Shown: positions 1 through 64,000 of the stretch, piece by piece
Position numbering within the stretch: the stretch's first letter is position 1
How the letters are laid out: each line of letters starts with the position of its first letter
Source of the DNA: Octopus sinensis
Taxonomy: Eukaryota
NCBI RefSeq assembly: GCF_006345805.1
Contig: NW_021832425.1
Coordinates: forward strand, 58,534-122,533
Direction of reading: 5' to 3'
Length of the DNA: 64,000 bases
The notes under the pieces: model-generated
What the model was told of the DNA's origin: nothing
What the model saw: the letters and a program-made list of their open reading frames with translations, nothing else
The model's database searches: none
Made by a program: the position numbers and the translations under genes

Positions 1-660
1 ATGGTAATTTATGCAGACGACATCATCCTCTGGGATCACTCGATGAAACCTGAGTGTGCGTGTCGTAGGCTACAGGTTGCTGTGGATGGACTTGTAAACT
101 GGTGTAGGAGTAGGGGTCTAAAGATGCGTGCGGATAAGTGCAGTGTTTTCAAAGTCTGTAAAAGGACGAGGGGTTACACTAATTACGCTCCTAGGTTATT
201 GCTGAACGGGTCAGCAATTGCTGCAGTTGATCAGATGACTTATTGGGCGTGCTCTTAAGCCGTCCGGTAAGTTTGATGATCACATTGCACGTACGAAAAT
301 GCGTGCAATGCAGCGATTAGGCGCGTTGCGTGCTTTCCGGCTGCGGAGAGGTGCTTGGCTACGTGTGTTTAACGCCATGGTGTTACCCGTGTTGACCTAT
401 GGCGTACATGCTTGGCACTTCTGTGAGGACCGAGAAAAGTACGTTGACGCGCTCAAGAAAGTCAGAAGACGAGCCATCCGACTAGCCCATGGCTTAGGAT
501 GGCGAGTGGAGCTCACGGACACCCAGGAATTGTCCCTCAAAGGCCTCCCTGAGGTCTTAGAAAAGATAATGTCTGGGTGGCAGGTAAGACGGTAGTCTTA
601 GTTTGCGGCTGAGAGGCGAGCGTGTGTGCGGGACTGAAAAGGCAGAAATGCCGAAGGTCT
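1..660 (+). mobile_element. 3' part of an APE-type non-LTR retrotransposon (RT C-terminus and 3' UTR), frameshifted
   Basis: YADD motif at 10-21, followed by RT thumb-like sequence. Near-identical to 39560-39930. The 3' UTR 'gtcttagttt..gctgagagg.gagcgtgtgtgcgggactgaaaag' recurs inverted at about 33660-33720. Confidence 0.85.
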
Positions 661-764
661 TAATTATACCCTCACTAACAGCCTTTTATTTTAAAATAAA
701 ATTTTTCCTTCCTTCCTTTTTTAACTCGAACCTATTTATTAACGTTTTTAATTGATGCTTTGTC

Positions 765-1261
765 TCATATGCTAAAAGTATACTTACTATTATGAACATT
801 CATCCTCCTGTCAAAAGCTTTGTAATAACTTGAACTTTCATTAATTGGGTCGATTTTGAAAATGAATCTCTCCGCAGTTAGAAACACATTTTCAAGGTCA
901 AAAATGTAACAGGGTGCCCATGCGTAACGAGGCCGCTCATGTGACACCTTATATCCATGTAGTGAGGCTTTTATTCTTTCTAGAACAATTAGCGATAAGA
1001 TTTTGCACAGTAATTTGAGTAGTTGATTGGTCTTAAGCAATTTAGCTTTCCTCATTCTTTCTCTGTTTTATCTAAGGGAATTGATTTTGATTTTCCGATT
1101 CCAATGTTAATTCTAGAGTGTTCTTTAAAAGTTTTGTCCAAAATATGAGTAATGAGTTTATAAAACTTTTCATGAGTGTATTTTACGAATTCTGCATTAA
1201 CATTGTCTAGGCCTTGTGCTTTTAAGTGGTATAGTTTGGACACAACTTTTTTAACTTGCAA
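765..1261 (-). mobile_element. Degenerate RT N-terminal fragment (RTE/L2-like)
   Basis: KAQGLDNVNAEFVK, KILSLIVLERIK and YKAFDR match RT domains 0-3. Frameshifted. Confidence 0.65.
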
Positions 1262-1864
1262 AAAAGTAATTTCTGGTAATAGCTTTCTTGGAATTCTATT
1301 AAATGGATGAAGTGCTTCCTCTTTTTTAAAATTGAATTATTTTTCGAAGTGATCAGGTATTATGTCTGTACGTTGTTGTAAATGGTTCTTCCAAGTTCGT
1401 CATGAACTGTTAGATTTTCGGATTTCTTTTTTTACGCTAGCATCTTTACCGCTCCATACATTTTCTCTCCGTGCTTGTACTTTCTCACTTCTTTTGCAAG
1501 GTTATGTAGGTCTGTTTTATGGTTTTCTAAAATTTTTCTTGATTTCTCGTTCGACTTTGTTTTTTATTTTGAACTCAGTTGGGTTCACTTGGTTGTGGGT
1601 GTTCATGTATTTATGCATTTTGTAAATGAGAGAAAAGATCTATTTGAGAATCGTAAGTTTTGGGAATTGCCTCATTTGTGTGATTAGCAGCTGAAAGCGG
1701 GGATGCCCTTCCAAACGGGGGTCTGGTTCAAACTATTGAATTGTAGGTTATTTAATTTAAATTTTTGGTTTACTTTGCGAACAAAGAACTCTTTCACATC
1801 TTACAAAGTGTTTATATTGCGATAATACAATAAGTTGTGCTTTTTTGCTCTATCTTAATATAAA

Positions 1865-3005
1865 ATGGTATGGTGTGTTGTCGTCTGTCTGTCTGTCTGT
1901 GTGTGTGCACACCAACTTCAAATTGGCAATACGATGTCCTCGACTTACATGATGAAGTCCTTAAAACCTTCCCCCCAAAAAAAATTAAAAAAAATTTTCT
2001 GCATTTTGGTTAAAATGAACAACTACGATGTCCTCGACTTACATGATGAAGTCCTTAAAACCTTCCCCCCAAAAAAATTAAAAAAAAATTTTCTGCATTT
2101 TGGTTAAAATGAACAACTACGATGTCCTCGACTTACATGATGAAGTCCTTAAAACCTTCCCCCCAAAAAAATTAAAAAAAAAAATTTTCTGCATTTTGGT
2201 TAAAATGAACAACTACGATGTCCTCGACTTACATGATGAAGTCCTTAAAACCTTCCCCCCAAAAAAAATTAAAAAAAATTTTCTGCATTTTGGTTAAAAT
2301 GAACAACTACAATGTCCTCGACTTACATGATGAAGTCCTTAAAACCTTCCCCCCCAAAAAAATTAAAAAAAAATTTTCTGCATTTTGGTTAAAATGAACA
2401 ACTACAATGTCCTCGACTTACATGATGAAGTCCTTAAAACCTTCCCCCCAAAAAAAATTAAAAAAAATTTTCTGCATTTTGGTTAAAATGAACAACTACA
2501 ATGTCCTCGACTTACATGATGAAGTCCTTAAAACCTTCCCCCCAAAAAAAATTAAAAAAAAATTTTCTGCATTTTGGTTAAAATGAACAACTACAATGTC
2601 TCGACGACATGATGATGAAGTCCTTAAAACCTTCCCCCCAAAAAATTAAAAAAAAATTTTCTGCATTTTGGTTAAAATGAACAACTACAATGTCCTCGAC
2701 TTACATGATGAAGTCCTTAAAACCTTCCCCCCAAAAAATCAAAAAATTATTTCTGCATTTTGATTAAAATGAAAACGCGAATGTCCTCGACATTCATGAT
2801 GAGGTCCATTAAAACCTTCAAGGCAAAAATCTCACGTATTAAGAATATCCTTGATGAAACGACAGCGAGAATATTAACAATGATGAAACTCCCAATTATT
2901 CGCGATAAAGAAATTCAATTCATCCTATGTTTTCTCTTTAAAATTAAATGCATATATATTATCGACCATGAATCAAAATTAAAGCTATTATCATATTTGA
3001 CTTGA
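1865..3005 (+). other. Possible secreted protein gene with about 31-aa tandem repeats, broken by frameshifts
   Basis: ATG 1865 gives hydrophobic MVWCVVVCLSVCVCA. The repeats read KMNNYDVLDLHDEVLKTFPPKKLKKIFCILV. A unique open tail runs to 3005. Confidence 0.35.
1931..2825 (+). repeat. Tandem array of about 9.5 units of about 94 bp
   Basis: The unit anchor 'taaaatgaa' occurs at 2011, 2105, 2201, 2295, 2390, 2484, 2579, 2673 and 2765. Unit length varies mainly in C/A/T homopolymers. No unique spacers. Confidence 0.95.
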
Positions 3006-3029
3006 CAGAATGTGCAATAACATTGACAC

Positions 3030-4325
3030 GACTTTGAATAGAGTGTGCAATTAACAGATTTTGAAAACCACTTTGATAGTTGAACCACATTAGCACAATC
3101 ATTAACACAATTTACCACCAATTGACGACACACGACCTTGAATAGAGTGTGCAATTACAGATTTTTAAAAAAACTTTGATAGTTTTGATAGTTGAAACCA
3201 CCATTAGCACAATCATTAACACAATTTACCACCAATTGACGCACGACCTTGAATAGAGTGTGCAATTAACAATTCCTTTGGTGGGCTTGGGCTCCGCTCG
3301 GCTCTCGACATTTCTCTTACCGCTTTCCTTTCATCGTCTTCAGGATTGTATCTCTTGTCCATAAGATTCTTGAAAAATCGCCGGATCTCGTTTGGACTCT
3401 GATATTAATTCTGCACTTTTGCTTTGGAAGAAAAAGGGCTTGAGTTCCCTTCTGATAGGTCCCTCCAACGTGAATGGGATAAAATTCTCAGTAAGCATCA
3501 TGCGGACTCGTTGGAGGCTCTCCTGAACCAGCACAGACTGGCTTGTTACCGTGCACCAGCCAACCGCATTCTGGCTCTTGGCTTAACTGCTTCCTTCGAC
3601 CCATTTGGACACTGTCTTGACTCCGACGCCCCCGTTTTGGCATTTGCCTCCGCCTCGACTTCCGATCTGTAGTCCTCACCCCTGCCGGTGCGGATCTACT
3701 ATGGACGTATACGGGCTCCATGCCCTCTCCTGCAAGAAAAGCGCGGGTCGTATTCCACGCCATTCGGCGATTAACAGAATCATTCTCGACTCACTCGAAA
3801 AGGCCGGCTACCCTTCTGTCCTTGAGCCTAAGGGTCTCGACCGTGGTGACGGGAAAAGGCCGGACGGCTCTACGTTGTTCTCGTTTTATTCTGGGAGACC
3901 TTTGGTCGGGATTCCACTTGTGTGATACCTTCTCAAAGTCTTTCATCAACGAATCGGCCTCTCTTGCTGGGTCTCGTGCTAATAAGGCTGAGCTTTCGAA
4001 GTGCCGGAAATATCAGTCTTTGATGGATGACTTTTGGTTTTGGCCAATCGTTGTCGAGACTTCCGGCGTCTTTGGCTCCGGGACCCTCACTCCCTAAAGA
4101 AATTGGGACATCTTTGTTCTTCGCGGTCCAAGGACCCTAGGGAATTTACTTTCCTCATTCAGAGGATCCTGCTGGCTGTCATGCGTGGCAACAGCTGTTC
4201 CTCCGTCTCGCTGGGAGAATTTATTAGTTTGTTGACTTTACTTAGTAATTAATAATTCAAATATAACTTTGATAGTTGAAACCACATTAGCACAATCATT
4301 AACACAATTTACCACCAATTGACAG
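3030..4325. repeat. Tandem repeat of about 105-115 bp, interrupted by a CRE insertion
   Basis: 'ttgatagttgaa(a)ccacattagcacaatcattaacacaatttaccaccaattgac' occurs at about 3073, 3186 and 4270, with 'ttgaatagagtgtgcaatta' three times. Confidence 0.85.
3274..4260 (+). mobile_element. 5'-truncated CRE-clade non-LTR retrotransposon (CCHC finger plus restriction-like endonuclease), frameshifted
   Basis: CRCG..GLHALSC, RHSAIN, DGKRPDG, IVVETSG and QRI..AVMRGN; homologous to the 18944-20725 ORF. Confidence 0.9.
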
Positions 4326-4499
4326 CGCAATCAGAAGAATTTGCGTATAAAAATATTATTAACTATTTACTTGAGTTTTTCGTAAAGATAGAATTATTTT
4401 CGGTATGCCTCTTTTCCTAAACTTTTTATTATTCAAAATAATTTTTTAAATAGATAACCGAAGGAGGAAAAACGAAGCTGAAGAAAAAACGGTCAGCTT

Positions 4500-5778
4500 A
4501 ATAAGGTAATTAATTAATCTTTTGTGTGTCGCCTCATATGGGATTAAGACTTTGTGCAATAGAGTTGCGTGGATTCAGGCCTGGGCGATCAACTGCAGAT
4601 GTAGTATGGGGACATAGATGGATCTGTGCCATATCTCAGAAATTTAAAATGGCGACCACAATATTGGGCATTGATATGAGCAGGGCATTTGATACAATCC
4701 GCAGAGACAAGCTAATGGAGATCCTCAAAACCATTCTTGACAATGACTCGATCAGAATGGTTCGAGCACTACTTATAGACACCGAGTTAACGGTGAAGAT
4801 CGGACCCGTACAATCAAGATCTTTCAAAACAAGCATTGGAACGCCCCAAGGTGATTCAATATCACTGTACTATTCATTGTCTATCTTGAAGCGGCACTAA
4901 GAGATCTGAGAAAACTAGTGAAGACTACTTCAATAACTGAAGTGATATATGCCGACGATGTAGACTTTTGTCTCATGATAAGTCGACACTCGAAGAACTG
5001 CTGAACATTGCTCCTCATGCACTGGAAAAATGGTTCTTAAAAGTGAACATAGAAAAAAACCGAATATGTAACAATCAACCGGGAGGCAAATAGAACAGAC
5101 GAAAAATGGCGAAACTCGAAAAAAGTTGGAACTCTTTTAGGAGATAGTGAAGACATTATGAGGAGAAAGATGCTATCGACTGTTGCACTTAACAAACTGC
5201 GGACCACTTGGCTACGAAACCGCGAGGTTGGAACGGCCTTACGTGCCAAATTATACAATGCTTTTATTAAACCCATACTTTTGTACAACGGAGGAACATG
5301 GGGAATATCTGAGTCTGAATCAAAATCTCTTGATGCATTCCATAGAAGACAGTTAAGAATTCTTATTGGCATCAACTGGCCAAAGAAAATCAAGAACTCC
5401 ACCCTATACAATATCTGCAACAGCAGACCCGTCAGTGTGGACATTACCGAAGCACGTTGGCGCCTATGGGGCCACATTCTAAGACTCGACCAGGATGTCT
5501 ATGCTAACTGGGCAATGGAATCATATTACGCAAAGGACGAAAGATCTGCGTCCCGAGGACGCCCACGAAATACATTACCTATTGTAATCTCAAAGAACTA
5601 CAACGCGTTAAAGACAAATGAAAATGGAGACGACCTAGATACTCTCAGGAGTATAGCATACAACCGCACATCATGGAAAATTATGACCGAAAAGATAGTC
5701 TCATATGTGGCACATGTGGGAACTTAATTAGTTTAAATTACATTATGTCCTATGACAGTGCTAATAATAATAATAATA
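4500..5778 (+). mobile_element. RTE-clade LINE, 5'-truncated and frameshifted
   Basis: GFRPGRST, IDMSRAFD, GTPQGD, YADD, LYNAFIKPILLYN..TW, RLWGHILR and GRPR. An (AAT)n tail lies at 5762-5778. Confidence 0.88.
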
Positions 5779-5802
5779 TGTGTGTCGCTTTTTGTGGTGT
5801 CG

Positions 5803-5880
5803 CTTCTGCCTGCCGCATCTCTGCCTGCCGCATCTTGCCTGCCGCATCTCTGCCTGCCGCATTTCGCCTGCCGCATCTCC
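5803..5880. repeat. Five copies of a GC-rich unit of about 15 bp (ctgcctgccgcatct)
   Basis: Read directly from the sequence; possibly the subterminal repeats of a DNA element. Confidence 0.85.
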
Positions 5881-6007
5881 CCACCCCCCTGCCCCATTTC
5901 CGCCAGTAAAAAACAAAAAAAATAAAACAAGAAAAAAAAGGAAATTACAAAGGAAAAATGAAAAAATTAAATATAAAAAAAAATAAACCACAAAAAATGA
6001 AAAAAAA

Positions 6008-6307
6008 AGTTTGCAATGACAATAAACAAAGCCCAGGGACAGTCATTAAAGGTAGTTGGGTTATTTTTAGAGAGGAGTGCTTTTCACATGGACAGCTGTA
6101 TGTGGGATGCTCGAGGGTAGGCAGAAGAGAAAATTTATTCATATATGCCAAGGAAGGACGGACGACAAACATCGTTTATCAACAGGCGATAGAATAGGGT
6201 TACATTAAACCAGGTAGTTTATACATCTACATAACTTATAGTTGTTTGATGAAACAGGCCCTCCGCAGGAGCTAGGTCGCGGTGAGCGAAGCGAGCTGCC
6301 GAGCTAG
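6008..6307 (+). mobile_element. Helitron 3' end (helicase C-terminus, hairpin and CTAG terminus)
   Basis: FAMTINKAQGQSLKVVG..ECFSHGQLYVGCSRVG..TNIVY is the Helitron/PIF1 helicase C-terminus. A GC-rich hairpin region lies at about 6278-6301, and CTAG at 6304-6307 is followed by T. Confidence 0.88.
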
Positions 6308-7080
6308 TAGTTTGATAAATTTCTATTCTTTTTTTTAATTTGATTTTGATTAATTAATAAATCATTCTTTTTAAAACATTTTGTTGAAATAATCAGTCAA
6401 TTTTAAATTTTTCTTATTTCTTAAATCTTTTCCAAGTGAATTTTTTTCAAATTAATATACTTAATTAAAATATTGATCATCATTTAATTAGCAGCAGAGG
6501 ATAAGATGGAATAGCAATTCCTAAGCAAGATGGCTATTGATATATCGTTGGAAAAGCCATGTCCGTTCCCGGTGATCGTTTCTCTTGCTTGCCGGTCCCC
6601 AGTTTAATAAGGAATTTTTTAGTTCTGGGACCGAGGACTCACGACGTCTTCACTGCAATCGGGGCAAAGATATGACGGTGCGATTTTCCAAGTTGAAATC
6701 TAAACTCATAATATTTTTTGAGTGTCTCAAAAGATGTATATTGCGTTACATTTTCAAACTTATCTATCATTTCATACGTTTCTAATATCGTTGTTTTGTC
6801 CTCTGTCCCATTTCCATTATAAAATTCGCGACTTTTGACTAGATCTTCGTTTTCCTCAGATATTACTTCAGTTATCATTTCTTCCAGGAATTCTTTTCGC
6901 AATTTTTATCTTCAACTAATTCTTCTCTATTTTTTTCAATTTTCTTCCAACAATTAATTATTGTTGTTTTTTTAACTTCCATCTACGCTTTTCTAATAAG
7001 TACCATAATCTGTCGCATATTAATATTTTCAAAAATTTAGAATTATTGTTGTATCTTCTTTAATTGAACATAAAGTCCAT

Positions 7081-7170
7081 TAGGACTCAATGCGCACCCA
7101 TGATCCTCGGGAAGCGGACTGGCTAATGCAACGGTTCTCGATCGCCATTATCCGGGGAAACAGTTGGACA
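7081..7170 (+). mobile_element. CRE-clade 3' tip
   Basis: DPREADWLMQRFSIAIIRGNSW* followed by an A-rich tail. Confidence 0.8.
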
Positions 7171-7339
7171 ATCCGCCAATATAAATAAATAAAATACTAA
7201 CTAAATTATCTGATTTTATTAAAAACTATAAATTCACTGGCTTGAGATAACCTTCACTTTAACGATAAATATTAAATCGGGATATTTTTTAGATTAAATA
7301 TTTATAACGAAAGTCCCAAAAAATTAGAGGCTAGATAGG

Positions 7340-8060
7340 TAAGTAGCTAAAAGAATAGCCAAGAACCTCAGCTCAACGATGCCGCGCTGCGTATCGAATG
7401 GCAGTTTCCGCGAGCACAGCGACCAAAATTCATTGGAAAAGCCAGCTTGTCTTCCTTCAATCGTTTGTTTTCAAGGAGATTCTTTACCAATGTCAGTGAG
7501 AAGTTGAGTCGCAGCCTTGCCGACAATTCCTGAAGTTTTGAAGGCAAAAGGGGCAAACTCAAAAGAATCCGGAATACACAAGAATTTCTTCTTTATTGAT
7601 TTTATAGCCTGAGCAATGGCAAAGCTCGGGTTGCTAACAGTCTTAGGTTGCATCGCCGCAGAAAAAAGTCGACGCAGGTGAAACCTAAAACTAAAAACTT
7701 TCTTTCCCTAAAAGAAAAAGGTTGTCACCCCGTCGAAACGCTTACCGTCACTCAGGGAGAGAACGGCTGGCTTTAGAGTGAAAAGAAAACCTGCCGACTC
7801 TAGAGCCCTCCTGACAACGTCATTTAGTTAAGTGTGGGAAAAAATTCTATTAGCATTCTTCTTGAACGACAAGGCGTACAAGCCGTTCGCGAAATTTTGG
7901 TCCCGTACCGGCATGGGTGGGGCTGGCAGATGTCCAAGCCCAGCCTAAACAGATAATCCGCAAGGATTCATCCTCCAGTAGTAATCCCGTACTAGGGATA
8001 GGGAGTGCTTTGAGCCAGTCTCTCATATGCGGCTGACAAATGCAGTATAGTGAGGCCAAC
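7340..8060 (-). mobile_element. CRE-clade 3' fragment, degenerate
   Basis: WLKALPIPSTGLLLEDESLRI, RFDGVT, FAFKTSGIVG and RGNCHSI. Confidence 0.8.
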
Positions 8061-8754
8061 TAATGTTGGTCCGACTTTAAGCGAAGTTTGGGTAATGTAT
8101 TTAAACAGTAAATTTTGTCTCAGCTCCTTGTACTAAAGAAATCGCAAGGAAACAAAGGCCAAGTAAGCAGCAAACACAGCAGGCGGAGGAGTATTCCGAA
8201 AACTCGTTACGTTCAAAAAAAGATAATAGAACTGAGCAAACAAAATTCCTGAAAGCCGAGGTGGAAAAAATAGCAAGGCAGAGCCAGGTCCGCATAGGAG
8301 CGAATTCCGATCCCTCCGAAACGTGTAGGTAGGCTGGCAGGGGTAAAACCGTCACCAGTGCAACTCGAATTGAGATGGTATATTTATGATTCGTAGACAA
8401 GATTGTCAATTTTTGATAGAGAATCAGAGGGAACGAAACATAGGAAAAAAAAGATGTAAGTCAGCCTTTAAACATAAAGAACAATCTTCAAAAAGAAAAA
8501 CGCCAGATGTAAACAAAACTTAGGAATATTTGCGTCTAAAACTTAATTATACACAGAAATGTTGAAATTTAAGTAAACTTTAAACAAGACCGACATTGAA
8601 AAAAAGAGTAAATGATCATTTTAAGAAAGAAGTAAAGGGAAATGTTATAAAAATTAGAATAGCTACTACACTTTTAATGAAATCTACAAAATTTATTGAT
8701 ATATTTGGATATTTTTAAGATAAAAGTCTACTCAACGGATTCAAACAAGTACAA

Positions 8755-9900
8755 ATAATTGGGGCGACAGAGAGTCGCCTTGGAGTATATCACGTTCTAT
8801 ATTAACAGTGCCAGCTGTTTTTTTCCCAATCTCAAAGAGACTTTCCAATTTGGAATAATTGTTATCCAACTAGGCAGTCCAGAGTTTTCCAGGATTTCAA
8901 CAAGAAAGTCATGACTAACTGAGTCAAATGCTTTCTTGACGTCGATCCATGCACAAAATAATTTATTATCGTGCACTCTGTTGACGCATCTGTTTAAAAG
9001 TGTAAGTTCTTTTGCTCTTTGACAATGTCGTTTAGTTCCAAACTGGTACTCAGTTATCAAGTTGTAAGTGTCGGCATATATTGCAATTTTTTCATTCACA
9101 CACTTTGTAACCAGTTTGTACAAACATTGCTTACATGTGATCGGTCTGAGGTCCTTGGGGTCAATAGAGGTTGCTTTCTTTGGGATTAGGTATGTGATTC
9201 CAGTATAAAACCGGGTGAATAATTCTGTTAATAATATTTCTGATTTCTTGAAGTAAGAATTTGTGAAGAGAATCCAATTTTTTGATGAAATATCTTCAAT
9301 ACTTGTAGGTAGGTTATTTGTTGTATATTCGATGAATGATTTATTTATCATTTCGATTACTTCGTGATTTACATATTGAGACGGTATCTTCCTTATCTGT
9401 TGCCTGGCATCGATTAGTTTAGAATTATTTGCATCAATTGGAATCAATAATTCCTCAAGCACCTTGTTGTATAGTGCCAAATCAGGGGAATTATTCATTT
9501 TATTTCCATTCTTGGTAATTTCACTTTTATTCACAAAACACGGCGACCGAGATTTTCTAAAAAAGCCAGCTCGTCTTTTTCCAGTGGCTTTTTTTCGAGA
9601 AGAGCCTAGTTAAGATTTCAAAAGCTGCCAAAGCCTAGCAAGCCAGCTTTTGCCGAATCCTGAAGTGGTGGATTACCTGGGTTTTCCCAAAAACACAAAT
9701 TACGAATAGATCTTGGCCAAAGGATATCAGAGTTATGATAAATTCTGAAAAGTGTGAATTAATGGTGAGTAATTTACTGCCTGATCAAAAATGTGAGCAG
9801 CGACCAACCCGTACTCCATTGCTTGCGTTTGATTTAAAGCGTTTTGTCATAAAATTTCCAAAAAAATCAGCTGGGAAAACCAAGAAATTTCCACCCAATT
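8755..9900 (-). mobile_element. R4-like RT fragment, same group as 42330-45840
   Basis: FYTGITYLIPKK, DLRPITC, WIDVKKAFDSVSH and ILQGDSLSP. Confidence 0.85.
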
Positions 9901-10085
9901 TTACTGAGGCTTGTAAGCAAGTCTAAAAGACCCAAAAAGCGTCTCTACTTTTGCTTAAACTTAATTTCTTTTCTTGACATTCAACATCACAGTTGTAAGA
10001 ATATGGTCCTAAGTTGATATATGGAACTTTTAATTGAAACTATTAAATTATTTAAATAAACGTGTCTTATTGTTAAGTGTGTTTT

Positions 10086-10350
10086 GATGGGGATCTCTCA
10101 CCTTCCTTCCGGTCTTAACGTGGCGCTATGGGGTCCACCATGTCAGTTGGAACTTCCAATCGGATATGGAAACGCTCAGGAGGCACTTAATGCCTACCGA
10201 AAAAGGACTTCTAGAACTGTGACCCTGGGACATCGTCGTCTCATTGTGGGCAGGCTTGAGCCTTTCAAAGGATCTCCCTCATTGAATCGGGGATCACGGA
10301 GATTATAATAATTAACTGGCTTACCCGTGTTTGGTCTTTAAATAAAATAA
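10086..10350 (+). repeat. Dispersed non-coding repeat of about 240 bp with A-rich tail (SINE-like, 5'-truncated copy)
   Basis: High identity to 52443-52690; followed by aaataaaataaaaaaataaaa. Confidence 0.7.
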
Positions 10351-10371
10351 AAAAATAAAAAGTGTGTTGTG

Positions 10372-10909
10372 ATGGTGTTTTCTCATATTTATTAATATAT
10401 TTTTAGGCTGATAAACCAGTACAAAAACCTAGAACATTTCAACGATTTACATACAGAAGATAGAGTGTAGAAAAACTGTTTCAGCTTTCGAGGTTAAACT
10501 CCTATTGACGCATCCAGCAGGACCGAGTTTGCTGAGTTGACGACATATGAGGCGATGTGCAGGAAAACGTGGAGAAATCAAACTTTTGTCAAAACTTACA
10601 AAGGCAAAGAAGGAGGCAGCCGAGTATGAAAAGCCGAAAGTAACTTAATCACAAATATTTTTAAGACAGTAAAAACCCACTTAAAGAACGTGATTGTGGA
10701 TCCAGTCATGATTGGTTCCGTTATTGGAGTATATAGTGGAAAGATATACAATAAAGTAGAAATTAAGGTTTGATTATTACTGGGTTATTTGTCAGCCTGA
10801 GATGGTTGGACGTTATTTGGGAGAATTTTCCATGACTTAAAAGCCTGTACAACACGGGAGACCAGGACATGGTGCCACGCATTCATCTTGATTTATTCCT
10901 CTTAAATAA
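10372..10909 (+). pseudogene. RPS15: 40S ribosomal protein S15 (uS19) unprocessed pseudogene
   Basis: [22 protein letters not shown]|TVKTHL, EIK|PEMVGRYLGEFS and HGRPGHGATHSS.FIPLK*. Introns at 10375-10406, 10493-10520, 10640-10665 and 10768-10795. Stops at 10461, 10838 and 10889, plus a frameshift. Confidence 0.92.
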
Positions 10910-11027
10910 TTTACTTTTTTCTTTGTTTTTTCGTTTTTAAATTAAATGCCTTTTAATCATTGACTAACTTATTTCAATAATTAACACCAATTATCCAAAA
11001 AAAACATGTAAATTTAATAAAATATTA

Positions 11028-11634
11028 TGTCGCGAGCGCAGCGCGCGACCGAGCGCTAGACGCAACTTTGACACCTAACAAGCCTATCATCAACAAATAT
11101 ATTTATTAAATTATTTAAAATTTTAACATGATTTAAAATTAAAATTGAAATAACTTAAGTTTTCCATTGAATCCCATAAAATAATTTATAAGTAGACCTT
11201 AATAGAAAAAGTAAAATCAATGAATACTGAACGCTAATTTGGTTTAGGTTGTGAGGGGGGTAATAATTTGACAGATCTCATTGCTATTTTTTCGTTTTAA
11301 TCTCTAAAATTAGGTCTTCTAATCAAAAATGAACTGTGCAGACAGGCTTGCTCCTTCAGAAGATTCTTGTTTTGACATTTTTATAAATTATGAAGCATTT
11401 AGATTTTTTCTCATTATTCTAAAATATCAATTATAAATTTTAAAATATTATTTTTATTTATGAAATCGGTTTTAAAGCTCATTCTGCTTTGGCATCGATT
11501 TTAATTTTTGTTATCGAATATATTTAATCCAAATACAAGCCTGGGTATTTGTCAATTTATAGATTTTTTGATTGATCGGATCTAGAAATTGAGTGGTCGC
11601 TCACTGCGCTCGGTCGCTCGCTGCGCTCGCGACA
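11028..11634. mobile_element. 607-bp MITE with TIRs of about 29 bp and TA flanks
   Basis: Left end TGTCGCGAGCGCAGCGCGCGACCGAGCGC matches the reverse complement of the right end with 1 mismatch. TA lies at 11026-27 and 11635-36. A second, inverted copy is at 30254-30833. Confidence 0.9.
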
Positions 11635-11987
11635 TATTAAGACCAGGAAACTTCCGTATAAGATGATAAAGACTAATGTTATTTTCACAACATATTCAAT
11701 ATTATTGCACTATACGTTAGCTTCCCATCATTAAATAAAAGGACTGAAAAATTTTACAGCAAGTGGGCTAATAAAAGTATTTAATTTTGTCAATAATGTA
11801 TCCTTATCTTATGTGCTTGATGGAATTCTGCATTTCGTTTTTTATGATATGAACTTTAATGTTTATGACATTTTGAAATAAGAGAATATCAGTTAAAATA
11901 AAGAGGAATTGCAAAAATCAGAAAATTTACAAAGACAAAGAAAGTCAACAAAGAAAGGAAAAGGTCCCGTTTACGAAACTAATTCAT

Positions 11988-12951
11988 TTATTGGAATCTC
12001 CAGTGGTTGATTTGGGAGAGCAAAGGACTATCTCCGGGTAGAACACACGAAATTGTCCTTTTTACATAATAATCGGAATCCCAGTTCAAATTTTCGATAA
12101 TATCCTTCAATAAGTGTGCTTTCCCCACGTCATAACCAGTCAGTCCATTTTTCAAACTCACAAAATGAACATGAAAATGATAAAACGTGGGTTAATAATG
12201 AACAAACACTCGCAAGCTCTTGGAAAAGCATACTCGCGCTCAATTTCTCTCTAAGTATGATTAATCACAGAATCTAACCATTCCGCTCTCCAAAATGTTT
12301 CTGAGGAGGGGAATATGACTTTGTCGGAGATCTCGAATGCTCATAATGTCCCCTCGATTGCAGATAGCTAGAGTGTAGAGTTCATCCAGCGAATTTTGAT
12401 TTCACTTTAGATTCGGGACCATCACGAATCCTGTTGAAGGATCGGAATCTCGAAAAATCACTTTTCACAATCACTGTCCAAGAGGTTTTGAATCCACTAA
12501 AAATAAAGTAGACAAAGTACTGTGGTATTAAATTGGCACGTTTTTAGGTAAGGGAGGACTGCATTGATGTATTCATTGCCAGTTTCTCTTAACATGACCA
12601 AAGAAGATGCCTCGCTGTATTTCTCAATGTGGAGAGGGGTGGCTGGACAAATTAGAGTTATGTTTAATTCTAGAAATAAGCATATAAACAATTCTTTTTC
12701 AGGAAATCAGAACACGTTTTCAAATGGCATCGATGATAGATGTCGTTAGAAATTTGATTTGAAAATTTGTTTGCTTCAAAGTCGACAATTTGATTGATTT
12801 TGGTGACTTTTAGATTTGAGTGCTGCATGATTACAATCGCGTCGTGTTGATTGTGTTTGAATAAACAAAATATTGTGTTTGATGTTTTATCTTGTCTTAA
12901 GACACGAACAAATTTCAACGTCTTAAAAACACCACTTAGATCCATTATCAT
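11988..12951 (-). pseudogene. DCPS: m7GpppX diphosphatase (scavenger decapping enzyme) unprocessed pseudogene
   Basis: [56 protein letters not shown]-like HY*PTFYHFHVHF and AHLLKDIIENL. Micro-introns include 12497-12520. Stops at 12402 (Trp) and 12192 (Gln), plus frameshifts. Confidence 0.92.
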
Positions 12952-12999
12952 ATTTTTTATATTAATTTTTTATTTAATAAAGTTATATTTCAGGCAATA

Positions 13000-13330
13000 C
13001 GATACGATTTTCTTAACCATAATCATCCAACTTACGCGGTTTCTAGCTTACCTGTGGAGTTTGTCCTGGCTATTACAGTTGTTTAGGGTTTTCTCCGCGC
13101 GGATGAGATCATGTTGCAAAACAGCCGGCAATGTTGTTTGGGGTCGTCCAGGGAATTTTTGTCTATTTGTCAGAAAGTATTCTTCTATGGCCTGGTAAGC
13201 AGGTGCAGTTGGATCTATTCTCAAGATGTGCCCGAATAGCCGTCTATGATGTCTCGGCTAATTGGCATCGAGTTACTGAGTCTGTAGAGCTATTAGTTAT
13301 TGATTTTCTTAGGCCAATGTAGGCAATTTA
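13000..13330 (-). mobile_element. RTE-clade LINE 3' fragment
   Basis: RLFGHILRID..GRPQTTLP..RNRVSWMIMVKKI parallels the 5158-5727 ORF. Confidence 0.8.
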
Positions 13331-13994
13331 GCACAAAAAGCTGTTTTTTGTTAAAAATCAAGATTCTTTAGTTCGGTGTCGGAGATACCCTATGTAGATG
13401 AATTTTACAGTAAGAAGGGTTTAACAAAAAAATTCTAGATTCCAAAACTTAGTGATGAGTGCACAGGATAATGTCTTAACCAATTCTTAATGACTGCTTA
13501 TAGAGCAGGAGCGGCGAAAGTCTTTCTGTGAATGATGTTCTGCCGCCTCCAAGCACTGAACCAAGCTTTTTTGACAGTCTCCATGTTCTAATAAGCTAAG
13601 TGTGCGAATGTGATATGTCAACAACTTCATTCTTGATTATGTTCATGGTTAGGAACCATTCCTCGAGTTTTCCCGGTGCAAAAGAAAATTAATAACAAAA
13701 ATTGAACTACAGGAGAAAAAAAAAGAAGCATGTTCTATTAATAAAATTTATTCTGGATTATTTATTACTCCTTTATCACTCTGCCAGAAACGATACAACA
13801 TTACTATCTGCTGCCTGCAAGAGATCAAAATCAAAGGTCTTTAAAAAAATGTTGAGCAAAACCTTATCCTGCTTCCATCGGACTGCCGCCACTACGGGAT
13901 GGGCTTTGCGGTGGATATCAGACTAAGAAAATATCAAAAGAATATGGAAAGTAAATCACAGAATTTCCGTAATTTGTGTTTTTTTAATAAAAAA

Positions 13995-14130
13995 CAATTA
14001 AAGGAATTCGAGTATTAACTCCGGGCCAAGCAGAGATCCTCTATTTCAGCCAAGAGAATTCACGTGCATCCATTTTCCTCCAAGCGATAAGGAGGCCGAC
14101 GTCTTTCAAGAGTTTCAATGCTTGGGGGCC
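13995..14130 (-). mobile_element. CRE-clade 3' tip, degenerate
   Basis: DAREFSWL*RIS matches the CRE C-terminus. Confidence 0.6.
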
Positions 14131-14314
14131 AAATTTTAAATTGTTGATGAAAAATGTACTAAAAAATAAAATCAGCCCAAAAAACTTTTTAAAAACCATT
14201 CTTAACAACCCTACTTTTTGAGATTTTCTCAAATGTCTAAAACCTAAAAAAAAGAAAAATGGACACTCTCTAATTCAAAATAAATTCTAACTCATCAATC
14301 AAAAAATGCAATCA

Positions 14315-14783
14315 TTAATTCCCATTTTTTAGATACTCGGCCGAAATATTATCAAACATTGACATGACATCCTTGATCTGTATGTAAAGATTATCCCACA
14401 GCCCGTCCAGATCTTCGTTGAGAACCATCCTATTTTCTCTGGCCATCTAAAATGGGTTAAATAAATCGCATTTACAATATTAGCATCACAAAATCCACTA
14501 AAACTGCAAAATCTCTTATTCATAAGAAGCCTTGCTTTCCCTATGGCACAATTGATAGAATCAATTGCTATTTCAGTTAGAGTAGCAATAAACCGTCAGA
14601 TGATAGGCTGTCTGAAGTGTCCAATTCATTTTGAAACGTTTTTATTAGATCGGTCAATTCATCCTGACATTTACTCATTTTTAGCAAATATTTATTCCCA
14701 TTGGGTCCATCAGATTTCTTTAAAATATAAAAAAGCCTAAATTATGCCTGAATTTGTTCGATTTGTTCGATTGGGGGTTGCAT
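14315..14783 (-). CDS. GKAP/DLGAP (HURP-like) domain protein, 127 aa, 4 exons
   Basis: Spliced product includes GNKYLLKM..AIGKARLLMNKRFCSFSGFCDANI..DLDGLWDNLYIQIKDVMSMFD, the GKAP homology domain. Introns at 14718-14747 (GC-AG), 14568-14593 and 14447-14475 give a 384-nt open frame. Confidence 0.82.
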
Positions 14784-15127
14784 ATTAAATGCACACAACA
14801 AAGAATAAAAAATCGGAATATGCGGGATTTATTAGTATTATAATTGATAATTTAAAAAATAATTTTTTAACAATTTAAAAATAATATCTAATAATTAAAT
14901 ATACAGATATCAGATAAAAAATTAAGAATTTTTATTGTATTAGATTTGTGAATATTGTTTTAAAAATTTTTAAAGCCTGCAAATTTAAAGACTGAATATT
15001 TTATAATTTTATTACAATGAATTAAAACAATTTTAATTTTTATAATAAATAATTTCGTTTATTGTCTAGTTGTAGTTAACTCAGTGGTAAAAGAATAACT
15101 TCAATATATTTATAGCCTTGTAGTATC

Positions 15128-15946
15128 ATGTCAGAAACCATTAAATCTTCAGTAAATAATATTTCAGATATCAAACAGAAAACTCTTGACAAAATAAAAC
15201 AACTACAATTCAAACGAGTAAAATACCAAAATTTATACAAATTTAGAATGAAGCAAGAAAAATCAATCTCGCAGAAGTAGCTGAGGAAGCAAGGCAATCC
15301 AAACTCCCCCCAAATTGGCGGGCAAAAGAGCAAAGACACGAATATTTCCTTTCCGAAGAAAAAACAAAACAGGTCAGTCCTTAAAACTCCTAAATCCTCA
15401 GACCTGTGATGAAAAAGGCATTGGATTTGAACGAATGAAATACATGGAAAGCACAATTCACGATCTTCAAAGAGCGGACAGGAAAATCAAAAGGAAAGCG
15501 CCCAATCCAGACTTCATAGGTCTCTCAGACATAAAAATTGTAGATTTTAATCGAGCTACTGAGCTAAAATATCAAAAATTGATCTCTCAGTTGCCTGTGG
15601 ATGAGGAAGCTTATCAAAAACAGAAAGAAAAACTGTTTTTAGACTTATTTTATTTTTAGAGGAATGGCTTTTTATGCTGATGAGACCACCTTGGGGTTGA
15701 CTGACGTTAAAGACTCGGAAGAGGCGATGAATGCCTTGGTGTCTGATTTGGCAGCACAGTTGTGGCTGTTGTTGTAGTTGTAGAGTGGCCAAGCGTGATA
15801 AGCATAGTCGGAGAAGAGTGGAAAATGAGAAGGATATTGATTACATCAATAATAAGAACATGAAGTTTAATAAAAAACTGGAGAAATATTACGGAAAGTA
15901 TACCGCGGAGATCAAACAAAATCTCGAGAGAGGGACAGCTTTGTGA
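15128..15946 (+). CDS. SYF2: Pre-mRNA splicing factor SYF2, 228 aa, 6 exons
   Basis: NEARKIN..KLPPNW and [37 protein letters not shown]. Introns at 15218-46, 15373-401, 15520-43, 15635-59 and 15759-83 give a 687-nt open frame. Confidence 0.95.
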
Positions 15947-16996
15947 TATTTAATGGATTTTTTGTTTATTTTTTGACTAATTTCTGGAAATGTATATTTG
16001 GTTCTTGGTTAGGAAAGATAAAATGAATTTAATTTTTTTGATAAGTTATCAATTTATTTTTTTATAAATTTGGTATTTTTAAAAAGTGGCTTTTAGAGAT
16101 TGATATGATTAAAACAACAAATGTTTCTCCAGTTTGTTTAATAAAATTTTGAAACTAGTTTAGGTATGGAGAAAAGCAAAATCAATGCAAAAAACAAATA
16201 GGGGTGATAGCAAAGTACGTTCTTAACTAAATTGGACGAAGTAAGATTGGTTGACAGTATACTAACAAGGCGGTTGAATAACTTGAAAAAATCAGTTAAT
16301 TTCCTATAATTGTTTTAATGAGTATTTTGATGATCAGACTTTCGATTGCAATCACGTTTTGTTTGATGTTATATTAGTATATCGATGTTTATGAACTCAA
16401 ATCATCATATACGTACATCTTTGTTTAAAATTACGTCTTTTTCATTGATATATGGTTTCGGAGAAAGTCAAATCTAAAAACCAAGACTATGATTTTTTAT
16501 TCTGATTTATTGAAAAGAACTCAGGACACTCCTGCACTGTGAAGAACAATTTCAATTTGGCTTAATGATATTTTTAAAAATTATCTTTATTTGTGACTTA
16601 TAGAGTTGGCAGAAAATATTTCAGAGAATATATTATTCAGCAAAGTTATAGATTTACAGGTAATTGAATGAGATACACTCCGGAGAAAAGGGAGACCCAG
16701 TTCAAAGTCGCACTGTATTAAAAACGAAATGAATAAATCGGACCTGTTAAATGACATTATTGCCCCTAATATGGTTAATTAGTCAGAAATTAATGAATTA
16801 TTTGAAAATTTCTAAAAATAATAATTAAAAATCCTTTGTTAGATAATTGAAAAAATGGTTTTAAATCAGAATATTTAAAGAAAGAAACGAGGCTCTGAAC
16901 TAATAAGAAACGTGACTGGAACATTTTGTTAAACGTAAAAAGACTTAATTGGATAAAAGAATATATTAAATAAATCCCAAAAATTAAAATTTTTAA

Positions 16997-17933
16997 CTAA
17001 ATAAATGGAATTCCAATCCAAGTCAATTCTCTATATTGTTCATATTGTGACCCGAACAGCGAAATCAAAAATTTTTCTTCTTTTTCAATTCGTTTTCTAA
17101 AGAAATCAACGCCACGATAAAATTGCAGAACAATCGAAAATACATTACCAAGCATTATCTAAAATCAAACATAATAGTAAAAAACCTGTGAACCAAAAAA
17201 GAAATAAAATAAACCGGTATAAGAAGGATGTCGAAAATATTTATAAACTCCAGTTTTTATTAGTATATGATCTTCCCGGTATTTCTCCTCTAGCTCATAA
17301 CTGAAGTTACTTCCGAGCGTCAAAATAGAGACCTTTCGTAAAATATTTCCTGATACACCAAGAATTAGTCCAAAGACAGAAATAATCCAAAAACGTTGCT
17401 TAGCGTCTGAAAAATGAAAACGTAAAAAAAACTTGGAAATAAAAAAACCCAAAACAAATTTTCGAAAACCCCAAACCCGATGGAAAGATTATAATCTTTA
17501 TGTTTAAAAAAGAAAGCATCTGTTAATGTGCTCCGAATGTTTCCAATGTTTGCGAAAGTAAATTCCAAAAAATGATATAAACTCAATTGGATTAAAAATA
17601 CTCCTAAAAATCTATTTTTAGTCCACAATAACATCAAAAATAGTCCACCAGATAAAAATACCCCCAATGCTGTGGAGCTTGCCAAAATCTACAAGAATTT
17701 ATTGATTTTTTTACATATTTATAGTCATAATAATTTATTTTAGATGTTTTCTTAAAGAGTAGAGATGTTGGAATAATTAGAATAGTAAATATAATCGCAG
17801 TATATGAATTTGTAAAGTACAAAATCGGTAATATTGAGGAGCCGCTTAAATAATAAACAGTTGAGAAAATGAAGTAGTTTTTTCGTTGATTTTTCTATTT
17901 TTTATTCAAAATATAAAAAACGTCTAAATTCAT
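16997..17933 (-). CDS. ICMT: Protein-S-isoprenylcysteine O-methyltransferase (STE14), 276 aa, 5 exons
   Basis: YHFLEF, LGSNFS, H.LIKTGVYKYFRHPSYTG and RIEKEEKFLISLFGSQY..GIPFI*. Introns at 17895-921, 17689-714, 17407-432 and 17159-185 give an 831-nt open frame. Confidence 0.93.
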
Positions 17934-18154
17934 TTATGAATAATGTCAGATGTTTGTTTTCAGCAAAAGCGACCCAGAATGAATTCAATTAAAATGTATT
18001 TTTTAGAAAATTTTATCTATAAAAGAATTAAAAAATAATTTTTATTAATTTAATTTCAATTTTTTTCAAACTTAAACTAATGAAAATTTTCATCTAACTT
18101 AATAAGAATTTGTTGATTAATGGCTTTGTTATAGCATTAACGTGAATAAAAATA

Positions 18155-18790
18155 CACTCAACCCTCTCAAATTGGCCATTTTTGATTCCTTCAATTTTGT
18201 TTGCCAATTTGAGAAATGGCCAACTAGAGAATAAAATCGATAATTTTTCAAAGAAACTACCTTAATGTATCTTCAGTTATATTTTTTTAAAGTAAAATTC
18301 AATTCACATTTGTTTTTTTAGATATCAGTATATTTTCTTTGTAGCGTCTTATAGATAAGATTGGTAAGACATCATGCTCGTTTTCAATGTTTTCTAATAA
18401 ATCTTTTTTAATCAATCACAGGTTTTAATTTATGAGTTCTACTCATATTCGTGCAAAGCATTATGGAAACACGATAGTTGAAAATTTTGTAATCTTTAAA
18501 TCTGTTACAACAAATGGATTTTAAAGGAATGATTTTATAAAACAATCCAGTTCCATCTAAGTTGTAAATTTGATCATCATTCATGAAATTTAAAAAGAAA
18601 AGACTCGATGTCAACGGGATCGTCTGTTATCATTTCTCCATGCAATTTTCGCATTCGAAATCCATGTCGTTTTTTAAATTTTTCCAAAAAACAATTTGAG
18701 TATTTAAAATTTACTACTTTAAGTTGTGCAAAAAACATAGCCTTGCTGTAAATTAAGGCATCATTAAGAAAACCGCCTAAATATTAGACC
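18155..18790 (-). mobile_element. pogo/Tigger relic
   Basis: QIYNLDGTGLFYKIIP..RVSIMLCTNMS..KLKPV is the start of a DDE_1 domain. Confidence 0.75.
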
Positions 18791-18811
18791 CTAGATAAAA
18801 TACCTCTAGAC

Positions 18812-18873
18812 CAGCGGTTCTCAAATGCGGCCCCCGGGGCCGCATGTGGCCCCCAGGATTTTTTTTGCGGCCC
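18812..18873 (+). mobile_element. hAT (Charlie-like) single terminus
   Basis: CAGCGGTTCTCAA followed by GCGGCCC repeats, preceded by CTCTAGAC, which resembles the Charlie target NTCTAGAN. Confidence 0.6.
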
Positions 18874-18943
18874 CTCTAGAGTAACTAACTTTTTTAATTT
18901 TTTAAATTTAATTATTCATTCTTAAGGTTAAACATATCCATAA

Positions 18944-20760
18944 TTGGTGATTGGTGATTCATTTTTAAGGTTAAACATATCCTCAAATGGTCCCGGGGTT
19001 CTAGCTATAAAACTGGACATTAAGAATGCATTCAACAGCCTGAGGAGAGATGTGATTCTCGAAACCTGCTTAGAAAGGGCTCCTGATATTATCGGCTTGG
19101 TTCACCTGGCATATGGGTCAGACAGCTCTCTTCTTTTTGGAGATGAAATTATTAAATCGTGCACAGGAGTTCAGCAGGGCGACCCTATCGGTCCACTGCT
19201 GTTCGCCCTCGGCATTGACTCTGCCGTACGGAAAGTCGATTCTATTTTCAACCTGTGGTACCTCGATGATGCAACCATCGGGGGCCCCTCTGATACTGTG
19301 ATTGAGGATATTTTCAACATAATTCCCACCCTGCGTGAAATTGGACTGGAAGTAAACGTCAGCAAGTGCGAGCTTATAAATATCTCTTGCTCGCACGAAA
19401 AATTCGGTTCCGCACTAAACAAGCTGCAACTTCGCCTTCCGGGGCTGACAACCACACCCATTGATGATGTTCTATTCCTTGGCGCGCCCATGGGCCAAAT
19501 CCAACTTAAGAAGTCGCTATCTGAGAAAGCCAAATGGGTCACTGATTTCACAAATAAGCTCATGTGGCTTGATTCTCACTACGGATTTTTCATGCTCAGA
19601 GTAAACCTCATGTTGCCAAGGCTTCTATACTTGCTGCGAACTTCAAACTGCTCAATACAATCTGACACGCTTCAATCGCTCGATACTTCTTTGAAGTTGG
19701 CCGCTGAAAAAATTCTAAACATATCCTTTGATGACGCTGGTTGGACTTGTTGCAAATTACCTCTACGTCTTGGCGGAGTTGGACTCCGTTCACCTCTGGA
19801 CATGGCTCTTCCTGCATTCCTCTCCTCACGTGCGAGCTCCCAAGCCCTCATCACCCAAATCCTACGTAACTCTCGCGGATTGGAAGAGGACCGGGTTTTC
19901 TCTGGAGCTTGCGAATTCTGGAAGGGATCTGGATTGGCCATTCCATCTAACATTTCACGCCAATGGGAATGGGATGATATCTCCAGCAAAGCTAAAATGG
20001 AAGCAATCAGACCTACTTTGGATCAGCATCGCCTCGCTTGTTTCGGTGCCGCTGCCAGACCTGAAAGTGGGGCGTGGCTTAATGCCCTCCCTTGCTCCCA
20101 ATCTGGAACCCTTCTCGATAATGACTGTGTGAGGATTGGCGTAGCAATACGCTTGGGACTTAATGTCTGTTCGGGGGGCCAATGCCGATGCGGTAGTAAA
20201 GTCGATACCAAAGGACTACATCCCCTGTCATGCAGAAGGAGTGCTGGCCGTGCTCCCAGACACTCCGCTATCAACGAGACTATTTCGGCTGCGTTACAAG
20301 CAGCTGGATTCCCGACAGAACTGGAACCCGTTGGGCTTGACCGTGGAGACGGTAAACGCCCAGATGGAGTCACCATTTTCCCGTGGAGTAATGGGAAATG
20401 CCTCGCGTGGGACTCCACGTGCACAGACACCTTCTCAAAGACCAATATAGTTGACTCCGCGATCAGTCCAGGCTCAGCCGCTGAGAAGGCTGAGGCACAT
20501 AAAGTTCAGAAATATTCCAACCTGTTGAACAACTTCATCTTCTCCCCAATATCCGTAGAAACCTCCGGGGTCATGAGTCAAAAATCGTTCGAACTCGTCG
20601 GGAAAATCGGGAATCTGATCTCGAGAAGACGGAGAGAGCCTCGGGAGAAGCAATGGTTGTTCCAAAGAATATCCATTGCGATCCTGAGGGGCAATTTTCA
20701 TATATTGGACTCACTTACGATTTGACAAATGATGTTTTGCTTAATTACAAAAAATCTCCT
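18944..20760 (+). mobile_element. CRE-clade non-LTR retrotransposon, 5'-truncated, with an uninterrupted 593-aa frame (RT, CCHC finger, REL endonuclease)
   Basis: KLDIKNAFNS, GVQQGDPIGP, WYLDD, CRCG..H.LSC, RH, RPDG..WD and QRISIAILRGN. Confidence 0.95.
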
Positions 20761-21476
20761 GCAAAGTGCATTCAGAGTATTATGCCCATAATGGTCTGTT
20801 TCATGGATTCTTTGAGCAATGATTTTCATTTCTTCTGTACTTGTTAAAGCTACAATAAGTTTTTGGAGTCAATTAGTATATCGCAGATATAGCTTTTCGT
20901 AAATAAAAATGCAGTTTTAAGCTTTCTTTTTTAGTCGAAACTTTCTAATTATCGAATTATCCACGTCTTGCGCTTCAAGAATGATTTCCAGTAAGTTGTA
21001 CATCTTCAACAAACATTCTTCAACAAACATCCAACAAACATGTGACATTTTGGCAAAGCAAAATTTTGAATAACTATCCATGACATTTATAAGATATTTA
21101 TAGGAATCATTTATATCTGAATAAAACGAAAGATCGACTAAATCAATTTAATAGCTAAAAATAAACTATTGAATAAACCGTTGTCGAGGTTCTTTGGCTA
21201 CTATGTTGACTAGTGGATATTTTGTCTTTAAGGGCTGACTTCGGTGACATTTGTAGTATAGTGATATTACATCCCTAATTATGTTTCGATTGTTATGCAA
21301 AAATTATTTTTGCAATACTCTCTCATTATATTAAATCCATAGTGATAAATTGAATGAATCCTTTGCAGTTTCATGGATTCAAAATCATTTGAGGCAATTA
21401 CCAATATTTTGTTTCCGTCAGGTTGTCATTTATGATAGTATGATAGTTCAACATTTCTTATTTTAAAAATGATGAA

Positions 21477-21700
21477 TTAATTGAAGAACATGAAAATGAA
21501 ACTATAATATAGCACACCTATCATTAGATTTATATTACCTCCAGAATTTACGAAATTTCTACATGTTTTGAGAAAACGAAATCTTTTTAGTCTTGAAAAA
21601 TGTTCTGGTATTGCATTATTTATTAAAAAATCAAGAATATTCTTATACTCCTGATCATCCTTTACAATGTTGGCAAATCTCATTCCGCTAATATTATCTT
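21477..21700 (-). mobile_element. N-terminal fragment of an integrase-type (Ginger-like) transposase
   Basis: EYKNILDFLINNAIPEHFSRLKRFRF resembles the leader of such transposases. Confidence 0.4.
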
Positions 21701-21859
21701 AAAGTGCAAAATCATCTTTAATATTCAGTTGATAATTGTCGAGAGCTTAATTAAGGGTTAAATCCAAGGTCACAGCATTTCACTTTAGGCACGTGTTTCA
21801 TTTATGCCGCGTGATAATTATTAACAAATGCTAATTGTCAATCTCTTTGTGGTCTTTGC

Positions 21860-22400
21860 GGCTCTCGTACTGAAAGACCTGAGGAACTTTTCAGCGGTGG
21901 AGTAGATGGCTTGAGGTCTGGTCATCTAAAAGACCTGACATCTCCCATTACCGCTGAAGCTAGACGGAGATTATTACGCTCAATCATTGACCTGTGCAAC
22001 CGTTTTATCTCCGGCTGTTTTCCTGATTTTTGACGCGGAATTTTCTTCTCTGCCAGCTTTACTGCCCTTGAAAAAAAACAACGGTGTAAGACCCATCGCC
22101 GTAGGAAATATTTTCCGGAAGCCCTCTGCTATTTGTCATGCTATTGTCTCCTGTTTTTTCACAAAGTTTTTACCATCGCAAATTGCTGCAAAGAGACTGT
22201 TCATTTGATTCAGGAATTAATGGAATTTCTCAAGCCGTTATCATAGTTAAGCTGGACGTTTTGGACGCCTTCAATTCTATCAGACGTAATCACTTACTAA
22301 AGTGCTACCGCGAAATGGTTCCTTTCGCATACCCTCTTGTGCATCTGTCATAGACAACCCAAGAATCCTTATGTTCTACGATGTTCCCATTTCCTTGTCG
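21860..22400 (+). mobile_element. CRE-clade RT N-terminal fragment
   Basis: GGVDGLRSGHLKDL, LPLKKNNGVRPIAVGNIFRK and KLDVLDAFNSIRR. Confidence 0.82.
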
Positions 22401-22559
22401 ACTAAGGCCACCAGGGTAATCTCCTGCTTGTCCTAATTTGATTATCTGAAATCAAGCTAAATGTATTGACGTAAAAACACATTTTGCGAAAATCTATACC
22501 ATTTCGCTATAAACAAATTTTCGAAAGAAGTGGAAAACACTTTATTGCTCTCTGGTTTA

Positions 22560-23100
22560 ACATTAATCTTGTCCAAATGAACGTTTTCAAATAGACGTAA
22601 TAGATCTGAAAAGATTTTCAACACTAAACGAAAATTTCAAATGGATTTTAACGGTCATTGACATTTATAGTAGGTTGGTTTCTTAAAATTTTTTTTATAG
22701 ATTTGCACGACCACTCTATAATAAGTCTGGTAAAGAAGTGTGTCAAAACTTGAGATCTTTGTTTCGCCTAAATGGACCATGCAAATTTCTTCAATCAGAC
22801 AATGGGTCTGAATTCAAAAATCAAAAAATAACACAACTATGCGTTGATTTTAACATCAAACAAATCCACGGAAGGCCCAATAATCCTCGGGCTCAAGGAA
22901 TTGTCGAAAGATTCAATCAAACGATAACCAGGAAGTTGTCAAAAATGATGGACAACAGTGAAAAAAAGTGGGTTGATAAATTAGAAAATGCTGTGTACAG
23001 TTATAACATATCTGTCATTCATTTTCTAACGAAAGTCCTTTCGAAAGATATCGAGGAATAAAGGGAATAAATTCAATAATCCATGGTTATACATATATCT
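22560..23100 (+). mobile_element. rve integrase-type transposase relic (Ginger/TDD-like) with a 27-nt intron
   Basis: WILTVIDIYSR|FARPL..LQSDNGSEF..HGRPNNPRAQGIVERFNQT. The GT-AG intron at 22674-22700 restores the frame. Confidence 0.85.
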
Positions 23101-23504
23101 TAGATAATTTAAGTGATGAGTGTGTGACTTTGGAAGAAATGGATGATTTGTTCTATTGTTCGACTCCAGAATCTTTGATTTAAAATATATATTTAGATTA
23201 TTCCCAGTCAGACAATTTGTTGCCAACTGCGAAGAGATTCAATTTTGAAATTAACCCAATTGGTTTTATGAAGTTAAAATTACATTAATTGAAGTTAATC
23301 TTAATTCAAGGTCAAAGTAACAGGGTGCCCATAGGTATCGCTTGGCCCATGTGACATTAAGGTTCAATATAATTTTTTTCGATTTAAACCAAATCACCAA
23401 TTACGGAATTTCTTTTTCGAATGTTTATAGATTAGATATAAACAGGAAGTAATTCCAAAGTATTTAATTGGAATCGATTAGCTATGGTCAACTAAATTAT
23501 CTAA

Positions 23505-23740
23505 TTAAGTCCAGATCGTCAATGATTTTCCTCCCTTCTTTTGAAGAAAAGTTTGCCACAAACTTCCTTTGCTTCTCCATTGCTGTGTTAAGGTTTTTGA
23601 CAGCTGTATGTCTTGTCAGCATTGCAGCTCTGCCTTGATTAGCGACAGAGGCGTACTTTCGTCGTCTACATACATTCCTTGTTTGTGTTTAATGAGCATA
23701 CTCGCCAGCGTCCTCTTTAGCACAAACAACAGAAAGTAAT
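23505..23740 (-). mobile_element. 3' tip of an R4-like LINE, also at 37270-37500
   Basis: VLKRTL.SMLIKHKQGM and the terminal 'actgacgatctggac' are shared with 42330-42560. Confidence 0.75.
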
Positions 23741-24342
23741 TAAAACTAATTCAATTTAGGCTAACAGCGTTTATCGATTTCTAGTTTAGAATTAATATAT
23801 AACGCATTTTAGATAAAATATCAAGATTACCTGAGATATGTTTCAAAATAATTTACTTTTTGAGGCGCGACATTGAATGACAGGGAAAGGAAGGACAGAC
23901 TGAGAATGGATTGGTCGATGTTTGAAACAAAAATACAAAATACAATATTAATTATAACAAAGCAATTTTCAAAATTAATACATAATTTTATACAAAAACA
24001 AATAAACATGAAATATCCAAATTACCTGAGATATGTCCCAAAATAATTTACTTTTTAGGAGCGACATTATATGACAGGGAAAAAATGAACAGACTGTTAG
24101 TGGATTGGTCGATCTTTGAAACAGAAATACAAAATATCAAAATATTTACAAAATACAACATTAATTATAACAAAAAAATTTCAATTTTCAAAATTCATAC
24201 ACAATTTTATACAAAAACAAATTAACATGAAATATCAAAATTACGTGAGATATGTTCCAAAATAATCTCCTTTTTGAGGCGCGACATTATATGACATGGA
24301 AAGGATGGACAGACTGTGAGTAAATTGGTCGATGTTTGAAAC

Positions 24343-24500
24343 GGACCCTACTCCAGCGCATTGCCTCATTAATCGGAAGGGTTACCGGCAACCCGTGTGA
24401 GCACCGGTATTTAATCGAAAGAATATCTATAGCAATAGTCAGAGGCAATACTCTGGCTATCTGCCAATGACTATTTCTCTTTTGGTTTACATAAATAAAA
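24343..24500 (+). mobile_element. CRE-clade 3' tip
   Basis: LLQRIASLIGRVTGNPCEHRYLIERISIAIVRGNTLAICQ*. Confidence 0.82.
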
Positions 24501-24703
24501 TCCTTTTGAGGAAAAATACAATATTAATGATAACAAAACAATTTTTAAAATAACAAAACAATTTTTGTAAACAAAAGACAATTGATTCCATATAAAAGAC
24601 TTATCAGCACCCAATATTATTTTAAGCCTAAGAAAATGTCAAACGTAAATTATTTTTGTTCATAAATTACATAATCAAAATTAATAAAAATTATTTTCAT
24701 AAC

Positions 24704-25560
24704 ACTATTCTACACTACGACCACGTGACCGGTAGATATCAAGGTTGGCAACGTGAATGGATTGGTCTATATTTGAAACGGAAATGCAAAATATTTACAA
24801 AATACAACATTAATTATAACAAAACAATTTTCAAAATAACAAAACAATTTTCAAAATAACAAAACAATTTTCAAAATAACAAAACAATTTTCAAAATAAC
24901 AAAACAATTTTCAAAATAACAAAACAATTTTCAAAATAACAAAACAATTTTCAAAATAACAAAACAATTTTCAAAAAAACAAAACAATTTTCAAAATAAC
25001 AAAACAATTTTCAAAATAACAAAACAATTTTCAAATCGCCTAACAAAAATTCGAGTGCGTTGGGATGCGAAGTCAGGACCGCTTGCGCAACATCAACAAC
25101 CCAGATGTCTCCTTTATAATACAACAAATTGTAAGCATTCAAATCGGCATGTACAAGCTGACACTTCTTATACAAATTCTCCATCAACTGGCCCGTTTTT
25201 TCGTAGGCCAATGACAATTTCCGTGGGGTTAAAGTAACAAATTTCAATGTAGGAGCAGCCATGTAATTATTTCCCACCAAAGACATTAAAAGCACATGTT
25301 TTTTTACACAAATAGGCCTCGGACACAAAATACCGCTGGCATGTATTTTTAAATCATGAACGAAAGACTAAACCTTTTCAAATTCATAAATTCCTTGTAT
25401 GCCCAAAGAGTTACAAACTTGGTTTTTTTCCGTGATGTGACTTTACTACTGCGTAATGAATTCGAGGATCAAAGTGAAGGAAAATGTCTCTCCCTTTGTA
25501 GTCAGAGTGAGCCGTCATAAAAATAAATCTTGGAACTCGAATCCTCCTCCTCAATTTTAT
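24704..25560 (-). pseudogene. RIOK3: RIO kinase (RIOK3-like) partial pseudogene
   Basis: WAYKEFMNLKR|IHASGILCPRP..KHVLLMS, LVHADLNAYNLLY, VDVAQAV and HPNALEFL. One acceptor appears to be AA. The C-terminal exon is replaced by the repeat array, and DIYRSRGRSVE* lies at about 24704-24745. Confidence 0.8.
24821..25033. repeat. 20-bp tandem array (aaaacaattttcaaaataac), about 10.5 copies
   Basis: Read directly from the sequence. Confidence 0.95.
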
Positions 25561-26280
25561 AATATTTATCTTGACAAAATAGATTTTGAAATAGAATTCA
25601 AATATTATTTTGAATTTTTTTCCAAGTCCAAAAGTATAACCACCTAGACTCGGTAACACCCAAGGCCTGAGACATAATAATTTATAAAAATAATATAACA
25701 ATAATTAAATTCGTATTCAGTTTATAAAAAGTCTAGAAATAGAAAAAATATAACAATAATGATTAAAATTTGGTAGAAATTGATCATTTTAGATTTTAGG
25801 GCGCTAAAATACCAGATCGCCAAATCCGTGAACAAATAAATAAATGTTTGTCGTAAGAATATAAAGAATAGAACTTTCTATCAAAAATAAGGTGAAATTC
25901 AATGAATAAAGATAAATTAGAAGATTTCAAATAAGCGATATAAACATATTGAAAGAATAAACTCGCAAATATTACAAGATGATGAAATTTCAGATAATTT
26001 ATTAATTAAAAGAAACTACATCGCAAAATATTCCTTCTAATCCAATTAAATAAAAAATTAAAGATAGACCATATAATGTAACAGGACAACAAGGTATGTC
26101 AAATGAGTGCTCACACGTGCCACAATTTATTAGGTTTTCTATTAATAATTGGGTAACTAAAAATTAAGATAATTTTAATTAAAACACAATTCTACTTAGT
26201 AGCTTATAAACAGTGTAAATACCAGAGGGGATATCTCAATGATGGTCCAGATATCTGAAATGAAGACTGCGATAATAATA

Positions 26281-27901
26281 CAGTCCTCCCTCTATTGCTC
26301 GCCATTTTTGGGACCAAACCAAAATTGGCGACTAAGAGAATTTGGCGAGTAAGAGAAATAATCAATATCCTATTTTCTATCAACAAAAAATTTCTATAAT
26401 TTTTAACTATCTAAACATTTAAATAAATAGCCGAAACATTTATTTAAAAAACCAAAATTTTAAGTATAGTAATCATTTATAGTTTTTTGTATGATCTTTT
26501 CTCTATATTTTTTTGCATTTTAAATAAACTTTCTAGCATATTCACATCAAAATTATCGTCATGTGAAAAATATTTTTTGAGGTCCGAAATACATTTTATC
26601 GCATCTCGATGTGTAATACAGTTGTTTCTTTCACAATCTTCAGTAATTGAACTGTCTAAAATTGCATTTTCATCGTTATTTTCATAGTTATTGTTTTGAA
26701 CAAATTCATGAAGTTCGTCATTTTCAGAGTACGTAAAGTCTATAAACTCCTCCTCTTTTATGGGATCTGTGATCATTAATTTTTCTATAATTTGTTCGAA
26801 ATTTTTTATTTTATGGTCTCCCATAATAGGTTCTTCAATTCTGTTTTCCCATTTGGCGTGCTGAAAACATTTTGATATTGTATCCACTGACACATCTTTC
26901 CAGGCTAGATAAGAAAATAAGACTGCATCTTTCAGGGTTAATTTTTTATAGCATTCAATAGTTGCGTCACCGTAGTTTATTTGTTCAATTATATGTTTAA
27001 ATTTAAATTTGTTGAAATGAGATTCGAATGATCTAATGATTCCTTGATCCATCGGTTGAAGCACAGTAGTCGTGTTTTTTGGTAAATATAAAACTTCTAT
27101 CATACTTAATTCGATTGTTATTCTATGCGAAGGACAATGGTCTACAACCAAAAGTATCTTTTTTTGTTTTTGTTTGAGAGTCTTGTTCCAATTATACAAC
27201 CATTCGTTAAATATTTCCATGTTCATCCAAAGTCTTCGATTTGGTCTTTGAACTCAACCGCAGTATATCCCAATTCACCATGAAAAATTCTTAGTTTTAC
27301 ATTGTGCCTTTTTTTGAACTTTTCAAGCCATCCTTTACTGGCTTTAAATTCGAAGAGACCGTTTAACGCAACAATTTCAGTTGCTTTCGACAAAATTATC
27401 TCATCATTGAGGCAAACTCCAATAGATTCCATGTAATCTATCCAGGCAATGATTTCAGAATCAATTGCTGAATATCTAAGTTTCGAAAAACGAGAACTTC
27501 TCCCATAAATTGGATTAATTCCAAGAATCTTCTGTTTGTTCAATTTAAGATCGTTAATTGCACGTCTCGAAATTGATTTTTTGAAACACGACGAAAAAAT
27601 TTCTGAAACACGCCTTAGACTTAGAGAAGAATTATCAATAAGATAATTTATAATTTCTCTTTTTTGATCATAAGATAATCTTGAGCACTTCCTCATGTTA
27701 CAAAAAAAACACCCGGTATAAATATTTGAAAAAATTATTTTTTTTAATAATAAATTTTAATTTTTTAATACTAAAACGTGGCGAGTAAGAGAATTTGGCG
27801 AGCAATGGAATTTCCTTAGTAAAAATGGCATTTTTTCCAAAAAAGTGGCGAGTTATAGAAATGGCGAGCAATAGAATTGGCGAGCAATAGAGGGTAAACT
27901 G
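26281..27901 (-). mobile_element. pogo/Tigger element, internally deleted
   Basis: 24-bp TIRs CAGTCCTCCCTCTATTGCTCGCCA / CAGTTTACCCTCTATTGCTCGCCA, with TA at both ends. CENP-B HTH (FKASKGWLEKFKKRH) and DDE_1 (LLVVDHCPSH, VLQPMDQGIIR) are present; the DETG segment is missing. Confidence 0.93.
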
Positions 27902-28708
27902 TATTTATTTCTGTTTCATAGAGAATCGACAATTAATTGGCAAGGAGATTGTATTTCTGAAATATCCACGTGCCAAATTTGTTTAACAAAAAATCTATGT
28001 CACAGTCCAGGGCTGCGAGGTTTTGAAAATATTAATAAATTAAAAAAAAATTACATTTCTGAAATTCTTTTGTTGATCTCTTCAATAAATATCTGAAATT
28101 ATTAATTTTTTCTTAATTATTTCAGAGATTGTGATTTCAGGAAAACCAACATATCACCAAAATCATTGATTAAACGTAGCGTTTTTTTAGTTGAAAGAGT
28201 GGAATCTGTTATTTAGTATTTAATTAGCGAAAAAGTATTTAATTAGTTTTTTGATTCTATTTAAAAATTCACGGAAAATGGTTAACCAAACTAATTTTTG
28301 AGACGAAATTTATTAAAAATATTAATTAAAATTTATAATATTAAACTTATAAGACTAAACTAACCGACAGCCCTAGGGCAGATCTTTCAGCTTGCTACTA
28401 GACCCTATACCCTTGGTATTTTTAATACCCTAACTTTCTAGAGGTATTTTTCCAAAACATTCTCTTAGACTCAAAAAAATAAAAATCAAAAAATTAAAGA
28501 AATTTAAGTTATTACAACTTTTTTACGCGGCTTATATGAACGGTGTATTCTATTTCTTCATCATCAAGAATGGTGATCATCTCTCCGTCAGTGTTTGTTA
28601 CTTTATATTTTTTTGTTGAAACTTGGTCGTACAGCGGATATTTTCTATTACCCACGTTTGCGTCCTCATCGTGACGTATTAAAACATGAGATGATTTAAA
28701 TAAAATAA

Positions 28709-29474
28709 ATGGGCATCTCCTGCTTTACATTTCTATCATTCGAAAATAACCAGCCATTATTTAATAATTAGTGTTGTGGTAATCACCGGCGACGCGTACA
28801 GTGATCGTCGTCCATATGACGTCCTGATAGACAAAATAGGAAATCTGCCCAACCTCCTAGTCAAATCCTCAATGAAGGGGGAACTGGTGTACTACTACAG
28901 TAAACTGGCACAAAGTACCCCCGCCCTTATAAGACACAGGACCCAGTTTTGTGTTATTCGAGCACTCCGAATTCCCCACATGGACATTCGCGAAATCCCT
29001 GACTGGGCATTCCTGTGCCTCCGTCGCTAAGAATTTCCGCAAAATAGTGGACGGGTTAGAGGAGGCCTACACCTGTCTCCGTCACGGAAAACAGGACGTG
29101 GTCAAACTGGCGGGGACTGTGTTCAATCTGCAGGACTTCACTGTGGAGGTTGACTGCGTGTCCGTCCAGGAAGGGTACCGAGGAACACTTGTCCGAACAA
29201 TCTACGAGCCATGCGACAGTGTGGGCATGTCGAGGACACTTCTCGCTGAGTTTCTTCAAGATTCCATCGACATCTCTACCGAGGACGTGGAGTACTGTGC
29301 CGGTGGGAAGGGGACTAAGGTGGGCATCCTTGTTTGTTGTAGGTGTTTGTAATGAGGGCTGTGTTGATGGGACAGGTGGAGGATTCGGGAAAGTGGAAGA
29401 CGAGAGATGAATTATCTGTGCAGATGAGTCAATCATATTGGACTTGTGTCGGGGATTGTGTCATTGATGTGTGA
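28709..29474 (+). CDS. MED20: Mediator subunit 20; exon ends uncertain
   Basis: HSEFP, GTVFNLQDFTVEV and YEPC..LLAEFLQ match MED20. An intron at 28915-28933 (or 28915-28939) joins the two ORFs, and another is likely at 29320-29342. The first donor is non-canonical. Confidence 0.75.
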
Positions 29475-30253
29475 TGGACTAATAATATCATTTTTTGTTC
29501 TTATTTTTTTGTCTATAAGAATACTTTCTGGCATGATTATCCTCACTTGTCTGAAGTTGATTGGATAGTCAGAATATTATCTATCTTCTGTAGGTTCGTG
29601 CATTGTACAACACAATTAGTCAGTTCTTTAGACAGGTTGTTTGGGAAAATACTAAATATGTATTTACATTTGAAAACAATTTATCGAGTTAACAAAATAG
29701 AGGATTTGCTGACAAATATTTTTACTATTAAAAGATCTATTATTCCAAAATTTTGTGCTCATTATATGACGTGTATTCAAATTCAAACGCATTTTTTAAG
29801 CGGGAGCTCCGAGAGAGGTGAATATATTTTTAACGTACTTAATATTTATTCAAAATTTTGCTTTCTATTAGCAACTAATTCGAAGCAAGCATTTATAATT
29901 TGCTCTTTTTTAAGATTTATTGTATAATTTTGGATTCATCCAATATTCCAATCAGACAACGGTTAAGAATTCATAAATAAAACAGTTACTTTATTATACA
30001 AAGAATTCATCATTTTTGAGAAGTTTAGCCGTCCAGACCAGACCCAATCACAGAGTCAAATTGAAGGTGCCACTAAACGTCAGCAGGTTGGTTACAAAAA
30101 AATTTTATGATAGAAAATCAAGAATGGTCTACGAGCCTTGATTCATTTGTCTATACATGTAATATAAGTATTCATTCACTAACAAAAAGTCATCGTTACT
30201 ATATTTTACCTTACAAAGATTAAAATACATTATGCGGAATTAAAGTGACTTTA

Positions 30254-30833
30254 TGTCGCGAGCGCTGCGAAGCGACCGAGCGCAGCGAGCGATTACCAAT
30301 TTCTAGATGCGATCAATCAACAAATTCATAAATTGAAAATACCCTTGGTATTTGGTTTAATATTTCGATTACAAAATTAAAAATCGATGCCAAGCAGAAT
30401 GTGCTTTAAAACCGATTTCATAAATAAAAATAATATTTTCAATTTATAATGATATTTTAGAATATGAGAAAAATCTAAATGCTTCATAATTATTAAAATG
30501 TCAAAACAGAATCTTCTGAAGGAGCAAGCCTGTCTGCACAGTTCATTTGTATTAGAAGACCTAATTTTAAGATTTAAACGAGAATAGCAATGAGATCTGT
30601 CAAATTATTACCCCCCCTCACAACCTAACCAATTAGCGTTCAGTATTCATTGATTTTACTTTTTATATTAAGGTTACTTATAAATATTTTATGGATTCTA
30701 ATGGAAAACTTAAGTTATTTCAATTTTAATTTTAAATCATGTATAATTTTAATAATTAATAAATATATTTGTTGATGACAGGCTTGTTAGGCAAAGTCGC
30801 TTTAGCGCTCGATCGCTCGCGCGCTCGCGGACA
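30254..30833. mobile_element. Second, inverted and diverged copy of the 11028-11634 MITE
   Basis: Reverse-complement similarity over the whole length; TA at 30252-53; degenerate right TIR. Confidence 0.88.
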
Positions 30834-31839
30834 CTTTACATTTATAATGTTTAAGTATTGATGAAAATAATTAAAAAATCAACCTTGAATTTTGAGGATG
30901 ACTATGTTTTTTAAAGTTAAAAATGTGTTAAAAAGTGAGTAATAATATCAAAATCTTAGCAGCCTACGTGGTTCAAATTTTGGGGGTAATGAGAGGGCTT
31001 GTGAATAAATAATGTTTGATTGGTGATGGAGGTTTGCGGCCCAGAAGTATCCAAAATTGGAGCTGAAAGAAATGGAATGATGAAGAGAATGGCTAAAATT
31101 ATAGGTTCCAAAAGAGTATGGAACATTCGGACGGAGACAGACCTGTTTTGGGAAACAACACCAATTAGAATTGAAATGAATGTCTTCAGTCAAGGGGTAG
31201 ATAAAATTCGGCCGGAAACAAACTCTTTTACTTAATAAGCTGTACAAATTTGTTCGGAAAGAAAGGGGATTGCCCCAGGAGTGAGGAATATTCGGCAGAA
31301 AAGGACTGCTGTTATACCAGGGGAAGCGGAAATATGGGCGGCGAAAAATTTGGGTAAGAAAAAATTCGAAGTTAGAAAATCGGTTTCGTAAGAATTTGAG
31401 AACCGGGTATAGTTGAACCAACTCCTCCGAGGTGACGGGTTCTGAATTAGATTGAACATGCCAGGGCAAATTTTGGTTAGGATTAAGTAAGGGAACTCTA
31501 TCTGAAAGGTTTCGTCTAACGATTTCCCGCCAATTTCTGCCAAGAACGATAAAATTTCCAGAAGGGCGGCTGATTGACATAAATGCAAGTCTGTGTCGAT
31601 TACGAGTTCTCCTCAAGTTTCTCAAAGCTCGGCGGCGATGGCGGATATTGGGTTCTACGTTAATGTAGATACCCCAACAGTATCGGAAAATATGATAGTT
31701 TGAGACAGTTTGATTTTGTAGGTTACGGAAATTGAGTGTCCGTCGAAGGCTGCAAGGCTGGAATTTGTGATATTCTCCGAATTCCAATTTAATTTTGAAT
31801 TTTTTGTCACAAAATAATGTTATTTTACTATACGAGATA

Positions 31840-32200
31840 AATTTACAAATAACTTGCCTTTTTACATGACCCTGAATCCATGGTGCTTTAGAGCGTCCAC
31901 TTATATGTATGATTTTCAAATCATTACACATTGTTTCCATACATTTGTTCTTAAATTCTTTCCCATTATCCGTCTGTAGAATAAATGGGGGACCAATCAT
32001 GTAAAAAATATTCTTTAATTTTCTAGTAATTTCCTCCGCTGATTTCCGCCTGGCAAATTTTACAACTGCGAATTTAGAAAATGAGTCTATAACCACAATC
32101 AACTACAATTTATACAAAAAGAAATACCCATCCATTATCGCTATTAAGGCTAGCATACCTTCTTAAATCCACTAAATCTGCAATCGGTCTATATAAAAAA
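31840..32200 (-). mobile_element. rve integrase-type transposase relic with a 25-nt intron
   Basis: IADLVDLRRY..GW|LIVVIDSFSKF..LQTDNGKEF..PWIQGHVKR, with the catalytic E replaced by K. Intron at 32103-32127. Confidence 0.82.
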
Positions 32201-32499
32201 CATCTATTTGAATATTTTTGATTACTTCAAGTTCATCTTTAGTAAGGTTGAGTAAAACCATTTCTGAAATATTGATTTGATCAATTATACTTATTATTTT
32301 TTCAAATTGGAAAACTTAGATAACCAAAATAACTTTGCACGGTAGATTAATTTGAAAAAAAACTTTGATAAATTACTAAAATAATTAAGAAAATCAAAAA
32401 ATCTAATCAAAATTAATTTGAAAAAATATTTATTTTTTTAAAATAACGTTGAGGGGGCATTATCCAACCCAGGGCACTATCCAGCCGGTGACAAAATAT

Positions 32500-33480
32500 A
32501 TAATTTATCTCGTCTAAAGTGGTTTAAATTGTGTTGAGGTAGGTTTTATAAATTGCTTTCTGAAATTAAAAAGTTTATTCCTCATAAACAACAATATCTT
32601 CAACTGAATAATCAAAATAGGTTGCCGACTTTGAATTTTTTGTTGATTTTTCATTACATATTTCGGATTTGAACATTGATTTACAAGGAAAAGACAAGCT
32701 TTGCTATCAATTATATGGATTTATATCCTCTTTATTCAAAAAACTATATTTGTGGAAGATTCAACTTTCAAATAGACATTCATAGGTTTTCATATGCTCT
32801 CGGAAAATAAGGAAAGCGCATCGTATAAAAAATATATATCAATAATTGACTTAATTTATCAATTTGAGTGCCGCTTTGGGGCTAAATTATAAATATAATA
32901 AAATATAGAATTTTAAAGAAAACTTATCCACAATAAAAATATTTGCGACATCTTTTGATGTCAAAATTGGAAAATGTCCTGTACGATTCCAAATGGAATT
33001 AAGTGATTTGACAACTAATTTAGAATTAAGTGCCTTATTTTATAATACTTTTCTTAGAATTTTACCAATGTCTACATAAAGAAAAATTTAGGAATCTTGT
33101 GAATAATGCATATATGAATGCTTCAATTTTCGGATCAACGTAAGCATATAAATCCATTTTCAGCAAAATAGCTAGAATTAAGAACAGATACCGCAATAGA
33201 CTAACGGATGTTCATCTAAGTCAGTTGCTGCGGATTTTAACATCTAATTTTGTATCAGATTTTGAAAATATGATTAAGTAGTTTATAAATTCTTCCATTT
33301 TTTAATTTCATTACGCTATATAAAAAATTTGCGACGATGGCACTCAACTCTAAAGTGCATGTACCCAGTAAAATAAAAATCATATGTATTTTGTTCCGTT
33401 CAAACTGAAATAAAAAATATATTATCTTCATTAAGTTAACAAAAAAATTTGCGGCCCTTATAAATAGAAAATTTGATTTG
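32500..33480 (+). mobile_element. hAT (GTF2IRD2/Charlie-like) transposase C-terminal relic
   Basis: SIFGST..FS..IKNRYRNRLTDVHL..LLRI is the hATC dimerisation motif; GCGGCCC lies at 33451. Confidence 0.7.
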
Positions 33481-33654
33481 TGAATTCAGGTCTGTATGTT
33501 AATTGCCAATTTCTCCGAACAACGAAAAGGTCTGATTTCTGCATTTTTATATCAAAAATAAAAAGCTCTGTATTTGAAATTTGTCAGAAAACTGGAAATG
33601 ATTGAAGAAAAATATTTATTTAAAAAGAAGCTGTTAGTAGAGGTTAGATAAGGA

Positions 33655-33910
33655 CCTTCAGCATTCCTGTCTTTTCAGTCCCGCACACACGCTCACCTCT
33701 CAGCCTTAAACTAAGACTTATTAAAAGCGGAGAAGGGAATACATTCAGCCTGAGTATGGCTGACAGGCGGAACGGAAACAAGCCAGTCTGTGTTGGTCGA
33801 GGAGTGGTTCCAAGTCAGTTGAAAATCGACGCCAAAGAATTTTGTCCCAATCCTGCTAAAAGAAGACACCGGAAGGGACTTCAGAGAAATTGTGTTTCCA
33901 AAGTGCAAGC
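33655..33910 (-). mobile_element. 3' end of the LINE family seen at 1-660
   Basis: Inverted match to 595-660. Confidence 0.75.
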
Positions 33911-33944
33911 CTATTTTAAATTATCTAATTAAAAATCTAGATTT

Positions 33945-34330
33945 TCAGTGATTTCTCTTCTTCGCTTGGAAGAAGAATTTTCTATAAACTTTCTTTCATT
34001 TTATATTTCTGCGTCAATAATTTTATTCAACTGAGTGTCCTCACGAGATGTCACCTCCGTAAGTTGATTGGCGGCAGAGGCGTACTCCTCGTTGTCTACC
34101 TTCATCACATGTCTGTGCCCGATAAGAATACTCTCTAGCGTCCTCTTTATCACAACCGGGATATATGTCCTCGTTCCTTCTTCAATGGATAACTTGTTCA
34201 TATGACTTTTAAAGAACTTTGAGACAACTCCATCCCATGTCAAGACAATTCGATTAATCTTTACTTTTGCTTCATAGAAAACCGACAGTTCGTTTGCAAA
34301 TAGGTCGTATTTGTTACTTCTACTCACTCA
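33945..34330 (-). mobile_element. R4-like LINE 3' fragment
   Basis: KYDLFANEL..IVLTWDGVVSKFFK is near-identical to 42329-42667. Confidence 0.85.
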
Positions 34331-35098
34331 CTGTAAACCACCACCGAATTTATTAAAAGTTGGCATATTTTTTTCTGTGTCAAATCCTAAATTGAGTAAA
34401 AAGCTAGTATACATTACTTTAAAGAACGGCATTTTGTTCCACGATACCCTGAAACAAATAAATATTGTATCACTACTTGTGATTGAGGATGATTTCTTCT
34501 TTCATAAATATGTTTTATTTTGTTTTTAATGCAGAAAGAATCAAAATAATTATTCATAAACTCCGTTCCATTATCTGTTTGTAGAATTTCACAAAAGCCG
34601 ATTTCAAAACAAATTTCTTCAAAGGTTTCACAAATATCTAAATACCAATATCAGATTTAAATATACCTATTGCAAATTTATTTTTAACTTCTTTACAGAT
34701 GACATACTTACTGTAAACATCAATGGCTGTAAATATCCATTTATAGCCCATTTGAATCGTTAAATTTTTTAACGTCTATAAGATCTACTTGGAATCGTTT
34801 ATTTGGTCTTTTGACAAACACATGAAATTTAAAAATCAGAAACCTGCCTTCTTATTACAGTGGGTCAAATTAGTCTTGGGACACTTGTATATTTTTAATA
34901 AAATTTTCTTTTCTTAAACATACCTGTTTTTATCTCATTTTTTCCAAAGGCTAAAAAATTAAACAAAGTTTTTTACATAATAAAACATTTAAAAATAATC
35001 CAAAGAAAATTTCATTTTAAAAAATTTTTGACATTTTAAACAAACAGTCACAAAATCAAATGCTAATTAGTCTTGGGACAAATTACTTAATACTTTGT

Positions 35099-35281
35099 AA
35101 AGCAAACAAGACAAAAATTACAGATAGCTAAGTTAGTTAAAGGCCTCACGAGACACCCGACCAGCCGCGCGAATGGCGAAGACGTTCCCTCGGATCACAG
35201 CAATCGACAGACGTTCCAGGAGCCAAGAAAACTCTCTTGGATCGTGACTAGTCCTTGAAATCCGTCGACCGAGCGAGCGAA
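35099..35281 (-). mobile_element. CRE 3' tip inserted in the last codons of the Tc1 transposase
   Basis: LRSLGRRI..DPREFSWLLERLSIAVIRGN lies between Tc1 NGY and TKY*. Confidence 0.85.
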
Positions 35282-35403
35282 GGAAGTATCCGTTATTCTC
35301 CAAAACTGCATTTAAGCGATTTTTATAATTGTTAACAAGCTTTTTACAAGTTTCAACAGGAATTTTATTCCATTCTTCAAAACAAAATGATTTTAATTCC
35401 GCG

Positions 35404-35549
35404 ATATTTTTTGAATTTTTTTTTAAAAATACAACACAATTAAGAGAAAAGAGTTAAAATGCGCAGCGGATCGACTGGCAATTCCCGCGCATGATGACCA
35501 ATGAGATCCTTTGAAAGACTCTGATCGACTCGTTGGGATCTTTTTTGAA
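35404..35549 (-). mobile_element. Second CRE 3' tip, replacing the Tc1 catalytic region
   Basis: DPNESIRVFQRISLVIMRGNC is fused in frame after Tc1 WTFQ. Confidence 0.85.
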
Positions 35550-36018
35550 TTGAAATGTCCAATTTCCTGCAATACCACATTTCTCAATTGACGAAAATAG
35601 ATTTTTTTCCAAAATATCACAGTATTTAGAAGCATTCAATATTCCGTCAATCACATAAAGTTCTCCAACGCCCCAAGAAGAAAAACACCCCCATAGCATA
35701 ATACTGCCACCTCCATGTTTAACTGTTGGTATGGTATTTTTTGGACGATATTCATCCTTCGATTTACGCCACACGTAGCTTGTATAATTGTGTCCAAAAA
35801 TTTCTATCTTTGTTTCATCCGACCAAATAATATTATTTAGAAAGTCGTCGTCTTTAAGTAAAATTTTTTTGGCATATTTTAGCCGTGCATGGACGTGTTT
35901 CTTAGTAAGCAGCGGAACTTTACGTGGACGACATTTTGGAACCCTTCTTTTCTTAGGGCATTTGTAACAGTCTGTGAGCATACTGGTGTTCCTATCTCAC
36001 CCAAGTAAGTAGAGAGTT

Positions 36019-36299
36019 GTTTACGAGATAATCTCGGATTATCAAGCACTTTTCGTCTAATTATGGAAATTGATCGAGATGATATTTTTTTTGGTTGTCC
36101 TGATCTTGGCTTATTTTTGGTAGTTTTAAATAATTTCCATTTATTGATAATGTTCCATACTGTACTCTTCGGAATATGAACACTTTCGGAAATTTTTCGG
36201 ATTGAGTTTCCTGCATTATATTCAAGAAGTTAGACGATTCTCGATCAATTTCCATAATTAGACGAAAAGTGCTTGATAATCCGAGATTATCTCGTAAAC
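36019..36299. repeat. 61-bp perfect inverted duplication with a 159-bp spacer (fold-back junction)
   Basis: 36239-36299 is the exact reverse complement of 36019-36079. Confidence 0.92.
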
Positions 36300-36500
36300 T
36301 TCCCGGTTACAAGGCTATCAGGATGGACCGAAAAGCGAAAAGAGGTGGAAGACTGCTCACCTTAATCAAAAACAACTTGAAATATACAGACATCCCTTCG
36401 GAAGTAAGGAAGCTTATTGAAGCTGATGAGGTTCCTAAAATAATTGGAATCTCGCTTAATCTCTGGCTATGGATGGTCAATGTGTATATTTCACTCTCTG
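36300..36500 (+). mobile_element. APE endonuclease fragment of a LINE
   Basis: LPGYKAIRMDRKAKRGG.LLTLIKNNLKY. Confidence 0.7.
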
Positions 36501-37640
36501 GCTCATGTCCGAGAAGCCAAATTTCTCTAAACTGGCATGCATCAATAAAGTCACAATCCAATCGTGGTGAAGATCAAAATGATGTCAATAGATAAAATCA
36601 AAATGCTCGAACTGGCTACGGTTCCAAGAAATCTTGAAATCCAAACTAAAAAATTGTTATTTTGATAGCTCCAGCTCTTTAAACAAGGTTATCAGCTATT
36701 TTACGAAAATAATTCTGGAAGCAAAATCAACGGCTATACTCAAATTTCAAAAGCTATTTGGCAAATGGCAAAGGTGATGAAACTGCATTTCTGGGGGAAT
36801 ATATTCAAAAGAACATAAATAGGCTAATCAGTTTTCATGCGAAAATATCAAACGAGGAACATAGGAAATATGATCGATTACCCTCAAACAGAAGACTGAA
36901 AAAACGACCAGTACGTTTCCTTTTCTCAGTGAAAAAGGACTGAATACCTTACATTCCACAAAACGACTTACTTTCATGGATCAGACAAAATCTCGGTTAG
37001 TTTCAAAACCTAATAGACACTGTTTGAGAATTCTTCAGCTTTTCCAACAGCCTTATATGATTTAGGCCTTTTATTTCTTCTCGCTCCAAGGTTTTTGCCA
37101 AAAAAACACCAGAAACAAATCAAATTCACTATAATTTTTTTTCGATTTAAACCAAATCACCAATTACGAAATTTCTTTTTCGAATGTTTATAGATTAGAC
37201 ATAAACAGGAAGTAATTCCAAAGTATTTAATTGATATCGATTAACTATAGTCAACTAAATTATTTAATTAAGTCCAGATCGTCAGTGATTTTCCTCCCTT
37301 CTTTGAAAAAAAAGTTTGCCACAAACTTCCTTTGCTTTTCCATTACTGTGTTAAGGTTTTTGTTCAGCTGTATGTCTTCTCAGCATTGCAGCTCTGACTT
37401 GATTAGCGACAGAAGCGTACTTTCGTCGTCTACCTACATTCCTTGTTTGTGTTTAATGAGCATACTCTCCAGCGTCCTCTTTAGCACAAAGAACAGGAAG
37501 TAATTAAAACTAATTTAATTTAGTCTAAAAGCGTTTATCGATTTCCAGTTTAGAATTAATATATAAACGCATTTTAAATAAAATATCAAAATTACCTGAG
37601 ATATGTTCCAAAATAATTTCCCTGAAAAATCATTATACCA

Positions 37641-37808
37641 AAACAATTTTCAAAACAATTTTCAAAACAATTTTCAAAACAATTTTCAAAACAATTTTCA
37701 AAACAATTTTCAAAACAATTTTCAAAACAATTTTCAAAACAATTTTCAAAACAATTTTCATAACAATTTTCATAACAATTTTCAAAACAATTTTCAAAAC
37801 AATTTTCA
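37641..37808. repeat. 12-bp tandem array (aaaacaattttc), about 14 copies
   Basis: Read directly from the sequence. Confidence 0.95.
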
Positions 37809-37809
37809 T

Positions 37810-38089
37810 AACACTATTCTACACTACGACCACGTGACCGGTAGATATCAAGATTGACAACCTGAATGTGGCTTTCAAAAAATACAACCTTTTCAGTAAA
37901 ATCTTCAGCGAGCCCATTTAATGACAGCCCCGATACCCTCTTGAATAAAAATTCCTCCGCCAATTCAACATTATTTTTAACTAATTCAAGTTTTCTCGAA
38001 GCAAAAAACTAAACTAAAAAACTACAAAAAATACGGCCACAACATTTCGGACATCGCTTAACAAAAATTCGAGTGCGTTGGGATGCGAA
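37810..38089 (-). pseudogene. RIOK3: RIOK3 3'-terminal fragment
   Basis: HPNALEFLLSDVRNV..EEFLFKRVSGLSL..DIYRSRGRSVE*. It overlaps copy A sequence 25035-25071. Confidence 0.75.
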
Positions 38090-38289
38090 TTGGCGAGTTC
38101 ACTTTTTCATAAGACGAATGAACAAGCCAAAGGGGGAGTTCATCCTCGGTGATTACTCTTGAAGGAATATTGTCACGTTTGTCCATTTGTTCACGCTGGG
38201 AGTCCAGTCCATGACCACATTAACATAGCATTGATGGCTTCATCGTCGTGGATAGAATCAGCGTCCATAACCTCATCTCCGTCCTGATC
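38088..38289 (-). pseudogene. Captured fragment of the SMARCA gene (copy of about 61124-61350, with an internal deletion)
   Basis: Near-identical nucleotide match, with only a few substitutions. Confidence 0.92.
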
Positions 38290-38519
38290 AAACTTCCAGT
38301 GAATAATTCGTCGCCATTTCGACCTCTCCAAGTAATATCCACTGAAAAAAGCAACAAATTTAATACTAATTGTTATTTTATTGTAAAAAAAGAGACATTT
38401 CTCTAATATTAGTCAACATTAATATTAGAAATTAAGATTCTCCAATTGCCGCAGTTACCTCGAAAGTTTGCTATCAATACCCTCTGGTACAGCCTTTGAA
38501 AAGGGTCGATAGTCCAGTA

Positions 38520-39930
38520 GTTCTTTGGAAAGCATTCGAAAACAATGGTTTTTGGGGACCTGAATGCCAACGCACCTAGACCTTTGTTTCAGGGTAACCA
38601 ACGCGCATGGTTTGGCTCTGAATTCGCTGGTTGAAGAACCTCGGGCTGGAAGTCAGATCTTCAAGTGAGCCAAACCACATCGACTCGCGACAAGGACGAG
38701 ACTGGCTAGGGCTTGTTCTGGTCAGCCCTGGAATGCTAAGTTGGGTTAGTAAAACAATTTTATTGCCCGATATTGGGAGCGACCATCTGCCTATATTGCA
38801 CGAACTCCGGGAGCCAGTTTCTCAAAGGGTTCTGGGATACTTTGACCTCAATCGGGTTCTTGGGCCAACCTGGAGAAGTTCATGGCCTGCAATTTCTGAA
38901 GCGAAGATTCTGGCAGCGATCTCCAGAAGTAAGAACACCGCGGCGGATCTGAATCGAATCCTTATGGCCATCTTCAAGAAGGCCCCGCCGTGGTTGATCA
39001 CCACCTTACAGGTCTTGTTTAGCGGGAGCTTGCGACTTGGGATGATTCCCTCTTGGTGGAAAGTAACTGAGGTAATCCTTATCGGAAAACCCGGATGCCT
39101 CATAATGTCCCCCGGGATACAGGCCGATTTCCTTCCTTCCCTGTATCTAAAATTTTAGATAGGATTATGCACCTGGAGGAGCTGACGGTGGTGGATGCCA
39201 TCCCCGAGTTCCAGTGGGGCTTCAGGAGAATCGTTTGTGCGGCAACTGTTTGTGGAAGGTGTCCTCAAAAATAAAGTGCGCCATCCAGAAAAAAGAGTGC
39301 CGTATATTAGTTAGTCTTGACACAAAAAAGGACTTCGACTCGGTGTGGCACGACGGCCTCCAGAGCTTCCTCGCCACATGTGGGGTTTATCCGTGTCTAA
39401 GGCGCCGGCTATCGGGGTTCCTTGAATCTCGCGGACAGGTCGTACGGCACCATGGGATCTTTTCTAAAGTCGCAACAGTCCTTCGCGGGGTCCCTCAGGC
39501 TCTGTGCTGAGTCCCACACTTTTTAATGTCTTTATGGCTTCTGCGCCCATGCCAGTCAATGTTCGTACTGATATGGTGATCTATGTAGACATCATCTTCT
39601 GGGATCACTCGATGAAATCTGAGTGTACTTGTCGTAGGCTGCAGGTTGCTGTGGATGGACTCGTAAACTGGTGTGGGAGTAGGAATATAAAGATGCGTGC
39701 GGACAAGTGCAGTGTCCTCAAAGTTTGTAAAAGGACGAGGGTTTACACTAATTACGTCCCTAGGTTATTGCTGAACGGGTCAGCAATCGCTTGGATTTTC
39801 AGAGGTCCTGGCAAAGATATCGAGCTTTTCAGTGATCTTCTTTAGTGTACGACCGTTCTAATTACGAAGTACGTTGACGAGGACCGGGAGAAGTACGTTG
39901 ACGCGCTCAAGGAAGTCAGAAGTTTGTTTT
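38520..39930 (+). mobile_element. APE-type LINE relic, same family as 1-660
   Basis: GDLNA, GSDHLPI, KKDFDSVWHDGL, GVPQ and LSPTLFN. Confidence 0.87.
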
Positions 39931-41203
39931 TATTTTCAAACAAAGCATGTCGAGTCGTATCTGGACTGACAACATCCATCTACCGACTTTTCTAAAATAT
40001 TAGAAAAATACAAAATTACTCTTAACATCGTAGCCTGTAATAAAAGAGATTCATTAATGCTTTTACTATTTGTTATGGTAAAGGGTCTAGGAAGATTCTA
40101 ATATGTTGATAATGACTTTACAATTAATTCAGGGATCAAAATTATGGAAAAAATCTATCCCTTTGTCATCAGGATAAGAGGTCGTGAGATAAAACTTCAC
40201 GAAACGTTCAGAACTTTGGTATTATTATTAAGAGCCTTTTCTGATTGACTTGGCAATGTTAGCATTACCAGGTTTCTCCAATAGGCCGGAAACGCACTTT
40301 ATTAAGAAAGAGAGAGTTAACAAATCGAGTGAATTCAACTGTGTGAGTCCAAAGAAGACATCCGGTTCCGAAGTGAGAATCACTGATGACGGCGTCACTC
40401 GTCAAACCCTGGGTGCATATCAAATGCATGGAACCTTCACCTTCAGTCGGAATGATGTCAGCGAGATTCGAACACGAGAGCGTCGATTGGTACTCAGACA
40501 CGTCAAGAACTTGTGGTAAAGATATATAAAATATGGAATCCTTCCTCCCTCTTGAAAAGCAATACAAAATAGTGTCTAACATGCCGTTTGATTTGAATTT
40601 TGACAAAATCCAATCCGTTTCTGTATTTATAACTAGCTAAACAGAATAACTTGATTTTACTGATTGTTTTAATAGCTTCAGTGAAGTCAGGGCAAAGTAA
40701 ATTTGCTTTATCTTCCCTTCCCAGCTCTGAATGCCTCTATAATGGCTAGATTCTGTTCCGATATAAGACAATCATGTTTTGCAGGATTTTTTATGTTTAG
40801 CAATTGAAATAAAAAAATAGATTGAAGATCCGGCACTTAATTCGCAATAAAGACAATGATTAAAAAGAATACATTTTCATTAATATATAAATAAATTGAA
40901 CTCTTGTTCTTGAATGAAATTCATTTTAAAAATTCACTCTTTTTCACGGATAAATGTTTTAGTTAATTTTTTAACTTCATGGTGTTTCATATTATTAGCT
41001 ATATTCCCAATTATAAACAGTTAATTAGACAAAAATTCGGAAGCCGTTTAAACAGTCCCTAAAACTAATGATAAAAATATTTTATTTGATCATTTAAAAG
41101 TTTTATTTTACATTACATTGTTTAAAGATAAAAAACGAAGCTCTAAATAAACATGGAAAATAATTTGATAAAAAAATATATTAATTAAATCCCAACAAAA
41201 TAA

Positions 41204-42147
41204 CTAAAATTTTTTATAAATAAATGGAATTCCAATCCATGTCGATTCTCTATATTTTATATATTTCGAGCCAAACAAAGATATCAAAAGTTTTTCCTCT
41301 CTGGTAATTCGTGCTTTAAGTAAGTACAGACCATGAAAAAAAGACGCTAAGATAAAAAATATATTACCAAGCATAATCTAAACTTAAAAATAATATTAAA
41401 ATACCTGTGTTCCTAAAAGGAAATAAAATAAACCAACATAAGAAGGATGTCGAAAATATTTATAAACTCCATTTTTTATCAGTACGTGATCATCCCGGTG
41501 TATCTCCTCGAGCTTATAACTGAAATTACTTCCGAGGGTCAAAATGGAGAGTTTCCGTAAAATATCCCCTAATACACCGAGGACTAGTCCAAATACAGAA
41601 ATGATCCAAATATATTGTTTAGATTCTATTAAATGTTAACAAATACAAAAACCTGGATATAAAAAAACCGTGATTAAATTTTCAAAAATTGCAAATCCCA
41701 TATAGAGGAAATAAAATTTATTTTCAATATAAAAAGCATTCGTTGACAAGTCCCGTATGTTTCCAATGTTTGCAACAGATAATTCTAAGAAATGATATAA
41801 ACTTGTTTGAATCAAAAATGCACCCAACACTCTATTGTTGGCCAAAATAACACAAGAAATACTCCACCTGATAAAACTACGCCAAAAACTGTAGAGCTCA
41901 CCAAATCTAAAAAATGTATTAAGTTTTTACATATTTATAGTCATTATAAGTTATTTCAAGTGTTTCTTTAAAAAGAAGGGATGTTAGAAGTATAAGAAAA
42001 ATAAATGTAATTTGGAAATATATATTTGTAAAGTATAAAATCGGCAGCATTAAGAGCTGATTGAATAATAAACAGCTGAGAAAATCAAGCAGTTTTTTCG
42101 TTGATTTTTCTATTTATTATTCAAATATAAAAAACTTCTGAATTCAT
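41204..42147 (-). pseudogene. ICMT: Diverged ICMT paralog with several 1-bp frameshifts (pseudogene or read errors)
   Basis: Collinear with 16997-17933 and with the same intron positions; the upstream flank is also duplicated (to about 42260). Confidence 0.82.
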
Positions 42148-42329
42148 TTTAAGTAATGCCAGGTATTTGTTTTCAGCTAAAGCGACCTAAAATGAATTTA
42201 TTTAAATGTATTTTTAGAAAATTTAATCCATATAAGAATAAAAAATAATTTTTACTAATTAATTTTTTTTTTTTTAAAAAAACCAATGTTTAATAATAAT
42301 TAATTATGTAAATTCTATCTTAAATTATT

Positions 42330-45300
42330 TAAGAATCCAGATCGTCAGTGATTTCTCTTCTTCGCTTGGAAGAAGAGTTTGCAACAAAATTCTCATCATT
42401 TTCCATTTCTGCGTCAAAGTAATTGTTCAACTGAGTGTCCTCACGACATGCCAGCTCCGCAAGTTGATTGGCGGCAGAGGCGTACTCCTCGTTGTCTACC
42501 TTCATCCCATGTCTGTGTTCAATAAGCATACTCTCTAGAGTCCTCTTCAGCACAACCGACTGGATGTATGTCCTCGTTCCTTCTTCAATGGATAATTTGT
42601 CCATATGACTTTTAAAGAACTTTGAGACAACTCCATCCCATGTCAAGACAATTGGAATAATCTTCACTTTTGCTTCATAGAGAACCGACAGTTCGTTTGC
42701 AAGCAGTCATATTTGTGAAATTTCTCCACTTCAACTTGCTTTAAACGGTCTTGCGAGGTAACTCCCACTTCGATTAAATGAATTTCTCTTTCCTCTTGTC
42801 ATAACGAAGATATCAGGTTTATTGAATTGAACCTTTGTTTCAGTCATAATTGAAGTGTCAACTCTGATTTCGACATTTGGGTCGACATTGTTGACACGAC
42901 TGAATGGCCTTTCAATTTCCTGCTTCGTTTTATTCCATACATTCGACACAAGTGGAGATGAATACACTTTACCACTTCGTTGTGTCTTCGGAGATAATCA
43001 CTGTTTAGCATCCTACCACACCCGCGTGGCTAGATGGTCAACAGTCTGCCTGCTTTTTTGCAGTGGACGCATAGTGATCCCGTGTATGCAAAGAACAAAT
43101 TCCTATCTTGCAAAAGACAGTACACATGCTTCGCTTCGTGGACCATTGTTCCCTTTCGATAGCCATTGCGAAGAAGTAGATATGTCGACATCTGATTCCT
43201 CCATACATTTGAACATCACCGAGTGTAGTGATTTACTGTTAATTCGGTTAAGCAAGAGTTTCCTTTGTGCGTCCTTCAGTAACTCAATGGTCAGATTTTC
43301 CCTGCCGACAGCTGCATATTTGGAGACAAGAAATTCTGCGATTGTGGCTAAGTGCCATTTTTTTCCTTTTATTACTCGCAGAATACCCGACCTCCGCAGA
43401 CAGGTAGTCGACTGTTTTTCCAAACTTTTAAGAAACTGGAAGAGCATTAATTCGCTTTTGAAAGAAATTGAGGCAAGTCCTCTTCCAAGGTCTTGCGGTC
43501 CAAATACAACCTCTCCTTATTTGCAGGCTGGAGTTGTAACTTGAGAGTCGTAAGTAATCGGCGTATTTGTTGGTCAATCTCATCAAATTCGTAGGTTCAA
43601 TATTGATTAGCCCAATATAATAATTATATAGGGATAATGCATATTCATTGATTCCACGAACAAATTTACAGCATTCAGGTTTGTTTTTGACAACATAGTT
43701 ATCCTCTTCTTGACATTCTCCAATATGGAGTCCATAACTTTATTCTTGAGAACATTACTTCCGCCATCTTCAAGTACACCCAAGTAGCGATATCCGTTGA
43801 TTCCATCGACAGTCTCACACAGCATGATAAAGATTCCACATTAGATGCTGATTTTTCGGAATTCATCTCTAGGCCGACACTTTCAAAAAATCCATTAACA
43901 GCCTCCATCATTTTGACTAACACTCTTCTTTGAGGGCAACTATTTTCAGATCGTCAATAAAGAAGAAATGATTGGTGGAGTATGTCAACATATTGGGATC
44001 TTCCCGACTAATTTCGAGTTTGGGAAACATGGAGTTAAGCATCCTGCTTAGGGGATCCATCGCCATAACGAATAGCAGCGGGGACAATGAATCTCCTTGG
44101 AGTATTCCCCGGCTTAACTTTACTTTCCCAATTCTTTTCCCATCGATATGTAAGTTTACTGTCCACTTCTTGACTATGCTCTTTACAAAGCTGACAATCC
44201 AATGTGGTATTCCAGAGCAATCCAATACGTGGAACAAGAACTCGTGATCAACTGAGTCAAATGCCTTCTTCACATCGACCCAAGCAGAATAGAGGCCATT
44301 TCCATACTCTTATTTAAGCATTGATTAATGAGGGCTTGCTCTTTGGCGCCTTGACATTGCTTCCTCCTCGTCCCAAGCTGATTATCTGAGATTAAGCCAA
44401 ATGCCTCGATGAAATCGGCCAGTTTGGCATTAACACATTTGGTGACAAGTTTATACAAAGTTGGCATACACGTTATAGGGCGTAAGTCCTTCGGGGTCTC
44501 ACACTCACTTTTTTTAGGGATCAAGTAAGTTACGCCAGTGTAAAACCAGCTATCAGGCGTGTACTCTCCCATTAATTATTCGGACTATCTCTTTACACAG
44601 AAACCCATGCAAAGAATCCATCTTCTTTAGAAAAAGTTATACGTTCCGTCGCATCCGCATGCCTTCCAGTCAGGTGCATATTTGAGCATATCCATAATAA
44701 AATCACTTGTGATTGAGGTCGCATGGTTCATCACACCGCCAGTACACCTCACACCCACAAATCATAAACTACGGGCCCCATATTTTTCTTGCTCCAGACA
44801 TCTTCCCAAAATGATAAGCACTCACCATCACCAAACCCATACAGGGTGGCTTCGTTGCTCGAAGATAAGTTTCGATAAAATCTTCTGCGGTTTAATTCAA
44901 AACACGCATTGTCTTTCCGGAAATTTTTCCTCGAGGAATGGATAGATATCTGTTTCTTTTGATTCTAATTAGATCATTCAATAGAGTCTCAATTCTGGTT
45001 AGCTCCCCCTTCTTAGACTTCTTATATCCGTAGCGACAGAGAACATCCATTGCCTTTTGCTTTTCTGCCTGAGGCAAGGTTTTTTGGAGAAGGAACGAAC
45101 TGTGTCAATTTCATCTGCTAATTTAGAGATTTTTCTTTCCGTGTTTTCCCCAACCATGTGCTCTGTGGTCTGGCTCTCGTAGTTAAGGCCAAATAAGCAC
45201 ACTGTGCAGCATATAGAATATCGGTAATTTGATTAATATCTTGGGGCGGATCATCTTTTGTAATATGATAAATTGCAGAATTTAATCCAGCAGGATATCA

Positions 45301-45840
45301 GTTTTTACCATCCTTCGTTGCACCTTTGGAGTTGGCTTTCGAGAGTCTCTCTGAATAGACTGAACTTTCCCAATTTGGAATTTGAGTTCCTCTAGGCAAT
45401 TTCTGAAACTGGAAATTTCTACGTCCACATCATCTTGCACTCTGGAAGAGTCGCATCTCCCTTGCACATTGTTATTCCGTCTAGCCATGCTCTTTAGTTG
45501 GCATAACTAGAGCACTTTGCCGAGTACTTCTCATTGAACTTCTCCAGGACAAGGTTCCAACCACCTCTTGGCATCCTTCCAAGTCTTTGCTTCGCGGCAA
45601 GGGCAATCTGAGACACCCATTCGCCTTCAGAGACACCATTGACATTTCCGATGATCGCAGAAAGAGAATGCAAGTTAGTTTTGGCAGCATCACCAACCAG
45701 ATCTTCTTTAACACCATTAGCTCTTGTGGCATTGTGAGGTCCCATAGGCGACGGTCCTGTCTTTTTTAAGTTCTTTTTATTTGCAGGAAGCCCGTAGGTT
45801 TCGTTTTCCTTAACTGCTTGGAAACGTACATGCACCACAC
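42330..45840 (-). mobile_element. Near-full-length R4-like non-LTR retrotransposon (RT, CCHC finger, REL), multiply frameshifted
   Basis: DLRPITC, KKAFDSVDH, GILQGDSLSPLLF, FIDDLK, C..C..VDHLATRC, RHNEV, KPDI and IVLTWDG. Confidence 0.92.
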
Positions 45841-46876
45841 CACAACAACTAAAATCAATTTAATTTTTCATTTAGATTTAAAATAACTGTATTGCTTCAA
45901 CGTAATTTGCTTATCAATTTTTTTCCTTCTTAACCAAATTTAAAATAATGTACCAAAATCAATTACGAGTCCAAATGCGACATTAAGTTAATAAACCAGC
46001 GTCTCTAGTTCGCCATCCCCCTCTGAAATTTAAAGGAATGCGGCACAAAGAAAACCGACAGACCTCTTAGGGTCACACCAGCAGTTAAGGAGTAAGCTAA
46101 TTTTATCAGATTTTCTTATGCCGGTGAGATTTTGCAATTCAGGACGACGTACGTTACTGTGTGTCATCCGTTATGGCAGATTGGACACAAATCGACCTTC
46201 TTATCCAGTTTGTTTTGATAGTCAAAGAGTAAAGGGTGCTGTCCACAGTGAAATCTTGCGAGTTCGACCCGATCTTTGCGGCCGAGTTCCTTTTCAGCTG
46301 AATTTATTTTTTGGCGGTTGTTGAGGATATTGTTTACGGTTAATGCGTTCTTTCATTGTCGCTAACATACTTGGGAACGTACTTCAAAGTGATGAAAAAA
46401 AGTCTTGCTATCCGAATTTACTGGAAAGAGAAAACAAAAAAGACCAAAATAAGTTGGACATCACAGGTCGTTAAAATAGCCTGACATAATTTTTGGAGAT
46501 TGTAGAGCTAGTTGATAACACGGATTCGTAGAGGAATTTGATCAATATAATTGCTAATAGCCGGAATCGGCTGAATATAGCTTAACTTAACTTATAGATA
46601 ACAAATTAAAAAATATATTAAATGAAAGACAGAAGGCAATTAAATACTAGCCGCAGAAAAATTGAGAAACTGTTCTCTCTAAGAACTGCTATTAATACAC
46701 GCTCAAGAAGCCGATTGAGATTTAATTTGTTAAGAATAATATTTCTAAAAATATTGTATTTTTTGTATAAATATATATTAAATTTTAAAAATTAATAGTA
46801 TTTAATTCAGAGGAATATTTGCTGGTAAATACTCTTGTTGTTTTTATCATGACATTCTTTACTAGAGAATAAATTG

Positions 46877-49800
46877 ATGGCTCATGGTCTCTACATAGAC
46901 ATCATCAGAAAATTCGATACTGAAATTTTACTCTCAGCTGTATTCTTATATCTCTACATTTATTGGTTATTTTACTTAAATATAATCTAGGAGACTAATC
47001 TTATTCTCAGTGGTTTACGGCATTTGTTTCGGGTTCTGCCTTTACCTTGTTTTTCAAAAGTATTATTTTTATAAAATAAAAAACTCAGATACTACAAGAA
47101 TATAAACCAATTTATTCTCAGAAAGATCAAACATTTAGTAATTAATTACACAGGCTGATTCCTTAGTTTTACACGCCTTTCTCTCGCTACCGAACTCGTG
47201 TGTGCACTCTCTGTGAGGAGAGGGACTGTGCCAATATAAGGCTTGATATTATATATATAATATAGAAATAAGTTTTCTATACTTTTGGGCTTTCAACATG
47301 CCGATAATAAAATATCAGCCCACATCGACGAAGCACTGCAGGAAGTTTTCATATTGATAATCATGTTTAGTTTTGTGATGAAATTATTGCCTCTTCTGTC
47401 GACTGGTGGTACAAGTTAGTACTAATTCCATTATTCCAGAAACGTGGGACAAAACAGGGAATTTCCCCGCGAAGTAAAAACATGCCTTCGATGTCTTTTG
47501 GCTGTTATTTATGAACGAGTAAACCAGGTTAGCTCAGCCTATGTAGCCACTGTACAGTTTTAGTGGCAGAAATGTCTATTTTAACTATATTTTAGCAGTA
47601 AATTGTTGTATTTAATTTTTCTCGGTACATTTAAACTGTTTTTAGATATCAGTGCGTGTGTTGCTGAGAAAACAGATAATTCCTGCAGTAGTAAATCACA
47701 TTTGTCTCTATAAACGGGCAGTAGAAAGTAATGTTGGATATATTACAGTGTAGACAATACTGGTGGGAGTATAGAACGACAATTTTTTAATTTGGAGGGA
47801 CAAGAATTGCACGTTTCTACATATAAACGCACTTCGGAGCTGAAATATATTGAAATGGTAACAAAGCGTCTTCTTGTTTTTCTTCTCCCCACAAATACTC
47901 ATAATTGTGATGTGCTGCACTGTCTTCTCAGTCATATTCTGTCCATATTTGTGCTTATTCCTGCAATGGATATAATCTCTGACCCCGTTTAGGATTTTTT
48001 GGTAAATTTGTAGGACTTTATAAACATGTTGGTGGTTCTTGCATTGAGTAAGGAGGAGGTTGAGACTAAGGTATTTGAGGAAAGACCGGAAAGAGAGATT
48101 TTGATTAATTTTGTAAACTTTGATACAAAGAAGGGACTTTCACTTAATGAAATCATGGCTGATAAAATATTAGAGGATGCTTTTGCACATTTTCTTGAGG
48201 AACAGTCAGTCCCCATTCTTGAACTGTTCACACAAATAGGTAACAATTAAATAGATTACGAATAATTAGCTAATCGAATTCATTAACATAATTAAGTAAA
48301 TTAGTTCATAAGATTATTTATGTTTAGAACGATTAATTGAAAAATTGCTTGATCCTGATTTTACAGCGGTGGAAGAGATTAAATTCATTGCCCAGGATTT
48401 TTACCAAAAATTCTTTTTGCATGAATCTGACAAATTTCTTCTACTAACAATTAAATACAAACAAAAACTGGAAAACGGTAAGTCATTTTGTCCAATTAAC
48501 AATATTAGCAATATTTTCAACAGACATAACCAAGCTCAGGTGTACTGCGGCATTGTTTGAGTATTCTCCGTGGTTACTGTGGTAGACTAAGAGACCACTG
48601 CTATGATTTGCTGGAGACTATTTTTGTACCAGTATTCCGTCAGAGTGTGATGGTGATGTGTTTTTATAATCGGAAATAGTACTACCAGGCTGTCTACTAC
48701 GTGAAACCTCGGATTCTGACAGAAATGAACTCCAAGCAGTAGATTCTTTAATTTATTCTAGAAAAGGACGAAATTTCCGTAAAAACGTGTTAAAAATAAC
48801 CAACAAGTTCATGAACCTTTTCCGACTTCCAAAAAGTGTTATTTTGTTATTATTGCAGTTGGGAATGAGGAATCTCCCGATGGAGGGTCAGTGGTAGGAC
48901 TTTGGGGTGATTGGTAGTTCTCGGACTCACTTACGGACTTTGACATGATCAGTGGAGAGCACGTGGACGGAGAGGCCTCCCCGAGTGAAGGAAGCACGGA
49001 TTTACATGACATGAGCAAATGGAAGGTCAACATCAATAAAATTGTGCCTATTGAAGAGCCAGCCAAAACAAGCGACATTTTACTCAATAAATTCAAAAAC
49101 AAACAAAAAAGTGCGTTTTTGATGGAGTCCTTCCGAGAGGACTATCCATGTGAGTTTGTCTTTATATTTGTGAATTAGCTCAAAAACATTTTGTTGTTCG
49201 GAAGCACACGGACTTTTATTTGTTGGCTCAAAAATTAAAGGACTTTCACGGTTTTTTAGACTTTTAAAAAATTCCAGGAGATTTGGAGATTTTTCAAAAT
49301 TTGCCCAAAAAAGGTTTTTCCGTGAAATTACAGGATTTCCTGGAGGCGAACGTGAAGGAATTTGAATCCTTTATTCGGGTTAAGTAAGTTGTGGCATTGC
49401 AGACATTGCACGGAACGCCGCGACTGCGGACGAGCGAACTACTCCACAGCTTCATGGCATCCCCTATGTTCCCCGTCGAAATGGGAGGGGACTCTAAATT
49501 TGGGGACATCATTAAACGTGTCCCTCGGAAATTGGTTCGGGAGAAGGGACAAAACCTCGAAGGCTTCACACAACTACTTGTAAGTTCCACGGAATCTCCG
49601 AAGAGTCGTCCCTCACAAAATGTGCAAAAGACAGTCAATGCTGAGCAATCGTTCAACAACAAGGTTCTGATTTGTCGACCAATCATAGCTGTTTGTCCCT
49701 CTCTACAAGAACTTGGCCAATCGAGTTGATTCTGTTCATGTTAAATGTCAAAGTGAAGCTGATGAGAATAATGTTCATCTTGTCGACTGTTTGCTGTATC

Positions 49801-50338
49801 TTGGTTTGTTTGTGTGTTGAATAAGTTTAGTGGGTGTGGGGAAGCATTCTCCGGGTAGATTATTTATGGTTGTTCTTCATTTTGTGAGGACATATTTCTA
49901 CATGTTGGTCGACGGGGTGTTTGATTTGTACTTGGAATACAAAATATCCACGTTTTTCGTGGAACATAGGATAACTCCGATTATTAGGAGTCTGAAGGGT
50001 GTTGAGAAAGTGACTTATTTGTAGATAAGGTTTTTGGTCGGACGAAGGGGAGTGGTACTCAGAGGCGGAGGAATCGTGAAGATGCGTTTAATTTGCTTCG
50101 AAACGACTTAATTCCGGGTTGTGTTTTTGTGCCTTATTTGAAGAGTCGATGATGTCTTTTATCGGGGATGAGTCGTATAAGGAAATTGTTACTACTTTTT
50201 TGGATACATTTCAACATCCGATTTTGAATAAACATGTTTGTGGTTGTTGTTTGAGTGTAGATTTCATATGTTCTACTTGATTTGATAATCAATGAATTGT
50301 TTCCAGAAATACAAGCCACCAATGTTAATTGCAGTTGA
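46877..50338 (+). CDS. SNX14: Sorting nexin-14 (TM, PXA, RGS, PX, PXC domains), about 20 introns; at least one apparent 1-bp indel near 47010
   Basis: CTLCEERDC, DWWY, ELKYI..LLP..C..DIISDP|D, WKVNI, DFYLLAQKLKDFHG, GDIIKRVPRKLVREKGQNLE and FQHPILNKH|ISYVLLDLIINELFPE. Micro-introns include 46966-90, 47345-70, 47987-48013, 49150-78, 49251-77, 49379-402, 49664-88, 49804-30, 49999-50024, 50118-43 and 50236-60. Confidence 0.92.
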
Positions 50339-51243
50339 ATTTTATTTAAATTATTTTCTTTATAAGTTATTAGACGTAATAAATTACGCTTTACGACGAG
50401 TTTTAATTTTTAATGGTCAGAAAGCTAACTTAGTTGCATATGTTTGATAAAATTTATTATTTTAATAGTCAAAAATGATAATACCAAATTGCGAATCATT
50501 ACAAAATCAGAGAAGTGCTGAGTTCAGAAAATTTTGAGAAAATTGTTGAAAAAACAGCAAGTATGTGTGAATATATGAATAGTTTAAGAAATAAATTTAG
50601 TCTCTGGGTACACAAATAAATATATAGCAATTTCTAAAAAAAACTCTGAGCCGATTTATAATGTTTTGAAACAGACCAGCTTTGTTTATTTTGCCAACAA
50701 ATAATTTAGCACAAATTTGGAAAATTATTGTTATAACAAAATTTGATCTGTAGGATAAAACTTAGCTATCTCGCGATGATTGATGGGACTTTCACTTTAT
50801 TGCTAAACACATGTGAAAACCAAAATTGATGTAACCGTCTTAACGTTTATTGTCAAGAAAAAATTTGTTGATTCCCCAAAAGCCTTATCGTCTAAATGGG
50901 AAAAAATTACCTGCTAACTGATCGGATCCACGGAATTAGCTTCCATCATGCGTTTTTCTTGTTGTTCTGACTCTTCTGTATCCTTCCCCATGTTTCGTTG
51001 CTGCTGATTCCTTGATACTGAAATTTTACTCTCAGCGCTTGTCAGCCGCCTACAAGAGACTGGCTCATAGTGCTCCCTATCTCTAGCATGTAATTATCAG
51101 AGAATTACTACTGATATTTGTTTACGTTTGGGATTGGAAATCTGGCAGCCGCACTATTATCAGTTCCTAAACTGCTTGCACGCCTTGTCATGCAAAAAGA
51201 TTTCTGGTAGATTCATTCATCTTAACGATGTTGTAAAAAGGCT

Positions 51244-51650
51244 CTAGAGTCGGCAGATTGTTTTGCAGTCCACAAAGCGCAGGATCGGCACTTTAGAGTA
51301 TGGATTAGTCCTCCGCAAGTGGCCAACACCTGGCTTGATTGTGTAAGAGGTCCATAAATTTGTTAGTTCATCACTCACGGAGTCTATATCGAGAACAGAG
51401 CTGTAGCCGCCAGGGCAATCTTTGGCGTGCAGGAATGCACTGAAAAAGCTCCTGTAGTGTGTCAATTGATCTTTGAGAGGAAGTGGATTGGCATTCTTGT
51501 CTTTCAATACCCACGTAGATGTTATCCTCCATTGGTAACTGGTCACTCCCGATGTCATCAAGCACTGTAGGCGTTTGGATTTTCAGAGGTCCTGACAAAG
51601 ACATCGAGCCTGTCAGTGATCTTCTTTAGTGTACGACCGTCCTAATTGGT
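51244..51650 (-). mobile_element. APE C-terminal fragment of a LINE
   Basis: TVLDDIGSDQLP corresponds to the SDH motif. Confidence 0.65.
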
Positions 51651-52297
51651 AATTATCTCTAAACTGTGTTTCAAAATCATTTTATCTATCTTCTTAAAGT
51701 GTTTTTCTTTCTCACCAAAGACATCACTCGTCTAGAAAATGATATTTTGAATTTGTTCATAATGCTAAAAGAAATATTACCTCTAATGTTAACCTAGGAT
51801 TGTATTGCCAGCAATTTTAAAAATAATCTTGTGAATTTGCTACCAATAGAATTTTTTCTCAATTTTTTAAGCACTGTGTATATTCAAAACACATTTAAAT
51901 TATTAATAAATTTAGTGACATGTTAAAGCCTGGATGTATCCCAGAGAGTCTAAATTTACAGTGCCTGACAAAAAAATTGGGTTTGTAATAAATCGACTTT
52001 TTTTAAATAAATTATAATTTAATTTTCTTACATCATTCTTGGTAAAACTGAGATAACAAAAACTCAAATTCAGTATTATTATGTTGCGACCGTGAGCTGA
52101 GCGCTAAACGTGACCAATCAAATTCACTTATTTTATTAATAGATCAAGAACAATGATTATTTATAACTGTTATCTAACTTTTTGAATCGTTTGGAATGTA
52201 CTTTCACTACTGATCCGTCACTATTTTCTACATTGACAAAATAAATTGTATATTTAAACCGCGGTTCACAGATTGAAATTTTTCGGTTAACTTTCTT

Positions 52298-52700
52298 TGG
52301 CTGAAGCATAAGCTATGGATAATGGATCTGGACAGTCGTGGGTTCGTATCCGAAGGAGGCTAGTTTCCAGCTGGGGTCAATTCTCGTTATCGTTCCCCTG
52401 CCCGTGAGGCAATGAGTACTTCTGACACGACACAGTTGAAAAATGGGGATCTCTCACCTTCCTTCCGGTCTTAGCGTGGCGTTATGGGGTCCACCATGTC
52501 AGTTGGAATTTCGGATATGGAAACGCTCAGGAGGCACTTAATGCTTACCGAAAAAGGACTTCTAGAACTGTGACCCTGGGACATTGTCGTCTCAGTCCGA
52601 TCATTGTGGGCAGGATCGAACCTTTCAGAAGGATCTCCCTCGCTTGAATCTGGGATCAAGGGGGATTATAATTAACTGGCTTACCCTGGTCCTTTGGTCA
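52298..52700 (+). mobile_element. Candidate tRNA-headed SINE
   Basis: A-box-like TGGCTGAAG at 52298 and B-box-like GGTTCGTATCC at 52341 (43-bp offset). The body is shared with 10086-10325. The cloverleaf is poor. Confidence 0.4.
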
Positions 52701-53039
52701 ATAAAGTAACTTTCTTAAATGTGCCAATTCTTGAATTTCCAATTTCTAGAATTGCCAATTTTTAATAATTTGTTAATTGGATATGTAAATTCTCCTGAAA
52801 CAACATATCTGATACCGTTTAAGAAAATAGAATCTGCTCCTAACAAGAACATCATTACAGTTACAGTATATATTTTCAGATTCGAGAGAGTTTACAGTAT
52901 ATGGTTTCACAGTAAAAAAAATGCATTCATTTAGAGCAAAAGTCAGATTGTAAACTATTGATTGCTGTCAATACTAGACATAATTAAAATAATGTTGCCG
53001 GCCATCTCCTCGGCACACTAAAATTAACAATCTAATTCA

Positions 53040-53190
53040 CAAAGCCCTGTAAAGAGCTGGTTTCCCTTCAGTTCCGGAACCGACGAGCCTCGACCTTGAA
53101 GATGCAAAGCGTCCCGACGGCTGTACGCTTTGAATTTGAGTAGCAGCATGTTTAGGACGTCACCTATGCCGAATCCACGAATCTAGCTGT
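53040..53190 (+). mobile_element. CRE endonuclease fragment
   Basis: RAGFPSVPEPTSLDLEDAKRPDGCT. Confidence 0.7.
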
Positions 53191-54219
53191 AAAAAGTCCG
53201 TTTTTTACGGATATATTTCTTGTTTTTAAAAGTAATTTGATTTTACACAAAACAAAAATAGTCTCAAATGACCCAATATTAGAATAAACATATTCTTAAA
53301 TGTCAATACTTTTTAAAATTGTGTTTCATGAAATTTGTCACTAACAAATTTGAAAAATGAGCGAATCGAAACTGGATTTCTTGATCCATTCAGTTTCTGG
53401 TCAAGTTTTAAAACCCTACCAACTCAATACATAATTTATGAAGAGTTTTGGAACGCTGTGACTGCTAGATTAGATATCCAAAATTAAAAGTCCAAATAAA
53501 ATTAGTTTTTAATTAATGTGTCTGCTCTCAGTCGATTCTCCTCTTTTTTGAACAAGACAAGACAACAAGAAGCCCTGCCGCAAGATGAGAACGGAATGTT
53601 AACATCTCGCTTGGGCCAACCACATAAGATCAAGACAGAGAGAGAACATGTTATTAGGAAACTAACTAATCCAGAGGAAGACGACCCGAACGAAGACATG
53701 TATCTCTGCTTCATCTAATTTTTCTTTTCGAGTGTGGTTGAAGTAGACATCCGGCGTCACTCGTCACTGTTGACGGCGTCACTCGTCAATCCGGGGTGCA
53801 TGTAATATGCATAGAACCTCTTTTTTGAAGAAGAGCCAATTTTTCGATGGGCACACTCATCCATCTCACAGGGCTGGCCTCCTCTGTGGTCGTTTTAAGT
53901 TCGATTCAATGGCCTCACTCGACAAAGGTTCCTCCGTTGTTATATATATAAACCGAATTTTTTGACGTTGTTCCGGCGCGATTATTTTTAACTTTCTCAT
54001 TTTTAATGTTCTGTACGAATACTCTCCAATGTTTTCTAGATAACCACCGACTGAATGTAAGCTCGTGTTGGTTCTTCGAAACTAATTGAGCCGCAATAAA
54101 GCTTATAGAATTTACTCACAAAACCGTCTCATGTTAGTATCAATGGTACTATCGTTTCCTAGGTGTTATGAATTACTTTCAGTTTATTGACAAAACGCGG
54201 TTGAATTTGTCAACCGAAT

Positions 54220-56390
54220 CTTAAGGTTGTCTTTCAACTCCCCCCACATTCTTGCTAGTTCAGTTGGATTGGTAGTGCGAAACAAATTCGACATCCCAAT
54301 ACACGAAAGATAAGGGAACTTCTTGTTTAAATTTCAAATGAGAAATTTATACAAACAAGTCTTCATTTCAAAGTAGTATTTATTATACGCCGAACGCAAG
54401 ACACGTATTTATATTCTTCGTGGAGACGTAAATTACGGCAATTTTAGCCGTTGTAGGTAAGAGTTTGTATTCCGGACGCATGCTCTCCTGTGTTTTTTTA
54501 ATCACGATCGTCTGAACATATGCACGTGACTTGTTTGAATCTTGGACTTGTAAAGAGTTTTGGTAGTGCTTGTAAAATTTGGATGTTATTCCATCCCAGT
54601 TTGAGGCTTTCCGAAGTTGCAAATTGGTACTTTGTGCATATAAATTTCTTGATAGTGCCCCAATAAGCTGGGTCGATCTTTTTAATTTAGTATTCTATAG
54701 GTAGAAATTTGAATCAATTGCAATAAAATTGATTTTAGAAATAAAAGTGCTCCAAATACTGACAAGAGATACGCGTCCTTGAGGGAAAACTGCAAAAATC
54801 GGGTGCCCGTCTTGGGAGTGGCTCGATTGGGGTCACTGGGCACCGACGGGAGTGTCACGGCCGTCGAAACTCACTCGTCTTCGATACAATACAAAGTGAG
54901 GACATTTCGAACACGTCCCGTCGACGGTGATTTCGCGGAAAACGGGAAACAAATCTCCCCTCATCTTCCGTTCATATTCCTACTCGACAATCACCCGCCA
55001 CGTGAGATTGTTGAGAATTCTGATCTTAAAAGTGGCGGGAAATCAACAACTGTCTTGTCGGAGGCTCCCACGGCCAGGAGTTGTCCCGTCGAATTCCAAT
55101 TCACGGATTTGACTCCGAGAGCATTGTCATACAGACTGAATGTTAAAAAATTAAAAATCCAAAAAATTTTAAAATTAAATATTGAGAAAATGAGATGTTT
55201 GATTAATTAGGTCGGAACTGATTGGGTAGAGACAGTTTCATCCTCAGCCATTAAATAACAGCAAATGATCCCGACTGGAAAAAAGATTATTGCGAGGAGA
55301 ATTCCACAAAATGTATACTTTTTTGAAGTTACAGTAACCTAAAAAAATCCAAAAAATGAGTTTATACTGTGTTCTGTTGCATTATAAAAATAATAAATAT
55401 GCAAATCTATTATATAGGATAATTTACAAAGATTGAATTACAGTTATAAAAATATTAAAGGGGAATCTACTTACACGATTCGCCTATTAGCAGAATCTTA
55501 ATGAGATTGTGGGGTCCTGTCATACAAGAAAATTACTCTTTAAATTTTCGTCTCGAAAATCAATGTGCGATTGTGAATGGCAAATTGGTTAGATTTAGTG
55601 AACAAAACGTGCTTGATTGGTGTGAGTATTGTGGATGTAAACGCCCGTTTACGAAATTCTCGAAACATACCTATTTTTGTTTGACAAGACTCTCCTCCAA
55701 TATCCCCTGCCCCACGACGTGTTCCTCCAATGCGCGGGTGCTGTGTCCCCAGTTATTGAGGGACTCCTTTCTCTAAGCCATAATCGACCCCCTTTATCGA
55801 CATTGGTCCTTATGATAACCGCCTCCAAATTTGGGAATATAAAACATACCCTTTGAAAAGCGAGGTCTTTGGCCAGTCAGTTGTTTTATTACTTTGGCTA
55901 CTCTTGTCAATCTATCCCCAGACTGACCAACAGAAATATTAAGACAGAGCTTGGTAATCTTGACTTTTCTCATTGGATTTTTTTCCTTCGTAGATGAAGT
56001 GGCTCAAGAAGAATTCAAAATCAGACTAAACAAGGCAACATTCATTATTTGTGAACAGACGGTGACATTTGAACTGGCCATCTCTTTTCAAGAATACACT
56101 CACTTTAATATTGACTTGGCAAACAATCTTGCAAATCTCTCCGCCTTTTTTGCGTGCCACGGTAGCCCCTCATCCGTGACGGGGTTGAACTTGTCAACCG
56201 TCATCTTAGGGTTGTCTTTCAACTCCCCCCACGTCTTGCTAGTTCAGTTGGATTGGTAATTCGAAACGAATTCGACATCCCAATCCACGAAAGATAAGGA
56301 CACTTCTTGTTCAAATTTTCAATGAGAAATTGATATAAATAAGTCTTCATTTCAAAGTAGTATTTATAATCCGCAGAACGCAAAATTTAT
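54220..56390. repeat. Local duplication of about 170-220 bp (54220-54445 vs 56205-56390 and 56651-56675) of a LINE linker-like segment
   Basis: Direct nucleotide match. The minus-strand frame SKTWGELK..KAERFARLF is only LINE-linker-like. Confidence 0.7.
55440..55650 (+). pseudogene. Papain-family (cathepsin L-like) protease fragment
   Basis: Frameshifted QN..CGSC followed by ENQCAIVNGKLVRFSEQNVLD..CGC. Confidence 0.65.
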
Positions 56391-56429
56391 ATGACTACAA
56401 TTATTTTTAAAAACAAAAGAAAATATAGG

Positions 56430-56640
56430 TTAATTAAGGTTGCTTAAGAGCAGAAAGGATAGCGTGGCTATTACCCCTGACACGGTTGTTGAAAGGCGTT
56501 GAAAAAAGCCATTCGGTCTCCTTCTATCTTTCGTCTGAACCGAGATCAGGGATCAAGTTTCCTAATGAAAGAGATTGATTCCGGACCGAAGACTCCAGAT
56601 GACTCCACAATAATCGGTTGCACTATGAAACCTGTCATTT
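56430..56640 (-). mobile_element. CRE-clade 3' tip
   Basis: PIIVESSGVFGP..RETEWLFQRLS..RGNSHAI. Confidence 0.8.
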
Positions 56641-57479
56641 ATATTGTTTGAGGAGACGTAAATTACGGCAATTTTGCGAATTTACGTCTTTTTTATTAAA
56701 GCGGCATCACATCGGGATTGTTTTAAGTGTTCACTCGTAATTATTAAATATAAATGAATTTAAACCTGTTCTTTGTGGTAATCAGTCTTTTTCCTATCCA
56801 CCAAAATCTAATCAGCTGTTTTGGACACCTTATCAGAATATTTTCTAAAAATTATAATTTTTTACTAACTTACTAGTTAGATCTAGTCGATTTGGGTAGA
56901 CGTGAAAAAGGCATATGACTCAGTTGACCATGCCTACTCTGTTGAGTGCCTGCAGAGACTCCTGTGTGTTTTATAAAATTTGTTGCAACTGTGATGGACA
57001 GATGGAATGTGCATCTACACTACAACAAATCCAATATAAGCGAATAAAGCTAGAGAAGGGAACATTATAGTGCGATTGCACATCCCCATTGCTGTTTGTC
57101 CTGTCCCCAGAATTGCTGAGTAGGACGGTAAAAAACTACGTGTCGACTAAGTGTAGTCTGTGTACTACCCAAGTTAATGTGAAGGAGTCAATCAAACTTA
57201 GAGAATATGCTTGATACTTGCTGATTTAACACCTTCCCATGCCATTTTTTAAAAAAGACTATATTCCTTAAATTTCAGAATTCTTTTTAATCAAAAATAT
57301 TCATTATTATGTTTACGATATATATGTAGCCTGGCGGATTGCCAAACTGTTTCCCTTAAATTAATTTCTTGTAAAAACTATAGCTCAAAATATTTTGAGT
57401 TTCAAATAATTCCGTTGAATAAATTAGCATTCTTAGGGTAAAATTATTCTTAAGTATTTTATTATTCCAATATTTATGG

Positions 57480-58110
57480 ATTGAATCTGAATATCGTCTG
57501 AATATTAAAATTAACCAACCAATTCTATAGTACTGAATGAAGCATTTATAGTCATAATGTCGAGAACATCAAGGCATTTATGGTTTTGAAATCACAACTG
57601 ATTTCAACTTATGGGTTCCGCTCATGTTTAAGAATAGCATGCTGCCTTAGTAAATATTAAACCATCATTCATAAAACCATTAAAATTTTTTTTGGAGAGT
57701 ACATTTAAAGTCTAAAGTTTAGACTCTATTACCTCCATTCATTTAATCAACTTTTCAAGATTTGGGAACTTTGATTTATTCGCATTTTATTAAAAAATTG
57801 ATAATTTCTTATCTTTTAAAATAGCCTCCATCTTCAGTAAAAGATTAATTTTGTTTTCTTGATACTGTCTTCTAAAATATGCTTGAAAATCCATCAGGTA
57901 ATCGCTGGCACGAAATGACATCATTTTCTTCTTTATAATTAACAATTTCAGTTTTTTCTTTAAAGGTAAGGCGATTAGAGCGTCCACGAAAAGAATTGGA
58001 AAACATTTGGATTAATTAAATTTTTATTTTTTTCGAAAATTCGTATTAAAAATTAAATTCAAAATTGTGTCCAATTTTAAAATTGAGGAGCATTAAGGAA
58101 ACCGCCGAAT
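57480..58110 (-). mobile_element. pogo/Tigger N-terminal relic
   Basis: ALPLKKKLKLL (psq-type HTH) and KSKFPNLEK. An end motif 'cattaag.aaaccgcc' is shared with about 18763. Confidence 0.55.
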
Positions 58111-58259
58111 TAAGTATTTTGCTTAAAATTTTTGATTCAATCAAGCTTTGGAAGCGTCAGCGTTCAAGCATTTTTTGATGCCGGATTAAGTCATTTAAAA
58201 TCTTTTTTAAAAAATATTATCAATTTTTATCCTACGATGGAAACCTAGACAATGAGTTC

Positions 58260-58430
58260 GTTAGGACTGGTGTCTGTTTATGCTTCGGTCATTGCCTATG
58301 TGAGCCACATTTCTGCCGCTGTGGCTAAATGATCTCATCAGGAGAACCTTTGAAGACGCCGGAATCCCCTCAGCTCTCGAACTTACTGGGATCGATCGGG
58401 AAAATGAGAATCACTGTGTTTCCCTTCAAC
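58260..58430 (+). mobile_element. CRE CCHC/endonuclease fragment
   Basis: CRCG followed by NDLIRRTFEDAGIPSALELTGIDR. Confidence 0.6.
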
Positions 58431-58490
58431 AGAAAAAAGCCACGCCCGCAAATCGAGATGGTTTTTCTGAGCGGATATTTCTTTGATATA

Positions 58491-59940
58491 CAGTAGAACC
58501 TCTGGTCTCGCCACCTCTGTTACTCGCCACATATTTTTCAAAAAATAAAAAAATTTCTAGTAATTTTGATGTAATATTCTATTGCTCGCCATTTTCTAAA
58601 TCTCGCCATTAATTTTTAAAAAATATTTTTTTTGGTTAAACTATTTTCTATATAAAATATTCAACCACGCTAAATTTAACATGCGTAAGTGCAAGATTGT
58701 CTTTTTACTGAAAAACGTCGCATTATTGCGTACATGGAGGAGAACAAAGTCTCACGATGCCGTATAGCTTACATTTTTTCTTCTGTTTTGAAGAAAAAAA
58801 TATCTCGAAGGGCTGTGAACGATTTAAGACTTGGAAAAGAGAATAATGTCTACTACTGATCCTATTTTCTCCAATAAGAAGAGATTATCTACTTAACTTA
58901 TTCTGTTATTGACACCGAACTATTAACTTGGATGGAATACATTGAGCTTAGAGGGCGGTTTCTGGACGATAATTCAATTTTGTTGAAAGCAAAGAACATT
59001 GCTAATATTTATGGAATTAAAGAGTTTAAAGCCAGTAATGGATGGCTAAGCAAGTTCAAGATACGGAACAACTTAAAATTGAGGACTTTACATGGAGAAT
59101 CAGGATCTACTGCAGTTGATCAGAAACAAGAAATTGATGCATTTACTTCTTTGATCTCTGCAAAGATTCAACAATATAATGCTGAAACATTTATAACGCT
59201 GATGAAACTGGGATTTTTTTACAACTATCCCTTCAAAAGTATTTGTCAGAAGGTTCGACGTGGACATAAAATATTTTTTTTTGGTTAAACTATTTTTTAT
59301 ACGAAAAATTCTTTTAGTTGTGGATCGATGCCCATCCCATAAACTTTACGCTGATTTCAGTCAATTGAAGTTCTTTACCTACCTTCGAAGACTACAACAA
59401 TTCTACAACCAATGGATCAAGGAATCATTAGATCTTTCAAAGGACATTTTAATAAACTTAAATTTGAGTTAATGTTAGAAAAAATTTGAAATGGAGAAAA
59501 TCCACTGGAAGCTCATAAAAAAATAACCTTAAAAGACGGTCTTCTTTTTACATATTTTGCCTGGAAAAAGTAACGACCAAAACAACTACCAATGGTTTCG
59601 GACATTCAAAATGGATCGAATGTGAAAATCAACTCGAAAGACCAACTGTTGAAATTGATAATTATGATCAAATGGTAAATATCTTGAAAATATTGGACCC
59701 GGCGATAAAGATGATTTTATTAATCATGAATTTACCGAAATAGATGAAATTGAAGATTACCTTAATATTGCTGGAGATTCTTTCCCACAAAATATGACGA
59801 TGAAGATACTCATAAGACCAATCTCATGTGAATTCAGAAGAGGCTTTGAAAATGTTGAAAAGAATAAAGTCATTCTTTTATCAAATGAAATTTTGATATA
59901 AATTCGTTGGAACTAATCGACACCGTTATTAGAAATATGG
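58491..59940 (+). mobile_element. pogo/Tigger relic related to 26281-27901
   Basis: TA|CAGTAGAACCTC end with ctcgcca repeats; FKASNGWLSKFK, NADETG and QPMDQGIIRSFK. No right TIR found. Confidence 0.85.
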
Positions 59941-60621
59941 CTGATTTAAAAAAAAACTATTAAAGATTTTTTTAGTTAATTTTTTCCTTTTAATTTCTTT
60001 CTTTCGATTCTCTTTGTTTCTTTGTCTCAATATACTTAAAAGAACTCAGCTTATGATCGAAATGTATTGAACGAGATGTTTAACTGTACGCTCTAACTCT
60101 TTCTCGATCGCATCAGCCTCTCGCGTTTAAAGAATTAATTATTAAATAATTAGCCTAGAAACTTTTTAAAGAGCAAATATTTTTCAAAAAAAATTTTTAT
60201 TCCAGATATTTTTAATGAAGTACCAAAGAAATCAATCTCCCAGATATTCAGAAGAAAATGCAGTATTTTGCCCTTTACATGTCAAAATTTTCAATCTTTC
60301 ATCAAAAATAAGACGGGCATAACAAGAACGTGATTGCGTTCTGTAAAATGGATGAAAATTAATTTTCTGTAAAAATTTAGATATATATTAAAAAATCTTA
60401 ATCGAATGCTAAAAAATAAATTTTTCTCAAAAGAATTTTTAAGATGTGACTAATTGGAGATGAGCATTAAAAGGGGGGCTAATTTGGAAGAGTCACTGTA
60501 TTAAACATTGACCATATCCATCAAATTACACAAAAATATGATCTTATACCACCTCCCAGACGATAGAGGTCACTACAATTCATTTATTCAACAAAGAATG
60601 AAATTATCAAAATAGAGAATG

Positions 60622-63600
60622 TCATTGAAAAGACTGAGCTCTACTCAGTTCATTTTTCTTTTGAATGAATGCTTTACACAATTCAACAGAATCCTCAAAA
60701 ATCAAAGACTCCTCAATATTGTACAGTTGGGCGTTCTCAAACATGAGTACAACATCCTTAGAGAACTCCTCCAATGAAGTATATTTCTTCAACTTGATTC
60801 GACTCTACAATACAACACACCCAACACCTTAATCCGCTTTATGTCCACTGGCTTTTTAATAATCTCGTAATAGTCAGGCAACTCTCTCCTCGATGGCAAT
60901 TCCAGGAAAGGATCAATCAATGCTCGGCCATCCCTTAACTATACTAAAACCATTACTCGTCATGATAGTCAATCAAAAATGTCAACAAATCGTTCAAGAG
61001 CTGACCAATATCCCTCTGGGTTGGCTTGACTGCTCTCTTTGGTCTACTGGGCACATAATCCTCTGAGAAACTCGAATCCTCCTCCTCAACTTGTGCCCGT
61101 CTCCGTGAGAAAGAATGTTCCCAAATTGGCGAGTTCACTTTTTCATAAGACGAATGAACAAGCCAAAGGGGGAGTTCATCCTCGGTGATTACTCTTGAAG
61201 GAATATTGTCACGTTTATCCATTTGTTCACGCTGGGAGTCCATCTGTGTGAACAACTCATATTCCTCGTTTGACCGCATTAGCATAGCATTGATGGCTTC
61301 ATCGTCGTGGATAGAATCAGCGTCCTTAACCTCATCTCCGTCCTGATCCAATAAACTCTGCAAGAATTGCCTTCTTTGATCGGATGTTGACTTTTGGTCA
61401 AACATTCCTGCACGAATGACCTTCTCGTCCATATTTAGTTTATTCTTTGCAGCAGAAAGAATTCTTTCCTCCACAGAATTAACAGTGACTAGACGAAGTA
61501 CTGTGACTTGTCTGAGCTGCCCAATCCGATGTGCTCTGTCTTCGGCCTGCAGGTCTTGATGGGGATTCCAATCAGAGTCAAATATTATCACTGTGTCCGC
61601 AGTTTGTAAGTTCAGTCCCAACCCACCAGCCCGAGTACTCAGAAGGAATATAAACGTGTCAAGTTGGGGGTCGTTGAACTGAGACAAGAGGAACTCCCTG
61701 TCCTCAGCTTTGGTAGACCCGTCCAATCTGAGGTGAGAAAAATCCCTCATATTCAAATAATCCTCCAAAATATTCATTAAAGATGTCATTTGACAAAAAA
61801 CAAGACATTTTCGATTCACTGCTTTCAATTTGGGCAATATTCTGTCAAGGACCTCAAATTTTCCCGAAACACGGAAAAGAAGAGGCCCAGTGACCATATC
61901 ATTGGACATTCCAAATTTCTGTGCCAACGACTTTTCAACCGACTCAAACATGAAAGGATGATTACATATCTTCCGTAATTGCATAAGAGTATTAGAAAGT
62001 GACCTCCCAACAACTTTTGACTTTTCATCACATGTGAGGACTACTCCATTCTTCTGCATATGTGTATACATAATTCTCTGGAGTGGAGTGAGGGCACATT
62101 TGATTATATATTCCACTTTATCCGGCAACTGACATTCAACTTCCTTTTTTAGTCTTCGAAGGATAAATGGACGTAAAATCGTGTGGAGTCGACGAATTAC
62201 CAAAAGTGACTCTTCCTGGTTAAGTTCCACCCGCTCATTCATACTAGCAAATGGAGCACTAAACCACTGCTCGAACGTGGCACAGGATTTAAATATTGTC
62301 GGCTGAATAAAGTTTAAAAGAGCCCAGAGTTCAGGAAGACGGTTCTGCAGAGGAGTCCCCGTTAGAAGCAGTCGGTAGGGGACATGGAATTTGCTGGAAA
62401 GAATACTGGTCAGTTTACAGTGATGGTTCTTCATACGATGTCCTTCATCGATGACCAGATAAACCCACCTCATCTTCCTGTTAGTCAAAAAAGATACCTT
62501 CGAAAGGACATTTTTGTCTTTTATGATATAATCATATGTTGTAATGACCACATTTACATTTGTAGATCTCATTCTTAAGCCGACTTCCCTCCTCACTTGT
62601 GGGGTCCCTCGATATGCCACCACAGCCATCGAAGGTGCCCATCGACCAAACTCATTCACCCAATTGGACAAAGTCCTTCCAATCAGCACGACCACTTACG
62701 ACAAGGGCACCACAACCAAATGGGGACCGTGAATTCTCTTATGTTCCAATAAATAGGCCAGAAGAGCAATAGTCTGAATAGTCTTGCCCAAACCCATCTC
62801 ATCTGCCAAAATACCGTTCAAATTGTTGTTATAAAGAGACACCATCCACTCCAGTCCAGCAATCTGATACAACTTCAAAGTGCCGCCTGTGAGGATTGTA
62901 GGCTGGACTTGAATCTTTTCTCGATTAAAATGAGCAATGGAATAACAGTCCTGTCCTTCCTCCCCCAATGACCGATCACACATGTGGGACTGCAATAACT
63001 TGGCCATATTCCCTATATATTCGTCCGTTTGTTCCAACAAGTATTTCAATCGGGTGTCCTTCTTTTGATCTATCAACTTTCGGTACCCCACTTCATCCTC
63101 TTCCTAAAAACGTGTTTAATTATTTATTTGCCATTAATCGACGCATTCTTTCCCGCCGAATTCGATCCTCCTCTTTCTTTTGCTCTCGTTCATTCGTCAG
63201 GTGGTGGTTTAACACGGCCTTGTTCACTTTGCCCAGTTTGGTTGCTCGAATTCGCATATTTTCACGGAATTGCCTTTGATGTTGCTGAATTCTCCCCAAA
63301 AATTCCTAAAAATCAGAATTTTTACATTTTAACTAAAAATTGTTGTCTTCTTAGTCTCTCGGATTCCATTTTTTCATGTTTTTCCATTCTTTCTGTTATT
63401 CTGGAATCACGGAGGCTTTGTCTCTTGACTCGACGACCAAAGGCAGGTCCCTCAATTCGGCAGGACTCCTTCATCACACACAACACTTCTTCCCGCACGT
63501 GCTTTTGGAGATCCAGCAGGCCAATCGCCTTCAACTCGATCAAAGCCTTCATTTTATTGTCCTCACTAAGACTGTTCAAAACTCCCGCCAGACTTTCCGA

Positions 63601-64000
63601 TCGATATTTTAATTGTTGTTTAATTCTGAAAAATCGATAAATTATATTACATATTTTCCCGCTCTTTTAATAATATGTTCATGTCTATTTTCTAGTGGTG
63701 ATTATTTTTTAGGAATACAAGTGGGTTTATGATTCCTAAATCATCTAAGAGCTCAGAAGGGATTGGTAATCCACGTTTGATTAGTTGATATGTGCTTATT
63801 TGGGCTTTTATTTTGTTTAGTTGGGTAGCTGTGACCTGACAAGCAAGTTGTCTCATTTCGTTGGTTAGCTGGGGATTGGGTTCCGGTTCAAGGGAAGAGG
63901 ACTCCTTCTCGATCTAGGTGTTTTGGGTAATATGTTACATTTCTTGCGTCTGTTAGGTAGGAAGGGACTGGTGTTGGTACTTTTTGGGCAATATCGGGCT
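60622..64000 (-). CDS. SMARCA4: SWI/SNF ATPase SMARCA2/4 (BRM/BRG1; QLQ, HSA, SNF2, HELICc, bromodomain), 5' end beyond the window
   Basis: [21 protein letters not shown] and [14 protein letters not shown]; bromodomain [14 protein letters not shown]; [16 protein letters not shown]. Nine introns: 60805-27, 60934-56, 62474-97, 62676-99, 63104-31, 63306-33, 63626-50, 63692-718 and 63914-38. Confidence 0.96.

Follow-up and report, generated by a model that had tools for sequence, protein, structure and literature searches.

Conserved genes interrupted by 23–30-nt spliceosomal introns in a reduced animal genome, most probably that of a dicyemid

Do the genes in this window (the whole 64,000-nt stretch of DNA that was analysed) carry spliceosomal introns of less than about 30 nt, and if so, what kind of genome is this? 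A first-pass annotation had proposed that the conserved proteins emerge only after such micro-introns are removed. Introns were placed with a spliced protein-to-genome aligner written for this analysis, in which GT..AG introns of 15–300 nt were permitted and stop codons were forbidden. Only homology-anchored junctions were counted, since naive GT..AG splicing also makes long ORFs (280–470 codons) from shuffled sequence. From 10.4 to 64 kb, this gave a total of 44 GT..AG introns, spread over nine host genes or relics of genes (Table 1): 19 in SNX14, nine in SMARCA2/4, five in SYF2, three in each of the two ICMT paralogues, two each in the GKAP-domain, RPS15-like and DcpS-like genes, and at least one in MED20.

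The lengths of these introns were narrowly distributed. With 15–300 nt permitted, 41 of the 44 fell within 23–30 nt (mean 25.88, sd 1.89, mode 24–26 nt), and 93% were 30 nt or shorter. The supply of candidate GT..AG pairs is about even across all lengths from 15 to 300 nt, and the chance probability of the observed clustering is about 1e-60. The proposed count of more than 40 introns, mostly of 23–30 nt, is borne out. The wider range of 19–32 nt given for them is secure only from 23 to 30 nt: where lengths of 19–22 and 31–32 nt turned up, the placement was ambiguous or the gene was a pseudogene. Longer introns exist as well, namely two in SNX14 of 88 and 118 nt, whose positions Tubulanus shares, and possibly others of 43–51 nt. 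The first MED20 junction and SNX14 junctions 48478–48523 and 49808–49858 are still ambiguous, while the SMARCA2/4 junction at 63100 is well anchored yet lacks a GT donor.

Table 1. Genes, gene relics and introns placed in the window, with the basis for each.
Feature	Position	Strand	Basis or remark
RPS15/uS19-like relic, in-frame stops, micro-introns kept	10410..10906	+	full-length alignment to solved uS19, E=2e-43
RPS15-like intron, 26 nt, phase 0	10640..10665	+	spliced alignment to uS19
RPS15-like intron, 28 nt, phase 0	10768..10795	+	spliced alignment to uS19
DcpS-like relic, in-frame stops, 1-nt frameshift	11988..12952	-	Pfam DcpS, DcpS_C; solved DcpS structures; sequence reading
DcpS-like intron, 30 nt, lower confidence	12239..12268	-	spliced alignment, stops tolerated
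DcpS-like intron, 24 nt	12497..12520	-	sequence reading: CQFNTT joined to WIQNLLD
GKAP-domain (DLGAP5/HURP-like) gene, C-terminal part	14320..14741	-	Pfam GKAP after splicing
GKAP intron, 29 nt	14447..14475	-	Pfam GKAP match continuous once removed
GKAP intron, 26 nt	14568..14593	-	Pfam GKAP match continuous once removed
SYF2, complete, 228 codons, TGA stop	15128..15946	+	human SYF2 match; Pfam SYF2 1–154/154
SYF2 intron, 29 nt	15218..15246	+	spliced alignment
SYF2 intron, 29 nt	15373..15401	+	spliced alignment
SYF2 intron, 24 nt, multiple of three, no in-frame stop	15520..15543	+	spliced alignment
SYF2 intron, 25 nt	15635..15659	+	spliced alignment
SYF2 intron, 25 nt, 88% G+T	15759..15783	+	spliced alignment
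ICMT-a, 272 codons, TAG stop	17000..17894	-	Tribolium ICMT structure, E=6e-30; Pfam ICMT 3–94/95
ICMT-a intron, 27 nt	17159..17185	-	spliced alignment
ICMT-a intron, 26 nt	17407..17432	-	paralogue has 27 nt at same site
ICMT-a intron, 26 nt	17689..17714	-	bridges two ORFs; same place in paralogue
MED20, approximate span	28704..29474	+	human MED20, E=3e-5; Pfam Med20 28.3 bits, over cut-off
MED20 further junction, ambiguous (19, 25 or 34 nt)	near 28900–28939	+	first MED20 junction
MED20 intron, 23 nt	29320..29342	+	ORF-bridging only
ICMT-b, first exon out of frame	41219..42113	-	paralogue of ICMT-a
ICMT-b intron, 27 nt	41378..41404	-	spliced alignment
ICMT-b intron, 27 nt	41626..41652	-	spliced alignment
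ICMT-b intron-homologous segment, 24 nt	41907..41930	-	1-nt deletion shifts downstream exon
SNX14, aligned part, 795 codons, TGA stop, 19 introns	47261..50338	+	best homologues named sorting nexin-14
SNX14 intron, 26 nt	47345..47370	+	Tubulanus-shared codon/phase 123/0
SNX14 intron, 25 nt	47415..47439	+	Tubulanus-shared, 137/2
SNX14 intron, 118 nt	47528..47645	+	Tubulanus-shared, 167/0
SNX14 intron, 26 nt	47728..47753	+	194/1 vs Tubulanus 195/1
SNX14 intron, 27 nt	47987..48013	+	recovered with 16/16 homologues
SNX14 intron, 88 nt	48240..48327	+	Tubulanus-shared, 354/1
SNX14 intron, ambiguous (31, 34 or 46 nt)	48478..48523	+	spliced alignment
SNX14 intron, 25 nt	48561..48585	+	recovered with 12/16 homologues
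SNX14 intron, 29 nt	48660..48688	+	within weakly conserved linker
SNX14 intron, 23 nt	48836..48858	+	Tubulanus-shared, 505/1
SNX14 intron, 24 nt	48894..48917	+	spliced alignment
SNX14 intron, 29 nt	49150..49178	+	spliced alignment
SNX14 intron, 27 nt	49251..49277	+	Tubulanus-shared, 613/1
SNX14 intron, 24 nt	49379..49402	+	Tubulanus-shared, 647/0
SNX14 intron, 25 nt	49664..49688	+	Tubulanus-shared, 734/0
SNX14 intron, ambiguous (33–51 nt)	49808..49858	+	near Tubulanus 775/1
SNX14 intron, 26 nt	49999..50024	+	Tubulanus-shared, 830/1
SNX14 intron, 26 nt, 81% G+T	50118..50143	+	Tubulanus-shared, 862/1
SNX14 intron, 25 nt, 92% G+T	50236..50260	+	Tubulanus-shared, 893/0
SMARCA2/4 (BRG1/BRM), 5′ part beyond window edge	60628..64000	-	Pfam HSA, SNF2, Helicase_C, Bromodomain
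SMARCA2/4 intron, 23 nt, 91% G+T	60805..60827	-	codon and phase of Limulus intron 830/0
SMARCA2/4 intron, 23 nt	60934..60956	-	codon and phase of Limulus intron 794/2
SMARCA2/4 intron, 24 nt, multiple of three, stop-free, within 580-aa ORF	62474..62497	-	removal restores match to all homologues
SMARCA2/4 intron, 24 nt	62676..62699	-	Limulus exon likewise ends at residue 176
SMARCA2/4 intron, 43 nt if GT-AG	63100..63142	-	homology favours 63100–63127, 28 nt AT..AG
SMARCA2/4 intron, 28 nt	63306..63333	-	spliced alignment
SMARCA2/4 intron, 25 nt	63626..63650	-	spliced alignment
SMARCA2/4 intron, 27 nt	63692..63718	-	ORF-bridging, adjoins aligned exon
SMARCA2/4 intron, 25 nt	63914..63938	-	ORF-bridging only

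Splicing recovered conserved proteins from all six genes for which this had been claimed: SYF2, SNX14, SMARCA2/4, ICMT, MED20 and the GKAP-domain gene gave end-to-end orthologue or complete Pfam-domain matches. Spliced SYF2 aligned with residues 29–242 of the 243 in human SYF2 (E=3e-51), the kind of orthologue alignment that had been named as the test of the proposed splicing, and the SMARCA2/4 gene was about 60% identical to animal SMARCA2/4. Spliced SNX14 aligned to residues 94–909 of a 925-aa nemertean SNX14 and gave Pfam PXA (2–179/181), RGS, PX and Nexin_C. The raw SNX14 ORFs gave a partial PXA match only, and the GKAP match improved from E=1e-3 unspliced to E=1e-11 spliced. As far as homology can tell, these results support the view that the conserved proteins require removal of micro-introns and that ORF finders would overlook the genes, as the first-pass annotation had held. 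Among the first 38 short introns, 13 have lengths divisible by three, and retention gave an in-frame stop in 11 of these; retention of the other 25 gave a stop within 150 nt in every case. Retention of nearly any of these introns yields a premature stop, so gene models need a minimum intron length far under the usual defaults.

The assertion that every host gene becomes a full protein in this way was too strong. Even with their introns taken out, the RPS15-like gene, the DcpS-like gene, an RPL11 fragment and exon 1 of ICMT-b remain broken, with stops in the RPS15-like relic at conserved A/Y/R positions of the uS19 alignment. Intron 2 differs between the ICMT paralogues by a 1-nt indel, yet the exons on either side remain in frame, which speaks for a true intron. 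In the DcpS-like relic, WIQNLLD after removal of 12497..12520 lies outside the PDB alignment obtained and presumably corresponds to QWVYNILD of human DcpS.

Could the introns be artefacts, abundant GT..AG pairs having stitched together decayed or frameshifted sequence, whether pseudogenes or chance ORFs? Several genes in the window truly are pseudogenes, and a splice-anything search does produce the long ORFs from shuffled sequence noted above. However, the artefact reading is extremely improbable given how tightly the homology-anchored junctions cluster and given that full Pfam domains emerge only once spliced. For SNX14, allowing introns raised the alignment score from 139 to 588; a reversed homologue reached only 70, with ‘introns’ 51–296 nt long, and the opposite strand 61. 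Of 16 independent homologues, 10 or more recovered each of twelve SNX14 introns. Furthermore, 11 of the 19 SNX14 introns fall at precisely the codon and phase of an intron in Tubulanus SNX14, whose introns are 71–889 nt long; chance would give about 0.2 such matches (p ~1e-17). In this comparison the aligner was fed protein only, never gene structure. The SNX14 controls and the Tubulanus positions refute the artefact reading for practical purposes. Judged by homology, the segments are genuine introns, far above chance expectation. Two SMARCA2/4 introns likewise coincide with introns of Limulus (794/2 and 830/0). The introns sit at ancient positions common to other animals, so they arose by shrinkage and not by gain.

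Introns of this size are also found in ciliates (Stentor, 15–16 nt; Paramecium, averaging 24.8 nt, as cited in PMC2222250), which share with the window a comparable, narrow size range and GT-AG boundaries. The segments might then be Paramecium-like introns of 25 nt, or TA-bounded internal eliminated sequences of a germline genome. This is hardly credible. In ciliates stop codons are reassigned and these animal genes are missing, whereas the code of the window is standard: no internal stop interrupts its 2,462 sense codons, and genes end in TGA, TAG and TAA alike (TAA in the GKAP-domain gene, TAG in ICMT-a). The boundaries are GT..AG, not TA..TA, and the genes are of animal type (SNX14 with intron positions shared with animals, a GKAP domain, MED20, BRI3). 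The standard code and the animal intron positions refute the ciliate reading.

Very little signal is held in the intron sequence. At the 5′ end, GT is followed by either A or T. T makes up 48% of the interior and C just 10%, and the 3′ signal is an A some 7–8 nt before the 3′ end followed by TT-K-Y-AG. By position, A is found at −8 and T at −6/−5, A is avoided at −4 and Y occupies −3. The introns had been described as lacking a clear polypyrimidine tract or branch consensus; YTRAY was indeed not in excess (14 of 38 introns against 11 expected), but the weak positional 3′ signal just given qualifies that description. The whole intron may be recognised as one unit, by intron definition, with the A at −7/−8 as putative branch point; the length window would then be set by a fixed spacing, with about 17–19 nt separating this A from the 5′ splice site and 7–8 nt separating it from the 3′ splice site. 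The narrow length spread (sd 1.9 nt) fits such a predicted size window.

Which animal, then, is the source? We are confident that the introns are U2-type GT-AG spliceosomal introns of the ordinary kind, shrunk to about 23–30 nt, and that the nuclear genome they lie in belongs to a highly reduced animal. Most probably this animal is a dicyemid, a Dicyema-like parasite that lives in cephalopod kidneys. The window introns (25.9 ± 1.9 nt) match those of Dicyema (D. japonicum, D. acuticephalum, Dicyema sp.), reported as 26.2 ± 1.9 nt (PMC2222250) and as having a median of 27 bp, with two thirds below 30 bp (PMC6543705). The window and Dicyema also agree in keeping ancestral intron positions, in having reduced GTa...AG signals and several introns per gene, and in a repeat-rich and LINE-rich genome of about 36% GC: in D. 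japonicum, GC is 36.7%, repeats make up 48.9% and LINE reverse transcriptases are numerous (PMC6736024), while the window is 35.6% GC and full of LINE and DNA transposons. No difference in kind from dicyemids was found, and no near-identical sequence in the databases searched. The micro-intron architecture is confirmed as sound but not new, having been known from dicyemids since 2007 and, recently, from myxobolids. The orthonectid Intoshia linei, another reduced parasitic spiralian with short introns, has an intron density similar to that of the window (PMC6543705) but a median of 57 bp, with most introns above 30 bp.

The same phenomenon in a myxobolid myxozoan (Henneguya, Myxobolus or Thelohanellus; median introns 22–27 nt) is an unlikely explanation. 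These cnidarian parasites (Henneguya salminicola, Thelohanellus kitauei, Myxobolus spp.) do resemble the window in their introns: a 27-bp median is reported for H. salminicola, together with reduced GTa/AG signals and A residues upstream of AG, as in the window (PMC13644364). However, GC in H. salminicola is 29%, and transposons are reported to be relatively few in myxozoans (PMC13644364), whereas the window is mostly transposons; GC and transposon load fit D. japonicum better. In addition, similarity matches point to bilaterians or spiralians: the best SNX14 match is a nemertean, and among the best 120 SMARCA matches there was no Thelohanellus or other myxozoan, with a sole cnidarian at rank 110. 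The best named relatives of the window LINE reverse transcriptase come from an octopus, Octopus sinensis, the species in which D. japonicum was collected as a parasite; this too favours a dicyemid.

A third, undescribed animal lineage with independent intron shrinkage, neither dicyemid nor myxobolid, is likewise unlikely. It would agree with nothing close to the window proteins or transposons being present in very large protein collections: no window ORF was on record in those searched, and the database of 5.8 billion clusters held no protein above about 65% identity to SMARCA or above about 54% to the reverse transcriptase. Such absence is weak evidence, as the window's own source may have been left out, and the length mean and spread, GC and repeat load are all close to Dicyema. 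No rRNA, tRNA or snRNA was found in the window. If D. japonicum data are in that database, the lack of closer matches is surprising for a dicyemid source.

A dynamic programme that removes any GT..AG segment of 17-45 nt was rejected, because it also yields long ORFs from shuffled sequence (283 and 468 codons). Since such a search makes long ORFs everywhere, the appearance of an ORF after removal of short segments is by itself no evidence. The introns described here were placed with a spliced aligner of protein to genome that scores with BLOSUM62, permits GT..AG introns of any phase from 15 to 300 nt and allows no stop codons, the queries being homologues retrieved by database search. A codon-usage ab initio variant was conservative and incomplete and had a support role only. 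The resulting catalogue holds 44 introns between 10.4 and 64 kb, of which 41 are 23-30 nt long (mean 25.88, sd 1.89, median 26). Candidate GT..AG pairs occur at much the same frequency whatever the length (~15 for each length within the SNX14 region), and the binomial tail for the clustering at 23-30 nt, with 15-300 nt permitted, is ~1e-60. Removal of these introns by splicing is predicted on the basis of homology.

Genes, relics, repeats and transposon ORFs in the window
Feature	Position	Strand	Remarks
RPS15/uS19-like relic	10410-10906	+	unprocessed pseudogene
DcpS-like relic	11988-12952	-	probable pseudogene
GKAP-domain gene	14.3-14.75 kb	-	introns of 26 and 29 nt
SYF2	15128-15946	+	five introns: 29, 29, 24, 25, 25 nt
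ICMT, two copies 24 kb apart	17000-17894 and 41219-42113	-, -	three introns each, 24-27 nt
MED20	28.7-29.5 kb	+	weak Pfam match, over cut-off; matches human MED20
SNX14	47.26-50.34 kb	+	19 introns: fifteen of 23-29 nt, one of 88 nt, one of 118 nt, two boundary-ambiguous
BRI3 domain and WD40-like ORF	55210-55381 and 54994-55206	-, -	further host-gene pieces, absent from the first-pass annotation
RPL11/uL5 piece	55797-56003	-	fragment or decayed copy
SMARCA2/4	60.6-64 kb	-	nine introns, 23-28 nt, plus one problem junction; gene runs off the window
LINE reverse-transcriptase ORFs (examples)	18944-20725; 42.3-45.2 kb	+; 	
MITE-like element	11023-11639		617 bp, AT-rich
Repeat of ~250 bp, two copies	10088-10335 and 52447-52700	+	88% identity
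Tandem coding-like units	1860-2650; 24920-25230; 37530-37850		satellite/minisatellite arrays

The large gene was identified as SNX14; its best homologues are named sorting nexin-14, the top one being from the nemertean Tubulanus polymorphus. A protein search with its concatenated raw ORFs gave no match, and the homologues were obtained by exhaustive search with one spliced PXA fragment. The alignment scored 588 when introns were permitted, 395 when they had to be at least 40 nt long and 139 when none were allowed. With a reversed homologue the score fell to 70, with 'introns' of 51-296 nt, and on the opposite strand it was 61. The core intron set was the same with 16 different homologues, twelve introns being recovered by at least 10 of the 16. 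The raw ORFs gave a partial PXA match only, while the spliced protein covers PXA positions 2-179 of 181 together with the RGS, PX and Nexin_C domains.

The spliced SYF2 protein (228 aa) aligns to residues 29-242 of the 243 of human SYF2 (E=3e-51) with no indel at any intron junction, and spans all 154 positions of the Pfam SYF2 domain. Removing both introns of the GKAP-domain gene improved its Pfam match from E=1e-3 to E=1e-11. In SMARCA2/4, a stop-free 24-nt intron is concealed within a 580-aa ORF, and its removal restores an invariant protein block. The two ICMT copies share 82% nucleotide identity, introns included, and differ by a 1-nt indel within intron 2 while the flanking exons stay in frame. 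For MED20, the first junction placed by ORF-bridging is compatible with an intron of 19, 25 or 34 nt.

The strongest test was to compare intron positions with those of ordinary-sized introns in other animals. When mapped onto its own locus, the Tubulanus SNX14 protein was 100% identical and split by 30 introns, 71-889 nt in length. Although the alignment of the window SNX14 was blind to this gene structure, 11 of its 19 introns agree exactly with Tubulanus introns in codon and phase (123/0, 137/2, 167/0, 354/1, 505/1, 613/1, 647/0, 734/0, 830/1, 862/1 and 893/0), with ~0.2 exact matches expected by chance, and two further introns lie within one residue of Tubulanus positions. Both longer introns (88 and 118 nt) sit at Tubulanus positions too, and are therefore real single introns. 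In SMARCA, two introns share positions 794/2 and 830/0 with Limulus introns, and another coincides with the end of a Limulus exon. The Exaiptasia SMARCA gene was left out of the comparison because its structure was recovered too incompletely. Because their positions coincide with those of the Tubulanus SNX14 and Limulus SMARCA introns, these are ancient introns that shrank, neither new insertions nor artefacts. The micro-introns proposed in the first-pass annotation, which was made from the sequence alone, are thus confirmed, and their interpretation was essentially right: 44 introns are anchored by homology, the spliced products match their orthologues and the positions are inherited. The proposed length of 19-32 nt narrows to a secure range of 23-30 nt, with a few longer introns besides. 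The expectation that ORF finders would miss these genes also held, as raw ORFs gave fragments of Pfam domains only.

Reading through almost any of the introns would bring in a premature stop. Of the 13 introns with a length divisible by three, 11 contain an in-frame stop, and retention of any of the 25 with other lengths leads to a stop within 150 nt. Intron phases 0, 1 and 2 are represented 20, 10 and 8 times among the first 38 short introns. The genetic code is the standard one: the five best gene models comprise 2,462 sense codons with zero internal stops, and use TGA, TAG and TAA as terminators. In the ciliate nuclear code, TAA and TAG are sense codons. Ciliate micro-introns or internal eliminated sequences were rejected as an explanation because all three stop codons terminate here, the 2,462 codons are free of internal stops, and the boundaries are GT..AG rather than TA.

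GT..AG joining is possible at 43 of the 44 anchored junctions, the exception being one in SMARCA that prefers AT..AG. In the intron interior, T makes up 48% of the bases, A 26%, G 16% and C 10%. At the 5' end, 33 of 41 introns have A or T as the first base after GT, with almost no constraint at deeper positions. Towards the 3' end there is an excess of A at -8 (21/41, p=0.001) and of T at -6 and -5 (28/41 each, p=0.007), a deficit of A at -4, and T or C at -3 in 35/41. For 25 of 38 introns the nearest A at or beyond -6 is at -7 or -8, and for 35 of 38 it is between -6 and -9; its spacing is less variable relative to the 3' end (sd 1.8) than to the 5' end (sd 3.0). YTRAY motifs in the 38 introns were not enriched (14 vs 11 expected). 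The earlier statement that the introns lack a clear polypyrimidine tract or branch consensus therefore stands with respect to the absence of a YTRAY excess, but misses the weak 3' signal formed by A at -8, TT at -6/-5 and a pyrimidine at -3. Some introns had also been described as G/T-rich, and four do exceed 80% G+T.

U12-type introns are marked by a strongly conserved 5' site, /ATATCC or /GTATCC, and by a TCCTTAAC branch site. Processing by the minor spliceosome was rejected, as positions +3 to +6 are nearly unconstrained and the introns are without a conserved branch motif. These are canonical GT-AG introns at ancestral positions, with a length window of ~8 nt and minimal sequence signals. 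The whole intron may be recognised as one unit, in which the A at -7/-8 would serve as branch point and the length window would correspond to the minimal spacing tolerated by the U1 and U2 complexes. The interpretation in PMC13644364 agrees with these proposed steps, and that paper also reports canonical U2 snRNA and U2AF from species with such introns.

The exceptional SMARCA junction lies at 63100-63142 (-), where there is no usable GT donor. Homologues call for a 28-nt AT..AG intron at 63100-63127, and the sole GT..AG solution (43 nt) loses five conserved residues, RRLMA. Judged from the sequence, the putative donor resembles GTAAAT with a G-to-A change at +1.

Introns of this kind are already known from dicyemids (2007, 2010, 2019) and from myxobolids (2026). 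Dicyema introns were reported in 2007 to be 26.2 +/- 1.9 nt long (n=16) and at conserved positions (PMC2222250). Very short introns in 40 D. japonicum genes, with a 'conservative exon/intron structure', are attributed to Ogino et al. 2010 in PMC6543705, which itself gives a genome-wide median of 27 bp for Dicyema sp., with two thirds of introns below 30 bp. The D. japonicum genome has 6.2 introns per gene, 36.7% GC, 48.9% repeats and many LINE ORF2 copies (PMC6736024), and the species was collected from the host Octopus sinensis. Like Dicyema, the window has GT..AG boundaries, narrow lengths around 26 nt, conserved positions and reduced splice signals, and its intron statistics are indistinguishable from dicyemid values.

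The source genome is probably that of a dicyemid. This is supported circumstantially by the octopus affinity of the LINE elements and by SNX14, whose top relative is a spiralian. Of ~22 named best matches to the LINE reverse transcriptase at 18944-20725 (+), 12 are from Octopus sinensis (45-54% identity). The likeness could reflect an old transposon exchange between host and parasite, a LINE clade common to spiralians, or contamination of the octopus assembly with parasite DNA. The octopus relatives are annotated as 'uncharacterized proteins', one of them on VCDQ01004651.1, and two ENA contigs also carry related reverse transcriptases. An octopus contig with a related reverse transcriptase was considered as a possible dicyemid contaminant; its innexin gene is split by an apparent 1-nt frameshift rather than a micro-intron, which speaks neither way. 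A myxobolid source would also account for the introns, since the same phenomenon was described in myxobolid myxozoans in 2026, with D. japonicum the only other animal case named (PMC13644364). However, low GC and few transposons would then be expected, as in Henneguya (29% GC, few transposons; PMC13644364), whereas the window, 64 kb of eukaryotic DNA, is AT-rich (35.6% GC) and consists in large part of transposon sequence, with compact animal genes in between. In both respects it is closer to D. japonicum, and no myxozoan was among the best SMARCA matches, so that on this indirect evidence a myxobolid source appears improbable. Some other organism is, if anything, slightly less credible still. 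No near-identical sequence to the window proteins or ORFs was found in the protein collections and public assemblies searched, and tRNA and Rfam scans of the whole window gave no match, hence no taxonomic marker gene.

A more speculative reading, which we think very doubtful, is that the source lies outside both the myxobolids and those dicyemids whose genomes have been sequenced. It would then be either a deeply divergent dicyemid or an animal in which sub-30-nt introns arose independently for a third time, and the AT-donor SMARCA micro-intron would still be spliced in this lineage. If so, splicing of that intron would show that the size window can compensate for a lost 5' splice signal.

Introns of 23-30 nt are at the lower limit thought manageable by the canonical spliceosome. 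They help to probe the minimum of sequence that splicing requires, a point already made for dicyemids and myxobolids. The window adds a worked example, with 44 homology-anchored introns, positions inherited from ordinary-sized introns and a measurable 3' signal. For annotation, the default minimum intron length in gene finders would break every gene in the window.

Splicing does not restore every host gene (the animal-type genes between the transposons), and the earlier wording was too strong here: the RPS15-like, DcpS-like and RPL11 relics and the second ICMT copy, ICMT-b, stay broken. In ICMT-b, a 1-nt deletion just past intron 1 puts exon 1 out of frame. The RPS15-like gene gives a full-length alignment to solved uS19 (E=2e-43), yet its N-terminal third is garbled and in-frame stops (TGA, TAA and TGA) stand where A, Y and R are conserved; it is an unprocessed pseudogene that retains two micro-introns. 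The DcpS-like scavenger decapping enzyme gene, unnamed in the first-pass annotation, has a TGA in place of a conserved Trp, a TAA shortly before the histidine-triad motif and a frameshift of 1 nt around position 12470, and is probably a pseudogene. Reassigned stop codons in these two genes were rejected, since the residues lost to the stops are A, Y, R, W and L, and all three codons serve as terminators in intact genes. Of RPL11, the N-terminal ~56 residues alone are recognisable. To have three disabled housekeeping genes within a single 64-kb window is notable.

Besides LINEs, the window contains pogo/Tc5-like and Tc1-like transposases and an integrase ORF. The 617-bp element resembles a non-autonomous DNA transposon (MITE), with 34-nt GC-rich terminal inverted repeats that are 94% complementary. 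One copy of the ~250-bp repeat immediately precedes the RPS15-like relic; the repeat may be a SINE-like element or a piece of an LTR. The tandem units, found in the six-frame ORF list (e.g. KKIFCILVKMNNYDVLDLHDEVLKTFPPKK and NNFQ repeats), lie amid transposons. The BRI3 (brain protein I3) domain was matched in Pfam with E=1e-8.
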